From positions 1 to 64,000 of the forward strand of contig AP039707.1 in assembly GCA_051599415.1 (NCBI GenBank): a stretch of DNA of 64,000 nucleotides, read 5' to 3'. A program made the position numbers and the translations under genes. The notes beneath the pieces were generated by a model. It saw only the letters and a program-made list of their open reading frames with translations. It made no database searches and had not been told where the DNA came from. The stretch comes from Savitreella phatthalungensis (lineage: Eukaryota). Shown here piece by piece: positions 1 to 64,000 of the stretch. Numbering within the stretch: position 1 is the stretch's first letter; the number at the start of each line of letters is the position of its first letter.

Positions 1-67
1 TTCTGCCTTTGCGAGAACAGTTACGTATTGCTAAGGTTAAGACTACTTTCTGCCTTTGCGAGAACAG
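1..67 (+). other. Untrimmed Oxford Nanopore adapter and native barcode (technical artefact)
   Basis: CAGTTACGTATTGCT (end of the ONT ligation adapter) at 18-32, flank AAGGTTAA at 33-40, GACTACTTTCTGCCTTTGCGAGAA at 41-64 (recalled as native barcode NB06), then CAG. A partial second barcode copy sits at 1-17. Confidence 0.9.
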
Positions 68-68
68 A

Positions 69-170
69 CCCTAACCCTAACCCTAACCCTAACCCTAACC
101 CTAACCCTAACCCTAACCCTAACCCTAACCCTAACCCTAACCCTAACCCTAACCCTAACCCTAACCCTAA
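69..170 (+). repeat. Telomeric repeat (CCCTAA)17, chromosome left end
   Basis: 17 perfect CCCTAA hexamers directly after the adapter. Confidence 0.98.
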
Positions 171-175
171 CCCCA

Positions 176-265
176 CCCTCACCCTGACCCTCACCCTCAC
201 CCTGACCCTCACCCTCACCCTGACCCTCACCCTCACCCTGACCCTCACCCTCACCCTGACCCTCA
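176..265 (+). repeat. Variant telomeric array, 5 x (CCCTCA CCCTGA CCCTCA)
   Basis: 15 hexamers with an exact 18-bp higher-order period. Confidence 0.9.
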
Positions 266-279
266 CCCACAAAAACTAA

Positions 280-1950
280 TCGCCGTCAAACTAACCAATG
301 CCCCAACCCTTGCTCCGCTTTGCTTGCTTGCTGCTTGCTTGCTCCCTTGCTCTCTTGCTAACCTTGTTTCTCTGCTCATGCCTGCTGCCTTGCTACACCA
401 CACTTGTCCGCACGCATACGCCCCTGCTGGTCTTCAACATCATTACCATCTTGCTGTCTCCTTGCTGCTCCTTTCTGCTGCTCCTCTCTCCCCGCTGTAC
501 TCCTGCTCTCAATACCCCTCCTGTTTGACACTCTTCCTCCTGTTTACCTGAAACATCCCATGCCATTTGCTCCCCACATTCCTCCTCTCAAAAACCCTGC
601 CATCTGTTTCATCTGCAACTGCACCGTCACCTGTCAAATGACGTTACCTGCATGTCACCTCTCACATGCTCTTACCTGCATGTCCCCTGTCAAATGCTAT
701 TACCTGAACTGCCACTTCTCCAATACTGTTATCTGCCCTGCTGCCTGGCAAATGCCATCACCTGCCAAATGCCATCAACTCTCAAAATCACTCATCAATC
801 CCAACACCTGCACTGCCATTTCTCAATCGCCATTACACACCCTGTAACCCTCACATGCTGTCACCTGCCCCGTCTCTGTCAAATGTTGTTTCCTGCCTGG
901 TCTCCTTCAAATGCTGTTATCTCCACCGTTGTCTGCCATGTGCTGTTGCCTGCACCATCATCTGTCACCCGGTGTTATCTGCACTGTCACTTGTGACATC
1001 ATCTCTCAAATACCATTACCTGCGCTACTACTTGTCTCATTGCCCTGCTCTGTGGCCTGACATTTGTCAAACCCTGGATTGGCCAATTGCTGTTCTCTTG
1101 TCATCTCCTGTTTTCTGTTTCTGTCACTCACTGTTGCCTGCACTGTACCTTGTTTCATTACTGCACTGCCATTGGCTGAATGATGTCATCTGTTCAAACT
1201 GCACTGTCACTTGATGTGTCATTCCTGCACTGTCACTTGTCACTGTCATTTGTCACCTGGCCCTGCCACTGACTCTTTCTCTGCTTGTTGTAAACACCAC
1301 CTGCTTGGCCCTGGCCCTACCCTGTTGCCTGTATACTCATTCCTCTGTCTGTAATTGACACTGGCGCCTGTTGTGCAACATTAACTGACTGCTATTGACT
1401 ACAATGTCACATGGCATGCACTGTTAACTCCACTGTTGCTTGTCCAATCCATTGCTTGCGCTGCGCTGTGCTGTGCCCTCCCGCCACAACTGACTCTAAT
1501 TCACTTTCACTTGCTTCTCTTGACTGTCTTGTGCACTGTCACATGTACAATTCCCTGTCATTCATTGGACACTGCCTACTCTGCTGTGATTGCGCTTGTC
1601 TGTGCTTTTTGTATGCCTCATTCTACTATCTGGTCGGTTTTTTATTGACTGTGATAACTGCTATTGCCACTGCTACTACACTTACTAGTTCTCCCATTAC
1701 CTTCTCTCATTGGAACGCTGCCACTACTGGAGCTGCTGCTATTACTATTGCTGCTGCTGCTGCTGCTGCTGCTACTGCTACTGCTGCTACTGCTCCTGGC
1801 GGGCATGCTACAAATTTGTTGAGCGCTGCAATTTGGTTCTGCAGTTTGCGATGCAGTTAGGTTTGTCCCTAATTGTTGACTTACAGTTAGGGATGCCATG
1901 CAGTGTTTCATCCCTAACTTCATGGCTATAATCTGGCGCTGCTGAAAACA
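280..1950. repeat. Degenerate subtelomeric repeat region, pyrimidine-rich on the + strand and CpG-depleted
   Basis: Recurrent short motifs (TCACCTG, CTGTCAAATG, GCACTGTCAC), a (GCT)n tract at ~1733-1795, and very few CpG but abundant TpG/CpA. Confidence 0.7.
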
Positions 1951-2088
1951 GTTTGGGATTTTTGAATGGAATATATATAGATATTCATCTGCATCCACCT
2001 AAAACGCCCCGCCGCATACCGCCCCACATTCCTACTTTTGACCTCACCCCGCTTGGCTACTCCCATGCGTTTCTTCTAGACTCTGCTT

Positions 2089-3231
2089 ATGCCATCGACA
2101 CCTGTTCCTGTTTCGCCGCTGATGCCTTCTGCATTCCTGCACTTGATCCTGATCCTGAAACTCATCTCCCTCACGTCACAATCGCGCTTGCTTGGGGACA
2201 CCAAACCTCCTTCGCCTTGGCCGCTGATTCTGATTCGCCTACACGTCTCTCTCACGCTCTTCATACTCACGCACATGTTCTTTCTGTGGGTCATGTTACT
2301 TTCTTCTTCACTCCATCATCTCGTCATTGGCTTGTTTGAACTCCTTACTACGCAACATTTCGCCAGTGCGCTTTCCATTATCCTCTCGCCGACCTTTGCG
2401 ACGAACTGGATTATCTTCGGGATATCTTCTGGGTCGGCCTTGATGACCCTCGCGCTGACAATATTCTTGATGACCTTCATGATGACCTCCGATGACACTG
2501 TCGCCGGCTTTCCCAACGGTCCCAATGAAACCCATAAACTTCCTCTTGCCGACCGTCTCCGCGATTTCTTGCACGAACCCCTCAACGACCTTCTTGACCT
2601 CCACAACGGTCCTCTGGGCGGCCCGCTGGACGACCTTCATGACCGCCATGACGTCTCTCCGGGCGGCCCGCTGGCTGATTCTCTCGACGATCCCATGGGC
2701 GGCCCGCTTAATGACCCTCTCGCCGACTTTCTCAACGATCTCCTGGACAAACCCCTCATTGACCTTCATGACCTTCTTCATAGTCGTCCGGGCGGTCTGC
2801 CTGATGATCCGCTTGCTGGCCCTTCCGACGATCCCCTTTGTGGTCTCCTCGACGGACCTCTTAACGATCTCCTGGCCGACCTTCTTGATGACCTTCTTGG
2901 TGACCTTCATGATGACCTTCTTGACATTCTTGACGGCATCGAGTGGCTGCTCTGTATTCGCGCATCCTGGCGCATGCAAAAGACACCTGTCACAAGCCGA
3001 TTCTTGACCATATCAGCACTTTCGGACGCCACTGCTTTCAATTGTGCACCTGTCACAAGCGGGTTCTTGACAATTGGCGCACTTTCAAAGTCCCCCTGTC
3101 ACAGACCAGTTCTTGACGTTTCCGGCACTTTCAGACAGTCGCTGCGACTGAAGACAACACCAATGAGACGCTCGACTAGACTGCGCTGCATGACTTGCAC
3201 AGGCTCTGTCACAATTGCGCCTTGTCAATGA
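2089..3231 (+). repeat. Low-complexity repeat ORF (LDDL/GGPL-rich); coding status uncertain
   Basis: ~12-bp degenerate units (GACCTTCTTGAT-like) at ~2440-2935 keep several frames open on both strands. No recognisable domain. Confidence 0.35.
2986..3132. repeat. Three copies of CCTGTCACA-N6-TTCTTGAC-N7-GCACTTTC
   Basis: Units start at 2986, 3049 and 3095. The blocks are invariant and the spacers have fixed length but variable sequence. Confidence 0.85.
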
Positions 3232-4642
3232 CGCTGACGACTTTGTGCTTCTCTTCTGCCTCTGAAGCTATTTTTGGCTCTTCATGTGATTATAGCTGAA
3301 CGCAAATAATTGAATGACTATATTTTGATGGAACTTGTGAATCACAAGTCTCTGGACGGTCGCGAGAAGCTCCATAAATACAGATAGACCAGAACAATAG
3401 GTTTGTGTGAAGAAAAAGCCCTCAATTAATTACGCGTCCTTGGCTGTCTGATGCATACATCTTACCTCTTGCTTTGCCTTGCCCTCCCTTTCATTTGTAT
3501 CCACATACCGGTATCCCCCATCATTCTAGGTCTATATAAGTCTTGTACACATATACACGTGATCTAGCACGTCAGAAGACAAGCATTCAATAGTTCTCAT
3601 AGGGACACATTTGAATTTTGGGAACAGCTGTTGGCGCTGGTATCTAACTCAATCACAGACAGGTGAAAGGTACAGTAGGTGACAGAGAATGAGACTGTGC
3701 TACAGAACTAGTCTGTATTGTCTGCTGATTCAGGTGGCTCTAAATTAGCTGCAAACGTGAGTGTCCGGCTACAAAAGAGATAATGGAGCTGATGTGGCTA
3801 GTGTGGCTGGTGTGAGTCCACGTGAACCAGAAACCTTGAACACGGGAAGGCCACAAGGCCCCGCTATTCAGTGAAATAATACACTCGAGCGACAATAAAT
3901 CAGCTGTTCCCATCTACCAATGAGATCAGCGTCTGCGCCAATCCGCCACTGAGCTCCTACAAATAAAATCAGGGTGGCTGTCATGTTCAGCGCTTATGGG
4001 AAATCTCCCTCGAACAACATTTGTGCACAAATCAAGAGAGTCTGGAGTCAGCTTTTTGGCAGTTTGTGTTACGTCAATCTAAGCCGTACTCTCCGCTCGA
4101 CATTGGTATGCGCTTGATGCAAGACTTGGCAGTGGAATTCAGACGGTCCAGTACAATCCAGTACGATCCAGCACTTGGCGGAGTGAAGCGGATGGTTGAG
4201 GAGTAATTTGAGACTCGACATGAGTACGCCGGTAACACAAGGTACCATCCGGTATTCAACGTAATAGTCGGACAATTTGAGTCCCACCTCTCCTGCTCCT
4301 CTTGTTCTCACATCAACGACATGTATGGCGTATTTTCAGCCGCGGCGCGCGCTACTGCGCCTTTCTGCTCAAACAATCCTGCCCTTGCTTGCTCAATTGG
4401 TTCCGCGTATGTCTGCTTCAGGAAACTTGCGTGCGTCTGCGCTATGGGCGTGTGCCCGATGTGTGGCTCCCACGGCTTACACCCGTTTGCTCAATAGACC
4501 ACTATGCTGCTCCCGCTCGAGGATTGATGGCTTACTTACAGTCACGCCTTGCTTGACCTCCTCAGCTTACGTCGCAAAGGGTCAAAGATCCCATATGTAG
4601 CGATCAAACAAATTCTATGTCTTCAGTGAGCGAGGGGCCTGG

Positions 4643-4662
4643 TTTGTTTACATGTAAACAAA
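4643..4662. promoter_or_regulatory. 20-bp perfect palindrome of two forkhead (GTAAACA) sites, copy 1
   Basis: TTTGTTTACATGTAAACAAA equals its own reverse complement; an identical copy lies at 7337-7356. Confidence 0.6.
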
Positions 4663-4857
4663 GCTCTGGACGGCCCTGTAGATCGCAAGGCAATTAATCG
4701 CGCAAAGCAATGATCTCTAAGGAAGATAAGAAGTCTTGTTCAGGGAATAGACTCGACCCCTTGACGAATCGCTTGTCAAGCGATCGCTCTATCGAATGAA
4801 TCAATATACCATAGTTTCGCCTGAATGAGACAGCGTATGCGACCACGAGAAGACGCA

Positions 4858-6640
4858 CTAGGACTTCGCCGACTCTCCAGTGCGGCTACTCAATTGTATG
4901 CAAACAAGGTGCGGTTCTCCTGGAGTGCGGTTCTCCTCGAGTGCGGTTCTCCTCAAGTGCTGAAGCGACATTGTATCTCTTGTTCTACGTACCTTTGGTT
5001 CCTTTGTACGACAATGTTTTGGTTGATTGCTAAAACATTTTTTCTTCTCATCTGCACGTAAACAATTCAGGGCTCCTCTGTAATGTTGCTCCGGTACCTG
5101 TCGCCTGCTAAGCGCCCAATGCCGCGTTTTGGTCTTGCACATCAAGCATGGTTGTACCAGTGTGCCTACTAGCAAGAGGAAGAGCGTCGCGCAAGCGTCG
5201 GGTTGTGTCATGACATATTGCTACAAATAGATCCCATCTGGTCTTTCAAGTCGCTAAAATTGACCTCTGACCCAGTTGTTGATGAACTGTTCACACTGCT
5301 TCATACTACCGGACCTCAACGGCAATTTGCAAGACTGGGCCGCTAGCAGTTGTCTGCGTAACTCCATGGAGCCATTGTCATTCTTGAACACCCACGCGCT
5401 TTTCATCTCCAGCATGTGATGGGTGATCTGGTTGACTTCCTGTCGACCTAAGCGTCCCAACTTGGCATGGTAGCGCATGATTGCCATGAGCATTGACCGC
5501 CGATAGTACTCGCGCTCCATGCGCGAGAGCTTCACCTGCTGAGCTCCGTACTCCTCCAGTCTCCAAGCGCTGTAGACAATCTGATGTGCAATGGGGAGTG
5601 TGACTGTTCGAGGCAGCTGCCACGTATGAGGCACTGACAACAATGGGAGGCACGCATGTCATGTCCTTCTGCTCCCAATCTCAGATCCCGAGACGCCTGT
5701 ACCCGTCAATCCTCTTGGTCTGTATCTGTTCAGGTCAAATTTGCACGAATATGCATTGCCACCGCCGCTCCACGGGGCGTACAACTTTGATGCTGCGCAG
5801 ACAATTGTCTCAGCAGCGTCGACAAATTCATATCTGTTCAGTGGTTGCGGCAACAATGGATCCTGCGCGCTCTGTCGACCGCACCTGTGCTTTGCACACA
5901 GTGCAACAAATACCACGTGCTTGTGTCTGCACGTCATGCAAGAACGCAGAATATGCTGCCAGAGCAAGTCGCCGTCCGCTTTGCGTACCGCCAAATCAGA
6001 GTGAGCAAGGAATCTGGCTGGGAAGGGACTGTGGCGGTGAAGCGACCAAGTAGCACCAGCATACGTCCTCAGAGTCTCGTTGAAGCAACTTGACCACCTA
6101 CATCGCTCATGAGAAGCAGTATGATTGATTCTCTTGCTACCCTCATCCGTCTCAGCGTAAGAGCAGGAAAAGTACACAGCAGCCAATCCACTGTCACCGT
6201 ACTGGCGATCATACACTCCCGCCGGGGACTGTGCGTGACAGAGTGCATTGCGCGGTGCCTCACTTGTCATGGCAAGAGCCTCATGATCATTCAGCAGCTC
6301 AGCAGCTTCAGTTGCCGACATTGTTCCCTGGGAGACCTCGTGCGCATTGAGTATAGCTTTCAGCATTGAAGTTGATCCAAAGGGTTGCAGCAAGGAGAAG
6401 GCGTCATGATATTGTCGATGCGCAGGATCAAGTTTTGCAACCTCACACACCTTCTTCCACAGGCGGCTGTCTTCTGCAACCTGCGCGGGTGCAGCAACTG
6501 CTGGATCCGGAGGCCTGCCAATGACAATCAGCGTCTCCACACATGTCGCAGTACCTTTCAGGAGGGAGGTTAAGCTTGCTGTCGGATTGGCACCACTGTC
6601 TTGGACGCACGTCGTACAGCTCTTTGATCGTGGTTGTCAT
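4858..6640 (-). pseudogene. Fragmented orphan coding region (consecutive minus-strand ORFs 6640-6443, 6540-5659, 5643-5254, 5211-4858)
   Basis: A chain of abutting or overlapping same-strand ORFs with protein-like composition. No family recognised. Confidence 0.3.
4909..4956. repeat. 16-bp tandem repeat x3 (GTGCGGTTCTCCTSRA)
   Basis: gtgcggttctcctgga / gtgcggttctcctcga / gtgcggttctcctcaa. Confidence 0.9.
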
Positions 6641-7059
6641 TCTGTGAACCTAGTCATGGAGACAAACACATGTTGCGAGTGCTCAATGATGCGGAATCGA
6701 GTTCCACTCAATCGAGGTTTGAATAATGTGATTATGTCTCATTCGATTGTGGTGACCCTACCTGAGGTCAAGCACAGACTGGGCAGGCAAGAGCTAGCAC
6801 AAGCCACCGCTACAAAGTCCTGGGAGATCCACCGAGCAAGACAGGCAAGATTGGCTGACGCTTGCAAACAGTTGCAGCAGGCAAGACCGGCTGTGCAACA
6901 GGCGCTTGATTGCGAACAGTGGCTCAAGGAAGAAGTCTTCGGAAAATTGAAATGCTAAGCTTACATGATCGACCCTTCTGACCGACTACCCATTCATAGG
7001 CCTTCATGCTGGCTTTAGATTTGATATATGCTTATCGATCATCCCCAAAGTGAGCGACT

Positions 7060-7217
7060 GCAGCGACCACTTTCCTTGCTGATCTCACTTTTGTTCTTCC
7101 AGTGCCAAGCTCGATGTATTCATTTTTTTGTGGTCTTGCCGATTTCAATACAGCTGCCTACCACATTGTCTCGCTTCACTCGATATCACCACCTCTCGTG
7201 TGATCTTGGTAAACTCA
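7060..7217. repeat. Dispersed direct repeat, paired with ~13820-13977
   Basis: Shared core TCGCTTCACTCGATATCACCACCTCTCGTGTGATCTTGGTA with diverged upstream similarity. Confidence 0.85.
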
Positions 7218-7336
7218 ATCCAGAGCTCGTCAGGAAGAAGGCCGACGGTCAAGTACGATATCGCGTGATCCAGAACTCGACTCGACATGAATGTAGCGGT
7301 CTAACAGTCTCTATGCGTCACTGAGCCCGTGCTTGG

Positions 7337-7356
7337 TTTGTTTACATGTAAACAAA
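7337..7356. promoter_or_regulatory. 20-bp perfect palindrome of two forkhead sites, copy 2
   Basis: Identical to 4643-4662 and about 500 bp upstream of the ATG at 7854. Confidence 0.6.
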
Positions 7357-7853
7357 TCTTCAGACGACCCCGCAAGACGCGGTAATGTAAAGCGAGTATG
7401 TGTGTGTATTAGGTTACGTAGACCTACAGTGCACACGTATGTATACAATCAAGCGAAAAAGTGATTAGTGATCAGTGGACAAGATCGTAGTTGTAAGAGG
7501 CAAGCAAGGCGACAATGATGATGGCGAGTGCAGGAAGAGCCAGAAGATTAGCGCTGCAGCAAGTAAATTGCCACGTAAGGCGATGAGCAGGCTAGCGAAT
7601 CAGGTGACGAGTAGGCCGATGGCAAACCTCGTATGTCTACATGCAAGTTACAGGCCAGGGGAGCGGCGCACTAGCGAGCCAAAATGGATGGAAGTCGCGA
7701 GCTCACAAGCGAGCGGTGCACGAGAGAGCCAAAACGACGCGGCTCACGCGTCCAGGAGCGAGAGGCATGGCATGTAAGCGAAATGAAGAATGTCGCATTT
7801 GGATGAACAATACGTTCTATAAAGGAACGATCTGTCCGCAGTAAGATAGTCAT

Positions 7854-8780
7854 ATGGACCAACAAATGAGCGACTTGCCCGCTACCAGTATGTCGGCCTC
7901 TTCAACTGGTGACGCGCAGGCGCTCTCACCAGCAGCACATGGACTGCTACACAGACGCTTGCCTACTCAACAAGAGCGCATTCGTCCGCGTGCTGGCGAC
8001 TTCTCTCTTGAGGCTGTGCCAGAGGATGCGACAGAGGAGGAGAGGAAGCGGCGCCTGGGAGCGTACCTTCGAGTGCTGCTTCTCCTCCATTTCGACTTGT
8101 CCAGGACCGTACCTGGCCACTCTGGTGATCAGCCGGTCACATACTTCAAACTGGCCATGAGCCAACTCTTTCCAGGCCTGGCAGAAGACTCGATGAGCTA
8201 CAGAAGCCTGATGCTGTACGGAACAAGTCAGGTCCGCGACTGGACTTTTGAGGTTGCCGAGTCGTACCGGCAATGGCTGGCTGACGCCGGTGAAGCCGTA
8301 AACGGTGAATGGATCGAGGCTCTCGAAGAAGAGGATGACAGCGACGATGAAAACGACGATGACGATGAAGATCTTCATCAAAGGAGCGCTCTGGACCGAG
8401 TGCTGATCCAGCGAGTGGACCAGGTCATCTTTGAGGACTTCTGGAAGTTCGCTGCGGCCTTAATCGACTTCGAAGCTTCGCTCGAGCGGCGCAATGTACG
8501 CCGCTTCTTCAAATATCATTGGATTTGTCTCGCTGGCGCTGTCTTCTTTGAGATCAAGGACCTTGTCGAGAGCGATACAAGAGACCATGAAGATTTGACG
8601 GAACAGTTCCGCAAGTTGGCGTACGACACAGGCGCTCCGAGGATCTCTATCGAGGACCTGGTGATGTACCCTGCCAAGCAGGCTGCGATCAACTCTTCTG
8701 TAGAGTTCGATCAAAGGTGCAAACGCATCGCGAGGAGGCTATTTGGCAGCCGTCGCAACCTACTTTCCCGCATTGACTAG
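7854..8780 (+). CDS. Orphan protein A (308 aa, helical, with an acidic tract)
   Basis: Intact ORF with TATAAA at 7818-7823. The duplicated fragments downstream keep recognisable peptide similarity (RRFF[KQ]YHWICLAGA.FF...EDLTEQFR.LA.DTGAP). Confidence 0.75.
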   Translation: MDQQMSDLPATSMSASSTGDAQALSPAAHGLLHRRLPTQQERIRPRAGDFSLEAVPEDATEEERKRRLGAYLRVLLLLHFDLSRTVPGHSGDQPVTYFKLAMSQLFPGLAEDSMSYRSLMLYGTSQVRDWTFEVAESYRQWLADAGEAVNGEWIEALEEEDDSDDENDDDDEDLHQRSALDRVLIQRVDQVIFEDFWKFAAALIDFEASLERRNVRRFFKYHWICLAGAVFFEIKDLVESDTRDHEDLTEQFRKLAYDTGAPRISIEDLVMYPAKQAAINSSVEFDQRCKRIARRLFGSRRNLLSRID

Positions 8781-8902
8781 CCACTGCAATCGATCTTATT
8801 TGCCTGACGTGCCCGTCTCCGCTGTGCGCGTCTCTGTCACCATTGTGACCTCTTTAGTCATATGATCGATCACAGATCCCCTCTACCTGATCACTTTCCC
8901 TT

Positions 8903-9885
8903 GCCAAGATGACGAGGCTCACGCGTCCGCGAGCCAGAGGCATGGCATGGCATGGCATGAAGCGAGATGAAGAACGTCGCATATGGCCGAACACATGTGC
9001 TATTAAGGAATGATCTGTCCGCAGTAAGATAGTCATATGGACCAACAAATGAGCGACTCGCCGCTACCAGTATGTCGGCCTCTTCAAGTGACGACGCGCA
9101 GGCACGCTTACCGGCAGCACATGGATTGCTGACCCTTTGATGGAGATCGTCGTCATCTTGACAATGTCGTCATGACAGTGATGACGAAGATCTTCATCAA
9201 AGGAGCGCCTGTGTCGTGAGCCAAGATGCGGAATTGCTCCGTCAAGTCTTCGCGGTCTGCTGTCTCGCGCTCGATAATGCCGTCGAGCCCAAAGAACGCG
9301 GCGCCAGCGAGACAAATCCAATGATATTGGAAGAAGCGGCGTACATTGAGCCGCTCGAGCGAAGCCAAGGCCTGAGTCAACTTAAATCGATTTCGAGGCT
9401 TCACTTGAGCGTCACAATGTGCGCACATTCTTTCAGTACCACTGGATCCGCCTTGCTGGCGCTGCTTTCTTTGGGATCGATGGCGTTATCGAGCGCGACA
9501 CAGCAGACCGCGAAGACTTGACGGAGCAATTCCGCATCTTGGCCCACGACACAGGCGCTCCTTTGATGAAGATCTTCGTCGTCATTGTCAAGACGACATT
9601 GTCAAGATGACGACGATCTCCATCAAAGGATTATCTCCATGAAGATTCGACTAGGCCTCGATTTAAGTTGACTCAGGCCTTGGCTTCACTCGGGCGTCAC
9701 CATGTGCGCAGATTCTTTCAGTACCACTGGATCCGCCTTGCTGGCGCTGCTTTCTTTGGGATCGATGGCCTTATCGAGAGCGATGCAAAAGACCGTGAAG
9801 ATTCGACAGAACAGTTCCGCAACCTATTTTCGCGCTTCGACTAGCCAGCCACTGCGATCGACGTGCCCGTCTCCACTGTGCATGC
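8903..9885 (+). ncRNA. Candidate long hairpin RNA locus 1: rearranged non-coding duplicate of orphan gene A
   Basis: 8903-9130 copies the gene A promoter and 5' end; 9012-9058 is identical to 7829-7875 and is followed by a 1-nt frameshift. Inverted arms at 9134-9366 and 9397-9629 with a 30-nt loop. Extra sense copy at ~9682-9824. The 3' end (9840-9885) resembles 8776-8830. Transcription not shown. Confidence 0.6.
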
Positions 9886-10277
9886 TTCCACCGTCTTTGT
9901 CGATGTGCTGGACGCTTTGTTATCCTTGTGCTTACATCACTCATCATACTTCTCGTCACTTTACTCGCCGTCTCACTCGTCACCTTCTAGCCATACCTTA
10001 TTCGCCATCTGAATCGTCTCATCATCTTGCTTGATACCTTGCTCTTCGCCATCTTAATTGTTGTATCCTACTGGTTACCTTGCTCGTCACCTTCCTCTTC
10101 AGCTTCTCCTCGTTACCTGATACGACACCTTCCTTGACATCTCACTGTTGATCCATTCACTGCGCTGCTTGTCGACTAGCTCGTCACGATTCTGACTGTT
10201 TTCGGACGATTGAACATGACTTGTACTGTATATTTGAAACGTATCGTCAGAACACGAATCGCAACAGACGCCACGTG

Positions 10278-11558
10278 ATGACCTCGCAGTTCCACGGCAC
10301 TGCGCAGTACGAGGAGCTCTGTGCGACGTTTGATCCACGTGAGACTGTCACAGAATATGCGCTCCGGCGCATGAAAGAATTAGGTCTCAATACAGAGCCC
10401 GTGGACCTGGACGATCTCGTGAGCCATGCTCAAGCGCAGCCATTGCTGATCAGACAGCGCAATGGACAAATTGTGCTTTCGGTCTGGATGCCGCGGCCTG
10501 AAGGGGAAGGGACCTGGATCAATCGAGTGAGGCGTGAGATTTCACGGGATACTCCTGAAGGTCGATTCTTCAAGTGGATGAAGAGTGATCTCTTCCACCA
10601 CGAGGCCTGGAAGAAGGTGCCACTCTCCGACAGCAGCTACGGCTTCTCAGAAGCCGCTGTTAAGGTCGCATGGTGTCTGCGTCAAATCCACAAGCACCAG
10701 ATCGAAGACCACAAGATGGAGATGAGGTACTTAAAGGTCTTGATCGAGCATGCTTTAGCAGGGAGTTGCGCTCGCTATGATTGCCCGCGGGACTGGTTGA
10801 ACCACGAGATCTACCTGCTGATTGGCTGGGCTCCAGAGCGCAGCGACGACCAGGACCCATCGCCACCGAAGGGATCTCGCTGGACGAGCAACGTATGCGG
10901 CCACAGCATTCGCCCTTACGTTGGACGCACGCAGAGCAATCCGAAGCGAGCGTACAAGCACTTTGGCAGTCGCTTCGCAAAGCAAGATATCGACCAGACT
11001 CTCGAGAAGATCCACCAGGCTGAAGAGGAGCTTTTCGGGGGCTCGAGATCTGGCAACGACGTCAAACACATCTCTCTCGTCATTCACTGGCGAACTGCTC
11101 CGGGCGACGTCAAAGATCTTGAGTCGAATATGATCACAGCTGCCAGGACGCATTTCCTGGAGCTAGGGTGCAATCACGGTGGCAACGAGACTTCGCACTG
11201 GATTTGCCTTCCTTCATTCAACGGCGAACAAAGCGGCAAGCAGCGCTGGAAGACAGCGCATCGCCAGGTCATGGATTGGCTGGACTCCTACCGACCTTCC
11301 CGATTGATGTTGGTGAAAGAGGGACCTCTAGCTGGCTTCATGGTGCCTTCTGCGAATCGCGCGCACGGTATGGGCACCAAGGTCGATCCTGGCTTTCGAA
11401 AAACCTTCCACAACATGGATCTTGCGGTTCGGAATGGCTGCAGGGCTTGTAGGCTCGACTACAACACGCTTGATGTGGCCACAGCCGAGCAGCTGCTACG
11501 CAACGTAGACCCAAGGGCGTCCAGAGGTCCTCATCGCAATCGTTACATGCGCATGTAG
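10278..11558 (+). CDS. Putative GIY-YIG endonuclease domain protein
   Basis: Ordered motifs EIY...PYVGRT..NPKRAYKH...DLESNMI...LGCN fit the GIY-YIG pattern (Y, YxG, R, H, E, N). The spacer between the two Tyr motifs is longer than usual. First ATG at 10278. Confidence 0.65.
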   Translation: MTSQFHGTAQYEELCATFDPRETVTEYALRRMKELGLNTEPVDLDDLVSHAQAQPLLIRQRNGQIVLSVWMPRPEGEGTWINRVRREISRDTPEGRFFKWMKSDLFHHEAWKKVPLSDSSYGFSEAAVKVAWCLRQIHKHQIEDHKMEMRYLKVLIEHALAGSCARYDCPRDWLNHEIYLLIGWAPERSDDQDPSPPKGSRWTSNVCGHSIRPYVGRTQSNPKRAYKHFGSRFAKQDIDQTLEKIHQAEEELFGGSRSGNDVKHISLVIHWRTAPGDVKDLESNMITAARTHFLELGCNHGGNETSHWICLPSFNGEQSGKQRWKTAHRQVMDWLDSYRPSRLMLVKEGPLAGFMVPSANRAHGMGTKVDPGFRKTFHNMDLAVRNGCRACRLDYNTLDVATAEQLLRNVDPRASRGPHRNRYMRM

Positions 11559-12052
11559 CACCCAGCTTTCCTCATTTAAACACGCATACATAGCTTTATG
11601 TGGCTGACGGTGTCATGTTCCTTCGACTGCATTACGACTTGCCACTAAGGAGATTCGACTAGCTGCATGGAGCTTCTTTAGGCCTCACAAGGTTCTCATG
11701 AAGCTTCCTTATCTCGTCCGCATGAAGCTCGCTCACCTGACTGGAGCTTACGCGACCGTGACGCTCACTCAACTGCTCAGAGCTTACTGGACAATATGGA
11801 TCTTCCTCTCACGTCGTGAAAGTTGAGCCCACTCGTCACAGAGCTTTCTCATCTGCATAGAGTGGTACAGCAGTGTAATGGAGTTCAATTGATGATGCAA
11901 TGCCACGCGAGCCAATCCACGTGTCTCTCTTCTAAGGTCCAACAAAGCTATAGCTTGACTTGCGCAGGCGATTGCTTGTTCGCTTGCTCCATTGAAATGC
12001 TACTGTCTCTCACTACTGTGATGGACGGACGCGTCAAAGGCGAGCTCTGATC

Positions 12053-12742
12053 ATGAATGAGCTCAACCGACGTGAGGTCAATGCTCGTGCTGCTTTTCGC
12101 TTTGTGCCAGCTGACCTCCCTGTTCGATCGGCGGATGGTGAGCGTCTGGTCGGGGAGCGTGCTGTGCATCCCTTCCCAGCCCCAGCTGCCCTCGGTAGCT
12201 ATCCGCGACGCCTAGCAGACGAAGAGGTTGATCTGCTTGAAGGCGATACCCCACTTGATGAGGAACTCATCGTCTTACTCTTGCAGGATCCCGACATTCT
12301 TGCAGTCTATCGCCTGCGCCCGCCAAGGTCTGTACTACTGGTGCACGTTTATCGACCGACCGATCTCGAGAAGATCGGCGTGCTCTACAATCTCAGGCGC
12401 AGTCTTGAGTACTGCGTCACCACGCCGCGCCGGACTTTGCTGCTTGAGCAGCGTGCACATGACGTTTATAGGAGCGCAGGCAATCTGAACGCGGCTCTTC
12501 AAAGGATGTTGGACTTCTGCCGTGTGCAGAACAGCCGCGCAGAGTACGTGATGCTGCGACCTGGTCAGGGCGATGATTGGTCGCCTAGAGGACGTACCAC
12601 TGCAGCCCTTGCTATCATCTTTGCGCAGCGCAACACGGCTACTCTCTGGATGCGCCGGCTTGCGCGAGCGCCTGACTCGCGTGAGTATACCGTCAGATTT
12701 GCTCCGCACCCTAGAGATGCTTCTTTCTACTACGTCCCCTAG
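12053..12742 (+). CDS. Orphan protein (229 aa)
   Basis: Intact ATG-to-stop ORF with globular composition and only a faint resemblance to Ulp1/C48-like motifs. Confidence 0.55.
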   Translation: MNELNRREVNARAAFRFVPADLPVRSADGERLVGERAVHPFPAPAALGSYPRRLADEEVDLLEGDTPLDEELIVLLLQDPDILAVYRLRPPRSVLLVHVYRPTDLEKIGVLYNLRRSLEYCVTTPRRTLLLEQRAHDVYRSAGNLNAALQRMLDFCRVQNSRAEYVMLRPGQGDDWSPRGRTTAALAIIFAQRNTATLWMRRLARAPDSREYTVRFAPHPRDASFYYVP

Positions 12743-12941
12743 CTAACGCTCTGATACTAGCAATCTATTGTATTGATACTGTTCATGCACCTGCCGTACC
12801 TTGACAATGACCTTCAGAATGCCCTATCACCATCTCGAGCCACGCTGTTGTAGACCTATGTGTGCTCTCGTATGCTCTGATGTGCTCTCGAGGCCTCATC
12901 CGGCATCTCTCGATATCCTCTAATGCTGCATCTCTAGGTTC

Positions 12942-13784
12942 ATGTCTCAGCGCAACGCCGGACGGGCGAATGTCATCATTGACAGTCGATCCGTCCGCGG
13001 TGCCCTTCCTGCGATGGTCCAGACGTACCTGAAAGCGACCTTGTGCATTGCCTGGCGCAACCAGGAGAATCAGAGCTCGGTCTCAGGCAGTGTCGCTCGC
13101 GAAGCTCTGCAAATTTTGGTCGGTCGCACATACGACCTACAGGACGAGAACGAACTCTATGCCTTCCAGGTGGACTTCGTGAACATTTTGCGCGGAGACA
13201 TCAACCCCGAGCGGACGCAGATGCGCAGAGGTCGCGCCGCGAGCTAGCCGACAAGACAGCGCAGCTGGAGGCGACGACAGCGCAGGTTCAGTGTCTGACA
13301 ACGCTGACCGAGAGACGTCAAGTCTAAGCAGACGCAGGCGCGCAGAGAAGCCGTCACGAGCGTGAGACCACGAAGACCCAGCTTGAGACCACAACAGCGC
13401 AGCTGCAGTCAACAACAGCGCGGCTTCGAGCTGCTCTGTCTTGTCGCCTAGCTCGTGGCGAGATTCGCATCTGCGTCCGCTTGGAGTTGACGTTGCTCGT
13501 CGAGCGCCGTTATTGACTGAACCTTTGCTGTCGTGGCCCCGAGCTGCGTTGTCTTGTCCTCCGGCCGATGATGATATTTCTCTGCGCGTCTGCGTCTGCT
13601 TGGACTTGACGTTCTTTGGCGAGTGTCGTCACAAAGTCCAGCTCGTGGCGAGACCTCTCCACATCTGCTTCTGCTTGGAGTCGACGTTCCCGAACAGAAT
13701 TGTCGCGAAGTCCACGAGAAATGCATAGGCTTCGTCCTCGTCTTGTAGATCGTATTTGCGACCGACCAAATTCTTCAGAGCTTC
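12942..13784 (+). ncRNA. Candidate hairpin locus 2: short ORF 12942-13247 followed by a mosaic inverted repeat
   Basis: 13101-13247 is the diverged reverse complement of ~13638-13784. Inner antisense modules at ~13428-13490, ~13513-13557 and ~13578-13612 pair with ~13200-13268, ~13250-13295 and ~13315-13348. Confidence 0.5.
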
Positions 13785-15559
13785 ATATGTCAGCGGCTAT
13801 GTGTGCCGCTGCTGCTTCACAGCGAGTTCTCTCTACGATTGCTGCTGCACTCTTTCGTCGGTGCTAAGCTCAATGTAGTCATCTTCTTCTGATCTTGCCG
13901 AATTCGAAACAGCTGTCTGCCGCATTGTTTCGCTTCACTCGATATCACCACCTCTCGTGTGATCTTGGTAGACTCGACGTGGATCTTCCCGGTACCGCCT
14001 GGCTTTCCTCACGGCCTCTCGTGGTTTTCTCTTGACTTCTCGCGGCTCCTCATTACTCCTCGTGACAAATTGACGGAAATCCACCTCCATATCGTGGTCT
14101 CGCTCAAAGCGCTGTCGATTCTTCTCTCGTGAACTCACTGAACTCGATATCAATCTTATTTTTTACCATCGTCATCGATTCTGGTGCGCTTGTTGTTGAT
14201 CCTGCGTCGTGCCCAGTGACCGTCCGAAGAAGGGCGTGTTGAGGGCACGATCTAACATCCTTGTGAGACCACTCGAATGCAGGTGATCATATTGCTATCA
14301 GCGACAACCGTTCAAGCGAGTGCTAATATACCTGATGACACTCTCCAGGCTTCCCTGAGCGTCACAACAGTAGCATGTTCGAGGTGCGATTGCCAGCGTA
14401 CGCTGCCTGCTGCCACTGACTGCATAAGCGTCGTGTCGCCTGCTGCTCGTCGTTTGATTGTGCTGTCGCTCGAATGCGCCAGCGGCTCCATGTCTGACTT
14501 GTGCAGCCCTTCTCCAGAGGTTGGCTAAAGGCGCAGATGCCTTGCAAGAGAGCTATTTGGCGGTAGTTCATCCTGCTCTTGTGCTTTGGTTGACTAGGCC
14601 TTGCAATCGCTCCTGGACGCGGATCAGCACATTTGGTCCACACGTTGGTTGTCACTTTACCCTTTGCCGTACACGTTGCTCACACGATCTTGCACACATT
14701 TTCACATGATGCCATGCTCATTTCTACTTGCTTCTTTCTCGACTTCATCCCCCAGATGGCTTTTCCTGCTTTATCACTGTCCTATTATTGTATTGAATGG
14801 TCTCGAAGACGATTGCACTGCAACAGTCATACGCATTGCAACTCAAAACAACATGTAAAAAGAGTTCAGCTCCAGAAGACGAACATTTCTTGTATCATTG
14901 AGCATGACGGCAGCGACGTCTCAATTTACTCATCGACAAACAGCGAGTGAAACGAGCCCAATTCGACTCGTCTAGGTCGATCGGATCTGTCCCGATTCGC
15001 ATCACAATTCTATCCATAGATCACACGCAGCATATGTGGCTAGGACTTGCTTCCAGATCGATGAACTTCTTCATGGGTAATCATGTTGATCGGACTATGG
15101 ATAGAGTCAAGATTTGAAAGTGTGAATTCAAACCACTGGATGATACTATGTCTCTGCTTTCTTTGCATGATTAAATTATGGACCGATCGACCCGGCACTA
15201 TGGTCTCTCGATAAAGGAATGCCGTGAGGGTGTATCTTAGATCAGGCTCCTTCAAATCGATGATCATCGATGCCCAGCTGAGCCATGAGCAGTCTTCTTT
15301 CTTTTGTAGAAATACACGGTGTGCAGGCCTGGGGCTCTGGACGAACCAGCGCAAGGCTCAATTTCACGGCGAGTGTATTGGCAAGGCACTAAGAGCGTGG
15401 TCCCTGTCCTGTCACGACGTCCGCACCTTCCAGTCCAGCTGTTCCTGATTCAGGTCGCGTCGCGCCATTGATACAGCGTCACGCACGCAATTCGACAAGC
15501 ATGCATTAATGTTACATTGGCGTCCCTTTGCGCCATGATCGACATTTCCGATCGCTTCG

Positions 15560-16288
15560 CTACCGCCTGCCGTCGCGAATCCTGGAGGAGCGGCGCGGTG
15601 ATTCCTGCGGCTCTGGCGTGTCCTCATCGACGTCCTTTAGCCTCGTATTCGTTCTCCTGTTGCCCGCCTTCGGGGTCAGGGGCACGCCGAATCCTGGTGA
15701 AGGCTCCTTTGTGCGTGTGCTGGAACGCTTCTTGGGCGTCACTGGCGTATCAAAATCGAAGCTTCGCTCGTCGAATGGTGAATTCAGGCCGCGCTGCTGA
15801 TTGAAGTATCCCGGGAGGTCATTTGTTATTGCGGACATCCGGTTGACGGCGGGCTGCTGTGGAGCGACGTGGGGGGATGCAGGCTCTGGCGCGTGCCTGC
15901 GCACCAGTAGGAGAAGTCGCTTCCTGGTCTGTGCGAGTGTATGCGGCCATGAGCGTCCCTCCTGTCTGATGACACGCTTGGCGACTCTGGACAGGAGTGC
16001 CGGTGGTGGTGCGCTGGCGACAAATGGCGGATTCTGGTGGGAATAGCTGATGACCTCAGCGTTGTAAACAGTCAAAAGCCTGTCCTCCTGTGCCTGACCC
16101 CAATCCGACTCCATCGCGTCATCCCCGTCGCTCGATAGCATGCTGGCGGATGAGGTCGTCCGTGCGGGCTGTGGACGATGTGTGTATGATGCGCTGGACG
16201 CGATCGAAGGCGTACGCAGCGATGGATCGCAGTCAAGCGAGTATTGCGGCACGCGCAGGTGAAGATCTGCTGCGCGATTGCGCGGCAT
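15560..16288 (-). CDS. Hypothetical fungal protein (242 aa)
   Basis: Intact ORF with a compact domain (W..AQED.LL..Y...PPF...PP..L.RVAK...WPHTLAQTRKRL) flanked by disordered S/P-rich tails. First gene of the core block. Confidence 0.7.
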   Translation of the reverse strand: MPRNRAADLHLRVPQYSLDCDPSLRTPSIASSASYTHRPQPARTTSSASMLSSDGDDAMESDWGQAQEDRLLTVYNAEVISYSHQNPPFVASAPPPALLSRVAKRVIRQEGRSWPHTLAQTRKRLLLLVRRHAPEPASPHVAPQQPAVNRMSAITNDLPGYFNQQRGLNSPFDERSFDFDTPVTPKKRSSTRTKEPSPGFGVPLTPKAGNRRTNTRLKDVDEDTPEPQESPRRSSRIRDGRR

Positions 16289-16458
16289 CGCGAGCGCTCG
16301 ATCGTGGCCGATGGTGACGTCGTCTTATGATATATGGGTTTATTATGATTTGGACGATCGAACCCGATTGACCTATGATCTAAGCCTTGCATGAATCGAT
16401 CGAATCAAATCTTGGCTTTCGGGATCCACGGGGTTGGATGCATACAATTTCGAAAATC

Positions 16459-18483
16459 TTACGTACTAGTGAGGAGGAAAAAATAGAGGTATGCAGTGCG
16501 GTCAGCTTGGTCGACGTCGATGCCGCGGACGACGCGCTCGTCATTGAATAGAGTCCAGCCCTCCTTAGTCCGGCAGAAAGCGACGTAATGGCCTGCATGG
16601 ACGCTCGCACCCTTGTGACAGGCCATGGCTTGCAATGTGTACGGGCCTGGGACGCTGCCGCCGGCCGGCTTAGCAGTCGGGGCTTCCTTGCCGGAAACAA
16701 GCCATTCCATGGCGGCATCGAATCCAGTGGTGTACTTCAGAGCAGCTTCACAGCGGTCTTTCGGGAAGCCCATATCCATGAGCAGACTCAATGTCGGATC
16801 GTCCTCTTCTGCCCCGTCTCCCGCGCCAGAAAACAACCACTCCATGGCTCCCTCGACTTCCGGATTGTGTTTGAGGGCGGCGATGCACTTGTCTCTAGGG
16901 AATCCCATTTCCTGTAGCTGTGATAGAGCTGCCTCGTCGACTGCATTGGATTCAGAATCTGGAAGGGGTTCTTCGCCCGGTTGTCTACCCTTCGCCCTGA
17001 GAGTGTCAAGGGAGAAGTCATTTGCCCTAACAGGGACCTCAAGCTTAACAGGCACCCAATTCTTGAGCTCAAACCTGCCTGGGTTGAGAACAAGCACGTC
17101 GGGAAATGTGAGAAATCGCGTGGAACGTATGGCACCCTCGAACGAGCCACACGCGCACTTGTAGTCGACGCGTTCCTCGCCTGTGTAGATCCTGAGCAGT
17201 TCCTCGACGGAGACGCCGGCGTCTCCTGGTGGCACGAGCACCGATACGTTGTCCTGCGTCGTGGTTGAATAACCGACTCGCTTACATCCCAGACACTGCG
17301 TCCTCTGCTCTGCCTCGAATCTGAAGCTGTCGACCGGCGAGGCGTCGAGCTTGTCAATCTTGGACGAGAGGTACAGAAGAAACTCAAATGCGTCCTGCTG
17401 GCGCATCGAGCCGAACTCGGGATGTCCCTTGCCGATAAGAGACTTCAGCAGGGCGGGCGAAATGCTCTCATACCTGCCACTCAAGAGGCCGTCTCCGATT
17501 CGGCGCATCTGCACATCCAAGTCGCCTGCCGGGTCGTGTACAGGTCGCGGCGCCTGACCAAATCGCTCCTTGAAAGCGGGCAAGGTGAAGAGGCATTGAA
17601 CGACACTCGCGAGGTAGCAGGAGTTGCCGAGGTTCCGCATGCCTGTCAGACCTGGGCCGGAAAGAGGCTCGCCTGCTTCATCCAGTGAAAACTCCCATTT
17701 GAGATTCTGCTCGAGCTGCAGCTCTTGTAACGAAAGTTCTGTCTTAACAGTCTTGCCGAGGTCGACGCCAAAGTGTGACAGATGGGAGGCGAGCTCCGGG
17801 TCGATGCGCTCCTCGTCGCATACGTAGCAGTAGATGTCCGCCGTCCCTTCCGGAGTGATAGAGCCGAGCTTCACGGCGACAGAGTGACCAGTCGTATCCA
17901 CGTGCCGCACACCATGGCCATTGCCGCCAACGCCGCCAAATTGCTGCCTCCCACATGCGACATTGCCGCACACAAGACACATCCACAGATTGGAATCGAG
18001 TTGGCAGTCTGAGCACGTCTTCGCAGGCGCTTCCTTACCCTGTAGCTGCTCCAGGCAAAGGACGTGCTCGCAAGACGTCAGCTCCTGCTCCCATGCCTGA
18101 ACCTCTTCCTGCTGGGCTGATGACAGGGCTTCTAGGACGATGCGTGCCAAATCGTCCGGAATTTCGATCTCTCCGCATTCATAGCATCTCGCTGCCGATG
18201 TCGTCTCGTACCGCTCAGCATCTGTCTCGCGGTTGATTGCAAGCTTCTCAATGGGTTTGTCTGCCTTTGGCCGTTCCTTCCGGCGCACGTTCAGCACGAC
18301 GCGATGTCCCGTCAGTTCATGATGGGCTTTGCTGTGGCCACGGTCGATGCAGCCTGCTTGGAAGCACGTGAGACAGACGTCGACACCGGATGCATCGTCC
18401 TGCGAGCAGAAGCAGTGACAGCATTCGTCGCGGTATACTTTGGCTGGCCGCGAAGGTACAGGGATGTGGGTACAGGCTGCCAT
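16459..18483 (-). CDS. UBP14: Ubiquitin C-terminal hydrolase 14 (USP5/13 family)
   Basis: ZnF-UBP domains, Cys box [23 protein letters not shown], two UBA domains (MGFP), His box HAGHYVA. Confidence 0.96.
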
Positions 18484-18565
18484 GGCTCGTCTCTTCATGG
18501 AAGATGCGTGCTTGCTCACGCGCCAATGTATTTCAATTCATAAAATACCGTACGTCACGCACAAA

Positions 18566-19771
18566 ATGGAGATTTCGATCACGACGACGCGCGTCGCATT
18601 GCTAACGGGCATGACGGTCGAGGACCCATACTCGCGGCTGAAAACGCTACAGCGACACCTAGAGACGCTCGACATACAGGAGAAGTTCATCAAAGAGGAC
18701 CAGAAATCCTTGAGACGGGAATTCGTACGTGCGCAAGAGGAGGTCAAGCGAATCCGGTCTGTGCCGCTTGTCATCGGCCAGTTTCTCGAAGCGATTGATG
18801 AGAATACAGGCATCGTCGGTAGTACGACAGGTACCAGCCATGTCGTGCGTATCTTATCAACACTGGATCGCGAGCTGCTGAAGCCATCTGCTTCGGTTGC
18901 CCTCCATCGGCACTCGAATGCCCTTGTGGACATTCTCCCTCCAGAGGCCGATTCATCGATCCAGATGCTGCGTGCAGATGAGCGTCCCGATGTGACGTAC
19001 GCTGATGTTGGTGGACTCGACATCCAAAAGCAGGAGATTCGTGAAGCCGTAGAGCTGCCGCTTCAGCAAATGGAGCTGTACAAGCAGATTGGCATCGAGC
19101 CACCTCGCGGCGTGCTGCTGTACGGGCCACCTGGTACAGGTAAGACGATGTTGGTCAAAGCAGTCGCCAATTCGACTGAGGCTTCCTTTATTCGCGTCGT
19201 CGGCTCCGAGTTTGTGCAGAAATACCTTGGAGAAGGTCCCCGAATGGTTAGAGACGTCTTCAGGCTTGCGCGAGAGAATTCTCCCTGCATTATTTTCATC
19301 GATGAAGTCGACGCAATCGCTACGAAGCGATTCGACGCTCAGACAGGAGCCGACCGCGAGGTCCAGCGCATCTTGCTTGAGCTCCTCAATCAAATGGACG
19401 GCTTCGATCAGACCTCAAACGTCAAGGTCATCATGGCCACGAACCGCGCAGACACGCTTGATCCGGCGCTCCTTCGGCCTGGACGACTAGACCGAAAGAT
19501 CGAATTCCCATCGCTCAAGGACAGGAGGCAACGCAGACTGATCTTCAGTACGATTGCGTCCAAGATGTCCCTATCACCAGAAGTAGACCTGGACACCTTC
19601 ATTCTACGACCAGATGCAGCCTCCGGCGCACAGATCGCTTCGATCATGCAGGATGCTGGCCTTATCGCCGTTCGCAAGTCACGATACGTTATTCTTCAGC
19701 AGGACATTGAGGAGGCATATGCGAAGCTGCACAAGACTGACGAGGTAGGTAAATTCGACTTTTACAAGTAG
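18566..19771 (+). CDS. RPT3: 26S proteasome regulatory AAA-ATPase Rpt3
   Basis: [34 protein letters not shown]-terminal FDFYK. Start is at 18566 or 18611. Confidence 0.97.
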
Positions 19772-20045
19772 TCTAGCGAGCGAGGTAGAGCATAATGAAG
19801 CACTGATGAGAAATAAGGTCTTCATGACGAAGAAGTAGACCCAGTATATCCGCATGGACGAGATGATCCTGATCTAGTCTCTTTGTATGCTGTGCATCAC
19901 CAGATGCCTGCCTCGTGGATTCCCAGAAGCAATCACAAATGCAGACTCGAGAGATTGAGCCAACAGAGAGGGGGCAAAACAAAAGGTGCAAACAAGAGGG
20001 AGCAAAGTAAAAAGAGCAAAAAAGAGGAAAAAGCAAAAGGAAATC

Positions 20046-20117
20046 TAGCGCTAGTAGGGCTCGATCCTACGATCTCCGGGTTATGGGCCCGGCGCCATAC
20101 CACTTGGCCATAGCGCT
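20046..20117 (-). tRNA. Initiator tRNA-Met (CAU)
   Basis: AGCGCTATGGCCAAGTGGTATGGCGCCGGGCCCATAACCCGGAGATCGTAGGATCGAGCCCTACTAGCGCTA: A1-U72 pair, GGG/CCC anticodon stem, GATCG T-loop typical of eukaryotic initiator tRNAs. Confidence 0.95.
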
Positions 20118-20203
20118 GATAGAAATATTGCCCAAAAATGTCAATTATGTACCACTTGACAAGGCTGCTCTATTTTTATCGTCCGAGCCTCTCTTGAAGC
20201 CGT

Positions 20204-21391
20204 ATGGCCTTGCGTTTCGCGCTGGCGCTCTTCTCGCCTTCATACTTGCATCCAGATGAATGGCTACAGGGTCCGCAGCCGGCATACGCGATTCTACGCC
20301 AGAGGAATGCGGCTCTGACCTGGGAATTCTCCGGTGAGCAACCAGTGCGATCGATCTTGCCAATCCTTCTGTTCAACGGCCCGCTGCTGGCCCTCGTCCC
20401 GGGCTCGCCGACGTGGCTGCTATACGCGACAAGGGTCCAGGCATGGCTCGTGTCCTGTGTCGTTGCAGCACTACTACCGGAAGCTTGCGGATTGTGGCCG
20501 ATGCTGACTTTCCTCGTCCGGCCTTTTTCCAATACGGCCGAGACGCTCCTGGTGTTGTCGGTCGAGCGGCTGTCGCGGAGCAGAGGCAGTGTCTTGCTCG
20601 GTGCACTCATCGGTCTGGGCCTGTTCACTCGCATTTCATTCGCTGCTTGGATCGCGCCGCTCGGTGTTCGATTGCTTCGTCGAGGCGTATCATTCGGAGA
20701 CGCTTTCAGAACAGTGGCAGGCGCTCTATCGACGATCCTTCTGAGCGTGCTCACCGATTACCTTTACTATGGTAGGCTGACTCTGACGCCGCTCAACAAC
20801 TTGATGTACAATAGCGACTCAGGCAACCTATCACAGCATGGCCTTCATCCGCATTATCTCCACATGCTGAATTTGCTCATCTTACTTGGCCCGCTAGCAT
20901 TGCAGAGCTGGTCTCTTGCGGATGCTCGCGTACAGGGTGCTCTTCTGGGTACGCTCATCTTATCTCTTGCACCTCACCAGGAGATGCGCTTCCTCTTGCC
21001 AGGCTGGGCATTGCTTGTATCCGCTAGTCGACTGCGTAAGAGTAGATTCATGCTTCCTTACACCGTGGCCCTGGTACTGTTCTACGGATTTCTGCACCAA
21101 TCCCAGGTCATCACTACGGCAACGCGACTCGCAACTATCTGCGGGAACGGTACAGCAACTTGGATCAAGTCTTATCCTGCGCCGGGCATGCTGCTCGGGG
21201 ATTGTGACGTTGTCCACCTCTACGGAGACGCTGCAACCGCAACGACCTTTCCTACGGACTATGTGGTGGCGCCTAGATCTCTCGGTTTGCCGTTCCGTGA
21301 AGTATCGAGTTCTCTATTCTACTTCAATCTTGACGATCCCGGCTGGCCAGCTGGACTTTCAATTTACGATAAACGCGAGCACGGAAAATAA
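20204..21391 (+). CDS. SMP3: GPI mannosyltransferase 4 (Glyco_transf_22, PIG-Z family)
   Basis: YLHPDE..QGP, TWEF, R.FSNTAE, HGLHP.Y.H and PHQE.RFLLP motifs; multi-pass hydrophobic protein. Confidence 0.88.
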   Translation: MALRFALALFSPSYLHPDEWLQGPQPAYAILRQRNAALTWEFSGEQPVRSILPILLFNGPLLALVPGSPTWLLYATRVQAWLVSCVVAALLPEACGLWPMLTFLVRPFSNTAETLLVLSVERLSRSRGSVLLGALIGLGLFTRISFAAWIAPLGVRLLRRGVSFGDAFRTVAGALSTILLSVLTDYLYYGRLTLTPLNNLMYNSDSGNLSQHGLHPHYLHMLNLLILLGPLALQSWSLADARVQGALLGTLILSLAPHQEMRFLLPGWALLVSASRLRKSRFMLPYTVALVLFYGFLHQSQVITTATRLATICGNGTATWIKSYPAPGMLLGDCDVVHLYGDAATATTFPTDYVVAPRSLGLPFREVSSSLFYFNLDDPGWPAGLSIYDKREHGK

Positions 21392-21444
21392 AGATATTCA
21401 TGCTAGAAAATGACGTACCCAGAACCTCGTAGCAATCTCCCACC

Positions 21445-23253
21445 ATGACCCGCGAGAGAGAGCCTCTCGTAGGTCGAGGGCGAACCGCGCAAAAAGGACA
21501 GCGTCCGCAGCGCTATACGGAACCCAGTCCGTTCAGGTCGCCGTCTACAAGTCCTGATGGTCTGCGACGTTCACGGTCAGGAGAGTCGAATGAGGGCGCG
21601 TGCGCGGAAGAGGAGGGGGAAGGCAGTGATGCACGGCCCTCACCATTGCTCATTCTCCCGCTCAACTTCTTCAATGCATTCGCATGGTCATTGATCGAGG
21701 TTCCACTAATCTACCTGCTGAGAACACGGCTCTGCGAGCAGGCATTCGGCGACAAGCCCGGCAGTCTGCCTTACGAAGACGACAAATGCAGGCTCGAATC
21801 AATTCAGACACAGGTTTCCGCACTGAGAGCAGGATTTCAGACCATAGCAGCTGTGCTAGGTCTCTTAACCACGGCAAGCTACGGCTCGATCTCGGACAGC
21901 AAGGGTCGTCGACGTGTCATGCTTACATCAAGCTTCTTCTCTCTGCTGGGCGAGCTCTCCCTGCTGACGATTGTCATGCTACCAGGATACACCACACCAG
22001 AGTACGTCCTGATAACCGCTGTATTCAAAGGTCTTGCAGGCTACATCTCCGCTATCGTGGCGGCTCAGAACTCATACGTGGCAGACACAACAACAACAGA
22101 TCGCCGCGCGCGATATCTTGGCTGGAACTTTGCGACGTATCACCTCGGTACAGCCATGGGTCCACTGATCTCCGGTGTGCTGGTCTCTCGCTATGATCGA
22201 ATGGATCTCGTCTACGCCATCGGAACCACGCTCTGGGGTCTCTACTTTCTCTACACCTTGTTCATTCTGCCGGAGAGCAATCGAGAAGTGACGAGCAAGC
22301 GTGGTGAGCATCGACGATCGAGCGTCTCGTCCGTACTATCACGCCAGACGGCTAGCCGAAGCTGGCATTGGCTGACGCACGTGATGCGCGACCATTTTAT
22401 TGAGCCCCTCTCAGTTGTATTGCCAAAACGGGTCTCGGATGCCGATGGGGAGGCACACTACGACGTGACCGGTGCGTCACAGGAGTCAAAGCGACACTGG
22501 GATGTCTGCCTTGCCGCAATCCTTGTCGGTCTCTCCCTCTTTTCGAATGGCTCCATGGGCATGTTGCCTCTGTACACGGATTTCAAGCTCGGCTGGGGTC
22601 CGCTTCAGGCTTCTCTTCTTCTATCAGTCGACTCTTTCGCTTCTGCCTGCGCTCTCACCTTTATCTTTCCCCTGATCGGTTGGGTAATTGGATCTTTCCT
22701 CCGCAGATTTGGGAGTGCGAAAGAGGCTTGGGACCAGGTAACTGCGCGAGCAGCGTGGCTTGCGGCGGAGGACTCTGACCAGCCGCCGTCGGGATTCTGG
22801 CCATTTGGCAGAGACCACTCGCCTGATCGGCAGGAGTCGTGTGAGGTGGATCAGACCCGAAGGACTACGATTATCAAGCGAGATCTGTGGGTGGCAAGGC
22901 TCGGATACATGGCCGCCGCGCTTGCCTCGATCGGTATCGCCTTGAGCAGCAATGCGGCGGGGCTTTACACATCGGTCGTCATCCAGGCGCTGGCCAATAT
23001 TGCCGTACCTGCTGTCCAGAGCATTGCCTTGAACGGCGTGCGGACCTCCTTCAATGGACGCGTGCTTGCAGGATTCGCCGTGGTCGAGTCTATCTGTCTA
23101 GTCGCACGTGGACCGGTCTTCGCGGCTATATACAATGCTTCCTTACCTAACAGCCCAGGAGCAGTTTACTACACTTCTGCCGGCGTTTATGGTGTCGCTT
23201 TACTCATCTTACTCTTTATCAAACTCTATCGTCCACTCGGCGACCATTCATAG
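21445..23253 (+). CDS. Major facilitator superfamily transporter
   Basis: MFS motif A (GSISDSKGRRRVML), SYVAD...RA, and about 12 hydrophobic segments. Confidence 0.9.
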   Translation: MTREREPLVGRGRTAQKGQRPQRYTEPSPFRSPSTSPDGLRRSRSGESNEGACAEEEGEGSDARPSPLLILPLNFFNAFAWSLIEVPLIYLLRTRLCEQAFGDKPGSLPYEDDKCRLESIQTQVSALRAGFQTIAAVLGLLTTASYGSISDSKGRRRVMLTSSFFSLLGELSLLTIVMLPGYTTPEYVLITAVFKGLAGYISAIVAAQNSYVADTTTTDRRARYLGWNFATYHLGTAMGPLISGVLVSRYDRMDLVYAIGTTLWGLYFLYTLFILPESNREVTSKRGEHRRSSVSSVLSRQTASRSWHWLTHVMRDHFIEPLSVVLPKRVSDADGEAHYDVTGASQESKRHWDVCLAAILVGLSLFSNGSMGMLPLYTDFKLGWGPLQASLLLSVDSFASACALTFIFPLIGWVIGSFLRRFGSAKEAWDQVTARAAWLAAEDSDQPPSGFWPFGRDHSPDRQESCEVDQTRRTTIIKRDLWVARLGYMAAALASIGIALSSNAAGLYTSVVIQALANIAVPAVQSIALNGVRTSFNGRVLAGFAVVESICLVARGPVFAAIYNASLPNSPGAVYYTSAGVYGVALLILLFIKLYRPLGDHS

Positions 23254-23300
23254 GCAGCGAACCATCTGTACAAATGCATGTAGGTCTCTCATTACTATGA

Positions 23301-26300
23301 TTAGCTCTTCTTCTGCAGGGAGACCTTGATTTTGGACACACCGATACACGAAGTCAATTGGACATCCTTCAGCGACTTGATGAGCTCGCGCTCGCGCGGC
23401 CAGGCTCTATCGCGATCCGTGGACGACTCGTCCAGGGAGAGGCCGCCGGCAGGAGGTTTCTTGCCCTCGCCAACGCCGATCCATGCTGAAACGATCGGTC
23501 TCAGTGCTTTTGTCTTTTTGAGCGAGCCCGGCTGCAACTTGCACCTGTATTTACACTTTTGCAGGGCTGCGTATGGAGCACATGTTGGGATGGCGTCGAT
23601 GAGCACATCACCAGGTAACGGCGTGCTCACGAGTGAATCGAGGGGAGTGACTAGCTCAGCCTCGTCTTCGTCCAACTCAACGATATTCTCCTCGCGCATG
23701 ATAGCAGCAACGTCAGGACGGTGCTGACGACGCGGCGCTTGGCGTTGCGCAGGTTTCGACTCTGGCTCGCTCGACGTGTCCTGTTCGCTCTCCTCCGCAA
23801 TCTTGATGCCGAGAAGTTTTTGAGCGAGCAACTTGTCCTCGTCGTCCTGGTCCTGGTACTTCGCGAGCTTCTTCTTCTTGCTGCGCTGGCTGCGAGTGAG
23901 CTGCTTCGATTTTGGTGGTGTTGATGTCTGTCGAGATTGAGAAGCCTTGTCATCGTCACCCTTCGTCCCATTAACCTTGGGGGTGGGGAATGCTGCAGCC
24001 TGAGCACCGGTGGCGTCCTTTTCGGCGGGCTGAGTAGACCTCACCGATTTGACGTCGGTGTCGGCACTGGCAGGAGCCGTCTCCTCAGCTGGGGCCGGCG
24101 CTGACTGTTCCTGGGTTTGAGGTGCTGCAGATGCTTCCTCAACCGGCTGCTCGCCACGTTTTCTCTCGCGGCGTTCCTTCGCACTCAAGTGCTTCGCTTT
24201 GCCAGAAAACACTTCAGATTCTTCCTGCTCGCTGGCGTGTCCGTGGTCTTCGAGCTCATACTTATCAGCCAATTCTTCCTGGATCTTCTCGCCCTGGCGT
24301 TCCAATTTTTCCTTTACGTGACGGTCGCGCGAGACTTCATCAACGAGGAAGAGCATGCCGTAGCCAAGTTCCAACTTTGCAGGAGGCAGAAAGTTCTTCT
24401 TACCACGAATCATGAAGGAGCCCGTGGTAAGGTACTCGCCAGTTGGGGCGGTCTTTGACACCTGGTCTGCTTGGACCCACCAGGCCGAGATGACCGTCTT
24501 GGCATCCCACGCGGAAGAGGTGGCCACGGTGAGAGTTCCAGCCTGCGAGATGGTACTGGGTGGGATCGGCGCGTCGGGAGAGCTGTTCTTGACTACCACC
24601 GATGCTGCGCCATTCAGATCAGCATGGACATAGACATCGCCTTTGCGCAGATGTTTCCTGTAAAGCTGCTCGTTCTGCTGGGCATCGTGGCCGCCGAGTA
24701 CGAGGTAGCCTTCTGAAGAGATAAACCAGAGAAACTTCTCGAACCACAACTGCTTGCGAACAGGCTTCATCAGCGCACGTTCGGAAGTCTTGAGCCCTTT
24801 CTTGAGATCATGCTCAACCTTCTGTTCAACGGATCTGATGGCACGCTTGGCGGCTTGCTGTGTCTTCTCCTCTTTTGTCAACGCCGTGCGACGGACAGCA
24901 TAGTACTCTCGTGCATTACTGAAGGCAGACTTGGAAATGTCGACATCAATGAGGAGAGTAGAGCCTGGCTGTTCATCTCCTGCTTCTCCTTCATCATCTT
25001 CCTCTTCGCCGCTATGCTCGTCTCCGCTGTCTTCATCGACTTCGTCCAGATCTCTGACTTTGACGGTGACGGTGCTGTCTTTCAATTTCAGAGGCAGAGA
25101 GATGACCTGTGCGACCGGATTGCCTGCGGCTGCCTCACTTTTGATCAGTCGTTCCATATCCACCCAGTCCATACCCTGCTCAAGCAGAGAGTTGACGGCA
25201 GCGATAGCTTCATCAACAATCCCCTGAGCGCCTTCCAATGCTCTCGCTTTTTGCGCAGACTGCTCTTGCGTCGACACGAGACCCTGTATTTTACGATTTT
25301 GCTCGTCCTTGGCGGCCTGAAGACGCTTACTGGCTAACTCTTCCTGCTGTCGGACTCGTTGTTCAAGCCGTTGAGACTCAATAGAGGAGAAGAACTTATC
25401 GACTGCCGCATTGAAAGTGGAAAACTCCTCGACGTCCTTCGCACCAGCTGGTCGGAACGGCTGAAAATCCTCGTAGACGCCTTGCTTGGTGATGATGTAT
25501 CCAGGATGCGACTCTGCTGCCATCAATGAATCAGCATCCGATAGAGCACCGAGCAAGCGAGCCCGGCCCTCTGCATCAATTGACGGCTCTCCGGCGGGAT
25601 CGATACCTGCCTCAACCAGCGCGTGCTCCACGAGAGCGCTGCCGTATTGTGTAAGCCGGGATGCAAGCACCTTCTTCACCGTGTTCTTGCCTTTGTCTTT
25701 TCGCTTTCGAGCTTTACGGACTTGCAGCGCATTGAGCTGAACATCCTCTTCCTCTGCCTCCTGATCAGCAGCCGTATTTGAGCCATCAAGCGCAGCGTCC
25801 AGCTTCTCTGGCGTGATCTTTTCGAGGTGGGTGGTCGTACGTCTTCCAAAGTCATACACTTCTCCGACCGCAACTTTTTGGCCCTCGTCTTCCGATACGA
25901 GGCGGAGGAGAGAGAGAATGCGATGGTGACCATCAGTCAAGATGACGTTACCACCAGCGTAAAATTCAAAGATGATGTGGAAGCTCTTATCCGGATCTGC
26001 ATGATCCTGCCCACCGCCAAATGTCATGACAGCCACTCGATCGATGCCGAGCTGCATCAACGACGTGACACGCCTTGTTCTGACATGTTTCCTGAGCTTC
26101 GCACAAAAGTTGGAGGGGGTAGCGGCTGTCTCGCGAGCAAAGTCGGTCAAATGTATCCGATAACCGCTTTCGATTAGGATAGTCTGCCTTTCACTGCCGG
26201 CTTTGGCAAACTTGAGCAGAAACGTGCGAGAGTTCACATCGTAGATGTTGGCCAGACGTGTATCCTGAATATTGATGTTAATCTCGCGGCACGCCGCTGC

Positions 26301-26330
26301 AAGATCGAGCGAGGAGAAGCGCTGCTTCAT
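23301..26330 (-). CDS. RQC2: Ribosome quality control protein Rqc2/NEMF
   Basis: MKQRFSSLDL start, NIYD, WFEKFLWFISSEGYLVLGG.DAQQNE, VSKTAPTGEYLTTGSFMIRGKKNFLPP, C-terminal CAPY..L...KY..KLQPG. Confidence 0.95.
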   Translation of the reverse strand: MKQRFSSLDLAAACREININIQDTRLANIYDVNSRTFLLKFAKAGSERQTILIESGYRIHLTDFARETAATPSNFCAKLRKHVRTRRVTSLMQLGIDRVAVMTFGGGQDHADPDKSFHIIFEFYAGGNVILTDGHHRILSLLRLVSEDEGQKVAVGEVYDFGRRTTTHLEKITPEKLDAALDGSNTAADQEAEEEDVQLNALQVRKARKRKDKGKNTVKKVLASRLTQYGSALVEHALVEAGIDPAGEPSIDAEGRARLLGALSDADSLMAAESHPGYIITKQGVYEDFQPFRPAGAKDVEEFSTFNAAVDKFFSSIESQRLEQRVRQQEELASKRLQAAKDEQNRKIQGLVSTQEQSAQKARALEGAQGIVDEAIAAVNSLLEQGMDWVDMERLIKSEAAAGNPVAQVISLPLKLKDSTVTVKVRDLDEVDEDSGDEHSGEEEDDEGEAGDEQPGSTLLIDVDISKSAFSNAREYYAVRRTALTKEEKTQQAAKRAIRSVEQKVEHDLKKGLKTSERALMKPVRKQLWFEKFLWFISSEGYLVLGGHDAQQNEQLYRKHLRKGDVYVHADLNGAASVVVKNSSPDAPIPPSTISQAGTLTVATSSAWDAKTVISAWWVQADQVSKTAPTGEYLTTGSFMIRGKKNFLPPAKLELGYGMLFLVDEVSRDRHVKEKLERQGEKIQEELADKYELEDHGHASEQEESEVFSGKAKHLSAKERRERKRGEQPVEEASAAPQTQEQSAPAPAEETAPASADTDVKSVRSTQPAEKDATGAQAAAFPTPKVNGTKGDDDKASQSRQTSTPPKSKQLTRSQRSKKKKLAKYQDQDDEDKLLAQKLLGIKIAEESEQDTSSEPESKPAQRQAPRRQHRPDVAAIMREENIVELDEDEAELVTPLDSLVSTPLPGDVLIDAIPTCAPYAALQKCKYRCKLQPGSLKKTKALRPIVSAWIGVGEGKKPPAGGLSLDESSTDRDRAWPRERELIKSLKDVQLTSCIGVSKIKVSLQKKS

Positions 26331-26451
26331 GGTTGTCGCACGTCTTGCAACACGGTCGATGACGTCGCTGATGAATAAAAACCTACGTAAATTTATAGTT
26401 AAATTTACATGTCCATGACGGAATTTCAGCGCCAGGAACACAAGTTTGTCG

Positions 26452-27591
26452 ATGCGAGTGTTGGCGGTCAGCTCTAGGCATGTCGCCTTCCGTGCGACTA
26501 GCTCAGCCGGACATCCGTTCGAAAGTCCGTCGCTGGAGCTCCAAGAACCTACGAGAGGTGCGGTTGAGGCTGCAGCAGCACATTTGAGGACGGGTGAAAT
26601 AGTTGCTTTTCCCACAGAGACAGTCTACGGCCTCGGTGCAGATGCGCGCTCGAGCACAGCGGTAGCGAAGATCTATGCTGCAAAGAACAGGCCATCAGAC
26701 AACCCTCTGATCTTGCACGTCGCATCTCTGACGTATCTGCGCCAGCTATGTCCAGAGCTGCCCGATGTATATAGGGTGCTAATCGATCGGTTCTGGCCAG
26801 GACCGCTGACAATCCTCCTCCCACTTGACCGCGTCCGATCGGGTATTTCAGATCTATGCACAAAGTCACAATCGACTTTTGCTGTGCGGATGCCGGAGCA
26901 CCCGCTCGCGCTCGCTCTGCTGCACACGGCTGACATGGCGCTCGCTGCGCCTTCGGCAAACGCGTCCACTCGGCCCTCTCCGACCACGGCCGCACATGTC
27001 GTCCACGACCTCGAAGGTCGAATTGACATGGTGTTAGATGGTGGCGCATGCACAGTCGGGGTCGAATCGACGGTTGTCGATGGCCTGCACGATCCGCCTC
27101 TCGTGCTCCGGCCTGGTGGTGTGACTGTCGAGGCCTTGCGAGCTTGTGGCGGGCCGTGGGCGGATGTGCAGGTGTACAGACCGGATGTCGCAACAGCAGC
27201 CGAAGTCCCACGGACTCCTGGAATGAAGTACAAACACTATTCTCCCAGCCACACCAAAGTCGTCCTTGTCGAGCACAATGCGGAGCACCTGCCCTCTAAG
27301 CAGCTCGCCCGCTCACTCGGTCTTGACGGAGAGCGCATGGCGGTAGCACGTGCATCAGGCTGGCACGATCTTCGTGACATGGAGAACGGTGGTGATTTCA
27401 CCGTCCGAGAACTCGGTAAGACGTCCAAGGAGGTGGCGTCAAACATCTTCTCAGTGTTGCGTGAGCTGGATGGTATTGTAGACATTGTATTTGTTGAAGG
27501 CGTCTCCGAGGCTGGCGAAGGTCTCGCTGTGATGAACCGGCTTCGGAAGGCTGCGACTGTCGTTCTCGCACGTGGCGGCCATGTAGCATAA
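26452..27591 (+). CDS. SUA5: Threonylcarbamoyl-AMP synthase
   Basis: VAFPTETVYGLGA, KNRPSDNPLILH, AAPSAN.S.RPSPT, PGMKYKHYSP, AVMNRLRKAA. Confidence 0.96.
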   Translation: MRVLAVSSRHVAFRATSSAGHPFESPSLELQEPTRGAVEAAAAHLRTGEIVAFPTETVYGLGADARSSTAVAKIYAAKNRPSDNPLILHVASLTYLRQLCPELPDVYRVLIDRFWPGPLTILLPLDRVRSGISDLCTKSQSTFAVRMPEHPLALALLHTADMALAAPSANASTRPSPTTAAHVVHDLEGRIDMVLDGGACTVGVESTVVDGLHDPPLVLRPGGVTVEALRACGGPWADVQVYRPDVATAAEVPRTPGMKYKHYSPSHTKVVLVEHNAEHLPSKQLARSLGLDGERMAVARASGWHDLRDMENGGDFTVRELGKTSKEVASNIFSVLRELDGIVDIVFVEGVSEAGEGLAVMNRLRKAATVVLARGGHVA

Positions 27592-27636
27592 CAGGATGGA
27601 ATGTTCGGCAACGTAACGTTGTTTATCTGTCATTTG

Positions 27637-27766
27637 TCATGTTCTCGAGCTATTGGCCCAACGGCAAGCTACGTAATGCCAGACCGTATTTTCGCAGCGA
27701 GGTATCTTTTGCCCATACTGAGAACGCATGCGAAGGATACATTGCTTACCGCATAGTATGACAAGG
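27637..27766 (-). ncRNA. Candidate box H/ACA snoRNA
   Basis: On the minus strand: hairpin 1 (UUGUCAUACU/AGUAUGGGCAA, inner AUGCG/CGCAU), hinge AAAAGA (ANANNA), hairpin 2 (CUCG/CGAG, GGUCU/GGGCC, GGCA/UGCC), then ACA plus 3 nt. G-U pairs favour this strand. Confidence 0.45.
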
Positions 27767-27849
27767 ACGCGGGGCGCAAGATTCGAACGTCGTCGTCTGG
27801 GGCGCATTCGACCAATCGATCGCTTGAGCTGTGGTACCGCGACCGGAAA

Positions 27850-28917
27850 CTATCCGAGCAACTTGTCTATCACTCTCGCAACTCTGACTCGCTCGCCTGA
27901 GTCGTTCTGCAGGTCGGTGACCACGAGCGTCTCTGCCGGCACGCGAGCCACAGGATCTTCCGCCAGAGCCTGCATCCTCAGCATTGTATGCACTGCGTCG
28001 CCAAATACGAATGGGGCTGCCTCGACGACACGCGACAGTGCTTCAGGCCGAACTGTAGGCTCTATTTCTGCGGACGAAGGCCGCGACGTGGTTGTGAGCC
28101 TCGGGTACTTGCCAGAGACCTGTGTCCGGGTAACGACTTGTCCCAGCACGTTGCGCAGGTGTATCTCGAGTCCGGCTAGTAGCAGCGCAGGTACAGTAGG
28201 GGCGACGCCCCCCAACAAGCCATTCTCGAGTGCCGTTGCAATCACCCTGTCCTTGAGCGACTCCTGTTCCGGAAGCTGGAGCGTCTCTGTGAGAAGGGGC
28301 ACATGGAAACCTTTGATGATGTCGTTGTGATGCTGTGATGAGTTGATCTTCTGTGCAGACATCGGGACGCGCGGCAGCTTGGCAAAGCGCGTCTCGATCA
28401 TAGAATTTGGTCTCGGCCGATTTGGCTGTCCTGTGGCTCCGGCGCCGGCGCCGCCGCTGCCAGTGCTTGTGCCGACGGCCTTCACCCGTGCGCGCTCTCT
28501 GTTGGTCAGACCCATGACCTCTTGTTTGAGCCTGCGCGCTGCAGGGTCGCCGGCGTCCAGCGTCACGCGGCGCTTCTTTGACCAACCCACAGAGACGGCG
28601 ACGGCCGGCGGAGGGCAGTCGCGATACGCGTTTGAAAGAAGCGCCATGATGACCTCGTTGTGTAGTCGGATGAAGCCGCGGACGCGCATCGGCCGGAGCT
28701 GCACTTCGAACTCGTCCCTATTCAGCCTCCCTAGAAGGAAATCGGTGACGATTTGCTGATATTGCGGCCAGCGTTCTTGGAGGAGCTCGTGCATGCGGTT
28801 GAGCGGTGCGTCTACATCGGCGCGCACGACTTGCGCCGTGCTCGCAGGTCGCTTGAATCCTTCATCTTCCGCTGCGGGGCTTGAGGGAGCGACGACATCA
28901 GCCGCCGCGTCCTCCAT
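27850..28917 (-). CDS. HFI1: SAGA complex subunit Ada1/Hfi1 (Tada1 family)
   Basis: W..Y......FLLGRLNRDEF....LHN..I.ALL.NA and LPE.ESLKDR....ALENGL..GV....LL.GLE.HLRN.L histone-fold region. Confidence 0.85.
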   Translation of the reverse strand: MEDAAADVVAPSSPAAEDEGFKRPASTAQVVRADVDAPLNRMHELLQERWPQYQQIVTDFLLGRLNRDEFEVQLRPMRVRGFIRLHNEVIMALLSNAYRDCPPPAVAVSVGWSKKRRVTLDAGDPAARRLKQEVMGLTNRERARVKAVGTSTGSGGAGAGATGQPNRPRPNSMIETRFAKLPRVPMSAQKINSSQHHNDIIKGFHVPLLTETLQLPEQESLKDRVIATALENGLLGGVAPTVPALLLAGLEIHLRNVLGQVVTRTQVSGKYPRLTTTSRPSSAEIEPTVRPEALSRVVEAAPFVFGDAVHTMLRMQALAEDPVARVPAETLVVTDLQNDSGERVRVARVIDKLLG

Positions 28918-29091
28918 GATGACGGGTGACGGACGATCACCTTTTGGCACTCTCGTGACCTTCTGATGAATATATGTTGTCAACGTACGTCAAGATCCCA
29001 TATATTATTAACTGTGTGGATATGTATGCAATATTCTTGAGATCGATCGAGATCTCGATGAAGCTAATGGATTTTCTCCATAGATGATCGA

Positions 29092-30744
29092 CTATGAATC
29101 CATCCGCACGAGCCAGTCTTGGTCGACGAGGAAGCTCTTGACCTGGTTGATCGTGCACTCGTTCCTGTGGAAGATGCCAGCTGCGAGTGCTGCCTCGCAC
29201 CCAGTAGCCTCAAACACCTCTTTGAAGTGCTCGGGCCGGCCGGCGCCGGACGATGCAATTACAGGGATCCGTACTGCTGATTTGACGTCCTTCACAAGAT
29301 CGAGGTCGTATCCGGCATTTGTTCCGTCCTGGTCCATGCAATTTAGAAGGATCTCACCTGCACCTAGAGCTTCTGCGGCAGTGACGAGTTGTCTAACGTC
29401 AAGGTCGCGTGCTTCGCGTCCGCCCGAGACTGTGCACTGGTACCAAGCATAACGCTGACCTTCTGGTCCAGTGAAGCTCATCTCGATTGTGTGATGAGGT
29501 GTGTCTGCTGGACTGTGCACCCACCGCCTACGAGGATCGACGCTGACGACGACTGCCTGGCAGCCGTACGCCTGTGAGATGGTCTCGATTGGTGAGCTGC
29601 CCGTCCTGCCGTTGCCTGCGTGGTAAGCCTCCGCGGCGTAGACTGCGTCGCTGCCAATCGAGATCTTGTCAGCTCCCGCATCAAAGTAATAGCGTGCAAC
29701 CTCGAGCGCAGTCTCTTCTGGTGTGTCGCGAATGCCGCCTCCCACAGTCATCGGCACGAACACAGATTTTGCCGCTTGCCGAAGTACTTCAAGCATGGGC
29801 GCTTCCTGTGCTCGCGTGCTCCGGAAGGATGTGATATTCAAGAATGTGACCTCATCTGCACCTTCCTCATAGTATCGCTTCGCGAGCTCCACAGGCTTGC
29901 CGAGATTGCGTACGGCGGAAGATGATCGGTCCCGGACGTCGTACTGATCACCCTTTGTGACAACGAGATCACCTTGGTCGTTCGATCTAACATCCAGACA
30001 GGCGATGATCCGATAGGTTAGACCGCCGTGGCCGGGTTGCTCAGATACGACTGTGGCTTTGCCCGTGATGTGCTTCCGCACAGTACGATTTAAGAAGGCT
30101 TCGAGGACTTTGAGGCCTGCAGCACCGGACTTCTCTGGATGGAACTGTGTAGCGAGGCAGTTCTCGCGAGCGACAGCACCGACATACTCCTCTGTGCCGT
30201 ATCTTGCCGTCGCTACAGACCAGCCTCCTCCGGCCCCTGATATCTTCTGATCGTCTGCCAGCTTTCGGCAGTAAGAGTGAACGTAGTAGTATTTTGCGTG
30301 GGGAGTGATGCCGTAGATGGCTGTGTCCGTCTCGTCCCGCACAACGGCACTGTTCCATCCAATGCAAGGGACCGCCTTGTCGGCTGAGTCGAACCTGCGT
30401 ACGATGCCGGGTATGACGCCGAGACCAGGGATGTCGGGTGCCTCCTCGCTGCCCTCGAAAAGAGCCTGCATGCCTACGCAGATGCCCATGAAGGGCTTGC
30501 CTGCATCGATGTAGCTCTTGAGAGGTGCAGCATATCCCTGTTTCCGCAATGATCCGCAGACATGTCCAAAATTGCCAACACCTGGGAACAAGAGTACCTC
30601 TGCCTTCTCCACATCCTCAGGAGATTCGACAAATTTGTGCTGAAAGCCGAGCTGCTCGATGGCGTTGACGAGCGATCGAACGTTGCCTGCGCCATATGAT
30701 AGGATAGAGACCGTCGGCCGGTAGACGGCGTTGGATCCGGCCAT
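29092..30744 (-). CDS. HIS7: Imidazole glycerol phosphate synthase (HisH-HisF fusion)
   Basis: YGAGNVRSL, FPGVGNFG, GICVGMQ, QFHPEKSG, RIIACLDVRSND.GDLVVTKGDQYDVR, ALAAGIFHR. Confidence 0.97.
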   Translation of the reverse strand: MAGSNAVYRPTVSILSYGAGNVRSLVNAIEQLGFQHKFVESPEDVEKAEVLLFPGVGNFGHVCGSLRKQGYAAPLKSYIDAGKPFMGICVGMQALFEGSEEAPDIPGLGVIPGIVRRFDSADKAVPCIGWNSAVVRDETDTAIYGITPHAKYYYVHSYCRKLADDQKISGAGGGWSVATARYGTEEYVGAVARENCLATQFHPEKSGAAGLKVLEAFLNRTVRKHITGKATVVSEQPGHGGLTYRIIACLDVRSNDQGDLVVTKGDQYDVRDRSSSAVRNLGKPVELAKRYYEEGADEVTFLNITSFRSTRAQEAPMLEVLRQAAKSVFVPMTVGGGIRDTPEETALEVARYYFDAGADKISIGSDAVYAAEAYHAGNGRTGSSPIETISQAYGCQAVVVSVDPRRRWVHSPADTPHHTIEMSFTGPEGQRYAWYQCTVSGGREARDLDVRQLVTAAEALGAGEILLNCMDQDGTNAGYDLDLVKDVKSAVRIPVIASSGAGRPEHFKEVFEATGCEAALAAGIFHRNECTINQVKSFLVDQDWLVRMDS

Positions 30745-31662
30745 CGCCCAGTTTCTTTGAGCTCACTAGTATGGAAGAATGGAGAAAAAGAGATGACGAT
30801 GGGATCAGACGACCATGGCTCATCTTTTTTGTATGGTCAATTTTAGGTGTAGCTCCCACCAGGCTGTAGTGACCGAGAAAGTATGCACCGTACCACCACC
30901 GTACAGTGTTACCCCGTGCATGTAAATTATGTATGAATGAATGAAATGGATATGCATGCATTCGAATGCCTGATCATCCATCCACTCAAATATCGTATCG
31001 AATTTCAAATCTTGATCAGATCCAGCTTGAGCCTGTATCAAATCCCATGTTCATGTTCAGAGATTGATCCGTCATGCAAGTCTAGAGTCGAAATCGATCG
31101 TCATCAATCGATCGATCGAATGCACCACAGCAACAGCTATACCGCATCTCGCTCGATATTTCGAAATGAGTTTTGTTCCTTTACTCTTTTGACTGACTCA
31201 ATCGATACGATCTACAGTCTATGTAAACATGTGTAGCAGGAAGATCCGGAAAGCAAGTGTGATTTGAAACTCTACTGCTGATGGTAGCAGCGCAAAGTCG
31301 AGCCTTGACCGACAATCATGCCTGTACATGTTTGGAAGCAGATAGTACAATATTTCTCCTCTTCTCATGTAGAGGACAGAAGCACAGACTACACTCAATC
31401 TGAATATGCTCAATCTAGAGTGGTGGCTGCGATGCTATCTGAGATTTTGTCTACTGTCGATGTGAGAGAGTGAGCGTTGCCAAGCCATCTTGTTCTGTGT
31501 CATACTTCCAATAGCCGATCGAGCATCCATCATCCCTTATCGCCGCGCACTGACAAAAGGCCTCAAGCTCCATAGAGCGAACTTTTAGACGATGCAAGGT
31601 CAGGCAGAGGTGCATTCAAGTCTAGATCTTCCATTCATGTCTGCCTGCTTTCGACTTTTGTG

Positions 31663-32829
31663 CTATGCTTGAGTGCTCTCGACATGTGCGACAAGCTGGT
31701 TGACTTGATCGAGCGAGATGGCATTGTAAAGGGAAGCACGGAGACCGCCGACGGACCTATGCCCCTTCAGTTGGACCATGCCCTTGGCCTCTGCCTGCTG
31801 GACGAAGCGCTTGTCCGCCTCCTCGGACCCAAACGTGAAGACGACATTCATTCGGCTCCGACAACCTTCTGAAGGAATGACGCGTGCCTGTGGGTGAGCA
31901 GCAAGTGCTTTGTAGAGCGCATCCGACTTTGCCGCATTCTCTTTCTCGATCGCCTCGATACCTCCCTTTGCTAATAATTCCGAAAAGACGAGACCTGTGA
32001 CATGTAGGGTAAAAATCGGCAGGGTGTTGTAGAGCGAGTCGTTCTTGGCGATGGTGGCGTAGTCGAGCATGATGGGTGGAATTGGTGCTTGCGCAGCTCG
32101 GAGTGCATCTGCGTCTGCTCTCGTCTCGAGAATGTCGTTCCGGACGATGACGACCGTGATGCCTGCCAAGCCGACATTCTTCTGTGCGCCCGCGTAGATG
32201 ACTGCGTACTTTGCCACGTCGATTCGCCGCGAGCAGAAGTTGGAGGACATGTCGCAGACCAATGGAACCTCTGAATCGATACCGTGTGGTAGACCTGCAA
32301 ACTCGACGCCGTCAATTGTTTCGTTGTCGCAGTACCAGATGTACGCTGCCTGATCTTTGGGCGTGTAAGAGGCTTCGGTGAGCTGAGGAATGACGCCAAA
32401 TTTGCCATCATTCGCCTTTCTGCTGTCGGCGACGATATTAGTCTTGATACCTAGTCGCTTGGCCTCCTCGACGGCCTTCTTCGACCATGCGCCTGTTACG
32501 ATGTAGTCGCCAATCCGCTTCGATCCCTCGGCACCTTCTTTGGCGACCCAGTGAGCGACAAGGTTATACGCAGTTGCAGAGAATTGTGTCGTGCCTCCAC
32601 CCTGCATGAACAGGATCGAGTGGCTGTCAGGCACGCCGATCAGGTTGCGGAGGTCTTCTTTCACTTTCTGCAACCGATTCGCGCATGTGCTAGATCTGTG
32701 AGAGAGCTCTCCGATACCCATGCCTGTGTCTGCGTAGTTCAAAAGATCTTTTGCGGCCTGTCTCATGACAGACGAAGGCATTGCCGCTGGACCTGCACCG
32801 AAATTGACAATCTCATTGCGTTCCGGCAT
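31663..32829 (-). CDS. SER1: Phosphoserine aminotransferase
   Basis: NFGAGPA, ELSHRS, FMQGGGTTQF, DMSSNF, AGAQKN.G, KGHRSVGG.RASLYNA. Confidence 0.97.
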   Translation of the reverse strand: MPERNEIVNFGAGPAAMPSSVMRQAAKDLLNYADTGMGIGELSHRSSTCANRLQKVKEDLRNLIGVPDSHSILFMQGGGTTQFSATAYNLVAHWVAKEGAEGSKRIGDYIVTGAWSKKAVEEAKRLGIKTNIVADSRKANDGKFGVIPQLTEASYTPKDQAAYIWYCDNETIDGVEFAGLPHGIDSEVPLVCDMSSNFCSRRIDVAKYAVIYAGAQKNVGLAGITVVIVRNDILETRADADALRAAQAPIPPIMLDYATIAKNDSLYNTLPIFTLHVTGLVFSELLAKGGIEAIEKENAAKSDALYKALAAHPQARVIPSEGCRSRMNVVFTFGSEEADKRFVQQAEAKGMVQLKGHRSVGGLRASLYNAISLDQVNQLVAHVESTQA

Positions 32830-33388
32830 GACGTCTACTTGAGGATCAATGTGGCTTTCCTGATGGAAAAGAGCTTGACGGTCGGCTCAATCGTTTTGTA
32901 CCGATAAGAGCTTTGGAGTCTGTTACAACGCTGCGGGCTGACAGGAAGCTTGGAGCTCGATGAGGTTGTGGAGCAGTTCTGAAGACCGGCTTGTGTCTAT
33001 GGTTGTGGGCGTCAAAGTAACATTTTTCTACACATGAGGAAAAGGTAACGAGAAGATTGCATGCATGATGAATGACCCACAATTGATTTCTATTATGATT
33101 TAAATTTAATCACGCGCACGCCCTGCAACTGTGAATTAGACTACAGAGATACACAGCTGCATCGATGCATTCATTCAATTTGGTGTGCATGATAAGTTCA
33201 AGTGTGATGTTTGTATGCTCATATCTGCCAGTCCGATCGATTTCTTGGAAGCAGGAGTCCGTTGGATGCATGAGGAGAAAAGCACAGTGTCAGAGAGAGT
33301 TTAGATAAAATCTTGGACAGATGCATCTATTTATTCGCATGTGTGAATCCTCATCAGGCTTTACAGATCGAATCCTGGTTTCATATGG

Positions 33389-33452
33389 GCTTGAGCTTGA
33401 ACTTGAGCTTGAGCTTGAGCTTTAGCTTGAGCTTGAACTTAATTCAGCTTGA
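33389..33452. repeat. (TTGAGC)n hexamer microsatellite
   Basis: Tandem ttgagc units with minor variants. Confidence 0.85.
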
Positions 33453-33537
33453 GTTTCCTGCTAATTCTGTGAGCCGGAATTCATACGCCAATTCATTGCG
33501 TGCGTGCATATGCATGTATGTCGATCGAATGAATGAA

Positions 33538-33548
33538 TGTTTGTTTAC
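33538..33548 (-). promoter_or_regulatory. FLEX-like forkhead site GTAAACAAACA
   Basis: TGTTTGTTTAC on the + strand, about 215 bp upstream of the F-box gene. Confidence 0.45.
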
Positions 33549-33763
33549 AGAAAGATCCAACGTTCATCGTGCATTGGGTCAGTGCATGGCAACCGCAAGT
33601 CTTTATCCTCCACAGCTCTTCCCCGCGAATTTCTCCGGACGGCATGATCTTCATTTCGTCACCAATTCACTCAACTGTCGGATGCACAAGTGCTTGAGAA
33701 TCACTGACTCTGGAGAACAACCTACTATAGTTCACTCTGCAAGTCGAGGACTGAACTCCGTCT

Positions 33764-34648
33764 ATGACTCTTGAAGATCTGCTCTTGATACCGACAATCT
33801 CTCGTACGCTCCTTCGCTCTCTGCCCCATGCTGACCGTCTAGCCGTGTGTAGTCTCACCCGCGCCATCAATCACGAACTCTACACGGCTGCATCAACCTG
33901 GCAGACTCTCGACATCTCCGCAGGTAGCTTCACCAGTGCGCTTCCAACGCTCAAGAGAATAGGATGGTGCCTCCGAGGCGTATGTATCGACTGCGCACAA
34001 TTCACGTTCGAGCAGTTGGACCAACTGATCGTCCTTTGTCCCAAACTCCGATACCTCGGCGCGGCTGGTTTGACATGCTATGATGACCGTGATGCATCCG
34101 ATCGGTTGCTCAAATTCGCGCGCGGGCTTCGTTGCGCTCTGCCTGAGCTCAGGCGAGTAGATCTGCTGGGCGCGCCGTTACTTCGTACGCTTGGCGACAA
34201 CGAGCTCGCCGTTATCTTGGTGAAACAGGTGCTGGCGCCGCAGGGCATCGCTACTGATCTGGAACCTTGTCCACGCGAGCACGCCTTCGAAGACAAATCC
34301 CGCAAGTGGCATCTTTGCACGCGCGGCACCAGCACATGTGCTCGATGTGGTCGAATAGAGAGATCCTGCTTTCGTTGCTCATCCGCACGCACCTGCAGGG
34401 GATGCATCAAGTACTGGTGCCACGAATGTGATCACACCATCACTCGCTCTTGTTACGAGTGTGGCTTCTCTTGTGCGACTTGTAAAGGTGGTATCATTCT
34501 CACCTGTCGCGAGTGCACGTCGAACTTCTGTCGCCTTCATTCCTCCGGTGGGAGGGTCATCGAGGGTGGTCAAGATCCAGCCGACGCTTCGGATGCACAG
34601 CTGTGCGACTGGTGCATACAGGATAGGTGTCAAGGATGGGGAGCATGA
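33764..34648 (+). CDS. F-box/LRR-like protein with a Cys-rich C-terminus
   Basis: N-terminal F-box-like segment ending in WQTLDIS, LRR-like CPKLRYL and LPELRRVDL, and many CxxC pairs. Confidence 0.75.
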   Translation: MTLEDLLLIPTISRTLLRSLPHADRLAVCSLTRAINHELYTAASTWQTLDISAGSFTSALPTLKRIGWCLRGVCIDCAQFTFEQLDQLIVLCPKLRYLGAAGLTCYDDRDASDRLLKFARGLRCALPELRRVDLLGAPLLRTLGDNELAVILVKQVLAPQGIATDLEPCPREHAFEDKSRKWHLCTRGTSTCARCGRIERSCFRCSSARTCRGCIKYWCHECDHTITRSCYECGFSCATCKGGIILTCRECTSNFCRLHSSGGRVIEGGQDPADASDAQLCDWCIQDRCQGWGA

Positions 34649-35154
34649 GTCGATTCAGAAGTGCTCACACATTTTCACAGGTATGTCGACAAGATTCCGC
34701 GAGCGGTACCGTTGCTCGTGAACCCGATCGTCTGCATTCTGACAATTTCTCCAGGTGGAGGCGTGCGTCGTATGCGAGCAGCCATGTACGTCGAGGAATA
34801 GTCCACAACAATCTTCTCGCCCACTTATATCGAACATTCGATCCTTCTCCTTTCTCAAATTCTGTTCCGCTTGCCTGCGTGACTCAAACGCATCTCATGG
34901 ATGTGGCGCAGAACAGCTCAAAGATTCGCCACGATGCACGCTTGGGCGCAGGCCAGAAGCTTTTCGCAAGCAAGACGTCGATGTCTGCTCCAAGTTGCAT
35001 AATGCGAGAGATGCGTCGTCAGCCTCGTGCGGGGTTGCGACTTTTGCATCATGCGTATGCAGACTTCTCGCACGCCCTCTCGCCTCTTCCTCCCTCCATC
35101 AAATCGTATAAGAGACGCGCCGCTACGCGGCGTGAAGTCTGGTCGTCCGCGGTA

Positions 35155-36234
35155 ATGTTTGCATACATGCTCGCAGAGCGATCTTGCCAGCTTGAGCTGA
35201 TGACGGCGTATGACATGACGTACGGTGCAGTTGCCCAGGGCGCGCATCTGATGGTGAAGTGTACGCCAGGCCCGGAATCGAACTATGGGTATCATATCAA
35301 CCTCGAAAACTACGCGATCCAGGAGATGGGTCGTGGTCACCATCCACTATACGTCAGAGAGCCAGGAGACGAGGACGTCAAGATTATCAGATACGTCGGC
35401 TGCCTCGAGGTTGGGTATCGCCTTTTCTCCGTTTCTGGCACCTGGACGGACACTGTTGGAGGCGGACGACCGCAGTGTCCGCGTGAGGAGTATTGGCTGC
35501 GGAGCACGCAGGCGCGATCGGTTACGGCCGAACGATCTGGGTCTACCGTGGTCGTGAGGAATAAGGCAAATCAAAGCTGGGCTCATGATGCTCGTGCTAT
35601 CGATCCAGTCACCGGGAAAGACGCAGCTGGCCTCATGTCGGAGCCGCAAGTCATCGCGCGCGTAGCTGTACAGTTCGAGCCGCACACTGCTATCAAGGTG
35701 GTCGCGACAGGCGAGACAAGCGACGTGGGCGTGATGCTGTGGATGCGATTCGGTGTTCCGCCTACAGTTCTGCATCCTGAGGCAGCTCTCCGCGTTCGCA
35801 ACAATTTGAAACTGAACATGATGCTCCGTGCCAAGGTCCTCTTGCTGTCAGCTCCGCCTCCGTATGAGCCGGTCGAGTCGGAAGGACCCCGAGTCGACGA
35901 TGTTGTCGTCTTCCAGCGGGACGCTCTGCTGTGTGCTGCCATGCATGTTCTTGCTCATCCGGCCATAGAGCCATTTTGGCAGCTCTACCGGAACGAGGCA
36001 GAAATTGCCTGGAGCAACAGGGGTTGCTCAAGCCTGCCATATCTGTACGCTGCTGGGATCCACTCCGGGCGCCTATTCGGACCTGCGCGAGACCCCTTCG
36101 CGGACTCTGCATTTCACAAGGAGGTCAGCTCGGCCCGGGCAACGTATGATGAGCCAAGCAGCGGACCAGCAGATTCGCTGATGCAGGGCCATCTCGAGGC
36201 ACTAGCAGAGAGAGCACGTAGTCGACGCCCGTAA
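35155..36234 (+). CDS. Orphan protein with a PPPY motif
   Basis: Long ORF, open from 34627. A TATAAG about 45 bp upstream favours the ATG at 35155. No family recognised. Confidence 0.6.
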   Translation: MFAYMLAERSCQLELMTAYDMTYGAVAQGAHLMVKCTPGPESNYGYHINLENYAIQEMGRGHHPLYVREPGDEDVKIIRYVGCLEVGYRLFSVSGTWTDTVGGGRPQCPREEYWLRSTQARSVTAERSGSTVVVRNKANQSWAHDARAIDPVTGKDAAGLMSEPQVIARVAVQFEPHTAIKVVATGETSDVGVMLWMRFGVPPTVLHPEAALRVRNNLKLNMMLRAKVLLLSAPPPYEPVESEGPRVDDVVVFQRDALLCAAMHVLAHPAIEPFWQLYRNEAEIAWSNRGCSSLPYLYAAGIHSGRLFGPARDPFADSAFHKEVSSARATYDEPSSGPADSLMQGHLEALAERARSRRP

Positions 36235-36550
36235 TCGATGTTCACGGAGAGCAGATCTAAGGAAATTACGGTCGGCGAGCTTGCTGAGGTGTGATGCGAA
36301 GCTCGCCGAGCGTGAGTAGTCAGCTCCATCAACAAACGACAGGCGACGCTCTATCCCGTGATCACGATTCTGAAACACGGCGGGACGAGTGGCACGCCGC
36401 TTGTCGAGTGGTGCGAAGTCGCCGCAGCACTAGCGCGTATAGGCGTAGACACGATCGATTGACATGTCAACAAGCAAGACCCAAGTAACACGGCCACGAT
36501 TGTCAAGAAAGTTGTAATCGACTCAGGCCATTCGATTGAACGAAAGTAAG

Positions 36551-37414
36551 CTACCGCCATGCTGCCTGCCGTTTGCGTGCCGGTGCCGGCAGCAGGGTCC
36601 ATCCGATGTCCCGCTCTTTGAGCGAGACTCGTCCGAGCCCGAGCCCGAACCAGGACGAGCTTTTCGCGATCTGTGCCTCAAGGCTGCGCTTCGCCGAATC
36701 GTGGAATTCAAGCTCGTTTAACGTTATGCGTTGAGACTGCGAGCCAGCACTAGCACCTGGGAGTCTTGGCGGTAGTGGGGTGAGGGCGGTCGACCCGCGG
36801 AGCAAGAATGTGTTCAGCAACGGCACAATCCAGCTCGGATCGGCCCTTGGAGCGATTTCAAAGGACACCGAAGTTGTACGACCGGCGTGGACGTTGCCCA
36901 CTCGTATTGATACTGCCGCGTATGTAATTTTGTTGTCGTGGTCCAGATAACATTCCCACTGCAGGGTGGCTGTTGCCAGCTTGCTGACCGTTTGTGTAAG
37001 GTTTTTCGAGCGATCGTGCTCAAGCTCAGCCTTGATCGGCATGCTCGGGGAACCGTTGATGCCGGCTGTGGCTGACGTCGATTGAGTTGAATCGACTGTC
37101 ATCGACTGCTTTTGCCTCGAGCCAGGCGTGTTGGCCTGCTCGAGACCTTTGAGTATTTGATGATCGCCGTGGCGGCGTTTCCGTCCCATGAAGAGGTCGA
37201 TTCTTACGACCTCTTTCGTGCTGGGAGTCGCTGCCTGCGGCACTTCCACCAGCAGAGTTTTTGTCGTGGCGTCCCACGACAAAGTCGTCGCCGCATTGGC
37301 CCAAGCGCTCTTCGAGTTCATTGTGAGCACTGACGTCGCCAGATAAGCTGGACTGACTCGGTTCAGCACGTTTGCTGTGACGGGGAAAGCTTGGCCATGA
37401 CTCCTCTTGGTCAT
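36551..37414 (-). CDS. Orphan protein B (287 aa, predicted beta-rich)
   Basis: Intact ORF with TATATAAG at 37565-37558. A paralogous N-terminus is preserved at 39619-39454. Confidence 0.75.
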   Translation of the reverse strand: MTKRSHGQAFPVTANVLNRVSPAYLATSVLTMNSKSAWANAATTLSWDATTKTLLVEVPQAATPSTKEVVRIDLFMGRKRRHGDHQILKGLEQANTPGSRQKQSMTVDSTQSTSATAGINGSPSMPIKAELEHDRSKNLTQTVSKLATATLQWECYLDHDNKITYAAVSIRVGNVHAGRTTSVSFEIAPRADPSWIVPLLNTFLLRGSTALTPLPPRLPGASAGSQSQRITLNELEFHDSAKRSLEAQIAKSSSWFGLGLGRVSLKERDIGWTLLPAPARKRQAAWR

Positions 37415-39079
37415 GGCGACCTGAGAATGTTATAAAGAAAGTGGCTCAATGAATGCTTTGGAAATAAGGATGCGTGGGCAAAGCCGTCAGAGAGAGAGCG
37501 AGAGAGAGTGTATGTGTGTGTGTGTGTGAGTGTGACTGAGATACGCTGACACCTGGTCTTATATAGACGTGTAGACCCCGTGCTGGCCACGATTGGACTG
37601 CTACTCGAGTGCTACTCGACTCCCACTCGATTCCAACTCGACTGTGGAACACTGGGATTAGTGGTTGATTGAACCTGGTAATTGACTAATATGAATCTGG
37701 TAATTGATTAGATTCAGAGTTTTGAGTTTTTGCTGGTAAGCTATGCTTCAGCAGCAGGCGATCACTTCGGTCTCAGCTGTGCTGCACGAAGAAGCACATC
37801 GTGGAGATTGTTTAAGCACTTGAAAGCACAAAGTGATTCCTGGACTTGTAACCTGGACAGCTTCTGGTTGGATTTGACTGGTAAAGATCTGCGGTGGCGC
37901 TTGCATTTCCAGAATTCCAACGCGGAGCAAAACCGAGTCAATCGAGGATGTGTGATACGAATGAGAGAAGATTCCAAAATTTTTATACGGGTGGCCATTA
38001 CAGTCTGGTCTCCCTCAGCTTACTTTTTCCAGTCTCGGCTATTCTTTTTCTTCATGATCTCGTACAGCTATACACAATCCGCCTAAATATAGTAACGGCT
38101 TCCAATTGGTTTATGATCCCGCGGATCCACTAAACAGGGAACACAACTCCCGTTATCAGGCAACATCGTTTGATCCTGGCTACATACGGCAGAGCACTGT
38201 AAATTAAATTCATTGGCGACCTCTGGAATGCTTCAGATATATTCATCTGCTTTCTGCCGGATTTTCCAGGAGTATTAATTGCTTCACGCGTCTCAGCACA
38301 ATAGCCTGAATTGATACATTAACGTCTAGCTGGGTGAGTCCGCAGAGATCGAGCAGGTCAAACCCAAAATGATATCATCCATTGGCGTCCATGAACTCTG
38401 GAAAATATGTAGCTGATATGCCAGGCATTTCAACGATACACCTCACACAGATCTAGAGCACGTTGAAGATACAGGGAAGCATGAGTAGCGTGACAGAATA
38501 CACTCTAGCCTGTCAAAGACAGTGCATAGTCTCGAGGTCATAACAGAATGTATGCATGGTGAAGCTCTCAGTACTACTGGACTGCAGCTGCGCAGGCACT
38601 GAATGTAGCCATACTGCCTCGATCGTTCTATGGCATGTCGTGTAGTGCCTGACTTCGTTCGCCTGCGATCACATGCTATCAGTCAGTCGCGAGCTGAAAT
38701 TGACCTTCTCACCTATCCTGATAATCTCAATGCATAACAGTCCACACTGCATCAAATCGGCAATCTCCTCAGAGTCAATTACTCTGACTGGAATCACTGC
38801 ACGTGTGTCAGATGAGTCTCACACCGATCTACACGTCCCATACATGTACGTGCGTATATGGATTGATTCAATATACTCATACGTACTGCCAGCCGCTCAC
38901 ATACTGCACGTGACTTCCCAGCTGGTCACATTCTCAGGATAGCCCTGACGAAGCAGCTGCCTCATGAGCCAGCAGACGGGGCACACCTTTTAACATTCTT
39001 CATTCTCGAGTTGCCGCATGACAACGAGCACGACGCGCAGTATAGCAAGAGCACAATGACTAGCCCGGCGATCAGTTAA

Positions 39080-39709
39080 CTCTCTCTCTCTTCCGACTCT
39101 GCTCACGCATCCTTATTCTCAAGGCATTCATTGAGCTCCACTTTCTTCATTCTCAGAAACATCATGACCACAAGAAGCCACGCCAAAGCGTTCCCTCCGG
39201 TGCCGAACGTGCTGACGAGGTCAGGACTGATGTTGATGTTGCTAAGTTCACACACACACATTCTCTCTCTATCTCTCTTCCGACTCTGCCACGCATCTTT
39301 ATTCAAGGCATTCATTGAGCTCGAACTTTCTTCATTCCGTTCTCAGGTCATCATGACCAAAAGGACTCACGACCAGACTTTCCTCCACACCAAACGTGCT
39401 GACGAAGGTCTATCCAGCCGACTTAGCTACGTCGGTCCTTACAATGTGCTCGACAAGCAGCGTGCCTGTCGTTGGATCCCAGTAGAGAGTGCTGGAATCG
39501 TGGTGGAACGCGCTCATCGAGCGCATTGTAAGTACTGTTGTCGCCAGATTGGCTGGACTGACCCTCGTCAGCACGTTTGGTGCGACGGAGAAAGCTTGGC
39601 AGTGAGTCCTTTTGGTCATGATGACCTGAGAACGGAATGAAGAAAATTCGAGCTCAACGATGCCTTGAATAAAGATGCGTGGCAGAGTCGGAAGAGAGAT
39701 AGAGAGAGA

Positions 39710-39781
<72 letters not shown>

Positions 39782-40080
39782 CTAGGATACGCTGACGTCT
39801 GGTCTTATGTAGACGTGTAGACGCCGTAATCGACACTTCTCGACTCCAACACGACCGTAGTCATGTGATCTGGTGACTGAGCCACTGTGCTCGTAAGTCA
39901 TGCTGCTGCGGCAGGTGATCAGTGCAAGTCGTGCAGGCATGATCAAATGGAGAACTGTGAAAGCACTGGCGGCATAATTGAAGCGACGGCTAATGTCCTC
40001 GAGCTGTAACAAGCCCAGGTCGTCTGACTTGGAATCAAGAGTTGATCCTGATTAATAGAGATCTGCAGTAGTGGCGGCAG
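39080..40080 (-). ncRNA. Candidate long hairpin RNA locus 3: truncated duplicate of orphan gene B with fold-back
   Basis: ~39620-40080 resembles the gene B upstream region (~37415-37900). Inverted arms at 39249-39453 and 39517-39722 with a 63-nt loop. A second antisense copy lies at ~39080-39222. Confidence 0.6.
39711..39780. repeat. (TG)35 microsatellite
   Basis: Pure dinucleotide run; the gene B leader has a shorter homologous tract at ~37508-37534. Confidence 0.95.
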
Positions 40081-41440
40081 TTTGGAAGTGGATCGTGGCT
40101 CTCGATAAGTTCGCCTGGATGATGACCTCGTATTGCAACGTGGTCAAGCTTGAAACCGAGTATGGACTCTGACGTCAAGGTGGAAATCAAATCAAATCAA
40201 AAGGATCAGCCCTCAACGGCGCAAGCAGATGAGCCATACACTCGCTACTGGTCAAACGGAAGAGTATTCAGCGATGGCAAAGCATGTGTGCGTGAGAAGG
40301 CTGCAGTGGCTGTGTGCATGACTGATACACAATGGAATTCCCAGAAGAGGACCAAGCACATACGCGCTAGGCTCAGTCGTAGGTCGACCTGGTTTCTACC
40401 ACAATACAAATCTATGCCTACGTGTTGATCTGCTCGTGCGAATGCACCCGCATCTATTGCTATACACCTATTAGGGCGCGGCGGAGATGTATGGCGCTTG
40501 TTGAGTGAAGTGTTGTAACGACCCTGCATGAAGCGTGACCTTTGTATGAACGTGAGAGGGATAAATGCGCGGGATGATCATAGGTGACAATCCCGAGCAG
40601 CTATAGATGGACAGTAGAGAAGTCAAGCTTATCGTGTATCCATTTGGGCGAATCAGAAGGACAAGTAGCTTGATCATTACTTCAGCTTTGACGTCACTGC
40701 TCATTGAATTGCGTCGAGCGCGAGATCAGGTGGGGAAGGACAGATTCACCTTAGATCGTCCTATGAATCGAAGTCCAGGCTTGATTGTCGGGCAGAGGGC
40801 ACTGAATCGTGACGCTGCACCGCATAGCACTGGGCAGATCGTTATGCAACCCAGGAGGCCATTCGTCTGCGACGTGTGTCGAGATGCAAACACCCGAGCA
40901 TAGACAACGCCGACGCCGTGCGTCACGATGACATAAGGACCATCGATCTCGGCTTCAATCGGAGCTTCACTTAGGGCGTCAGTGACCGCACCGGCTGACT
41001 GTGGACTTGTTCTCTTCACTCAGTCACATGCAGATCCACGATCATCTTGCAATTGTTCGACGTGTAGCTCATCTTGACGCTGGTGAAGATGAGAAGCTTT
41101 GAATTTTCCATCAAGATAGTGCATACTTGATTCTAATATCGATAATAAACTGTATGTGGCAATCAGTTAAATTTCAATGAGGTCGGTCTTGCGGGGTCAC
41201 GTGCCGAAAATTCCGGCTTGAGATTGACCACAGTCAACAATTCGAATTTTGATCAAAACTCCAAATGCATGTTCGCTAGATTTGTTGGATGCAGCGATCC
41301 ATAAATATTGATGATCGAGGCCGCACTTGGTGGTATTGAAACAATTGGCCATTGAAAGCGACACGTACGTCAAAAGTGATATAGAGCTAAGCTAGCTAGG
41401 TGCAAAGGGAAACAAGGAGAGTGAGAATTCGGACAGCAGT

Positions 41441-41494
41441 AAGCAAAAAGCAAAAAGCAAAGAACAGAAAGCAGAAAGCAGAAAGCAGAAAGCA
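41441..41494. repeat. Heptamer repeat (GCAAAAA/GCAGAAA)n upstream of PMR1
   Basis: Tandem 7-mers. Confidence 0.8.
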
Positions 41495-41726
41495 GGTCAA
41501 CGTCCATTTACCCATCGAATACACGTGATCCATTCGCGTGTACAGCGTACGCATATGCAGTACGTACATACTGATATATTTTATCCCATATATTGAACTC
41601 ATACACATCACACCAGTTGAAACGCGTATAGGCTTAAAAAGCCGACGGCGAGACTACAAAGGGACCATCCCCTTTCGACCTCCTCTGTGCTGAGAAGTTT
41701 GAAAGTTCTCTGAGTTCCTGCTCGTC

Positions 41727-44324
41727 ATGTCAACGCCTGCATGCCACTTCTCACAGAGAACAGCTCAAGAGACAGCGCATGAGTTGCATACGGATGTCGA
41801 CCAGGGTCTATCGCAGGAGGATGCACGATTCAAGCTGGCGAACCATGGACCGAACGAGCTCGAGGCAGAAGACGAGGAGAACATGCTGGTCAAGTACATC
41901 AAAGGCTTCGTCGAGCAGCCTCTAATTCTCCTCCTGCTCGGATCTGCCGGAGTCTCCCTTCTTCTTGGCAATGTAGACGACGCAATCTCCATCTTTCTCG
42001 CCCTGGTCATCGTCGTTACTGTCGGGTTCGTGCAGGAGTATAGATCAGAGAAATCACTTGCCGCCCTCAATCGGCTCGTTCCACACTACTGCTCGCTCGT
42101 ACGCGAGGGCAAGACATCTCATGTGCTCGCCAATGCACTCGTCCCGGGCGATATCGTTGTCTTCTCTGTCGGAGATCGTATTCCAGCAGACGTTCGTCTC
42201 ATCAAGGCAAGCGAGCTACAGGTTGACGAAAGTTCTCTCACTGGCGAAGCAGAACCACGGCACAAGTCACTCGATAAGCTCGACCGAGCTGTAGGCGTGT
42301 CTGAACGCGACAACACAGCTTACATGGGCACGCTTGTCACGCACGGCAATGGCCGAGGTATCGTCGTCGGTACCGCCACCGAGTCGGAGTTTGGCGCCAT
42401 CTGGGCGTCCATGCAAAATGCAGACAAACCCCGGACACCCCTCCAGCAGGCCATGGACAAGCTTGGCAGCCAGCTGTCGTACGTCAGCTTTGCACTCATT
42501 GGCTGCATCATCCTCCTCGGTATCATCCAGGGTCGATCTTGGCTCGAGATGTTCACGATCGGTGTCTCGCTCGCTGTCGCTGCGATTCCCGAGGGATTGC
42601 CAATCATCGTTACCGTGACGCTTGCGCTCGGCGTTTTGCGTATGGCCGATAGAAAGGCGATCGTGCGTCGATTGCCATCGGTCGAGACACTCGGCAGTGT
42701 CAATGTCATCTGTTCGGACAAGACCGGTACACTAACGATGAACCACATGACTGTCACAAAGTTCTGGGCCGCACGGACGAGCAAGTACACGACATCGCCC
42801 TTCCACGCAGCTGCCGCCTCGGACATCTCCGAGCTCCTCGAGGTAGGCAATTTGTGCAACGACGCTGTCATCAAGGATGGCAAGGTTGTCGGCCAGGCTA
42901 CCGATGTCGCCCTGATCGAAGTACTTTCCAGCTTCAATCGTTCAGATGAGCGCGAGAGCAGACACAAAATTTCAGAAGTCCCTTTCTCCTCCGATCGGAA
43001 GTACATGTCGACCACATACAAGGGTGGAGTTTACATGAAGGGCGCACTCGAGGAAGTCTTGAAACGAAGTTCCAACGCAGATGAGGTGGATAACGCAGCC
43101 CATGAAGCCTCTCGGAAGCTCTCAGACGAAGGGCTGCGTGTGATCGCGCTTGCTTCTGGCGAGTCCGACGATGCACTCGTGTTCCGTGGACTTGTCGGCT
43201 GCCATGATCCGCCCCGGAAGGGAGTCGAGCGATCCATCAGACGGCTCAACAAGAGCGGCGTCAAGGTGGTCATGATTACGGGCGACTCCGCTGCCACGGC
43301 AGCCGCCATTGCACGATCCCTCGAAATTCTTCGCACACGTGAGCAGGTCCTGCTGGGCTCAGACGTGGAAAAGATGGATGAGCGTCAGCTGGCAGACCAG
43401 CTCGACACGGTGTCTGTGTTTGCGAGGACAACACCGAAGCACAAGATGAAGATTGTTCGGGCGTTCCAGCGGCGTGGTGACGTGGTAGCAATGACCGGTG
43501 ACGGCGTCAACGACGCACCTGCTCTGAAGATCGCAGACATCGGCGTGGCGATGGGCAAGGACGGCACAGATGTGGCAAAGGAAGCTGCAGATATGATCCT
43601 GACGGACGACGACTTCTCCACCATCCTTCATGCGATCGAGGAAGGCAAGGGCATCTTCGCCAACATCCAATGTTTCCTGGCATTCCAGCTGTCGACCTCA
43701 CTTGCAGCGTTATCACTGATTGCGCTCGCGACCATCTTCGGGTTCGAGAACCCGCTGAACGCGATGCAGATCTTGTGGATCAACATCCTCATGGACGGTC
43801 CGCCGGCGCAGTCGCTCGGTGTCGAGAAGGTCGATCCTGCGGTCATGTCAGCACCTCCGCGTGACAAGGACTCCCCCGTGCTGACGTCTGCCATCATCCG
43901 ACGTGTGTGCGTCCAGGCTGGCGTGATTGTGGCTGGCGTGATGGCCGTCTTCTACTACGAGCTCACTGCAGACGGGCTCGTCAACCGTCGCGACACCACC
44001 ATGACCTTCACCTGCTTCGTCCTCTTCGACATGTTCAACGCGCTCACGTGCAGGTCCGCCGACAAGAGTGTGGCTGAGTCTGGCGTCTTCACAAACAAGG
44101 TCTTCAACGCCGCCGTCGGCTTCTCCTTGCTCGGTCAGCTCGCCGTCATCTACGTCCCTTTCCTACAGGAGATCTTCCAGACAGAGGCTCTCGCCATCTC
44201 CGACATCATCCTCCTCACAGCCATCGCCTCCCTCGTCCTCATCGTCGACGAGACTCGAAAATACATGCGACGCAAGGGAGCGTCCTCCGCCATGCTCCTC
44301 AAACGATACAACCTTCGGGTATGA
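41727..44324 (+). CDS. PMR1: Golgi Ca2+/Mn2+ P-type ATPase (SPCA)
   Basis: [84 protein letters not shown]. Confidence 0.97.
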
Positions 44325-44570
44325 GCGTGGGTATGCATATAGGGAGAGAGAGAGAGATAGGGAGTCCCGTAGGTACTAGAGCAAAGCAATTCGAGCAAGC
44401 ATTTTGCATGATCTGACTGACTGACTGCGAGTGATCGACAAGGGAGTGATATAGATAGTAGCTACAAGGAAGATATAAAAGAGTGTGTGGGCGTGTAAGC
44501 GTTTGTTGGGGGCAGTAGCAGTGCTTGTAACGCAAACGAGCGACGTGGTTGGGATCGTGAGGTGATACAA

Positions 44571-46337
44571 TTACAAGTCACGGTCGAGAACCATGCCGCC
44601 GATAGAGGCGGAGAGGAGGGTGGCCATGATACCAGTGAGGAGTGCGGAGACTGCGACCTGGGAGACGTCCTTGGTTCTTGTGGGTGCGATGACTGCAAAC
44701 ACACCGATCTGGTTGAAGACGGAGCCGATGTTGCCGAATCCTGCGAGCGCCATCTGAGCGATGAGGCGTGCGCGAGGGGACAAGTTCGAGTAGTCGCCAC
44801 CGGACTTTGTCAAGGCAAGGAAGGCGACAAACTCGTTCTGGATGATCTTGATACCGATCAGCTGAGCGACCTTGTAGCAGTCGTAGCCAGGCACACCGAG
44901 CAGCCATGCGAGTGGCCAGAGCAGGTAGCCGAGCACGAAAGCGATCGTCAGCTGAGGCACCTGGAAGTACTTGCCGAACCAGCCGAGCAGGCCGTCAATC
45001 AGGGCGACGAGGGCAATGATACACAAAAGCATACCGGCGATCGAAGCGGCAATCCGGAGACCAGTCATGGCACCGTGGGTGAAGGCGGCGAGGACGTTTG
45101 GCTGCTTGTCCTCTGCGTCAGGGACGATGCACTTGCCGCTCGTCAGCGTCTCCTCAGTCTCGGGCCAGCGAATCTTGGAGAAGGCGATAGAGGCAGGAAT
45201 GGACATGATGCAGGAAGAGAGAAGGACCTGCGGGTTTGCGCCGAGACCGACGTATGCGCCGAACACGGAACCAGCGATCGTGGCGAATCCAGAGGTCATG
45301 ATCTGGTGGAGCTCAGCGCGGGTGAGGTAAGGCACGAATCTGCTGATCAGAATCGCGTTCTCAGCCTGGCCAATGAAGGGCGCGGCAGAAGCGGCGACAG
45401 CCTCAGCACCAGAAACGTCCATGGCCCAGTAAAAGAAGAGGGCAAACTTGCCAATGAACCATTGCAGAAGGCCGACGTGGGATGCAATAGCAACGAGCGA
45501 CACGAAGAAGATGATGGCCGGCAGGACGGCAGTGACGAAGTAGGGGAAATTGGACGGGGCTGCGAAGAGGAACGCGAAACCGTTGCCTGCAAAGCCAAGA
45601 AGGTCGACCGCGAGCTGGGAGACAAAGTGGAAGATGTCGTATCCGACGCCGGTGCGGAGGACGAAGAGCGCAATGATGAACTGGGAAATCAGACCGACCT
45701 GGACAGTCTTCCAGTTGATCCTGCGGCGGTCCTTGGAGGTCGCAAATAGAACTGCGACAAAGACGAGCATGCCGAAAAGGGAAACAGCGCGGTCCTTGCG
45801 CTTGTTGCTCGCAGACTCAGGAGAGCCCATAGAACCTGCGAGGAAAACAGCAGCTGTGAGGACTGCTCCCGCGTACCCGCGGTACTGTGTCGGGACGGTC
45901 TTGTTCAAGGTTCCGACGAAGACGGTGTTCCAGACCTTGGCGATGACGTTGAAGAGCGGCTGTGGGGAGACGTGGAAGGTAAGCAGACGGAGAGAGAAGA
46001 AGAGCCAGAGGAGGAAAGGAATGACCCAGTTGTAGACCTTGTGCTTGCCGTTTCCTGGTCTGTGAAGAACGAGGCCGGCAACCCACCATGCAGTCGCGAG
46101 CATGAAGAAGAGACCGTGCCAATAGACGCGGTAGCCAGAGTACCAGCCATCGAGACGAACGCGCGAGCGAGGCTTTGTCTCTGACTCTGCCGGGGACGAA
46201 GAGCTGCCAACCTCGTGTGTGGCCTCGGTGATGTCCTTCTTGTCCATGGACACCTGACCCTCGAACCGGGTCTCACCGACGGGCTCGATGGCGTGGTGGA
46301 CGTGCTGGTGCTGGTGCTCGTCCGTTAGATGAGCCAT
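44571..46337 (-). CDS. Concentrative nucleoside transporter (CNT/SLC28 family)
   Basis: LPAIIFF, SGAEAVAASAAPFIGQ.E, MTSGFATIAGSV, KIIQNEFVAF, GFGNIGS. Confidence 0.93.
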   Translation of the reverse strand: MAHLTDEHQHQHVHHAIEPVGETRFEGQVSMDKKDITEATHEVGSSSSPAESETKPRSRVRLDGWYSGYRVYWHGLFFMLATAWWVAGLVLHRPGNGKHKVYNWVIPFLLWLFFSLRLLTFHVSPQPLFNVIAKVWNTVFVGTLNKTVPTQYRGYAGAVLTAAVFLAGSMGSPESASNKRKDRAVSLFGMLVFVAVLFATSKDRRRINWKTVQVGLISQFIIALFVLRTGVGYDIFHFVSQLAVDLLGFAGNGFAFLFAAPSNFPYFVTAVLPAIIFFVSLVAIASHVGLLQWFIGKFALFFYWAMDVSGAEAVAASAAPFIGQAENAILISRFVPYLTRAELHQIMTSGFATIAGSVFGAYVGLGANPQVLLSSCIMSIPASIAFSKIRWPETEETLTSGKCIVPDAEDKQPNVLAAFTHGAMTGLRIAASIAGMLLCIIALVALIDGLLGWFGKYFQVPQLTIAFVLGYLLWPLAWLLGVPGYDCYKVAQLIGIKIIQNEFVAFLALTKSGGDYSNLSPRARLIAQMALAGFGNIGSVFNQIGVFAVIAPTRTKDVSQVAVSALLTGIMATLLSASIGGMVLDRDL

Positions 46338-49215
46338 GGCGAATGGGTCAACAAGGAGAGGTGGAGGGCGAGGTGGAAGAGGAAGATGGATACAGTCCAA
46401 TGGGAAAGATCACAAGATATGTGGGAGGATGTGAGTTTATGTAGCGCCTGAGAGCACGAATGTCCGAGGTCGTTGGGTCCGAGAGAGAGATAGTGGGGAC
46501 GCGCAGGAAGGGAAAGGCAGAAGGATAGAGAGCTAGTGAAAGTGAGGATACGCGGTATCTTTCTCTGTAAGCACTCCCGATGCGTGGACTTTTCCCAGAC
46601 CTTGCCTGGTTCGGCTGATTGCCTGTTTTCTTTTCATTCTTCCCTCCTGCACTGGATACGTGGATAAGACATGGCAAGTGAACGGCTGAGGGCTTGATAG
46701 CTAGCCACGGCTTTGATGAGCGGCAAGGATTTAAAGTAGAACTAAGTCTGGAGTATTCGGAGTAAGCACATGAACTTTTCCCCAGAGACCAAACCTTTCA
46801 CTGCTGATCTGGGCTGTTGTTCTTGTCGGGCTGTCGGTGATAACACGGTCAAACCAACTTATCGCAAGCTGAACGCTGTTTCTTGGTTGAGTGGCGCTTG
46901 GAAACTCTTTTTCCTGATCATCTGGTGCCAGGCTGATTTAATTGGTCACACGTTTCGAATATAGCAGAGCAGGATACGAATCGATAACCGCTCAAAGTAA
47001 ACCTCCGAAGAATCCACACAGGTCACAGATAAGATTGAGGAAGGGCAGATTGTGGCGGATGGCGCTGGAGATGGAAGTAACCGTCAGCTGTGTCAATAGC
47101 CAGCGGCAGTTCTCACCTTCTCGGACCTTGAATGCTCTCCTGGCTGGAAGGGTTCAATCGTTAAGCCGCTTGACACGGCGGAGCACACGACACTCAGGCC
47201 TTTAATCAGAACGAATACCGGCTCAACAGTCACATGGTCAAGTCCCAGAACTTTTTTGGTTGACTTTCCACGAAGTGTTTCATCGATCGCGCTCGCCGTC
47301 CTCCCTTTTCCACCGTCCAAGTGTCCTGCGGCATTTTCAATCCAATTGCGTGTGGATGCTGAAGAGCGCGTACGTTCTTTCATCACACTCTCGTACATGT
47401 GAGAAGGAGAGATAAGCGTCAAATTGCTCGGACGTGGCTCGTCCATTAATCTCTTCGGCATATCCGCCCGCCTGCTCATATCTCCTTTTCGTGTTTTGGA
47501 CTCTCTCGGCTGTTCGATCTGAAAGTGGTATCTGCAGCAGGTCGAATTTGGCAGTACCACATTTTAATCGTTCGGAAGGGGAGAAAGATCCGATTCTGAC
47601 AGGTCGCACGAGATAAGTGAAGGATCGTATTGACACGCTAGAACTGTTCATCTATCGGCTCTTACACTCGCCGGCGCTCGGTCACGCTCAGGCACAGACG
47701 CGAAAAACGACCGTACAGCGTGACATAGGTGGGTTGAAGGACATCGTGGTCTGTGCATCACGCTTGATGACAACGATTCTGTAGAGGAGTGGAATGGAGC
47801 GCGTGACGACAGTCCGTCCCACACGCAGAGAACCATGATCCCCCAGGATTACGTTTCATACGCTAGTCGGCAATTATCATTCACTCTGCACTGCCCTGCC
47901 TTGTCTTGCCCCGCCTATCGGCCTCGTGCGAAGATTTGCAGGTGACCGTGAACAGGGGCGTCTGGGGTTTCCGTCTGATTCAGGTAGCTGGGAGGACGCG
48001 TCTGCATATCTCCTGTGAGTTCTTCTCATTGCTCTTTACTTTCCTATAGCTAGTAACATTTGAGCCTTCTATACGCTCACCCCTACACATTAATCTGCGA
48101 GCTGTGGCTGTCAGATCGGCGCAATCTCTCTGTAGTCCAAGATTCGACCACGAAGGTGGCTGTCGGCCTTGTCCGATACCGCCTGAGATTGCATTCCACA
48201 TTGTATGCAAAGAATACACGAAACCTTTTTTTTTTCGGCGTGCATCCTAGGCTTGTAGTGCACAGTTTAGCCACACACGTGTGTCTATCGCAGACCTGCA
48301 TGAGGCTGAACTAGCCGCGTCCAAACCTTGGAAATAGAAACTCTGGAAGGGACATGGAATCCTGGCACTGATATTATGCGTGCTGAAGTGGGCACATGAT
48401 GGCCTCAAAGGCACCAGAATACTCGCTCTAGGCTCATTCGCAGAGACCACCGCGTCAGAATGTTCTGAGCACTAATATTCAGCGCCTGCAAGTGCTGGAC
48501 TTCAGACTGGGTTCCGACCACTGCGCTTGGTTGAACATATGGCTGACATCTTGGTCTTGAAGGCACTGATGCTCCGGATGCACCGTTACTGACCCACCAG
48601 GATAATGTGCACGTGTGCTGGTCTCTTCCGACCTGCTATGGCGCAGGTGGCGAGACTGCCCATCTTCTGGTGAACATCAGTGTTTTCCAATTTTCTTGTA
48701 TCCTTTCGTAAACCGGGAATTTCGAAAAGATCGCCGCACTCACCCTGCCCTTCCCGCGCTGACAGCTCTCTACACGGTCTATTTGCAAATTGTCCCTCCC
48801 GCGCTGACAGTCCTCCTTATGTGCTTTTGCAAATGAAATCATGTGGGATGAAGAGCGCGCTGCTGAGGAGAGACAAGTTGCTGAGGAGAGACAAGTAGCT
48901 GTGTCAAAGCAAGTATCAGATGTCAAACCTTGCTCAATATACGCTGAGGCGTCAAGCACATATCAAGGAAATAGCGAGGTCAAGACACGACAGTGGAGAA
49001 TGATCAGATGCGTCAGCAGATGTGAGTCTCTATCAGATGTTATTGATATTCGAAAAATGAGCCGAAGCGAAGAATCTGAGAATCGTATGCCCGTCGATGA
49101 AGTTGGTGCTTTTCTAATATTACAAGCCTTGTAGTCCGTAGCTCATCAATGTCAGTCGCCCATTTTGAGTTGACGTGTGATGATGAGTTGGTGCTGAGGT
49201 TGAGAGGCAAGTCGC

Positions 49216-49554
49216 TTAGAGAGCGTAGAGGGCAACGGCGGCACCGGCAATGAGAGAGCCGGAGACGTAGTTGGCGTTGGCTGCACCGGTGGCGGTCGGG
49301 CGAGCGGACGACGATGCGGCGCGCGAGCCAGATGCGGAGCCAGAGGCAGCACGCGAGCCGGAGGCAGCGGACGAGCCAGAGGCGGCAGCGCGCGATGCAG
49401 AGCCAGAGGCAGATGCAGCACGCGACGAGACAGCCGACGATGCACCAGCAACGGCGCGGGAAGCAGAGCCGGAGGCAGATGCGGCGCGCGAAGACGACGA
49501 CTGAGCCGAGACGGCGGCGACGAGGGCGAGAGCGACGGTGTAGAAGGCAACCAT
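49216..49554 (-). CDS. Small Ser/Ala-rich secreted protein, probably a GPI-anchored cell-wall protein
   Basis: Signal peptide MVAFYTVALALVAAVSAQ, SRAASASGSA repeats, hydrophobic C-terminal tail, and TATATAAA at 49619-49612. Confidence 0.85.
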   Translation of the reverse strand: MVAFYTVALALVAAVSAQSSSSRAASASGSASRAVAGASSAVSSRAASASGSASRAAASGSSAASGSRAASGSASGSRAASSSARPTATGAANANYVSGSLIAGAAVALYAL

Positions 49555-51992
49555 GATGTCTTTAGAGAGGGTGTGTGGGTGATACTCTACAAAAAGGGAC
49601 GGAAGATCATGTTTATATACCTTGGAGTCGGCACCCGGACGGTCCTCGAGGCGACAGACAGACGATTTTGTCCGGCAAGTTCGATGAAGCACCACGGGCA
49701 GAGACACACACACACATACGGTAGGGCGAAGCATTTGGTCCAGAAGAAGGGTCAATTCCTCGAGAAGCTGAGACCTGGTACCTGGTAGTACTGAGCGCAG
49801 TTGGAAAGATTCTCTGATTCGCGGCCTTGATCAGTACCCTGGGTGGTGCCGAGGGCGCCTTTCGATTGCGCGATGTGCGCCTGGTCTTGCCATAGATGGT
49901 ATGTGAATTGCTGGTCAGACATCAAGGTAACACTAAAGCAGAGGCCCTCAGAACAATCGAGATATATCTGTGCGTGCCAGAGTACTCTACAGCGATTGGC
50001 TGGACAGCCGACTGTGGTTGGCTAATGGTTGCGATCGAGACTCTCTATTTCCCTCAAAGCCTCCATAAAAATTTCCAGCGAATTCTTAGATTGCCTTATC
50101 CCTGGCTAAATTACACGATCGCCAAATATTCAATCGACCTAGATTGGCTCTACTCCCGCGCAATCTAGTACTATTTGCCTCGCCTGTTTGCCTCACTCAT
50201 ACAGACTCCCTCTCGAAACTCCTGTTGTTGATTCTGTCCCAATTCAGATTGAGGCAACGGAGTGCTTCTATTTCGAGCTATGTAATCCGGACCAGGAGAA
50301 ATAGCTCAGACCTGTCAATTTCAATCATTTTATCCTAGGATGCTGTCAGATCCTTCAAACTCTAACTGATGAAATTTCCTATTCATAGCTTTTGACCACA
50401 GTCGCCAAAAGGAGATCTATCTTGATTTGAATGACCTGACTCTAACATAACATTTCCAGCCTCCATCAAATTTCTCGCCCGCGTAATAGATCTTTCCTCG
50501 ACTGAAGTAGGCAGGCTATGTTCCGCCATCTGGGGTTCTATCACCTAGCCTGGAAAAGTTGATGGATCTATGGACCAAATTTCCGGACCCACATCCGCAA
50601 CGGATGCTCGGACCTGGCAGATGTCTGAAGCGAGGGATACAGGAAGAGATATTCAATCCATTGACTGTCAAACAAGTGATCTCGACCCGTGGAAAGGGGG
50701 TCCCGAGTACAATTAGGCTTTTTGTTTCCTTTGTCTGATCTCCCAGTTGGACCGTGCTCTGTTATGCGGACCTCCTGCTCGTCGGAAGTGAGTAAGAGAT
50801 GCTCGTTCAGGCACTGAATCACAGCATCTAGTGCCTGTCTGTACGCACAAACCCCAGACATTCTCGCACTGTCTATGTACATCCGGGATGGGAGTGCGAG
50901 CACCGCTCATGTTGGGGTACCCCGGACAATACGGATGCAAGGGTCTATTCTGCTGCATCCCTGGCTATCGTCAAGTCGTCATGTAATCATAATCCCTAAT
51001 ATGGGGCGAGAACTCGGTTCTAGGATGTTAGCACTCGGGCCGGACATCAAATAATTTGGTGGGCTATTGATCATTTCTCGTAGCCAAACATGACATTCAG
51101 CAATTTCATGCATGTCTCCCATCCCACGTACAATTTGACAGTAGTCAGCAGTGGCCAGATGAGTGGATCCAGCTCGCTTGGCAGATGGCTTTAGTTCGGC
51201 TGCCTCGCGGTAAGATGAAAACCTCCCCAACAAAGTCAATTCCCTTCAACTGAGTTGGGTTAAGAGGGTCACACGAGCAAGGAACGAAAGCCTGGTCGGA
51301 CGCTCATTCGCAAAGTCTCGATCCCCCCCGGACTCTGGCTTTACCATCAATTCATCTTGGCCGTGATCGTATCTGTACTAGACCTATCAGGTCGAGTTCA
51401 ATCACTCGAGCGGTAAAACAAAGAGGTCTCTGCAGGCTCTCGCACGGTACGGCTTTAATGAAATAGTCAAATCGGCGGACATCGGATTGCATGCATGCAT
51501 GCGAGGCTTTGATTTAGCCCGCGGGCAGGTCCATTCCGTAATTGGGACAGATTGGATGTGGTACGCTCATACAGTCTTGAGGCGGTCTTGACGGATGTCG
51601 ACAGACGCCGTTGATGGTCCTTCCCCGGATTTTGCCCTCGCCCACTCTCGCGGACCCCGCGCAAAACTGTCCGGTGCTTCTGTTTTTAGAGCTCTGTCTT
51701 TGCCTTGCATTGCGCCTCAATCCCCGCAAACTCCACAGCTTATAGCCCACAACGTGCAGCCAAGTAATGACAGGCCAAGGTCAGAGCAGTCAAGGTGAAG
51801 CATCCGAACTCGGCCGCAAGACCCCGAACACGTCGCCGAACAAGGGTAGCTACCACAGGCAGAATAGCGCACGCACTCCTATTCTCAAAAATGTCAAATA
51901 TCATAATTCGCCCTGTAAATGGATCCAAGGTTGAAGGTGCGTCTGTGACGAGATTGTGGGTTTGAGCTGTCAGAGAGGGAACCGCTTTTTCC

Positions 51993-52401
51993 CTAGGCAG
52001 CTTCGCCGATCGACTGGTACTCGTTGTACCGCTGCCTGTCTGCAAACAGGAAGTAGGCGAGGAAACCGATCACGGGGAAGAAGAACACCAGCAGACCCCT
52101 GAATCAACACGTGTCAGTTGTATGATTCGCTGGATGAGGGACAGATGAGGTCACACGAGCACTCTATCTGGGAGTGCACGTTGCCCGAGGTGGATAAGGA
52201 ATCTTACCAAAGAATCTTGCGGTTTGCAGGTCGGGATGATTTGGCGAGCTCGACAAAGATGTAGAGGTCGATAAGGAGGACGATGAAGCCGATGATGCCA
52301 CCGCCTGTGCCGTAGTTGACCAGGTTGCCGTGCCCTTGCGCTTCGATGGGCGCTGCCATTGCGCAAGTCAGGAGCGTCAGAGCAGAGATGATAAACATCA
52401 T
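51993..52401 (-). CDS. Small membrane protein with a PLDc_N-like two-helix domain; two exons
   Basis: Exon 1 at 52401-52208; intron at 52207-52099 (GTAAG...CTGAC...CAG); exon 2 at 52098-51993. Spliced product reads ...SSRPANRKILWGLLVFFFPVIGFLAYFLFADR... Confidence 0.85.
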
Positions 52402-53975
52402 GTCGCGAGATCTTTCAGATAAAAGCTTATCGCTGGTAATCTTGTACAATTGATGATGTGAGTGCTGTAGACGTTGGATCGACAACGCGTGTCTGACTGG
52501 AAAGGAAGCGCGTATGCCAGTGGGGGAAGAGATGGTGAGCGCACAGGTGGGTTGCCGTGGTAGATTGCGTAGATGTGAGAGTGAGAGTGAGAGTGAGAGT
52601 AGGAGATTGAGAGTGGGACTGAGATGGGGAAGCCCCCGGGTAGAGGATTTCCAGGGAGATTAGTGAGATAGTGAGTCAGAAGACAGTGAATAAGAATAAG
52701 GTCTAAGAATGTGCGATTGACTGAATAACCTTCTTAGAATTATGATGCAATATTGGTTCGATGTTTGTGAACAGGGGAGCCGGTTCGCTAGAGTCCATTC
52801 AGCGCGCTACATCATCTTCGTCCATAGTCAAACTACCTAGAATAATGCCTGTCAATCAATTCAGAAGATTGAGATAAATTCCACTTTAGATAATAGATTC
52901 ACTTCTGATTAGATTCAATTCAGACAATCTTTGTGGGAAGTGTATTGTACTTCTACTTCCACTCCAGTTCAACTCATGAGGGATCATTTTTGGGCTGGAT
53001 TAATTTGAGCAAGGTCAAGCAAGTCTTTATTCTGCTGCACCAGTTCCGACTATTCACAAGAGCGGGACTTGACGTCATCAGCCACACAGACACACTTTAT
53101 AGCTACCCAGTCAGTGTCTGAACCCCCTGATTGCCGAAACTGGAGTCGTAGCAGCAATTGAATAAGCAGGAGCAATAGCACGAGCAAAAGCGGCGGAGAG
53201 CTACTGAAGGCCTCAATCATAGACGGATATTTGGTAGGTCTGGCTTATAATGTGCCTGGGTCCGCAGACATAAAGCCACTTCTTGAAACCTATGTAGGTC
53301 GGGTCACTCTCACCACCGAGGAACAGATGCTCACAAGCTGGAGAAGGCTCACAGACTATAGAAGGCTCTGGCAGGTGATGCCTTGCATACAGACGCCAGT
53401 GACAGAAAAAGACCAAACTCTAGTTCTACTCACCTCGAATACTTTCTGACAGCACATTCAAGGCCCGTGAGTGGGTAAGCCTCGTCTATCAAACTGTCCA
53501 GCTTTTGAGGCTCTCTGTAACTGATTCCATTGTAATGATTGGAAGTAGATTGCTTCCACCGGGGACTCTGCTGCTAAGCAAAGCGTGTAAGCCAGTAGAC
53601 CTACAGCCAGCAGCACTGACGATTCAGCATGCAGTCCCACTCACAGCACGTCCGAGACTGAGCAGGTAAACTATAGCATAGCAATACAGGACAAACTTCC
53701 GAACAGGAAAGAGTATTTTCCATTCCCTCGCTTACTCACACTCACGTACTGGGTGAAGTGCATTATCGGTCTTCTTTGCGCACCGGCTACGTGCCTAGCC
53801 AACGCCCATACTCTGTTAGGGGTGAACGAGGGAATATCGCTTCTCAAGACTTAGCCAGACGCGACTTTTGCACGAGCACTGCGCATCATATCCACTGTCC
53901 GCCAATCCCTTGCCTGTGTCAATGAGCCGGTAGACAATACAAACCGTCAAGCCCTCTCGTTCAACCCCCAAACCC

Positions 53976-56900
53976 ATGTCCCAGCGGGCGAGCAGCACAG
54001 GCGCGAGCGCAACAACGAAAGAGCGTGCAGAATGGGCACTTTTCGATAATGTCCCATTCGCCTTGGCAGTCTACGAGCTCGAGGCAAATGGCGACGAAGA
54101 TGGCAACGAAAATATCAACATACTATATCGGAACCACGAGTTCCGCTCGAAAGCATGTGAGGAAGATATTGAGCCTCTCATGCGCTGGATCTTGTCCAGC
54201 AGCGCTGGCGAGAACCATACGCTGAAGCATAAACGGCTCATGCGGTGCTATTGCCGCCGTAGGCTTGAGAACATGCGTCCAATGTTTGCCCTGACGATGA
54301 CAGACGAGACTTTACTGGAGAATGAGGATGAAGAGAACGATGATGATGACGACGATGGCTCTCGCACATTCGATTCACGCTCGCTGTCATCGCGCTCAAG
54401 CAGTACGAGCTCCCTGCCAGACGGGCTGACCGCCATGATAGAGCGTCAAGCGCGCTTCGGCCGATCAAGCCAGCTGTGGGATTCCTTGCTACGGAAACTG
54501 GACCCGCAGGTTCAGCAGCGCATCCTCAATATTGTCAATAAGGCTTCTGCGCGCGACGAGGCAGAAGTCAATCATATTAAACTGTTGCTATCTCGCGCTG
54601 CTCGAGTCCGCGGACTAGGTCATCCACATCTTTGGTCCAAGACGTTCTGGGACATGCTTACAATCTGCTGCGAGTCCCCCTTCGCTTGCGCCATCTACTG
54701 GGGCCAGGACGCAAACTTTCTGTACAATTGGCACTTCCGCAATATCCCAGGCGACAGGCATCCGGCATGTCTCGGTGCACCAGCCGCGTCCGATGTGTGC
54801 TGGGGTGACATCTGGCCGCAAATAGGTGCGCCATTCAGGCAGACCTGGACAACAGGTGACCGACACTTTGTACAGGACGAGCTTGTACAGATGAATCGCC
54901 ACGGCTACATTGAGGAGTGTTACTTCAGCTGGTCAATCACTCGCGTCGAGTCTCACGAAGGCAGTCCCGAATGCATGTTCAACATGTGCGTCGACACGAC
55001 TGATCACGTCGTGCAGGGTCGGAGAAATCAGACCCTCGGAGATATCAATGGCCTCCAAAGGCAATTCGAAAGCGTAGCATCCTACGTCGAACGTACACTG
55101 GACATCTTACGGGACAACCCATTCGACATCCCAGCAATCGCCATCTTCTTGCCCGGTAAGACTGGCGGCAGCTATTCGTGCCTTGCAACACAAGGTTGCA
55201 CTGTCGAAGAAGCCCAGATCTTGCCCGTGATCCGGCAGGCAACGGAACAGAAAAAGTTTGTCAAGATCGATTGCCCTGCTTTCATGAGTGCAGAAGATCG
55301 TGGCTGGCAGCAGACATGTGTGGAAGCAATCGTCTATCCGATGTTCACAGACGACCGGGTCACCGCAGTTGCTGTGGCATCTATCAGCCCGATGAAGCGC
55401 TACGATGCCAGCTACGCATCCTTCTTTGACCTTCTTTTTGCCCAAATCGGCTCCGGTATCTATCACGTCGACCTTCTGGCAAAGAAGACGCAGCGTCTTG
55501 AGGCAAGCGAGTCAAAGTTCAGCAGATTGCTCGAAACCTCTCCGATCGGCATGTACGAATGCGACGCGAATGGCAACCTGATCTATGCCAATCCAGCCTT
55601 CAGAAAGCTAGTGGGTGCATCCTCTGAGCTTGACTTGCTCGACCCATTCTATGCAGAATTGCAATGGGTACATCCGGAAACGAGACCTGATCTCGAGCGT
55701 GCTGGACGCGAATTCCTCAGTGGTAGATCCGTTGATGGATTCGAATACCGCCTGACGCACGGAGAAAATGCGTGGGTGAGTGGCAGTGCGACAACTGAAT
55801 ACGACAACGAGACAGGAAAGGTGATTGGCTGCAGTGGCTACCTCGTTGACATCTCCGAGCGCCGCCAGGTCGAACTGCTCACGAATAGACGCGTGGAAGA
55901 GGCGCTCGAGGCACGTCGGCAGATGACCAACTTCATTGATATGACATCGCATGAAATGCGCAACCCCCTGTCGGCTATTCAGATGTCGTGCGACCTCATC
56001 ATCGCAAATCTCGTCAATCGCCGCAAGCTCCACAACGATCCGAAGATCTCGGCGCTCATTGCGGAAGATCTCGAGGCTCTGACAAACATTCAAATCTGTG
56101 CAGGGCACATGAATCGTGTCATCTCCGACACCATCAATGTGTCTAAGATCGATGCAGGCCTTCTGACCGTCACGCCTGTACGATCGAATGTTGCGCAAAT
56201 TCTCGCCAACCTTGTCGCCATGTTCCGCGCGGAGACACAGATGAAGGGTATCAAATTGGAAATTGATCTGGACTCGACGCTGGCGTCGTCCAAACAGGAG
56301 TACATCTTCGATCCTGCACGTTTGTCGCAGACACTCATCAACCTGATCACCAATTCGATCAAGTTCACAGCTGACGTGGAAGGGGAGCGACGGATCGTGA
56401 TCAGCAGCAAGGTGTGCGAGCAGAAGCCATTTTGTCTCGAACCTGGTCATCCTTGTCCTCGATCAGACGAGATGTATCTGTACTTCTCTGTGGCTGACAC
56501 TGGCCCGGGCATGTCGGAAGCCGAGTCTCTTCTCCTCTTCCAGCGCTTCTCACAATGCACTCCAAAGACGCACATTAAGTATGGTGGAACAGGTCTCGGC
56601 ACATTCATCTCGCGCAGGCTTACGGAGCTACAAGGCGGCGAGATCCGTTGTCGATCGACCAAGGGTAAGGGAGCACTATTCGACCTTTACATCGAAGTCC
56701 TTCCGGCACAGACGGAATCTTCCTCGCCCACGAGCGAACCAGAGCAGACTCAAATCGCGCCCGTTCGCAACGGCCACAAGACGCGGAAACACACGGATAG
56801 CGATTCCGCTCATACAATGCGCGTGCTCGTCGTCGAGGACAATCTTCTCAATCAACGATTGCTCGCAAAGCAGCTCACCAACAATCACTATGAGGTTGAG

Positions 56901-57224
56901 GTTGCCAACAACGGGCGCGAAGCTCTGGACAAGCTACGGGCTTCAACATTCGATCTCATGCTCTTGGACCGAGAAATGCCAGTGTGCAACGGGTATGAGT
57001 GCTTGCGCGAGCTTCGAGACAATGAGGCGAAAGAAGGTGTCCTCAACCACCTACCTGTCATCGCCATCAGCGCCAACGCTCGACCGGAGCAGATTGAGGA
57101 GATGCTTGGCGCAGGAGCAGATGGCTACCTGACAAAGCCATTCCGCTTCCCAGATCTGCAGCGCAAGATTGGTGAGCTATGCGGTGGCGTTGCATTGCCT
57201 CCACCCACAACAGAGCCTGCATGA
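53976..57224 (+). CDS. Hybrid sensor histidine kinase (PAS/GAF-like, PAS, HisKA, HATPase, receiver)
   Basis: H-box SHEMRNPL, N-box NLITNSIKFT, DTGPG, GGTGLG, receiver VLVVEDN...LLDREMP...KPF. Confidence 0.95.
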   Translation: MSQRASSTGASATTKERAEWALFDNVPFALAVYELEANGDEDGNENINILYRNHEFRSKACEEDIEPLMRWILSSSAGENHTLKHKRLMRCYCRRRLENMRPMFALTMTDETLLENEDEENDDDDDDGSRTFDSRSLSSRSSSTSSLPDGLTAMIERQARFGRSSQLWDSLLRKLDPQVQQRILNIVNKASARDEAEVNHIKLLLSRAARVRGLGHPHLWSKTFWDMLTICCESPFACAIYWGQDANFLYNWHFRNIPGDRHPACLGAPAASDVCWGDIWPQIGAPFRQTWTTGDRHFVQDELVQMNRHGYIEECYFSWSITRVESHEGSPECMFNMCVDTTDHVVQGRRNQTLGDINGLQRQFESVASYVERTLDILRDNPFDIPAIAIFLPGKTGGSYSCLATQGCTVEEAQILPVIRQATEQKKFVKIDCPAFMSAEDRGWQQTCVEAIVYPMFTDDRVTAVAVASISPMKRYDASYASFFDLLFAQIGSGIYHVDLLAKKTQRLEASESKFSRLLETSPIGMYECDANGNLIYANPAFRKLVGASSELDLLDPFYAELQWVHPETRPDLERAGREFLSGRSVDGFEYRLTHGENAWVSGSATTEYDNETGKVIGCSGYLVDISERRQVELLTNRRVEEALEARRQMTNFIDMTSHEMRNPLSAIQMSCDLIIANLVNRRKLHNDPKISALIAEDLEALTNIQICAGHMNRVISDTINVSKIDAGLLTVTPVRSNVAQILANLVAMFRAETQMKGIKLEIDLDSTLASSKQEYIFDPARLSQTLINLITNSIKFTADVEGERRIVISSKVCEQKPFCLEPGHPCPRSDEMYLYFSVADTGPGMSEAESLLLFQRFSQCTPKTHIKYGGTGLGTFISRRLTELQGGEIRCRSTKGKGALFDLYIEVLPAQTESSSPTSEPEQTQIAPVRNGHKTRKHTDSDSAHTMRVLVVEDNLLNQRLLAKQLTNNHYEVEVANNGREALDKLRASTFDLMLLDREMPVCNGYECLRELRDNEAKEGVLNHLPVIAISANARPEQIEEMLGAGADGYLTKPFRFPDLQRKIGELCGGVALPPPTTEPA

Positions 57225-57469
57225 TATGATCGAACAATTGTTCGAGGACAACGAATGTTGTCACGTGCATGAATTCAGGAGACAAAATTTTCCTTCCGAT
57301 TCGAATTCGCCATTGTTCGATTGAGCGATCGTTGACAACACAATTCCATCAGCACGGCGACCAATCACAGAGGACGAGCATGTCACTCTGTCAACTCTAT
57401 TTTAAATGTTCACAAGGACGTCACGAATTTCTGTACAACTAGACACAATCTCATCAACCACATTCTCTC

Positions 57470-58654
57470 ATGGATCATGCTACGGCTCCTCCTACATGTC
57501 GGCGAACATCGCTCGGCATCGTCGACAAACTGCTCTGGCTTTGGATTCTGCTGGCGATGGCGCTAGGCATCATCCTTGGCTACTTTGTGCCTAATACCTC
57601 TCGCGCACTCGACCACGCCAAATTCGTCGGAGTCTCTGCACCGATCGCAGTCGGCCTAATGGTCATGATGTTCCCTATCCTATGCAAGGTCCAGTACGAG
57701 CGCCTTCACCACGTCTTCAGGACGCGTGAAGTCTGGCGCCAGCTCGCCTTCTCGATCGTCGTCAACTGGGTCATCGCGCCACTCGTCATGGTCGGCCTTG
57801 CGTGGGCATTCCTGCCAGATCAACGTGACCTTCGCGAGGGTCTGATCCTAGTGGGCGTGGCGCGGTGCATCGCCATGGTGCTCATCTGGACAGGTCTCGC
57901 TGACGGTGATAACGAGTACTGCGCCATTCTCGTCGGCGTCAACTCTATCCTCCAGATCGTCCTCTATGCCCCATTTGCCATCCTCTACATCAACAAATTC
58001 GTGCCTGCTGGCCAGTCCGAAGACCTCCACATCTCCTACAGCACGGTCGCAGCTTCTGTGGGCGCATACCTGGGCATCCCCGTTGCCGCGGCCATCGTCG
58101 TCCGATTCGGTGTCAAGTATACGCTGGGTGACAAGTGGCTCGAGCGCGTGCTCAAGTTCCTCTCACCCTGGTCTCTGCTCGGCCTGCTGTTTACGGTGAT
58201 TGTGCTGTTTGCATCACAAGGTAAGCACGTCGTCCAGGAGATTGTGGCTGTGCTGAGGGTCGCCGCCCCACTCGTCGTCTACTTTGCCATCGCCTTCTTC
58301 ATGACCCTCTGGGCAGTGCGGAGGCTTGGATTCACCTACCCTCAAGCCGTCGCCCAGGGCTTCACAGCCTCGAGTAACAACTTCGAGCTCGCGATCGCAG
58401 TCGCTATCGCCACATACGGGATTGACTCAAGGCAGGCCCTCGCTGCGACGGTAGGTCCCCTGATTGAGATTCCTGTACTCCTCGTACTCGTCTACTTCTT
58501 CAGATGGGTTCAGGGCCGGTGGTTATGGCCCAAAGGCAGTGAGAAAGCAGATCTGTCTCGATCGCCATCACCAGCAGACCATCAACGGATCGAGCTGTCA
58601 GGAAAGCAGCAGCAGCAGCAGCAGCAATCTCAACTTGGAATGAACGCTGTCTGA
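57470..58654 (+). CDS. ACR3: Arsenite efflux transporter
   Basis: MMFPILCKV.YE, NWVIAP, ARCIAMVLIW, SNNFELAIAVA, GPLIE.PVL. Confidence 0.95.
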   Translation: MDHATAPPTCRRTSLGIVDKLLWLWILLAMALGIILGYFVPNTSRALDHAKFVGVSAPIAVGLMVMMFPILCKVQYERLHHVFRTREVWRQLAFSIVVNWVIAPLVMVGLAWAFLPDQRDLREGLILVGVARCIAMVLIWTGLADGDNEYCAILVGVNSILQIVLYAPFAILYINKFVPAGQSEDLHISYSTVAASVGAYLGIPVAAAIVVRFGVKYTLGDKWLERVLKFLSPWSLLGLLFTVIVLFASQGKHVVQEIVAVLRVAAPLVVYFAIAFFMTLWAVRRLGFTYPQAVAQGFTASSNNFELAIAVAIATYGIDSRQALAATVGPLIEIPVLLVLVYFFRWVQGRWLWPKGSEKADLSRSPSPADHQRIELSGKQQQQQQQSQLGMNAV

Positions 58655-58985
58655 GATGCACAGGCGCATCGTCCACCACCCTCCAAAACATTGCCTTCTC
58701 GGATAATCACAATTCCAAACTCTTTTACACTTCATATTCATCATACGGATAACAAGCATATGTAGGTTCAATGTACGACTCGATACGACTGAGGACGAGA
58801 TGAGCGTGTGACCCGGGAAGCCAGTGTCCAGCAGGGTCCGACGGTATGCTCGCCGACTGGTTGACTCACTGTCTCGACTGAGATGGGAGAAGCATTGCCT
58901 CACTGACACGACAGGAGACGACTGAGACCCAGAAAAAAAAAAAAGAAGAAAATCCAAAAAGAGAAGATATTGGAGAATATTTTTT

Positions 58986-59085
58986 TGATTCCTCCCGGGC
59001 TCGAACCGGAGACCTTCTGTGTCCAATCATCCTCAATTACTGAGAAATGTTAGACAGATGTGATAACCAACTACACCAAAGAACC
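58986..59085 (-). tRNA. tRNA-Val (AAC) with a 26-nt intron (59047-59022)
   Basis: GGTTCTTTGGTGTAGTTGGTTATCACATCTGTCTAACA[intron]CACAGAAGGTCTCCGGTTCGAGCCCGGGAGGAATCA forms a cloverleaf with the intron after position 37. Confidence 0.92.
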
Positions 59086-59287
59086 GATTGATGTGGGAGG
59101 CAGCCGGTCTGGGTATATGTACCCAATCTATCAAGACCTGACACTGTGATCAGGACGACGTCAAGGACAGTGTGGTCGTCAAAGATCACCTCTCTGACTC
59201 GGTCTCATAGCAGACCTTCTGGCTCAGTATCATAGCAGATTCTCTGGCTCGGTGTCACAGCAAAGAGAAGACCGCGCGCTGGCGCCC

Positions 59288-60991
59288 ATGTCGTCGCCGT
59301 CATCCTCACCATCGACTGCGTCATCTCCATCGTCCACGATACTACCATTCGGTGCGCGAATCTCACATGACTTCTGGCACGCGCTAGCTACCCTGAAGCT
59401 GGACACTCTGAAGCTTTCTGAGGCTCCCGTCTCGATCTACGGGACGTATGAGGCCGGCGCACGGTACACGCCTGGTAGACCTGCGCGACTGGATCTCGCT
59501 CTCGGTACTCCTCCGCCGAACGTGTGCGCTCTCACGGGCAACCTCTACGTCGTCAACGTCGGCGACCACCTGGCCACCCGCAAGATCGAGCTTGCCCGGG
59601 ACTCCCAGGACACCGACCTCCTCGTCATCTGCCACGCGGACCTCAAGAAGTACGTCTTCACCTACTACGTCCGGTACGCTTGCCGATCTCGACTAGCATC
59701 GTACTCCCGCATCGAGCCTCCTGACGCCACCTTCTCCACACTCGCTTCCCAGCTAGCTGCTTCCCCAGGCACGCCACACATCCTTGCAGACCCCTCCGAC
59801 CACGCTATCGCATTCATCGATCCCACGAACGGTCCGTCACCAGGCTGGCCGCTTCACAAAGCGATCTCGCTAGCGCCGACGGAGTCCACGACGGTCGATG
59901 TGGTGGGATACCGTGGACGGCGATTTCCTCCGGTGGTCTTGCGCGTTGCTCTGCAGGAAGCTACACGGATTGAGGTATGGGAGAAGGATGGATCGCCAAC
60001 GACGATCGACCTCGGATCATCGATGGATCCTGGGATACTGTCATCGCAGGCGCGTGATTTGAACTTGAAGCTGATGCGGTGGCGCGTGGCGCCTTCGCTT
60101 GATTTGGCGTCGCTGTCGTCGACGCGATGCCTGGTGCTGGGTGCTGGGACGCTTGGGTGTTATGTGGGGAGGTTGCTGGTGGCTTGGGGTGTGAATGCTA
60201 TGACGTTTGTCGATAGCGGTCGAGTGTCCTTCTCCAACCCATCTCGCCAACCGCTCTTCACCGCGGCCGACGCCGCAGCCACCACCACATCCGCTCGCGG
60301 CCTCCCGAAAGCACAGGCGGCAGCAGACAACCTCCGCGCCGTCGTCCCCACCCTCAAAACACAGGCACACCATCTCGAGATCCCAATGTCAGGTCACTCA
60401 GACGCGAAACTCACAGTCCTCGACGCCCTAGACGCTCTCGTCGCAGACCACGACGCTCTCTTCATCCTCACAGACTCGCGAGAGTCACGCTGGCTACCAA
60501 CAGTCCTCGCCACGCGTCACAACGTCCCGTGCTTCAACGCGGCGATCGGATTTGAGTCGTTTGTGGCGCTGAGGCACGGTGGTGTTGGTGGTGAGGAGGT
60601 GGGTTGTTATTTCTGCAACGATGTGGTTGCTCCGATGGATAGTTCGAAAGGGAGGTCTCTGGATGAGATGTGTACTGTGACGAGGCCTGGGATGGCGTGT
60701 TTGGCATCAGCGCACTTGGTCGAGTTGTTTGCAAGGGCGATCGGCAACCTCGAATCACCACCACACACCACAGTCAGAGGCACACTCACATCTATCGTCA
60801 CGGCGTCACCACAAAAGCTAGCACAGTGTACCGCATGTGCGCCAGACATCGCGGCACTCGATAATCACGAGCTCATCAGGTGCGTCCGCACGCCGTCTCT
60901 CGCCGAATCGATCTCGGGGCTTGCACGGTTGAGAGAGGCTGTTGACAAGATGAATGATTTTTGGGAGGATGAGGAGGAAGAGGTATTGTGA
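59288..60991 (+). CDS. ATG7: Autophagy E1-like enzyme Atg7
   Basis: FWHAL...KLD.LKL, ADLKKY.F.Y, DLNLKLMRWR..P, LGAGTLGC, TDSRESRWLPT, GCYFCNDVVAP, LDEMCTVTRPG. Confidence 0.94.
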   Translation: MSSPSSSPSTASSPSSTILPFGARISHDFWHALATLKLDTLKLSEAPVSIYGTYEAGARYTPGRPARLDLALGTPPPNVCALTGNLYVVNVGDHLATRKIELARDSQDTDLLVICHADLKKYVFTYYVRYACRSRLASYSRIEPPDATFSTLASQLAASPGTPHILADPSDHAIAFIDPTNGPSPGWPLHKAISLAPTESTTVDVVGYRGRRFPPVVLRVALQEATRIEVWEKDGSPTTIDLGSSMDPGILSSQARDLNLKLMRWRVAPSLDLASLSSTRCLVLGAGTLGCYVGRLLVAWGVNAMTFVDSGRVSFSNPSRQPLFTAADAAATTTSARGLPKAQAAADNLRAVVPTLKTQAHHLEIPMSGHSDAKLTVLDALDALVADHDALFILTDSRESRWLPTVLATRHNVPCFNAAIGFESFVALRHGGVGGEEVGCYFCNDVVAPMDSSKGRSLDEMCTVTRPGMACLASAHLVELFARAIGNLESPPHTTVRGTLTSIVTASPQKLAQCTACAPDIAALDNHELIRCVRTPSLAESISGLARLREAVDKMNDFWEDEEEEVL

Positions 60992-61039
60992 AAAGGGAAA
61001 CTTAGGGGTATAGGATTCGAGCTAGCTAAAGAAGAACTT

Positions 61040-63367
61040 TTACTCGATCTCCTCGAGTGACATGCTCGAGAGGTCTAGTCCTCTGGAGGACATTCCCCAG
61101 ACGCGTTCCGAGATTTCCAGACACCGTTCCCATCGAGCGAGTTCCTGAGGACCGATCCCAGGCACTTTGTTCTTGAAAAGGATCTGGAGGTGTCTGCCTG
61201 CAAAGTACAGCAGATCTCTCAGGAACTGGGTCGTCAATCGTACCCTACCGGTCGCAACCATAGCGTCAAAGATGTCCATGTTCCGAAGGCAGGCCTCGAC
61301 GCACGCAGCGATCGAACGTCGGACGATCTGTGGGTCGACGTCTGGTCCGGCTTTGACGCCGTTGGGGCTGACGTCGTTCAGGCCGTTTACCGAGGACTTT
61401 TCCGAGTCGTGGGAGTGGGATCGGTTGAAGGGTGAGCGGATGCCGCCTTCGACGGGCATGGACGCGTGCTGGTCTGTGATCTTGAGGTACGGCTTGATGA
61501 CGTCAAAGTGGACGTACAGCCAGCAGTACCAGAATGCGACGTTGAGGGCGAGCATGCCTGCCGCTAGCGGCTTGATCAGGCCCGTGGTCGGGTCACGGAT
61601 CTTGTCCGGCTGTGCGAGCAGGGTTGGGAAGATGCGCATCCTGATTGACTGTAATTCAGGAATCAGGGAGTGGAGAGGTCTGCCGCGCCTGCGTCGCCGG
61701 ATCGCGTCATTTTGTAGCAGTGCCAGCTCTGAAAACATCCTGGAGAAGTGCAGGTTCAGCGTGAGGTCCTCGTCGGAGATCTCCTTCCGCCGCTCACCAC
61801 TCAGGTAGTCGTACAGCAGGAAGTCGTTGTCTGCCTCTGTGAGCAGGTCGAGAGAGATGTCCTGGTTCAGATACGGATCCGTCTCTGCATCCCACCAACC
61901 GAACACTTCCGTGTAGTACTGCAGCCAGACCATCCACTTGAGCACGCCAACTTCGCGCTGTGTCCTGCCTGTGATGATGCCTTCGTTCGTGTGCAGCTTG
62001 AGCGCCTGAATCTTGGCGATCGCCATGTTCTGGATGATCTGCCTGTACGGGCCAGAGAGCTCGTCCTGCCAGTGGAAGGCGATGATGATGAGGGCAACAA
62101 TGGCGTCGATCGTCGTCTCTTCCGGCACGGTTGCGAGGATCTCGCGCTTCGCCTCGTCGTACAGCTGTCTGGCGGTGAGCGGGTCGAGCATCGAGTCTGG
62201 TCGCTGCGCACTGTATCCGGCGCCGCAAGCCATGATCGTCAACAGCAAGTATCGCGGTAGTGGAGAGGGCATGCAGCATCGGTAACGGAGGAAGACAAGA
62301 TCCTTGTCGATGATGGGCATCTGCGGGTGCGTCAAATCCATGTACTCCCGCAGCAGATGGAGTTCCATCTCCGGGGACAAGCCGCTCGAAGGTCGGACGA
62401 GCCAGTCGCTTTGCTGGACGGCGCTGCCACGTGACTTTTGTGTTCCTCGGCCGGGGCTCTCGTGATGCATCGGGTGTGCAGAGATGGTCTCGAGGAATTC
62501 GCTGCCATCTGCCTGCGAGTCGACGACACTGGGAGGCGCATGTCCATTCATGACGGAGCGGTCGCTGTCGATTTGCTGCTGCAACCCGATGCTGCCATTC
62601 GGCGTTGTCGTCGTCGATGGGATGCTCCAGGTGGGCTGCTGCTGCTGCTGTCCCTGGTGCTGCTGCATCACGTGGCCGGTTCCCTGAAGTGATGGCGCCT
62701 GATCGAGTCTGGGATCGTCAATCGCAATCATCGGATCGAAATCGTCGAGTTGTCCAAAGTCCTGAAGCATCTCGACGTGTGAAAACCCGTTGAAGCCTGT
62801 GGTGTCCATAGAATTCGGGTCCATGCCGAAAGCGTCCTGTGGGTGCATGGGCATGCCATGAATCTGTTGATGTTGTTGCTGTTGCTGGTGGTGATGATGA
62901 AGCTGCTGCTGTTGCTGTTGAGCAAGGTTGTTGCCATGCACCGCGTGAACGGGGTACGGCCTCTGTGCTTCATTCGCAACGGTCGATAGTCTGCGAGCCT
63001 GAGCCTCATTACGCTTCGCGTTGCGAATCGTGTTTTTCTGGCTGACGTAACTGAACGTGCACTTGCAATCGTTTTCCTGACATCTTGAGCACTTGTCGCG
63101 GCCCAATGCCTTCTGCTCCCTAGCGTCACACTTCTTCTTGCGCTCTCGACAGAAATCGCACGAGGACCATTGCTTTCGTGCTGTGCGAACTGCGCCGCCG
63201 CTGCTGAGTGATTGCTGCTGTGGGGATGATAGATGCTGTTGTTGCTGCTGCTGTTGGTGCTGTTGTTGTGGCTGCTGCTGTTGTTGGTGCTGGTGCTGTT
63301 GGTGCTGATGATGAAGCTGGTGCTGGTGCTGGTGCTGCGCTTGGGTCGTTTGCGTCTGCTGATCCAT
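61040..63367 (-). CDS. Zn(II)2Cys6 transcription factor with polyQ/H tracts
   Basis: SCDFCRERKKKCD...CSRCQENDCKCTF binuclear cluster and a fungal TF middle region (HPQMPIID). Confidence 0.93.
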   Translation of the reverse strand: MDQQTQTTQAQHQHQHQLHHQHQQHQHQQQQQPQQQHQQQQQQQHLSSPQQQSLSSGGAVRTARKQWSSCDFCRERKKKCDAREQKALGRDKCSRCQENDCKCTFSYVSQKNTIRNAKRNEAQARRLSTVANEAQRPYPVHAVHGNNLAQQQQQQLHHHHQQQQQHQQIHGMPMHPQDAFGMDPNSMDTTGFNGFSHVEMLQDFGQLDDFDPMIAIDDPRLDQAPSLQGTGHVMQQHQGQQQQQPTWSIPSTTTTPNGSIGLQQQIDSDRSVMNGHAPPSVVDSQADGSEFLETISAHPMHHESPGRGTQKSRGSAVQQSDWLVRPSSGLSPEMELHLLREYMDLTHPQMPIIDKDLVFLRYRCCMPSPLPRYLLLTIMACGAGYSAQRPDSMLDPLTARQLYDEAKREILATVPEETTIDAIVALIIIAFHWQDELSGPYRQIIQNMAIAKIQALKLHTNEGIITGRTQREVGVLKWMVWLQYYTEVFGWWDAETDPYLNQDISLDLLTEADNDFLLYDYLSGERRKEISDEDLTLNLHFSRMFSELALLQNDAIRRRRRGRPLHSLIPELQSIRMRIFPTLLAQPDKIRDPTTGLIKPLAAGMLALNVAFWYCWLYVHFDVIKPYLKITDQHASMPVEGGIRSPFNRSHSHDSEKSSVNGLNDVSPNGVKAGPDVDPQIVRRSIAACVEACLRNMDIFDAMVATGRVRLTTQFLRDLLYFAGRHLQILFKNKVPGIGPQELARWERCLEISERVWGMSSRGLDLSSMSLEEIE

Positions 63368-64000
63368 GGCGCGCTTCGACTCTTTCAGTCCTTTGGAGTG
63401 AGCTTGTGTTTAATCCTTGTACTCTGTCCGTTGAAGCGTCACTCTAGACTGCGGACGAGACGCGTGTCTTTGACAATGTATTTGCTGTTGTGCGGCACTG
63501 CGTGTCACAACTCCTGCCACGAGTGATAGGCTTTCCAGAACTGTTTCTTGTCCAGCCCGACGAAACGAATCGTTGCAGCGACAAAGCACCCTCTGCGCCG
63601 ACGTAGCCTGAACTGCCGCTCGTGCGAGAATCACCAGTCGGGTGTATGAAGCGTCGACCGTCAGCAATTGGCAATTCAGGGATATCAATGCTAGTGATCA
63701 CCGCCCGAAATGTTGCGTTTGGTGTGTGACAGGGCTTGCGCAGTGCAATAGGATAGCTCGTCGAAGGACAGCTCGGGGCCTGAATGTGTTGGTGATTGAC
63801 GGCAGAGCGATACCTGTGTGGGAGGAGGGTGTAAGGGCGAGCTAGCGATGGATTGCGATTGAGAGAGTGACTCTGTGACCTGTCCTGTTCTTGCTTCAGG
63901 TCGCCTGTCGCGCTTTTCCCCGGGGAAAGGCAGTGAGGACAGTGAAGGCAGTGAAAGCAGGCAGGCGAGTCGAAGGGAAAAAGCGAGAGCCTGTATAAGA

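Follow-up and report, generated by a model that had tools for sequence, protein, structure and literature searches.

Fold-back pseudogenes near a chromosome end of a Taphrinomycete yeast: apparently mutational in origin and possibly diced

The 64-kb stretch of DNA analysed here (the window) contains three fold-backs. The account of them that we favour, at a probability of about 0.62, is that two lineage-specific genes gave rise to A' (8903-9881) and C' (39080-39854), both of them now decayed and rearranged duplicates, and a third gene to FB2, a tail-to-tail partial duplicate, that the fold-backs arose by template switching or fold-back repair, and that any small RNAs made from them are an unselected by-product. 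Judged by their anatomy, such fold-back pseudogenes may be diced; the suppressor role that the initial annotation had suggested for them is unproven.

The fold-backs and their setting

The window begins at a chromosome end, since (CCCTAA)n telomere repeats that shade into CCCTSA variants (repeat family D1) can be read at 67-270; positions 1-66 are what we take to be adapter-like sequence. The host is a Taphrina/Protomyces-like fungus (a Taphrinomycete yeast), and its lineage shares a subphylum with fission yeast. In a published relative, Taphrina deformans, both Dicer and Argonaute are described as present (PMC3648899, PMC4159005), the Dicer being reported as of the canonical type (not the budding-yeast Dcr1) and as missing its N-terminal helicase, and some silencing genes, such as clr1, being reported as absent or truncated.

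Three mutually unrelated fold-backs had initially been annotated, at 9134-9629 (FB1), 13101-13784 (FB2) and 39249-39722 (FB3). Self-BLASTN recovered all of them at these coordinates, with E-values (3e-165, 1.5e-36 and 1e-132, respectively) that exclude chance, and revealed no similarity of any one to another. Every one of the 11 inverted pairs of at least 50 nt in the 64 kb falls within FB1, FB2 or FB3, and none lies among the family-bearing genes of the window, in agreement with the initial impression that the core block was free of them. The description of their surroundings as 'accessory' stands in so far as there are no Pfam families or homologues there; it is on this absence, and not on genome comparison, that the label is based. 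As DNA without Pfam families, which holds all three fold-backs, makes up about half of the window, their co-location has a probability of just 0.125 under a uniform model.

The distance to the telomere is 9 to 13 kb for FB1 and FB2, and FB3 is 39 kb from the chromosome end and flanked by housekeeping genes. Could double-stranded RNA from the fold-backs seed RNAi-dependent heterochromatin, and so silence the end of the chromosome together with the lineage-specific genes there, as repeat-derived siRNAs do in the subtelomeres of fission yeast? The telomere-proximal position of FB1 and FB2 would suit such a role, fission yeast belongs to the same subphylum, RNAi genes are reported to have been kept in T. 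deformans, and in S. pombe tandem repeated genes are reported to favour the formation of heterochromatin through RNAi (PMC9851402); but the position of FB3 amid housekeeping genes, and the reported absence or truncation in T. deformans of silencing genes such as clr1, make this a most improbable explanation.

The fold-backs are inverted duplications with short spacers (30 nt in FB1, 53 nt in FB3 and 228 nt between the inner pair of FB2), and their arms (233 nt in FB1, about 200 nt in FB2 and about 210 nt in FB3) are predicted to fold into extended RNA duplexes in all three cases. Predicted minimum free energies are -414 kcal/mol for FB1, -391/-401 for FB2 and -373 for FB3, compared with -143 to -250 kcal/mol for five shuffles per locus, and the predicted uninterrupted helices reach 46 bp in FB1, 35 bp in FB2 and 63 bp in FB3. 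Yeasts do not stably maintain long inverted repeats whose spacers are short, so it is mildly surprising that these have persisted to an arm divergence of 11-23%.

Might the inverted repeats be false, having been assembled from chimeric fold-back long reads? The presumed adapter residue at 1-66 suggests that trimming was imperfect. On the other hand, k-mer contigs (Logan) of sequencing run X1 show 0 differences over the FB1 loop (9234-9456) and over the whole of FB2 (12996-13959), which upholds the inverted structures for the centre of FB1 and all of FB2; X1 is probably the source sample, so this match is not independent. Moreover, chimeras would have near-identical arms, whereas the arms here are 11 to 23% apart, with differences that are structured, coding-like and mosaic (see below). 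We regard an assembly artefact as close to refuted.

Anatomy and origin of the copies

Gene A (7854-8780, plus strand) is a 308-aa open reading frame without known relatives, searches for homologues having returned nothing but gene A itself. Its promoter and 5' leader (7728-7853), with a TATAAAG near 7818, reappear together with its first 95 nt at the beginning of A' (8903-9130, plus strand; 84% identity to 7728-7948 over 230 nt), including an exact 47-nt match (9012-9058 to 7829-7875) that spans the TATA-to-ATG stretch. Thus, as first noted, promoter and start have been copied beside an intact orphan gene. The copy is indeed frameshifted: a 1-nt deletion follows codon 7, and a stop is reached after 23 codons from the annotated start.

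Next comes FB1. In its left arm (9134-9366, plus strand), a sense piece of the acidic stretch, like 8330-8389 of gene A, meets 8475-8638 in antisense at GGAGCGC. After a loop of 30 nt (9367-9396, plus strand), which contains a 10-nt palindrome (AAATCGATTT, 9384-9393), the right arm (9397-9629, plus strand) carries 8462-8638 in sense, which passes at GCGCTCC into the acidic stretch in antisense. The arms, each of 233 nt, are 89% complementary. A' ends with a region (9658-9881, plus strand) that opens with the arm segment for a third time, now in sense (9658-9821), the extra diverged copy expected from the initial annotation, and continues into a copy of the gene A stop codon and 3' end (9818-9881, resembling 8754-8827). 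The gene A stretches at about 7949-8330 and 8639-8753 have no counterpart in A'. Within gene A itself lie a 16-nt palindrome, at 8364-8379, and a 7-nt inverted microhomology, GGAGCGC (8383-8389) / GCGCTCC (8632-8638), whose two halves coincide with the sense/antisense joints of A' at 9202 and 9555.

At the third locus, gene C (36551-37414, minus strand) is a 287-aa open reading frame, again without known relatives (the public annotation starts it at Met32, giving 256 aa). Upstream of it, at 37415-37610 (minus strand), are its leader, in which there is a (GA)n(GT)n microsatellite, and its promoter, with TATATAAG. C' is made up of an extra diverged copy of the leader and start, antisense to the direction of gene C (39080-39222, plus strand); the antisense arm of FB3 (39249-39458, plus strand), with the leader and the first ~38 codons, frameshifted; a loop of 53 nt (39459-39511); the sense arm (39512-39722, minus strand), with the same content in frame; and an expanded (GT)n microsatellite (family D5) followed by a copy of the core promoter in which the TATA element has become TACATAAG (39723-39854, minus strand). 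The three paired segments of FB3 are 39249-39311 / 39660-39722 (63 nt, 100%), 39312-39382 / 39590-39660 (71 nt, 92%) and 39381-39458 / 39512-39589 (78 nt, 77%). Alignments of 37305-37534 to 39510-39738 (79%) and of 37540-37581 to 39786-39827 (90% over 42 nt) bear out the reported copying of promoter and start. Likewise, the copy is truncated and frameshifted, and accompanied by an extra arm copy, as had been said; FB3, however, is 'beside' its parent only in the sense that gene C is neighbouring, being 1.8 kb from the gene C start codon, and it is coding-derived only in part, about half of each arm being 5' leader and microsatellite. A single substitution in the TATA element was found in both copied promoters, as had been pointed out (TATAAAG to TATTAAG in A', and TATATAAG to TACATAAG in C').

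FB2 has a simpler form. The last 48 codons of a 101-aa open reading frame (12942-13247, plus strand), which has a paralogue elsewhere in the genome at about 88% identity, form its left arm, and its right arm is a minus-strand fragment of the C-terminal part of a gene, with no start codon and with an in-frame stop upstream. The arms meet tail to tail in an outer pair (13101-13245 / 13640-13784, 145 nt, 79%) and an inner pair (13296-13349 / 13578-13631, 54 nt, 81%). FB1 and FB3 are each preceded by a promoter copy, and FB2 is without one. Like A' and C', FB2 combines homology to a parent with disabling lesions, as in a duplicated pseudogene.

From these features the fold-backs look mutational in origin. 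The joints lie at microhomology in A' and at simple repeats in C', whose arms end inside (CA)n/(CT)n microsatellite (the antisense arm of FB3 within (CA)n, the extra copy at (CT)n). The short spacers of FB1 and FB3 and the nearness of FB1 and FB2 to the telomere point the same way. A template switch, or repair by folding back, in the course of replication or of the mending of breaks is the likely source of these structures; published accounts document fold-back inversions arising in yeast through single-strand hairpins and microhomology (PMC7467729, PMC11724301).

The arms of FB1 are, as read from their sequence, a mosaic resulting from gene conversion, both with gene A and between the arms. 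In the 65 nt nearest the loop, the left arm agrees with gene A at 63 of 65 positions and the right arm with the third copy at 61 of 65, but the two arms agree with each other at just 49 of 65; in the distal 99 nt they agree at 92. It would seem that, after the birth of the fold-back, conversion with the parent and between the arms reshuffled the arm sequence. Differences between the FB1 arms are coding-like (16 synonymous against 7 non-synonymous, with a dN/dS of 0.09 over 53 codons), and so were inherited from diverged coding copies rather than accumulated in the hairpin. Mismatches in FB1 and FB3 do not point to selection for pairing in the RNA: G:U and A:C mismatches on the promoter strand number 10 and 7 in FB1, 12 and 6 in FB3, and 22 and 13 combined (one-sided p about 0.09).

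Several observations count against regarding small RNAs as a by-product, among them the persistence of the repeats and the 22-mer matches of FB1 to gene A (below). In both copies, core promoter and leader are better conserved than anything else (47 identical bases in A' and 90% over 42 nt in C', compared with 77 to 85% for the arms), which would fit continued use, and the outer stems are very well paired (157/167 in FB1, and 63/63 and 65/71 in FB3).

Silencing potential and the parent genes

Because the parent's core promoter has been retained, A' and C' would be natural hairpin-RNA genes in form, and our alignments agree with the architecture that had been proposed for them (retained promoter, sense arm, loop and antisense arm, with a neighbouring gene as the source). 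In a cell with working RNAi, transcripts of A' and C' would be cut by Dicer, like those of the palindromic loci of Naumovozyma castellii. A further step would be to regard A', and perhaps C', as working hpRNA genes whose diced small RNAs repress the parent or a paralogue post-transcriptionally, in the manner of Drosophila hpRNAs and of young plant MIR genes that originated as inverted duplicates of their targets, and this we think unlikely, though far from negligible. Its attractions are the completeness of the gene-like layout (down to the copied 3' end of the parent), the long uninterrupted helices predicted (38 to 63 bp), the good preservation of the core promoter in both copies, the reported presence of Dicer and Argonaute in T. 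deformans (PMC3648899, PMC4159005), the report that 74% of N. castellii siRNA reads come from palindromic loci (bioRxiv 10.1101/2019.12.12.873604), and the reported silencing of subtelomeric gene families by RNAi in C. albicans. However, both copied TATA boxes are mutated, the G:U asymmetry is not significant, and fission-yeast protein-coding genes are reported to resist siRNA-directed silencing in trans (PMC8253403).

A scan of the 22-mers of each fold-back against its own parent gene or open reading frame shows that the capacity for targeting is not the same at every locus. In FB1, 66 of 475 are antisense to gene A with no more than two mismatches (9 perfect, 46 with one mismatch and 11 with two), as would suit a suppressor; these are accounted for by the 65-nt tract of the antisense arm that is 97% identical to gene A, and the perfect ones lie mostly inside the tract converted from gene A. 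This best-matching tract is the one whose pairing within the stem is poorest (50/66). None of the 453 22-mers of FB3 comes within two mismatches of gene C, and 12 of the 663 in FB2 match its open reading frame at two mismatches and none at fewer. At most, then, gene A might be dampened by A', and C' no longer matches gene C; on the by-product reading that we prefer, any small RNAs from A' or C' would not constitute a selected suppressor system. It seems rather improbable, though conceivable, that A and A' are a young working hpRNA gene and its target, formed by tandem duplication of a lineage-specific gene and one template switch, with an antisense arm later refreshed by conversion from the target (63/65) and siRNAs that keep gene A repressed by way of the Taphrinomycete Dicer/Argonaute pathway, C' and FB2 being older relics of that process whose targets have diverged or been lost.

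Are the parent genes harmful? Pfam, which should include the wtf driver family of fission yeast, gave nothing beyond chance-level hits for gene A or gene C at E-values of 10 or less, and neither has a relative in the PDB, so that these searches gave no sign of harm. On the same Pfam and PDB searches, neither gene belongs by sequence to a described driver or toxin family such as wtf. A protein atlas offered leads of a kind that the tool itself flags as often due to chance (DUF3632 for gene A, at 0.92, and pore-forming toxin families for gene C, at 0.85-0.87). Given parents with no selfish or toxic mark, an FB3 score of 0/453, a promoterless FB2 and template-switch joints, the initial idea that the hairpins arose repeatedly against selfish genes must be set down as conjecture.

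Relation to known hairpin and fold-back systems

The palindromic siRNA loci of N. castellii are likewise endogenous inverted repeats of a yeast with long-hairpin form, and their transcripts are described as the most prolific Dicer substrates (bioRxiv 10.1101/2019.12.12.873604). They differ in that their small RNAs were measured; in origin, the present loci having come from a protein-coding neighbour whose promoter they retain; and in the enzyme, which is there the budding-yeast Dcr1, whereas the present host belongs to Taphrinomycotina, a relative of which is reported to have a canonical-type Dicer. Drosophila hpRNAs (Nmy and Tmy, directed against the Dox family) are similar in being long inverted repeats derived from their targets, in having paralogous copies that have diverged and in turning over rapidly, as described in PMC10292708; in flies, however, dependence on Dcr-2 and AGO2, derepression of targets and drive are reported as demonstrated. 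There the hairpins are unlinked to their targets, whereas here they lie next to the parent gene; locus 3 is without parent identity of siRNA grade, and nothing here indicates drive or toxicity.

For plant MIR genes, birth by inverted duplication has been proposed. In that model (PMC3237417), too, an inverted duplicate of a target segment has arms that resemble the parent over their full length; processing in plants is by DCL, and the present arms are still hundreds of bases long. Our literature searches found no natural pair of target-derived hpRNA and gene in fungi. Should A' prove to produce siRNAs directed at gene A, the idea of the target-born suppressor would extend from flies and plants to fungi, and A and A' would be, as far as we know, the first such fungal pair, with birth and decay of hpRNAs side by side; a locus of only 2 kb with its parent gene adjoining would then be a small and convenient system for testing that idea in a plant-associated, yeast-like fungus.

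Yeast fold-back inversions and templated inverted duplications, which stem from replication or break repair, share with our loci a short spacer, joints at inverted microhomology and a position near a chromosome end (PMC7467729, PMC11724301). Those described are laboratory events, often of tens of bases or whole chromosome arms, whereas the present ones are old, fixed, 150 to 230 bp long and inside gene copies. If these fold-backs are silent, or merely diced debris, they would represent the ordinary churn of lineage-specific genes and of the ends of chromosomes, in which genes are duplicated in tandem, folded back by template switching and altered by gene conversion; the one unusual point would be the single-base precision with which the locus 1 joint is resolved.

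Fold-backs in the window and their read support

The best-supported reading of the fold-backs (inverted repeats) is that they are rearranged pseudogene copies, set in lineage-specific and unstable DNA close to a chromosome end. The initial annotation had described them accurately, and they are genuine structures. Three loci account for all 11 inverted pairs of at least 50 nt in the 64 kb. FB1 (9134-9629; self-BLASTN E 3e-165) has arms of 233 nt that are 89% complementary, with a spacer of 30 nt; FB2 (13101-13784; E 1.5e-36) has arms of 145 nt at 79% and an inner pair of 54 nt at 81%, between which lies a spacer of 228 nt; and FB3 (39249-39722; E 1e-132) has arms of 63 nt at 100%, 71 nt at 92% and 78 nt at 77%, with a spacer of 53 nt. 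Self-BLASTN gave no similarity of the three to one another.

Sequencing runs (X1-X5) were compared with the window through sampled words and Logan contigs, and none of the runs listed for 7000-14000 was an RNA run. The contigs built from the reads of X1 show no differences over the FB1 loop (9234-9456) and all of FB2 (12996-13959); X1 is probably the source sample of the window, so this match supports the assembly without being independent of it. X5, another sample with the same species label, contains almost none of the words sampled, and X3 and X4 contain small shares, all of which are to be read as gaps and not as absence (the X3 contigs leave out 9269-9735, and those of X4 are confined to 11770-12900 and portions of 18-19.5 kb).

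X1 and X2, said to be one sample, cover complementary parts of the compared interval 6000-20000: X1 has 6.0-14.4 kb at a depth of about 70-160 and almost nothing beyond, with a loose end at 14423, and X2 has 14.7-18.5 kb at a depth of 180-360, with unique distal parts at a depth of only 3-5. Either filtering or variation of the distal 14 kb among subpopulations may account for this pattern. X1 also contains second versions of 6434-6521, 7428-7466 and 12961-13181, about 10% different and similar in depth to the versions in the window, and therefore representing paralogous copies elsewhere in the genome.

Structure and possible origin of the gene copies

At locus 1, the orphan gene A (7854-8780, 308 aa) is accompanied by A' (8903-9881), a second copy of the whole gene A unit, which holds FB1 and begins 123 bp past the gene A stop codon (start-to-start spacing about 1183 bp). 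Some 120 bp of promoter survive in A', together with the leader and the first 95 nt of the coding sequence, at 84% identity and with 47 identical bases around the start codon; the lesions of A' are a change of TATAAAG to TATTAAG and a 1-nt deletion, giving a frameshift after codon 7. Past the retained start, a sense acidic stretch (like 8330-8389) is followed by an antisense copy of 8462-8638 of gene A, the 30-nt loop, a sense copy of the same segment and an antisense acidic stretch; then come a third, sense copy of the segment (9658-9821) and a copy of the gene A 3' end including its stop codon (9818-9881, resembling 8754-8827, with 55 of 78 aligned columns identical). The acidic stretch and the antisense segment meet exactly at two words of gene A, GGAGCGC (8383-8389) and GCGCTCC (8632-8638), which are reverse complements of each other and are found at 9202 and 9555 in A'. 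Joints placed on inverted microhomology in this way are a signature of template switching. Perfect palindromes are present in gene A (16 nt, 8364-8379) and in the FB1 loop (10 nt).

The FB1 arms are mosaics. Over the loop-proximal 65 nt, the left arm agrees with gene A at 63 positions and with the right arm at 49, and the right arm agrees with the third copy at 61; over the next 99 nt, the left arm agrees with the right arm at 92 positions and with gene A at 76. The reading frame is kept in all four copies compared (gene A, left arm, right arm and third copy), and the divergence among copies is coding-like, which shows that genes of the A family code, or once coded, for protein. Arm-to-arm differences are mostly synonymous (16, against 7 non-synonymous; dN/dS 0.09 over 53 codons), and dN/dS between gene A and the right arm is 0.17. 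Most of the arm differences therefore go back to coding copies already divergent under protein constraint, and were later shuffled by gene conversion; they are not the product of decay within the hairpin. No close extra copies of the gene A family occur among the X1 contig records listed. In X3, a run of low depth that carries the label of another organism, identity to the window is 99-100% over 7048-7739, which precedes gene A, but drops within the 3' half of the gene to about 84% (8322-8575) and 93% (8618-8831); the part of gene A copied in the hairpin may be diversifying fast, or exchanging with its copies.

At locus 3, the orphan gene C encodes 287 aa on the minus strand (37414-36551) and is preceded by a TATATAAG box and a leader containing a (GA)n(GT)n microsatellite. 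Its rearranged partial copy C' (39080-39854), which holds FB3, lies at a distance of 1.8 kb. In minus-strand order, C' comprises a promoter copy (90% over 42 nt, carrying TACATAAG), an expanded (GT)n, a sense arm (39722-39512: leader and first approximately 38 codons), the 53-nt loop and an antisense arm (39458-39249), and a further antisense copy of gene C sequence occupies 39222-39080; the outer ends of both antisense copies are within a (CA)n/(CT)n run. Gene C and the C' sense arm give a dN/dS of 0.39 over 38 codons. The (GT)n of the gene C leader (37497-37530) is enlarged to about 40 units in C' (39700-39780).

Locus 2 has no promoter copy. The left arm of FB2 corresponds to the final 48 codons of a 101-aa ORF (12942-13247), and the right arm to a start-less fragment on the opposite strand with an in-frame stop just upstream (dN/dS between arms 0.70); the X1 contigs place a paralogue about 88% identical to 12961-13181 elsewhere in the genome. 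On the best-supported account, the fold-backs in these gene copies arose by template switching at microhomology and microsatellites, and gene conversion patched them later.

Orphan genes, predicted hairpin RNAs and RNAi

The initial annotation had proposed that the fold-backs may be hairpin RNA (hpRNA) suppressors or RNA antitoxins that arose repeatedly against selfish or toxic orphan genes. A dedicated, recurrent suppressor system against selfish genes is not supported by any of the results. Nothing in homologue, Pfam or PDB searches points to selfishness or toxicity of genes A and C. Both returned only themselves in a word-index search, as did gene A in a HMMER scan of 1.84 billion representatives; none of the 359 (gene A) and 141 (gene C) pattern matches among JGI metagenome contigs was confirmed; and for both genes Pfam gave chance-level matches only (at an E of 10 or less) and a PDB sequence search nothing meaningful. 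Single-sequence AlphaFold models are poor (mean pLDDT 42.5 for gene A and 35.7 for gene C). A protein atlas offered DUF3632 (0.92) for gene A, and for gene C unnamed bacterial clusters of hypothetical proteins with chance-level hints of pore-forming toxins; no other tool confirmed these leads.

In form, A' and C' are natural hairpin genes. Predicted minimum free energies on the plus and minus strands, respectively, are -414 and -402 kcal/mol for FB1, -391 and -401 for FB2, and -360 and -373 for FB3, compared with -143 to -250 kcal/mol for controls (five mononucleotide shuffles each), and uninterrupted predicted helices extend to 46, 35 and 63 bp, respectively. Mismatches on the promoter strand are divided between G:U-paired and unpaired in ratios of 10:7 (FB1) and 12:6 (FB3), with 14:14 for FB2; the pooled 22:13 for FB1 and FB3 gives no significant sign of selection for pairing (approximately p = 0.09, one-sided, by our own arithmetic).

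Targeting was assessed by grouping hairpin 22-mers by how many mismatches they show against the neighbouring gene in antisense. Among 475 from FB1, 9 match gene A mRNA perfectly, 46 with one mismatch and 11 with two; among 453 from FB3, none matches gene C mRNA with two mismatches or fewer; and among 663 from FB2, 12 match its own ORF with two mismatches and none with one or none. At locus 1, the three longest antisense stretches of exact identity measure 28, 23 and 19 nt, and the sole exact match of at least 17 nt at locus 3 falls in the microsatellite. The FB1 tract that best matches gene A is also where the stem pairs worst (50/66; outer stem 157/167). In every run, the acidic GAT/GAC-rich stretch of gene A (8325-8375) draws a large number of unrelated contigs, with depths as high as 1346 in X2, so any small RNAs from the outer FB1 stem, in which this stretch is copied, could match many genes with acidic tracts.

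The housekeeping protein His7 (29092-30744) shares 78% identity with its Protomyces lactucae-debilis counterpart, ahead of Saitoella, the next named match, at 62%; the host is therefore a Taphrina/Protomyces-like member of the Taphrinomycotina. According to two papers, Taphrina deformans has most RNAi genes, with an Argonaute and a Dicer homologue that lacks the N-terminal helicase, and RNAi has been lost in Pneumocystis (PMC3648899, PMC4159005). If the host has RNAi like its relative, and if the weakened promoters still fire, A' and C' RNAs would be diced; once diced, only those of A' could act on the neighbouring gene. Elsewhere among fungi, palindromic loci are reported to be the most prolific siRNA loci of N. 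castellii, with 74% of siRNA reads (bioRxiv 10.1101/2019.12.12.873604), subtelomeric TLO genes of C. albicans are silenced by RNAi, and protein-coding genes of S. pombe are said to resist siRNA-directed silencing (PMC8253403).

Chromosome end and genomic setting

The window belongs to a contig of 262,765 bp and begins at a chromosome end, as (CCCTAA)n and then degenerate CCCTSA repeats extend to about 270, after an adapter-like segment (1-66); variants CCCTCA and CCCTGA appear at 170-270. A 20-nt word occurs twice ahead of the telomere repeats (1-20 and 47-66), and the stretch between is presumably a nanopore adapter and barcode flank, so that 1-66 looks like untrimmed adapter remaining in the assembly. 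From 300 to 2000 there is strong strand skew (GC skew -0.37, AT skew -0.26) with many loosely repeated short motifs, and these 1.7 kb may be a degenerate subtelomeric repeat.

Pfam families were found on 15 of the 24 long ORFs, located at 16.4-32.8 kb and 41.7-63.4 kb; the nine without lie at 2-16.3 kb and 33.7-37.4 kb. A transposon origin of the fold-backs is rejected, since none of 100 further ORFs in the family-less stretches has a Pfam family and the arms are gene-derived. RIP-like mutation is likewise rejected: transitions are not dominant (for example, 27 against 12 transversions, arm against arm), GC content is 49-57% throughout, and T. deformans is described as lacking RIP (PMC3648899).

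A third family-less stretch (46300-54000, 7.7 kb), between nucleoside transporter and histidine kinase genes, has no Pfam-bearing ORF and no fold-back. Two family-less ORFs on the same strand (33764-34648 and 34636-36234) overlap by 13 nt, which may reflect a single gene interrupted by an intron or a frameshift. The sole Rfam match in the window is a tRNA gene (20046-20117, minus strand), and a phyllosphere metagenome run has contigs identical to parts of the window. Direct repeats at 7102-7216 and 13861-13975 (87% over 115 nt) bracket a 6.8-kb block holding loci 1 and 2, which suggests a segmental insertion or duplication; a further pair is found at 4595-4676 and 7291-7370 (78% over 82 nt).

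Follow-up and report, generated by a model that had tools for sequence, protein, structure and literature searches.

Some 9 kb from a chromosome end of the fungus Savitreella phatthalungensis, a long inverted repeat lies directly downstream of an orphan protein-coding gene (hereafter gene A), and part of its antisense arm matches this gene almost perfectly. The question raised by this locus is whether it represents a hairpin RNA (hpRNA) regulator whose guide arm is held to its target, or whether rearrangement and gene conversion between tandem gene copies suffice to account for such a pattern. We examined it computationally in a stretch of 64,000 nt (positions 1 to 64,000 of contig AP039707.1, assembly GCA_051599415.1), which is referred to as the window. 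On balance, we lean towards the view that the locus is a rearranged dead paralogue of gene A patched by gene conversion, and that any RNAi output would be a by-product. The features on which the argument draws are the following, in coordinates of the window.

7728-7853, + strand: region upstream of gene A (promoter-proximal part and leader), duplicated at 8903-9036
7854-8780, + strand: gene A, an orphan ORF of 308 codons
8355-8389, + strand: segment d of gene A, an acidic stretch, of which four copies lie in the mini-hairpins
8475-8539, + strand: gene A segment near-identical to the inner left arm, the putative conversion donor and would-be siRNA target
8903-9130, + strand: copy of the gene A upstream region and the first ~95 coding nt, matching 7728-7948
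8903-9036, + strand: copy of the gene A upstream region, with an expanded GCATG microsatellite
9037-9130, + strand: remnant of the start of the gene A coding sequence (~95 nt), with a 1-nt deletion
9134-9366, + strand: left arm of the inverted repeat, consisting of mini-hairpin 1 and an inverted copy of gene A 8475-8638 (at 9202-9365)
9134-9157/9180-9203, + strand: mini-hairpin 1 (24 nt, 92%)
9179-9208 (sense) and 9589-9555 (inverted): copies of segment d (gene A 8355-8389), from BLAST
9202-9208, + strand: junction at which the end of segment d (8383-8389) meets reverse-complemented gene A 8632-8638, with 7 nt of microhomology (GGAGCGC)
9365-9202, - strand: inverted copy of gene A 8475-8638, from BLAST
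9301-9365, - strand: putative gene-A-like conversion tract in the left arm, from difference counts and informative sites
9367-9396, + strand: loop of 30 nt between the arms
9385-9561 and 9683-9822, + strand: sense copies of the gene A 8475-8638 segment, from BLAST
9397-9629, + strand: right arm, made up of gene A 8475-8638 copied in sense orientation (77% identity) and mini-hairpin 2
9559-9583/9606-9630, + strand: mini-hairpin 2 (25 nt, 88%)
9658-9846, + strand: third copy, in sense orientation, with the family stop codon at 9842-9844
9818-9881, + strand: copy of the last codons, stop codon and 3' flank of gene A (8754-8827), in blocks of 87% and 95% identity

The window starts at the chromosome end itself, with a CCCTAA array that begins at base 68 and is degenerate by about base 268. 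Bases 1-67 of the contig, ahead of this telomeric array, are adapter-like and are presumably untrimmed adapter. The ORFs surrounding the hairpin locus have no Pfam family, while 14 of the 19 scanned ORFs of the window (at least 250 aa) carry ordinary eukaryotic or fungal Pfam domains; the domains in the window include SAGA-Tad1, NFACT, ATG7, a bifunctional histidine biosynthesis enzyme and a hybrid histidine kinase. Dicer or Argonaute domains were found by Pfam in none of these 19 ORFs of the 64-kb window. The ORFs are mostly uninterrupted and tightly packed, and the fungus is intron-poor. One 775-aa ORF of the window without a Pfam match has a single relative at 66% identity, which carries PF04082; four window proteins form singleton clusters in the protein collection and a fifth is absent from it. 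For a SAGA-Tad1 protein of the window, all clusters retrieved from the Atlas belonged to Ascomycota and Basidiomycota.

Gene A is itself an isolated sequence. It is present in the public collection as a 296-aa protein that starts at residue 13 of the ORF, and it retrieved only itself, both among 4617 scored candidates from 5.8 billion proteins and, with HMMER, among 1.84 billion representatives; in a comparison with shorter proteins, none of 201 candidates scored. No Pfam family was matched at E values up to 0.1, and at E values up to 10 the only match was Dsl1_N, with 11.2 bits against a cut-off of 25. A weak language-model lead pointed to DUF3632 (PF12311; 27 of 30 hits, score 0.92, recognition 1422, which is below the 2300 mark), but Pfam did not confirm it, with no such match even at E values up to 10; the titles and abstracts of papers naming DUF3632 state no function for it. 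The single-sequence AlphaFold2 model of gene A reached a mean pLDDT of 42.5, which is too low for a fold search. Gene A and the sense (right) arm of the hairpin differ at 17 positions of 8475-8539, 12 of which are third codon positions (p = 0.0019), and this excess indicates that the gene A family evolved as coding sequence.

The origin of the hairpin locus is apparent from its homology. When the gene A unit (7600-8900) was compared with the whole window by sensitive BLAST, all seven other matches fell within 8903-9881, and tblastn gave the same picture. The locus duplicates the gene A unit in tandem, at an offset of 1175 bp, and its interior is rearranged. Successive blocks of its 5' flank are 87%, 74%, 94% and 89% identical to gene A, compared with 77% for the sense arm; the identities of the upstream region (87%, 74% and 94%) were taken from gap-free blocks, and the 94% block corresponds to gene A 7814-7879, start codon included. 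By direct reading, the TATAAA-like motif upstream of the gene A ATG is TATTAA in the duplicated upstream region. The reading frame that opens with the ATG at 9037 comprises 31 codons and then ends in TGA, after the 1-nt deletion. Three parts of gene A (7949-8354, 8390-8461 and 8639-8753) are missing or rearranged, about 620 bp of the gene A coding sequence have no counterpart in the locus, and the longest ORFs left there encode 91 aa on the - strand and, out of frame, 110 aa. As is characteristic of an unprocessed (duplicated) pseudogene, the tandem homology includes the non-coding flanks and the reading frame is disabled. This homology identifies the segment 8903-9881 as a dead paralogue that stands in tandem with gene A.

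Inside this paralogue, the interior order is segment d inverted, segment d, inverted 8475-8638, loop, sense copy, segment d inverted, segment d, third copy. An earlier note on this DNA had described arms of ~233 bp around a 30-nt loop, with about five differences in the outer ~140 bp, a nested mini-hairpin of ~70 nt ending each arm and a third copy that offers an alternative pairing partner, and this description proved accurate in each respect. The arms (9134-9366 and 9397-9629) are each 233 nt long with 30 nt between them, the outer part contains exactly five differences, and both mini-hairpins are present, each with a predicted fold of about -37 kcal/mol when taken alone. The third copy can pair over 164 nt at 80% (9227-9390 with 9658-9821), its partner being left-arm sequence plus 24 nt of the loop. 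Overall the arms are 89% complementary, and their 26 mismatches in 233 positions are spread unevenly, with 3/68 in the mini-hairpin, 7/99 in 9202-9300 and 16/66 on the loop side (9301-9366). The loop is itself composite: its first 24 nt have an inverted counterpart ahead of the third copy, and its last 12 nt (9385-9396) extend the homology of the sense arm to gene A (8462-8473).

The fold of 9012-9885, which the same note had proposed as a check, gave a hairpin whose stability far exceeds chance expectation. As RNA, this segment was predicted to fold at -518 kcal/mol, against -287.2 +/- 6.6 kcal/mol for 20 dinucleotide shuffles of it (z = -34.8), none of which (0/20) folded as well. The minimum-energy fold uses the long stem and not the mini-hairpins, and the stem was predicted to fold at -414 kcal/mol on the + strand and at -402 kcal/mol on the - strand. 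The locus thus contains a long inverted repeat that is foldable within one transcript, as the hpRNA class does.

Several other identities were considered and rejected. A foldback transposon or MITE does not fit, as the arms match only gene A within the 64-kb window and are derived from coding sequence. RIP-like mutation does not fit the arm mismatches either, which comprise 17 transitions and 9 transversions with no one-directional excess of C-to-T changes. A known Rfam family, miRNA precursors included, was likewise rejected, since no match in the hairpin locus reached a gathering score: the best match in 8800-10000 was MIR6426 (21.6 bits, E = 0.22), for which the gathering score is 96, and the sole Rfam match in the whole window was a tRNA outside the locus.

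The junctions between the rearranged pieces are informative as to how the palindrome may have arisen. Microhomologies were read directly from the sequence, with coordinates from the repeat map and BLAST. The GGAGCGC junction listed above is mirrored at 9555-9561, the third copy has, compared with gene A, lost 144 bp in frame at the 5-nt microhomology CGCAA (9818-9822), and the turn-around spacers measure 22 and 30 nt. Microhomology-mediated fold-back or template-switch events leave such junctions and short spacers. We therefore surmise that the palindrome would have formed by fold-back or template-switch duplications of this kind in an old, once protein-coding paralogue, and that non-reciprocal gene conversion from gene A would later have overwritten several patches, the most recent of which is probably the inner 65 nt of the left arm. 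Three copies with one of them inverted, short-microhomology junctions and short spacers are features shared with ODIRA- and MMBIR-type rearrangements, and the placement of junctions at short inverted repeats or microhomology agrees with an ODIRA-like event. However, ODIRA-like triplications have a direct-inverted-direct order and three equal copies, whereas the order here is inverted-direct-direct, with unequal ends and nested mini-palindromes, over hundreds of bases and not kilobases.

The two arms are asymmetric in their resemblance to gene A. Four segments of 164 nt were aligned in register, namely gene A 8475-8638, the left arm read as sense, the right arm and the third copy, and differences were counted separately on the two sides of position 65.

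Left arm against gene A: 2 differences in the first 65 nt, 23 in the next 99 nt
Left arm against right arm: 16 differences in the first 65 nt, 7 in the next 99 nt
Right arm against gene A: 17 differences in the first 65 nt, 21 in the next 99 nt
Right arm against third copy: 4 differences in the first 65 nt, 30 in the next 99 nt (the last 24 nt are non-homologous; 13 over the first 75 of these)

These counts agree with what the earlier note had observed by eye, that is, about two mismatches to gene A in the inner left arm (2/65 over 8475-8539), a perfect run of 28 nt (gene A 8512-8539, hairpin 9328-9301) and a sense arm far more diverged in the same place (17/65, with a best perfect run of 16 nt). 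A second perfect run of the left arm, of 19 nt (gene A 8492-8510), adjoins the first. Sites were counted as informative (n = 30) if gene A and the right arm carried different letters and the left arm agreed with either of the two. The left arm is gene-A-like at 15 of the first 16 informative sites and right-arm-like at all of the last 14 (14/14), a pattern of 1111111101111111 followed by 14 zeros that contains three switches; as few switches were obtained in 0 of 100,000 permutations, and Fisher tests on the arm mosaic gave p = 2.7e-4 and 2.4e-3. The tract breaks off sharply, and only once, near gene A 8532-8539, and its other end coincides with the edge of homology at the loop. Because the gene-A-like sites form one contiguous tract with one breakpoint, we read the asymmetry of the left arm as gene conversion or recombinant origin.

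Comparable patches are found elsewhere in the locus. The third copy is a mosaic too, switching at about 9769 from right-arm-like sequence (4/86 differences) to gene-A-like sequence; relative to gene A, it has 6/54 differences in its 3' part and 23/86 in its 5' part (nine switches, p = 0.017). Since this sense-oriented copy and the 5' flank both carry such patches, gene-A-like patches are not peculiar to the antisense arm. The locus as a whole is a patchwork at about 3%, about 10% and about 25% divergence from gene A, with the left-arm patch as the youngest part. A better parental paralogue elsewhere, to which both arms might be equally diverged, found no support in the protein collections (5.8 billion and 1.84 billion sequences), in which unannotated pseudogenes would be missed.

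As causes of the asymmetry, the earlier note had named selection for target complementarity and recent gene conversion. The second is favoured by the single block, its sharp breakpoint and the patches elsewhere, while the first becomes unnecessary. We thus favour a conversion tract, which would neither require nor exclude selection for target complementarity. Taking gene A as the donor and the hairpin as the recipient would assume that the left arm was once fully right-arm-like; the reverse history, in which an arm derived from gene A had its outer part homogenised to its partner, would fit the counts equally well. Selection for targeting would also yield a patch with the longest perfect runs on the promoter-driven antisense arm. 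Taken at the level of DNA, the account of a rearranged, conversion-patched dead paralogue is very probably correct.

We then considered what RNA such a locus would give. Because it shares the upstream region of gene A, its + strand would probably give rise to a non-coding transcript of ~0.9 kb, in which the left arm is antisense to gene A; this RNA would fold into the 233-bp stem, which would be a substrate for dicing in a fungus that has Dicer and Argonaute. Extended complementarity to a parent coding gene, another property of the hpRNA class, is present over 164 nt at 85%. Among the 213 possible 21-mers of the left arm, 8 match the gene A mRNA perfectly and 38 with one mismatch, and these originate from 9299-9365 and correspond to 8475-8541. 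The right arm contributes fewer (3/213 perfect and 9/213 with one mismatch), which originate from 9554-9585 and correspond to 8359-8390, where 9555-9589 is antisense to segment d (8355-8389; 35 nt, 94%). The third copy yields none with fewer than five mismatches (0/169). Small RNAs from 9299-9365 and 9554-9585 could accordingly be able to guide cleavage of the gene A mRNA at 8475-8541 and 8359-8390. For the left arm, the predicted duplex energies are -275 kcal/mol with gene A, -291.5 kcal/mol with the partner arm and -245 kcal/mol with the third copy.

Whether such siRNAs measurably act on gene A is doubtful in our view, though possible. The transition mismatches of the outer stem give G:U rather than A:C pairs on the + strand in 5 versus 1 cases (p = 0.11), a weak hint of constraint on a + strand RNA; over the whole stem the ratio is 10 versus 7 and not significant. 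The subtelomeric position means that the locus could be silent, in which case it would simply be a rearranged subtelomeric pseudogene. We take any RNAi output to be a by-product of rearrangement and not a demonstrated selected regulator.

The window holds a second locus of similar build at 39082-39860, whose parent is the following gene.

36551-37414, - strand: parent gene of the second locus, an orphan without a Pfam family

This locus contains three partial copies of the upstream region and the first ~110 coding nt of its parent, and two of the three form a hairpin with arms of ~210 nt and a loop of 53 nt, the arms being 85% alike and perfectly complementary over 63 nt. This recurrence shows that truncated inverted duplicates beside orphan genes are a habit of this genome. 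At the second locus, the sense arm, which has the promoter homology, is 78% identical to the parent gene and the antisense arm 73%; the asymmetry is thus reversed, which speaks against target tracking by antisense arms as a general rule.

Among the alternatives to a rearranged paralogue with incidental RNA output, the one that survives best is a selected hpRNA regulator, in which diced siRNAs restrain gene A, whose promoter type the locus shares, and conversion keeps the guide arm matched; we nevertheless regard it as unlikely. The upstream region and the 3' end were kept while coding capacity was lost, the strongest antisense matches, of 67 nt and 35 nt with two mismatches each, are both on the strand whose transcription the retained upstream region would drive, and the newest patch is on the antisense arm. 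However, gene-A-like patches are also carried by the sense-oriented third copy and both flanks, the patch on the antisense arm lowers the complementarity of the inner stem to 50/66, and the overall G:U bias falls short of significance. The second locus cuts both ways, being similarly built beside another orphan gene in the same window but having its sense arm closer to the parent. Precedents also speak for regulation, as target-derived hairpin loci are described in Drosophila (10.1101/2021.08.05.454923) and palindromic siRNA loci in a yeast (PMC7528652). Broadened into the proposal that the fungus keeps promoter-sharing, pseudogene-derived hairpins beside young orphan genes as RNAi governors, with the guide arm refreshed by conversion, the idea becomes decidedly unlikely; it would cover at least two loci in 64 kb, namely 8903-9881 (gene A) and 39082-39860 (gene 36551-37414), and, if true, would amount to a fungal counterpart of the hpRNA-target arms race of Drosophila with built-in updating.

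An explanation at the level of DNA, according to which the central gene-A-like patch persists by disrupting cruciform or hairpin nucleation, whatever RNA is made, appears improbable to us. Long palindromes with short spacers are fragile and become revised at their centre, and arm divergence here is indeed concentrated on the loop side, with 16/66 mismatches against 10/167 further out; a neutral conversion tract that ends at the edge of homology, however, gives the same pattern. It is very improbable that the locus still encodes a short protein, be it from the ORF of 91 codons on the - strand (9153-9428) or from the third copy, which is in frame: in all three copies of 8475-8638 the gene A frame stays open for 48-63 codons, but these are fragments only, 0 of 201 candidates were found in the protein collection, and the - strand ORF lacks gene-like flanks. 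Finally, a long-read fold-back chimera is hardly credible despite the adapter-like bases at the contig start, as artefactual fold-backs have near-identical arms and usually sit at contig ends, whereas these arms lie 9 kb inside the contig and differ at 26/233 positions with codon-position bias and mosaic structure.

The reading of the locus as a conversion-patched dead paralogue carries a caution, namely that the pattern of an antisense arm tracking its target can come from ordinary gene conversion between tandem paralogues. Should the locus be transcribed in an RNAi-competent fungus, it would be an early-stage target-derived hairpin suppressor in which one can still read the parent gene, the duplicated promoter, the junctions of the rearrangement and a recent conversion patch.

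Loci of comparable origin are familiar from other lineages. In the inverted-duplication model, young plant MIRNA genes originate from inverted copies of their target genes; as there, the arms in the present locus match the target well beyond one small RNA, and the locus is young and near its gene family, whereas its 233-bp stem is siRNA-like and not miRNA-like. Mouse oocyte endo-siRNAs and the inverted repeat of soybean CHS1/CHS3 are derived from genes or pseudogenes and silence their own gene families (PMC8728187). They share with the fungal locus an inverted gene duplication that creates hairpin potential against the parent or its paralogues, but they belong to animals and plants and come with small-RNA evidence (PMC8728187). 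The words 'fungi' and 'fungal' do not occur in the main text of this LIRBase paper (PMC8728187).

In the budding yeast Naumovozyma castellii, endogenous palindromic loci are the most prolific siRNA sources, contributing 74.1% of siRNA reads (PMC7528652). Like the locus described here, they are endogenous fungal inverted repeats, and there they are transcribed into hairpins (PMC7528652). According to a re-analysis of fungal hairpin small RNAs, the natural occurrence of long hairpin RNAs needs more exploration (PMC9757828), and in open-access main text we found no account of any hairpin locus in a fungus that stems from a neighbouring parent gene.

By structure, derivation and complementarity, the locus would be classed with the known hpRNA type, as an inverted repeat that stems from a pseudogene and has a putative function. 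The closest parallel is offered by the hpRNA loci of Drosophila (Nmy/Tmy versus Dox/MDox; 10.1101/2021.08.05.454923), in which an inverted repeat likewise arose from a copy of its own target, and which are also alike in their non-coding RNA, their long stem with few mismatches and their complementarity to the parent over an extended stretch. For those loci, siRNAs, dependence on Dicer-2/AGO2 and target repression were demonstrated (10.1101/2021.08.05.454923). The two differ in how they came about, Nmy being an apparent retroposed copy and the fungal locus a tandem DNA duplicate that has retained its promoter (10.1101/2021.08.05.454923).

The stretch from 2089 to 14000 looks like a zone of orphan genes at the chromosome end. 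Four subtelomeric ORFs of 229-426 aa (5659-6366, 7854-8780, 10278-11558 and 12053-12742) were scanned and no Pfam family was found in any of them, and the ORF at 2089-3231 is likewise without a Pfam family. From 16.4 kb on, conserved housekeeping genes are tightly packed. The contig start is the telomere, with a CCCTAA array that begins at 68 and decays to CCCTCA/CCCTGA units as far as ~268. Bases 1-67, which precede this array, hold an internal repeat and resemble untrimmed long-read adapter or barcode sequence. The 1.5 kb beside the telomere (300-1800) displays a strong strand skew (GC skew -0.37 and AT skew -0.26, computed over 1-2000) and contains many short CT/TG-rich repeats, 28-nt and 17-nt tandem units among them.

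Repeats also occur in and beside the hairpin locus at 8903-9881, the dead tandem paralogue of gene A (orphan ORF 7854-8780, + strand). A GCATG pentanucleotide run is longer in this locus's upstream region (8940-8958) than in that of gene A (7766-7774). A C/T-rich tract (9949-10193) with a loose 12-nt periodicity and eight overlapping copies of a 29-nt repeat separates the locus from the following ORF:

10278-11558: ORF 3' of the 8903-9881 hairpin locus, 426 aa, no Pfam family

A third imperfect palindrome in the window was observed at 13101-13784. Its outer arms of 145 nt match at 79% and enclose nested inner inverted repeats as well as 21-nt tandem units, and it covers two short convergent ORFs:

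12942-13247, + strand: short ORF
13448-13726, - strand: short ORF

The second hairpin locus lies at 39082-39860 and comprises three partial copies of the promoter and first ~110 coding nt of its neighbouring parent gene, two of which form the arms:

36551-37414, - strand: parent gene, Pfam-less, upstream region reaching ~37620
39249-39458 and 39512-39722: hairpin arms, each ~210 nt

These arms are perfectly complementary over 63 nt, and identity to the parent gene amounts to 78% for the sense arm and 73% for the antisense arm. A long (TG)n run occupies the right end of the locus. In its build, the 39082-39860 locus is the same as the one at 8903-9881.

Follow-up and report, generated by a model that had tools for sequence, protein, structure and literature searches.

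Young plant microRNA genes are said, following Allen et al. in 2004, to arise from inverted duplication of their target genes. The hpRNA loci of Drosophila (among them hp-CG4068, Nmy/Tmy and Dsim-hp58) likewise derive from their targets, and some of them are located one gene away from the progenitor (PMC10317233, PMC10292708). These loci are defined by Dicer-2-dependent siRNAs that are fully complementary to a target that becomes de-repressed in mutants, their parents are young, fast-evolving genes, and they have been called “analogous to plant miRNAs” (PMC10317233). In fission yeast and other fungi, an inverted repeat transcribed in an RNAi-competent background gives rise to siRNAs that can act on homologous loci, as described for engineered, perfectly matched hairpins (PMC8253403, PMC3733888). 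Palindromes are also described as products of breaks or stalled replication forks (PMC7467729, PMC3907307, PMC4689423): fold-back inversions that proceed via single-stranded hairpins are documented in yeast (PMC7467729), and inverted triplications have been described there as well (PMC4689423). Our searches of the literature retrieved no description of Taphrina or Protomyces hairpin loci derived from neighbouring genes, or of fungal hairpins derived from orphan genes.

The locus described here belongs to a fungus near Taphrina and was found in a stretch of 64,000 nucleotides (64 kb; the window), which is part of a contig of 262,765 bp. At positions 39080-39854 of the window, three fragments corresponding to the 5′ end of a single gene, gene B, are clustered; we refer to them as R, L and T. 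Copy R has the same orientation as gene B and is inverted relative to L and T. The architecture is like that of the Drosophila loci, but those are animal loci defined by their siRNAs, whereas the present one belongs to a fungus and contains no 21-mer with fewer than two mismatches to gene B. As in young plant miRNA genes, homology between arm and parent extends well past the length of any small RNA, and the stem is imperfect and decaying; in the plant model, however, one or more segments of small-RNA size retain near-complementarity to the target, and here none is left, the longest exact match being 14 nt. The fungal hairpins share the inverted repeat with our locus but are engineered and perfectly matched, while the repeat considered here is natural and 74-82% identical to its presumed target. 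With the products of fold-back inversion and palindrome formation, the locus has in common adjacent inverted copies, a short spacer that continues one arm, low-complexity breakpoints and a third copy. The published fold-back events, on the other hand, are recent and often large or terminal, whereas the locus is ~0.8 kb long, interstitial, apparently old and partly re-homogenised. In short, of the properties expected of an hpRNA gene, the long inverted repeat is present, and complementarity of small-RNA length to gene B or to the rest of the window is absent; two properties expected of a fold-back duplication, adjacent inverted copies with a short spacer and continuation of one arm into that spacer, are present; and dispersed copies with target-site duplications, as expected of Foldback or MITE elements, are absent from the window.

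The parent, gene B (36551-37414, minus strand), is an ORF of 287 codons that belongs to no Pfam family and has no homologue. None of the other five frames reaches its codon score (0.083 bits/codon), and its GC3 (0.64) is like that of the housekeeping genes of the window. When relatives were sought in a clustered collection of 5.8 billion proteins (among proteins of 157-503 aa) and among 1.84 billion protein representatives of all lengths, gene B itself was the sole match in each case. The ESM Atlas returned unnamed clusters only, with recognition under the useful level; Atlas rows at 0.85-0.87 that would have made the product pore-forming-toxin-like were taken as chance and this assignment was rejected. 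The mean pLDDT of a single-sequence AlphaFold2 model was 35.7. The database model of the gene starts at M32 (256 aa). Since the 31 codons upstream of that position are conserved at the protein level in copy R, with pN < pS, we favour the upstream ATG of the 287-codon ORF over the M32 start. The leader and promoter region (37415-37608, minus strand) contains the sequence TATATAAG at 37558-37565, an interrupted short (CA) run at ~37506-37536 and, after it, a CT-rich leader.

Copy R in full occupies 39449-39854 and comprises a copy of the promoter, a (CA)35 tract, the leader and codons 1-57. Its part that forms the right arm and the loop (39449-39722, minus strand) contains the leader, an ATG at 39619 and codons 1-57 homologous to those of gene B. 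The paralogous N-terminus that had been proposed in the preliminary description is indeed encoded here: it reads MTKRTHCQAF... and belongs to a 69-codon ORF (39619-39410, minus strand) that ends within the antisense of L. In tblastn, residues 1-57 of gene B align with 39619-39449 at 66.7% identity (E 3.5e-17), and in blastn the gene B 5′ region (37305-37534) aligns with 39510-39738 at 79.4% identity over 233 nt. Over the 57 codons, pS is 0.477 and pN is 0.208; the ratio of 0.44 indicates that the duplicated piece evolved as coding sequence for some time. As for the remainder of the truncated paralogue, a tblastn search of the window with gene B retrieved three 5′ fragments only.

Upstream of the R leader lies a perfect (TG)35 microsatellite (39711-39780), which is (CA)35 on the minus strand and for which Tandem Repeats Finder reports 35.0 copies with 100% matches. 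It would be placed at the predicted 5′ end of an R transcript, and its last 6 units alone pair with L. In gene B the corresponding tract (37506-37536) is interrupted and short, against 35 perfect units in R, and the perfect, expanded state of the latter points to recent activity of the tract there. The promoter copy proper (39781-39854, minus strand) is 80-90% identical to the region upstream of gene B, with matches between 37540-37581 and 39786-39827 (90%, blastn) and between 37508-37608 and 39754-39854 (80%) that amount to ~75 bp of upstream sequence in R. An upstream region copied together with its TATA box had been reported for this arm; the upstream copy is there, but the TATA box is not intact, TATATAAG of gene B (37558-37565, minus strand) being replaced by TACATAAG in R (39804-39811).

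Copy L, which forms the left arm (39249-39461, plus strand), consists of (CA)6, the leader, an ATG at 39353 and codons 1-37, and is inverted with respect to gene B. A 2-nt deletion after codon ~10 shifts its frame, and a 1-nt indel is present in the leader; in tblastn, the match to gene B is split between two frames, with residues 1-10 at 39353-39382 and residues 13-37 at 39387-39461. Copy T (39080-39222, plus strand), also inverted with respect to gene B, runs from a (CT)6 run through the leader to codon 19, with the ATG at 39164; residues 1-19 of gene B correspond to 39164-39220 at 63% identity in tblastn. A further diverged antisense copy had been noted earlier at 39222-39080, and blastn bears this out, with identities of 79.3% to L, 77.9% to R and 76.5% to gene B. 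Both L and T are devoid of a promoter copy. The copies have their boundaries in microsatellites; that of L is in (CA)n and that of T in (CT)n.

L and R form an inverted repeat with arms at 39249-39458 and 39512-39722 (210 nt) and a spacer of 53 nt, where the preliminary description gave arms of ~205 bp and a 63-nt loop. A repeat search resolves the arms into collinear blocks that are, from the outer to the inner end, 63 nt (100% complementary), 71 nt (92%) and 78 nt (77%) long; about half of the perfect 63-nt block is low-complexity sequence made of CA and CT runs. Taken as one blastn match, the stem is 82.7% identical over 481 nt (E 1e-132), and the two arms differ by 21 substitutions, 15 of which are transitions, and by 3 indel columns. 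The stem is closed as had been described, with (CA)6 at 39249-39260 pairing with the end of the perfect (TG)35 at 39711-39780. A loop at 39454-39516 had been noted too, and an unpaired stretch is present (39462-39511, minus strand), but it is not a separate foreign sequence: it contains codons ~37-52 of copy R, which have no counterpart in L, and R remains homologous to gene B as far as 39449. The spacer between the arms is thus the continuation of the R arm, gene B residues 1-57 aligning with 39619-39449 straight across the loop. The 13 nt at 39449-39461 lie inside both the L alignment (which extends to 39461) and the R alignment (which extends to 39449), so the inversion junction sits in a stretch that can be read as either copy, and divergence of ~20% blurs its original position.

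RNA of the interval 39080-39800 was folded in silico for both strands. For the minus strand, the folding energy was -429.1 kcal/mol compared to -214 ± 5.8 kcal/mol for 20 shuffled sequences (z -37), and for the plus strand it was -414.6 kcal/mol compared to -232 kcal/mol, again for 20 shuffles (z -27). On neither strand did any of the 20 shuffles fold as well as the real RNA. Chance origin of the long L/R duplex is excluded.

The four copies were compared in a MAFFT alignment in which the leader and codons 1-31 were scored separately. Gene B and R are 78.7% identical in the leader and 81.7% identical in codons 1-31; for gene B and L, the corresponding values are 81.1% and 73.6%. R and L, in contrast, are 97.8% identical in the leader (90/92) and 79.1% identical in the codons (72/91), a difference that is highly unlikely to be accidental (Fisher p = 4.7e-5). 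Judged by these values, the four copies are of old date and have diverged to about the same extent, and near-identity is confined to the outer palindrome. The contrast between leader and coding part of R and L cannot arise from a single duplication age but can be explained by a conversion tract; the pattern suggests an old fold-back duplication combined with recent gene conversion from arm to arm. Since R and L split, the branch leading to R would have accumulated ~6% change and that leading to L ~14%, these estimates being drawn from the three distances in the coding part and from few sites. The frameshift in L and the mutated TATA box of R indicate that parts of the locus are decaying. The transition mismatches of the stem would appear as 10 G:U pairs in the minus-strand RNA and as 5 in the plus-strand RNA, and the asymmetry of G:U versus A:C (10 versus 5 among 15 transitions) is not significant as a sign of selection for RNA pairing (binomial p = 0.30).

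As had been proposed before, the 5′ leader and initial codons of gene B are the source of the hairpin, and the promoter copy occupies a position from which it could drive a fold-back RNA. The preliminary description went further and had the hairpin target gene B. To this part the sequence lends no support. All 21-mers of R (39447-39710), L (39261-39461) and T (39080-39222) were compared, on both strands and with CA/TG runs excluded, with the gene B transcript (36551-37505). Matches with 0 or 1 mismatch were not found for any of the 244 21-mers of R, the 181 of L or the 123 of T (0/548 altogether), and matches with 2 mismatches numbered 5, 1 and 1, respectively. In a raw scan over 36400-37700, the sole 21-mers outside microsatellites that matched with 1 mismatch were located in the promoter copy (39799-39822), i.e., upstream of any expected transcript. 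With the microsatellite excluded, exact matches of the locus to other parts of the 64-kb window reach 14 nt at most, and no intact gene within the window has a near-perfect match of 21 nt. Identity to gene B had been called moderate, and at 74-82% it is. It had also been suggested that distinct arm variants could cover several paralogues or that the main target lies elsewhere; a protein-level search of two protein libraries revealed no paralogue of gene B. The sister hairpin (9134-9629), compared with its own parent, gene A, served as positive control and gave exact runs of 47, 28, 27, 23 and 23 nt. Since the sister hairpin does match its parent, the 21-mer complementarity test is able to come out positive. 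Taken together, targeting is unsupported by complementarity, and it appears unlikely that the locus is a convincing trans-silencer of gene B today.

The sister locus (“hairpin locus 1”, 8903-9881) lies next to its parent, gene A (7854-8780, plus strand), which is also an orphan. The region upstream of gene A and the first ~95 nt of its coding sequence have been copied (7728-7948 versus 8903-9130, 84% identity, with a 47-nt exact run). An inverted repeat (9134-9366 and 9397-9629, 86% over 497 nt) that stems from codons ~204-266 of gene A follows, and after it come a third copy (9658-9821) and then the 3′ end of gene A. The plus-strand RNA of this locus folds with -516.6 kcal/mol (z -30). Perfect antisense matches to gene A measure 28 and 23 nt, and among the 21-mers of the left arm, 8/213 are perfectly antisense to gene A and 38/213 are so with one mismatch. 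Because of the perfect 23-28-nt antisense matches to its parent, the sister locus is, as far as complementarity goes, a better hairpin-RNA candidate than the locus derived from gene B. There is a third palindrome at 13101-13784, which is much weaker, its identity being 64% over 736 nt and 79-85% in sub-blocks; no parent was found for it elsewhere in the window, where its longest exact match is 14 nt.

The genomic setting can be summarized as follows. A PMR1-type Ca-ATPase gene is located at 41727-44324, and the best named relatives of its product are from Taphrina deformans (70% identity) and Protomyces lactucae-debilis (69%), from which we infer that the organism is a fungus near Taphrinales. 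The long ORFs of the window run without intron interruption. T. deformans has been reported to have Argonaute and Dicer (PMC4159005), and, in the account of its genome, TTAGGG telomeres, a GC content of 49.5% and no RIP (PMC3648899). The window starts with CCCTAA telomere repeats at ~56-170 that degenerate beyond; over 44-276, the CCCTAA repeats grade inwards into a regular variant array, (ACCCTC ACCCTC ACCCTG)n. Dispersed short direct repeats are found in the subtelomeric 15 kb, one pair at 7102-7216 and 13861-13975 (87% over 115 nt) and a second at 4595-4676 and 7291-7370 (78% over 82 nt), the latter with the palindromic core GTTTACATGTAAAC. The hairpin derived from gene B lies outside the subtelomere proper: Pfam matches are present in 14 ORFs of the window, and 9 of these are between 16 and 33 kb. 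It is part of an island of ~8 kb (33.7-41.7 kb) that consists of ORFs without a Pfam match (33764-34648 and 34636-36234), gene B and a gene-poor stretch with a GC content of 0.485-0.487, compared to 0.53-0.58 in neighbouring windows. The two ORFs at 33764-36234 (294 and 532 aa, no Pfam family) overlap by 13 nt in different frames; a single gene interrupted by a frameshift or by a short intron may underlie both. With gene B, the two ORFs make up a no-family island between an aminotransferase gene and PMR1. A search for RNA families over 33000-42000 gave 3 matches with E <= 1, all far under the gathering score, and two of them were SCARNA7 rows on TG/CA repeats. No tRNA gene is close to the locus, the sole one of the window being at 20046-20117. 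Metagenome scans with two patterns of the conserved leader motif, one fitting gene B, T and L and the other fitting R, yielded 0 hits each.

We consider it reasonably probable, from the sequence comparisons above, that the locus is a set of three truncated copies of the gene B 5′ end, i.e., a decaying pseudogene palindrome with at most local effects, and not a tuned silencer. It probably originated by fold-back (template-switch) duplication. A broken or stalled 3′ end would have found a short stretch of inverted homology, folded back on it and used its own strand as template, the breakpoints of this step falling in microsatellites, and a further tandem copy (T) would have been added afterwards. 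Long neutral decay would then account for the frameshift of L, the change in the TATA box of R and the 20-25% divergence from the gene and between the copies, and the outer ~134 bp of the arms would later have been homogenised to 92-100% via gene conversion between them. The locus could still be a source of dsRNA: if the weakened promoter copy fires, transcription of the minus strand would begin within or close to (CA)35, and the RNA would form a stem of ~200 bp with a nearly perfect basal part of 134 bp. By analogy with T. deformans, for which both Dicer and Argonaute are reported, such an RNA could plausibly be cut by Dicer. Small RNAs produced in this way would fit the locus itself perfectly and gene B with at least 2 mismatches per 21 nt, which makes slicing or siRNA-guided trans-silencing of gene B improbable at present; the hairpin would act locally (self-silencing) or not at all. 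Three points speak against a mere relic. The promoter has been retained on exactly the arm from which a sense-loop-antisense RNA would be made, as expected of a working hairpin-RNA gene; the same design is found at 8903-9881, and two such loci in 64 kb hint at more than accident; and the near-identity of the basal 134 bp could be due to selection for a Dicer-competent stem and not to conversion.

Other origins of the palindrome fare poorly. Palindromic artefacts, such as chimeric fold-back reads, do occur in long-read assemblies, but the arms of an artefact would be essentially perfect, whereas the alignment of the two arms of the locus contains 24 differing columns, 21 with substitutions and 3 with indels; in addition, the locus is internal to the window and has a third, diverged copy next to it, and we give an assembly error next to no credence. 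It is only slightly easier to believe in a Foldback- or MITE-like transposable element whose terminal inverted repeats resemble the 5′ end of gene B by chance. The identity of the arms, which peaks at the outer ends and falls toward the centre, is what terminal inverted repeats would look like. However, the homology of R to gene B extends past the repeat, both into the promoter (39786-39854) and into codons 38-57, and the copies retain a coding signature (pN/pS 0.44). Moreover, no target-site duplication could be seen by eye at the flanks, blastn self-comparison of the 64-kb window revealed no further copy, the leader motif being found only at gene B, T, L and R, and no transposase or other Pfam domain was detected at E <= 0.1 in the 13 ORFs of 33.7-41.6 kb. 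A very low probability is therefore assigned to this origin.

The remaining alternatives concern function. The locus could be a trans-acting hairpin-RNA gene, the siRNAs of which, made by Dicer and loaded on Argonaute, would silence gene B or unseen paralogues through the leader and first codons. The promoter copy followed by sense, loop and antisense in one orientation, the strong stem predicted on both strands (z -37 and -27), the RNAi proteins reported in T. deformans, the nearest named relative (PMC4159005), the origin of Drosophila hpRNAs from, and sometimes beside, their targets (PMC10317233) and the perfect 23-28-nt antisense matches of the sister locus to gene A would all fit such a gene. 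Yet not one of 548 21-mers matches gene B with 1 mismatch or less, the longest exact match is 14 nt, the two protein libraries contain no paralogue of gene B, the TATA box of R is mutated, and G:U pairs show no bias that would betray selection for RNA pairing (p = 0.30), which leaves trans-silencing improbable. A somewhat better case, although still an unlikely one, can be made for a candidate source of double-stranded RNA acting in cis, either through local RNAi, as in the nucleation of heterochromatin in fission yeast, or through read-through toward gene B; gene B and the orphan island would then be dampened without any need for sequence identity. The basal 134 bp of the stem are 92-100% paired, so siRNAs made from them would fit the locus perfectly, and R shares its strand with gene B and lies upstream of it, at a distance of 1.5 kb. 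The gene-poor, low-GC stretch beside ORFs without a Pfam family would be a suitable setting, and RNAi genes are reported in Taphrina (PMC4159005). Against this, protein-coding genes of S. pombe are described, in the work cited, as refractory to siRNA-directed heterochromatin (PMC8253403).

A bolder view would unite the two loci. They may be members of a small hairpin-RNA gene family of natural origin in an early-diverging ascomycete close to Taphrina and Protomyces, each member made by duplicating an adjacent lineage-specific orphan gene with its promoter and folding it back. The sister locus, with its perfect 23-28-nt matches to the parent, would then be young; the locus derived from gene B would be old, with the base of its stem kept Dicer-competent, and would either silence gene B in cis or a target elsewhere, or be the fossil of a resolved conflict. 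Such a family would be a fungal counterpart of the arms race between hpRNAs and young selfish genes in Drosophila. We regard this view as doubtful, on a par with trans-silencing of gene B.

As the evidence stands, the decaying pseudogene palindrome that we favour is of a more ordinary kind, an example of palindrome formation at microsatellites, and it carries the caution that an inverted copy of a gene does not by itself make a silencer of that gene. Transcription and dicing of the locus, if they occur, would make it a naturally occurring hairpin-RNA gene of the Taphrina lineage, and, with the younger sister locus at 8903-9881, birth and decay of such genes would be seen side by side. What gives the finding its significance is mainly that the design recurs at 8903-9881, with a hairpin that does have the complementarity to its parent, and the chance that an RNAi-competent relative of Taphrina uses such loci.
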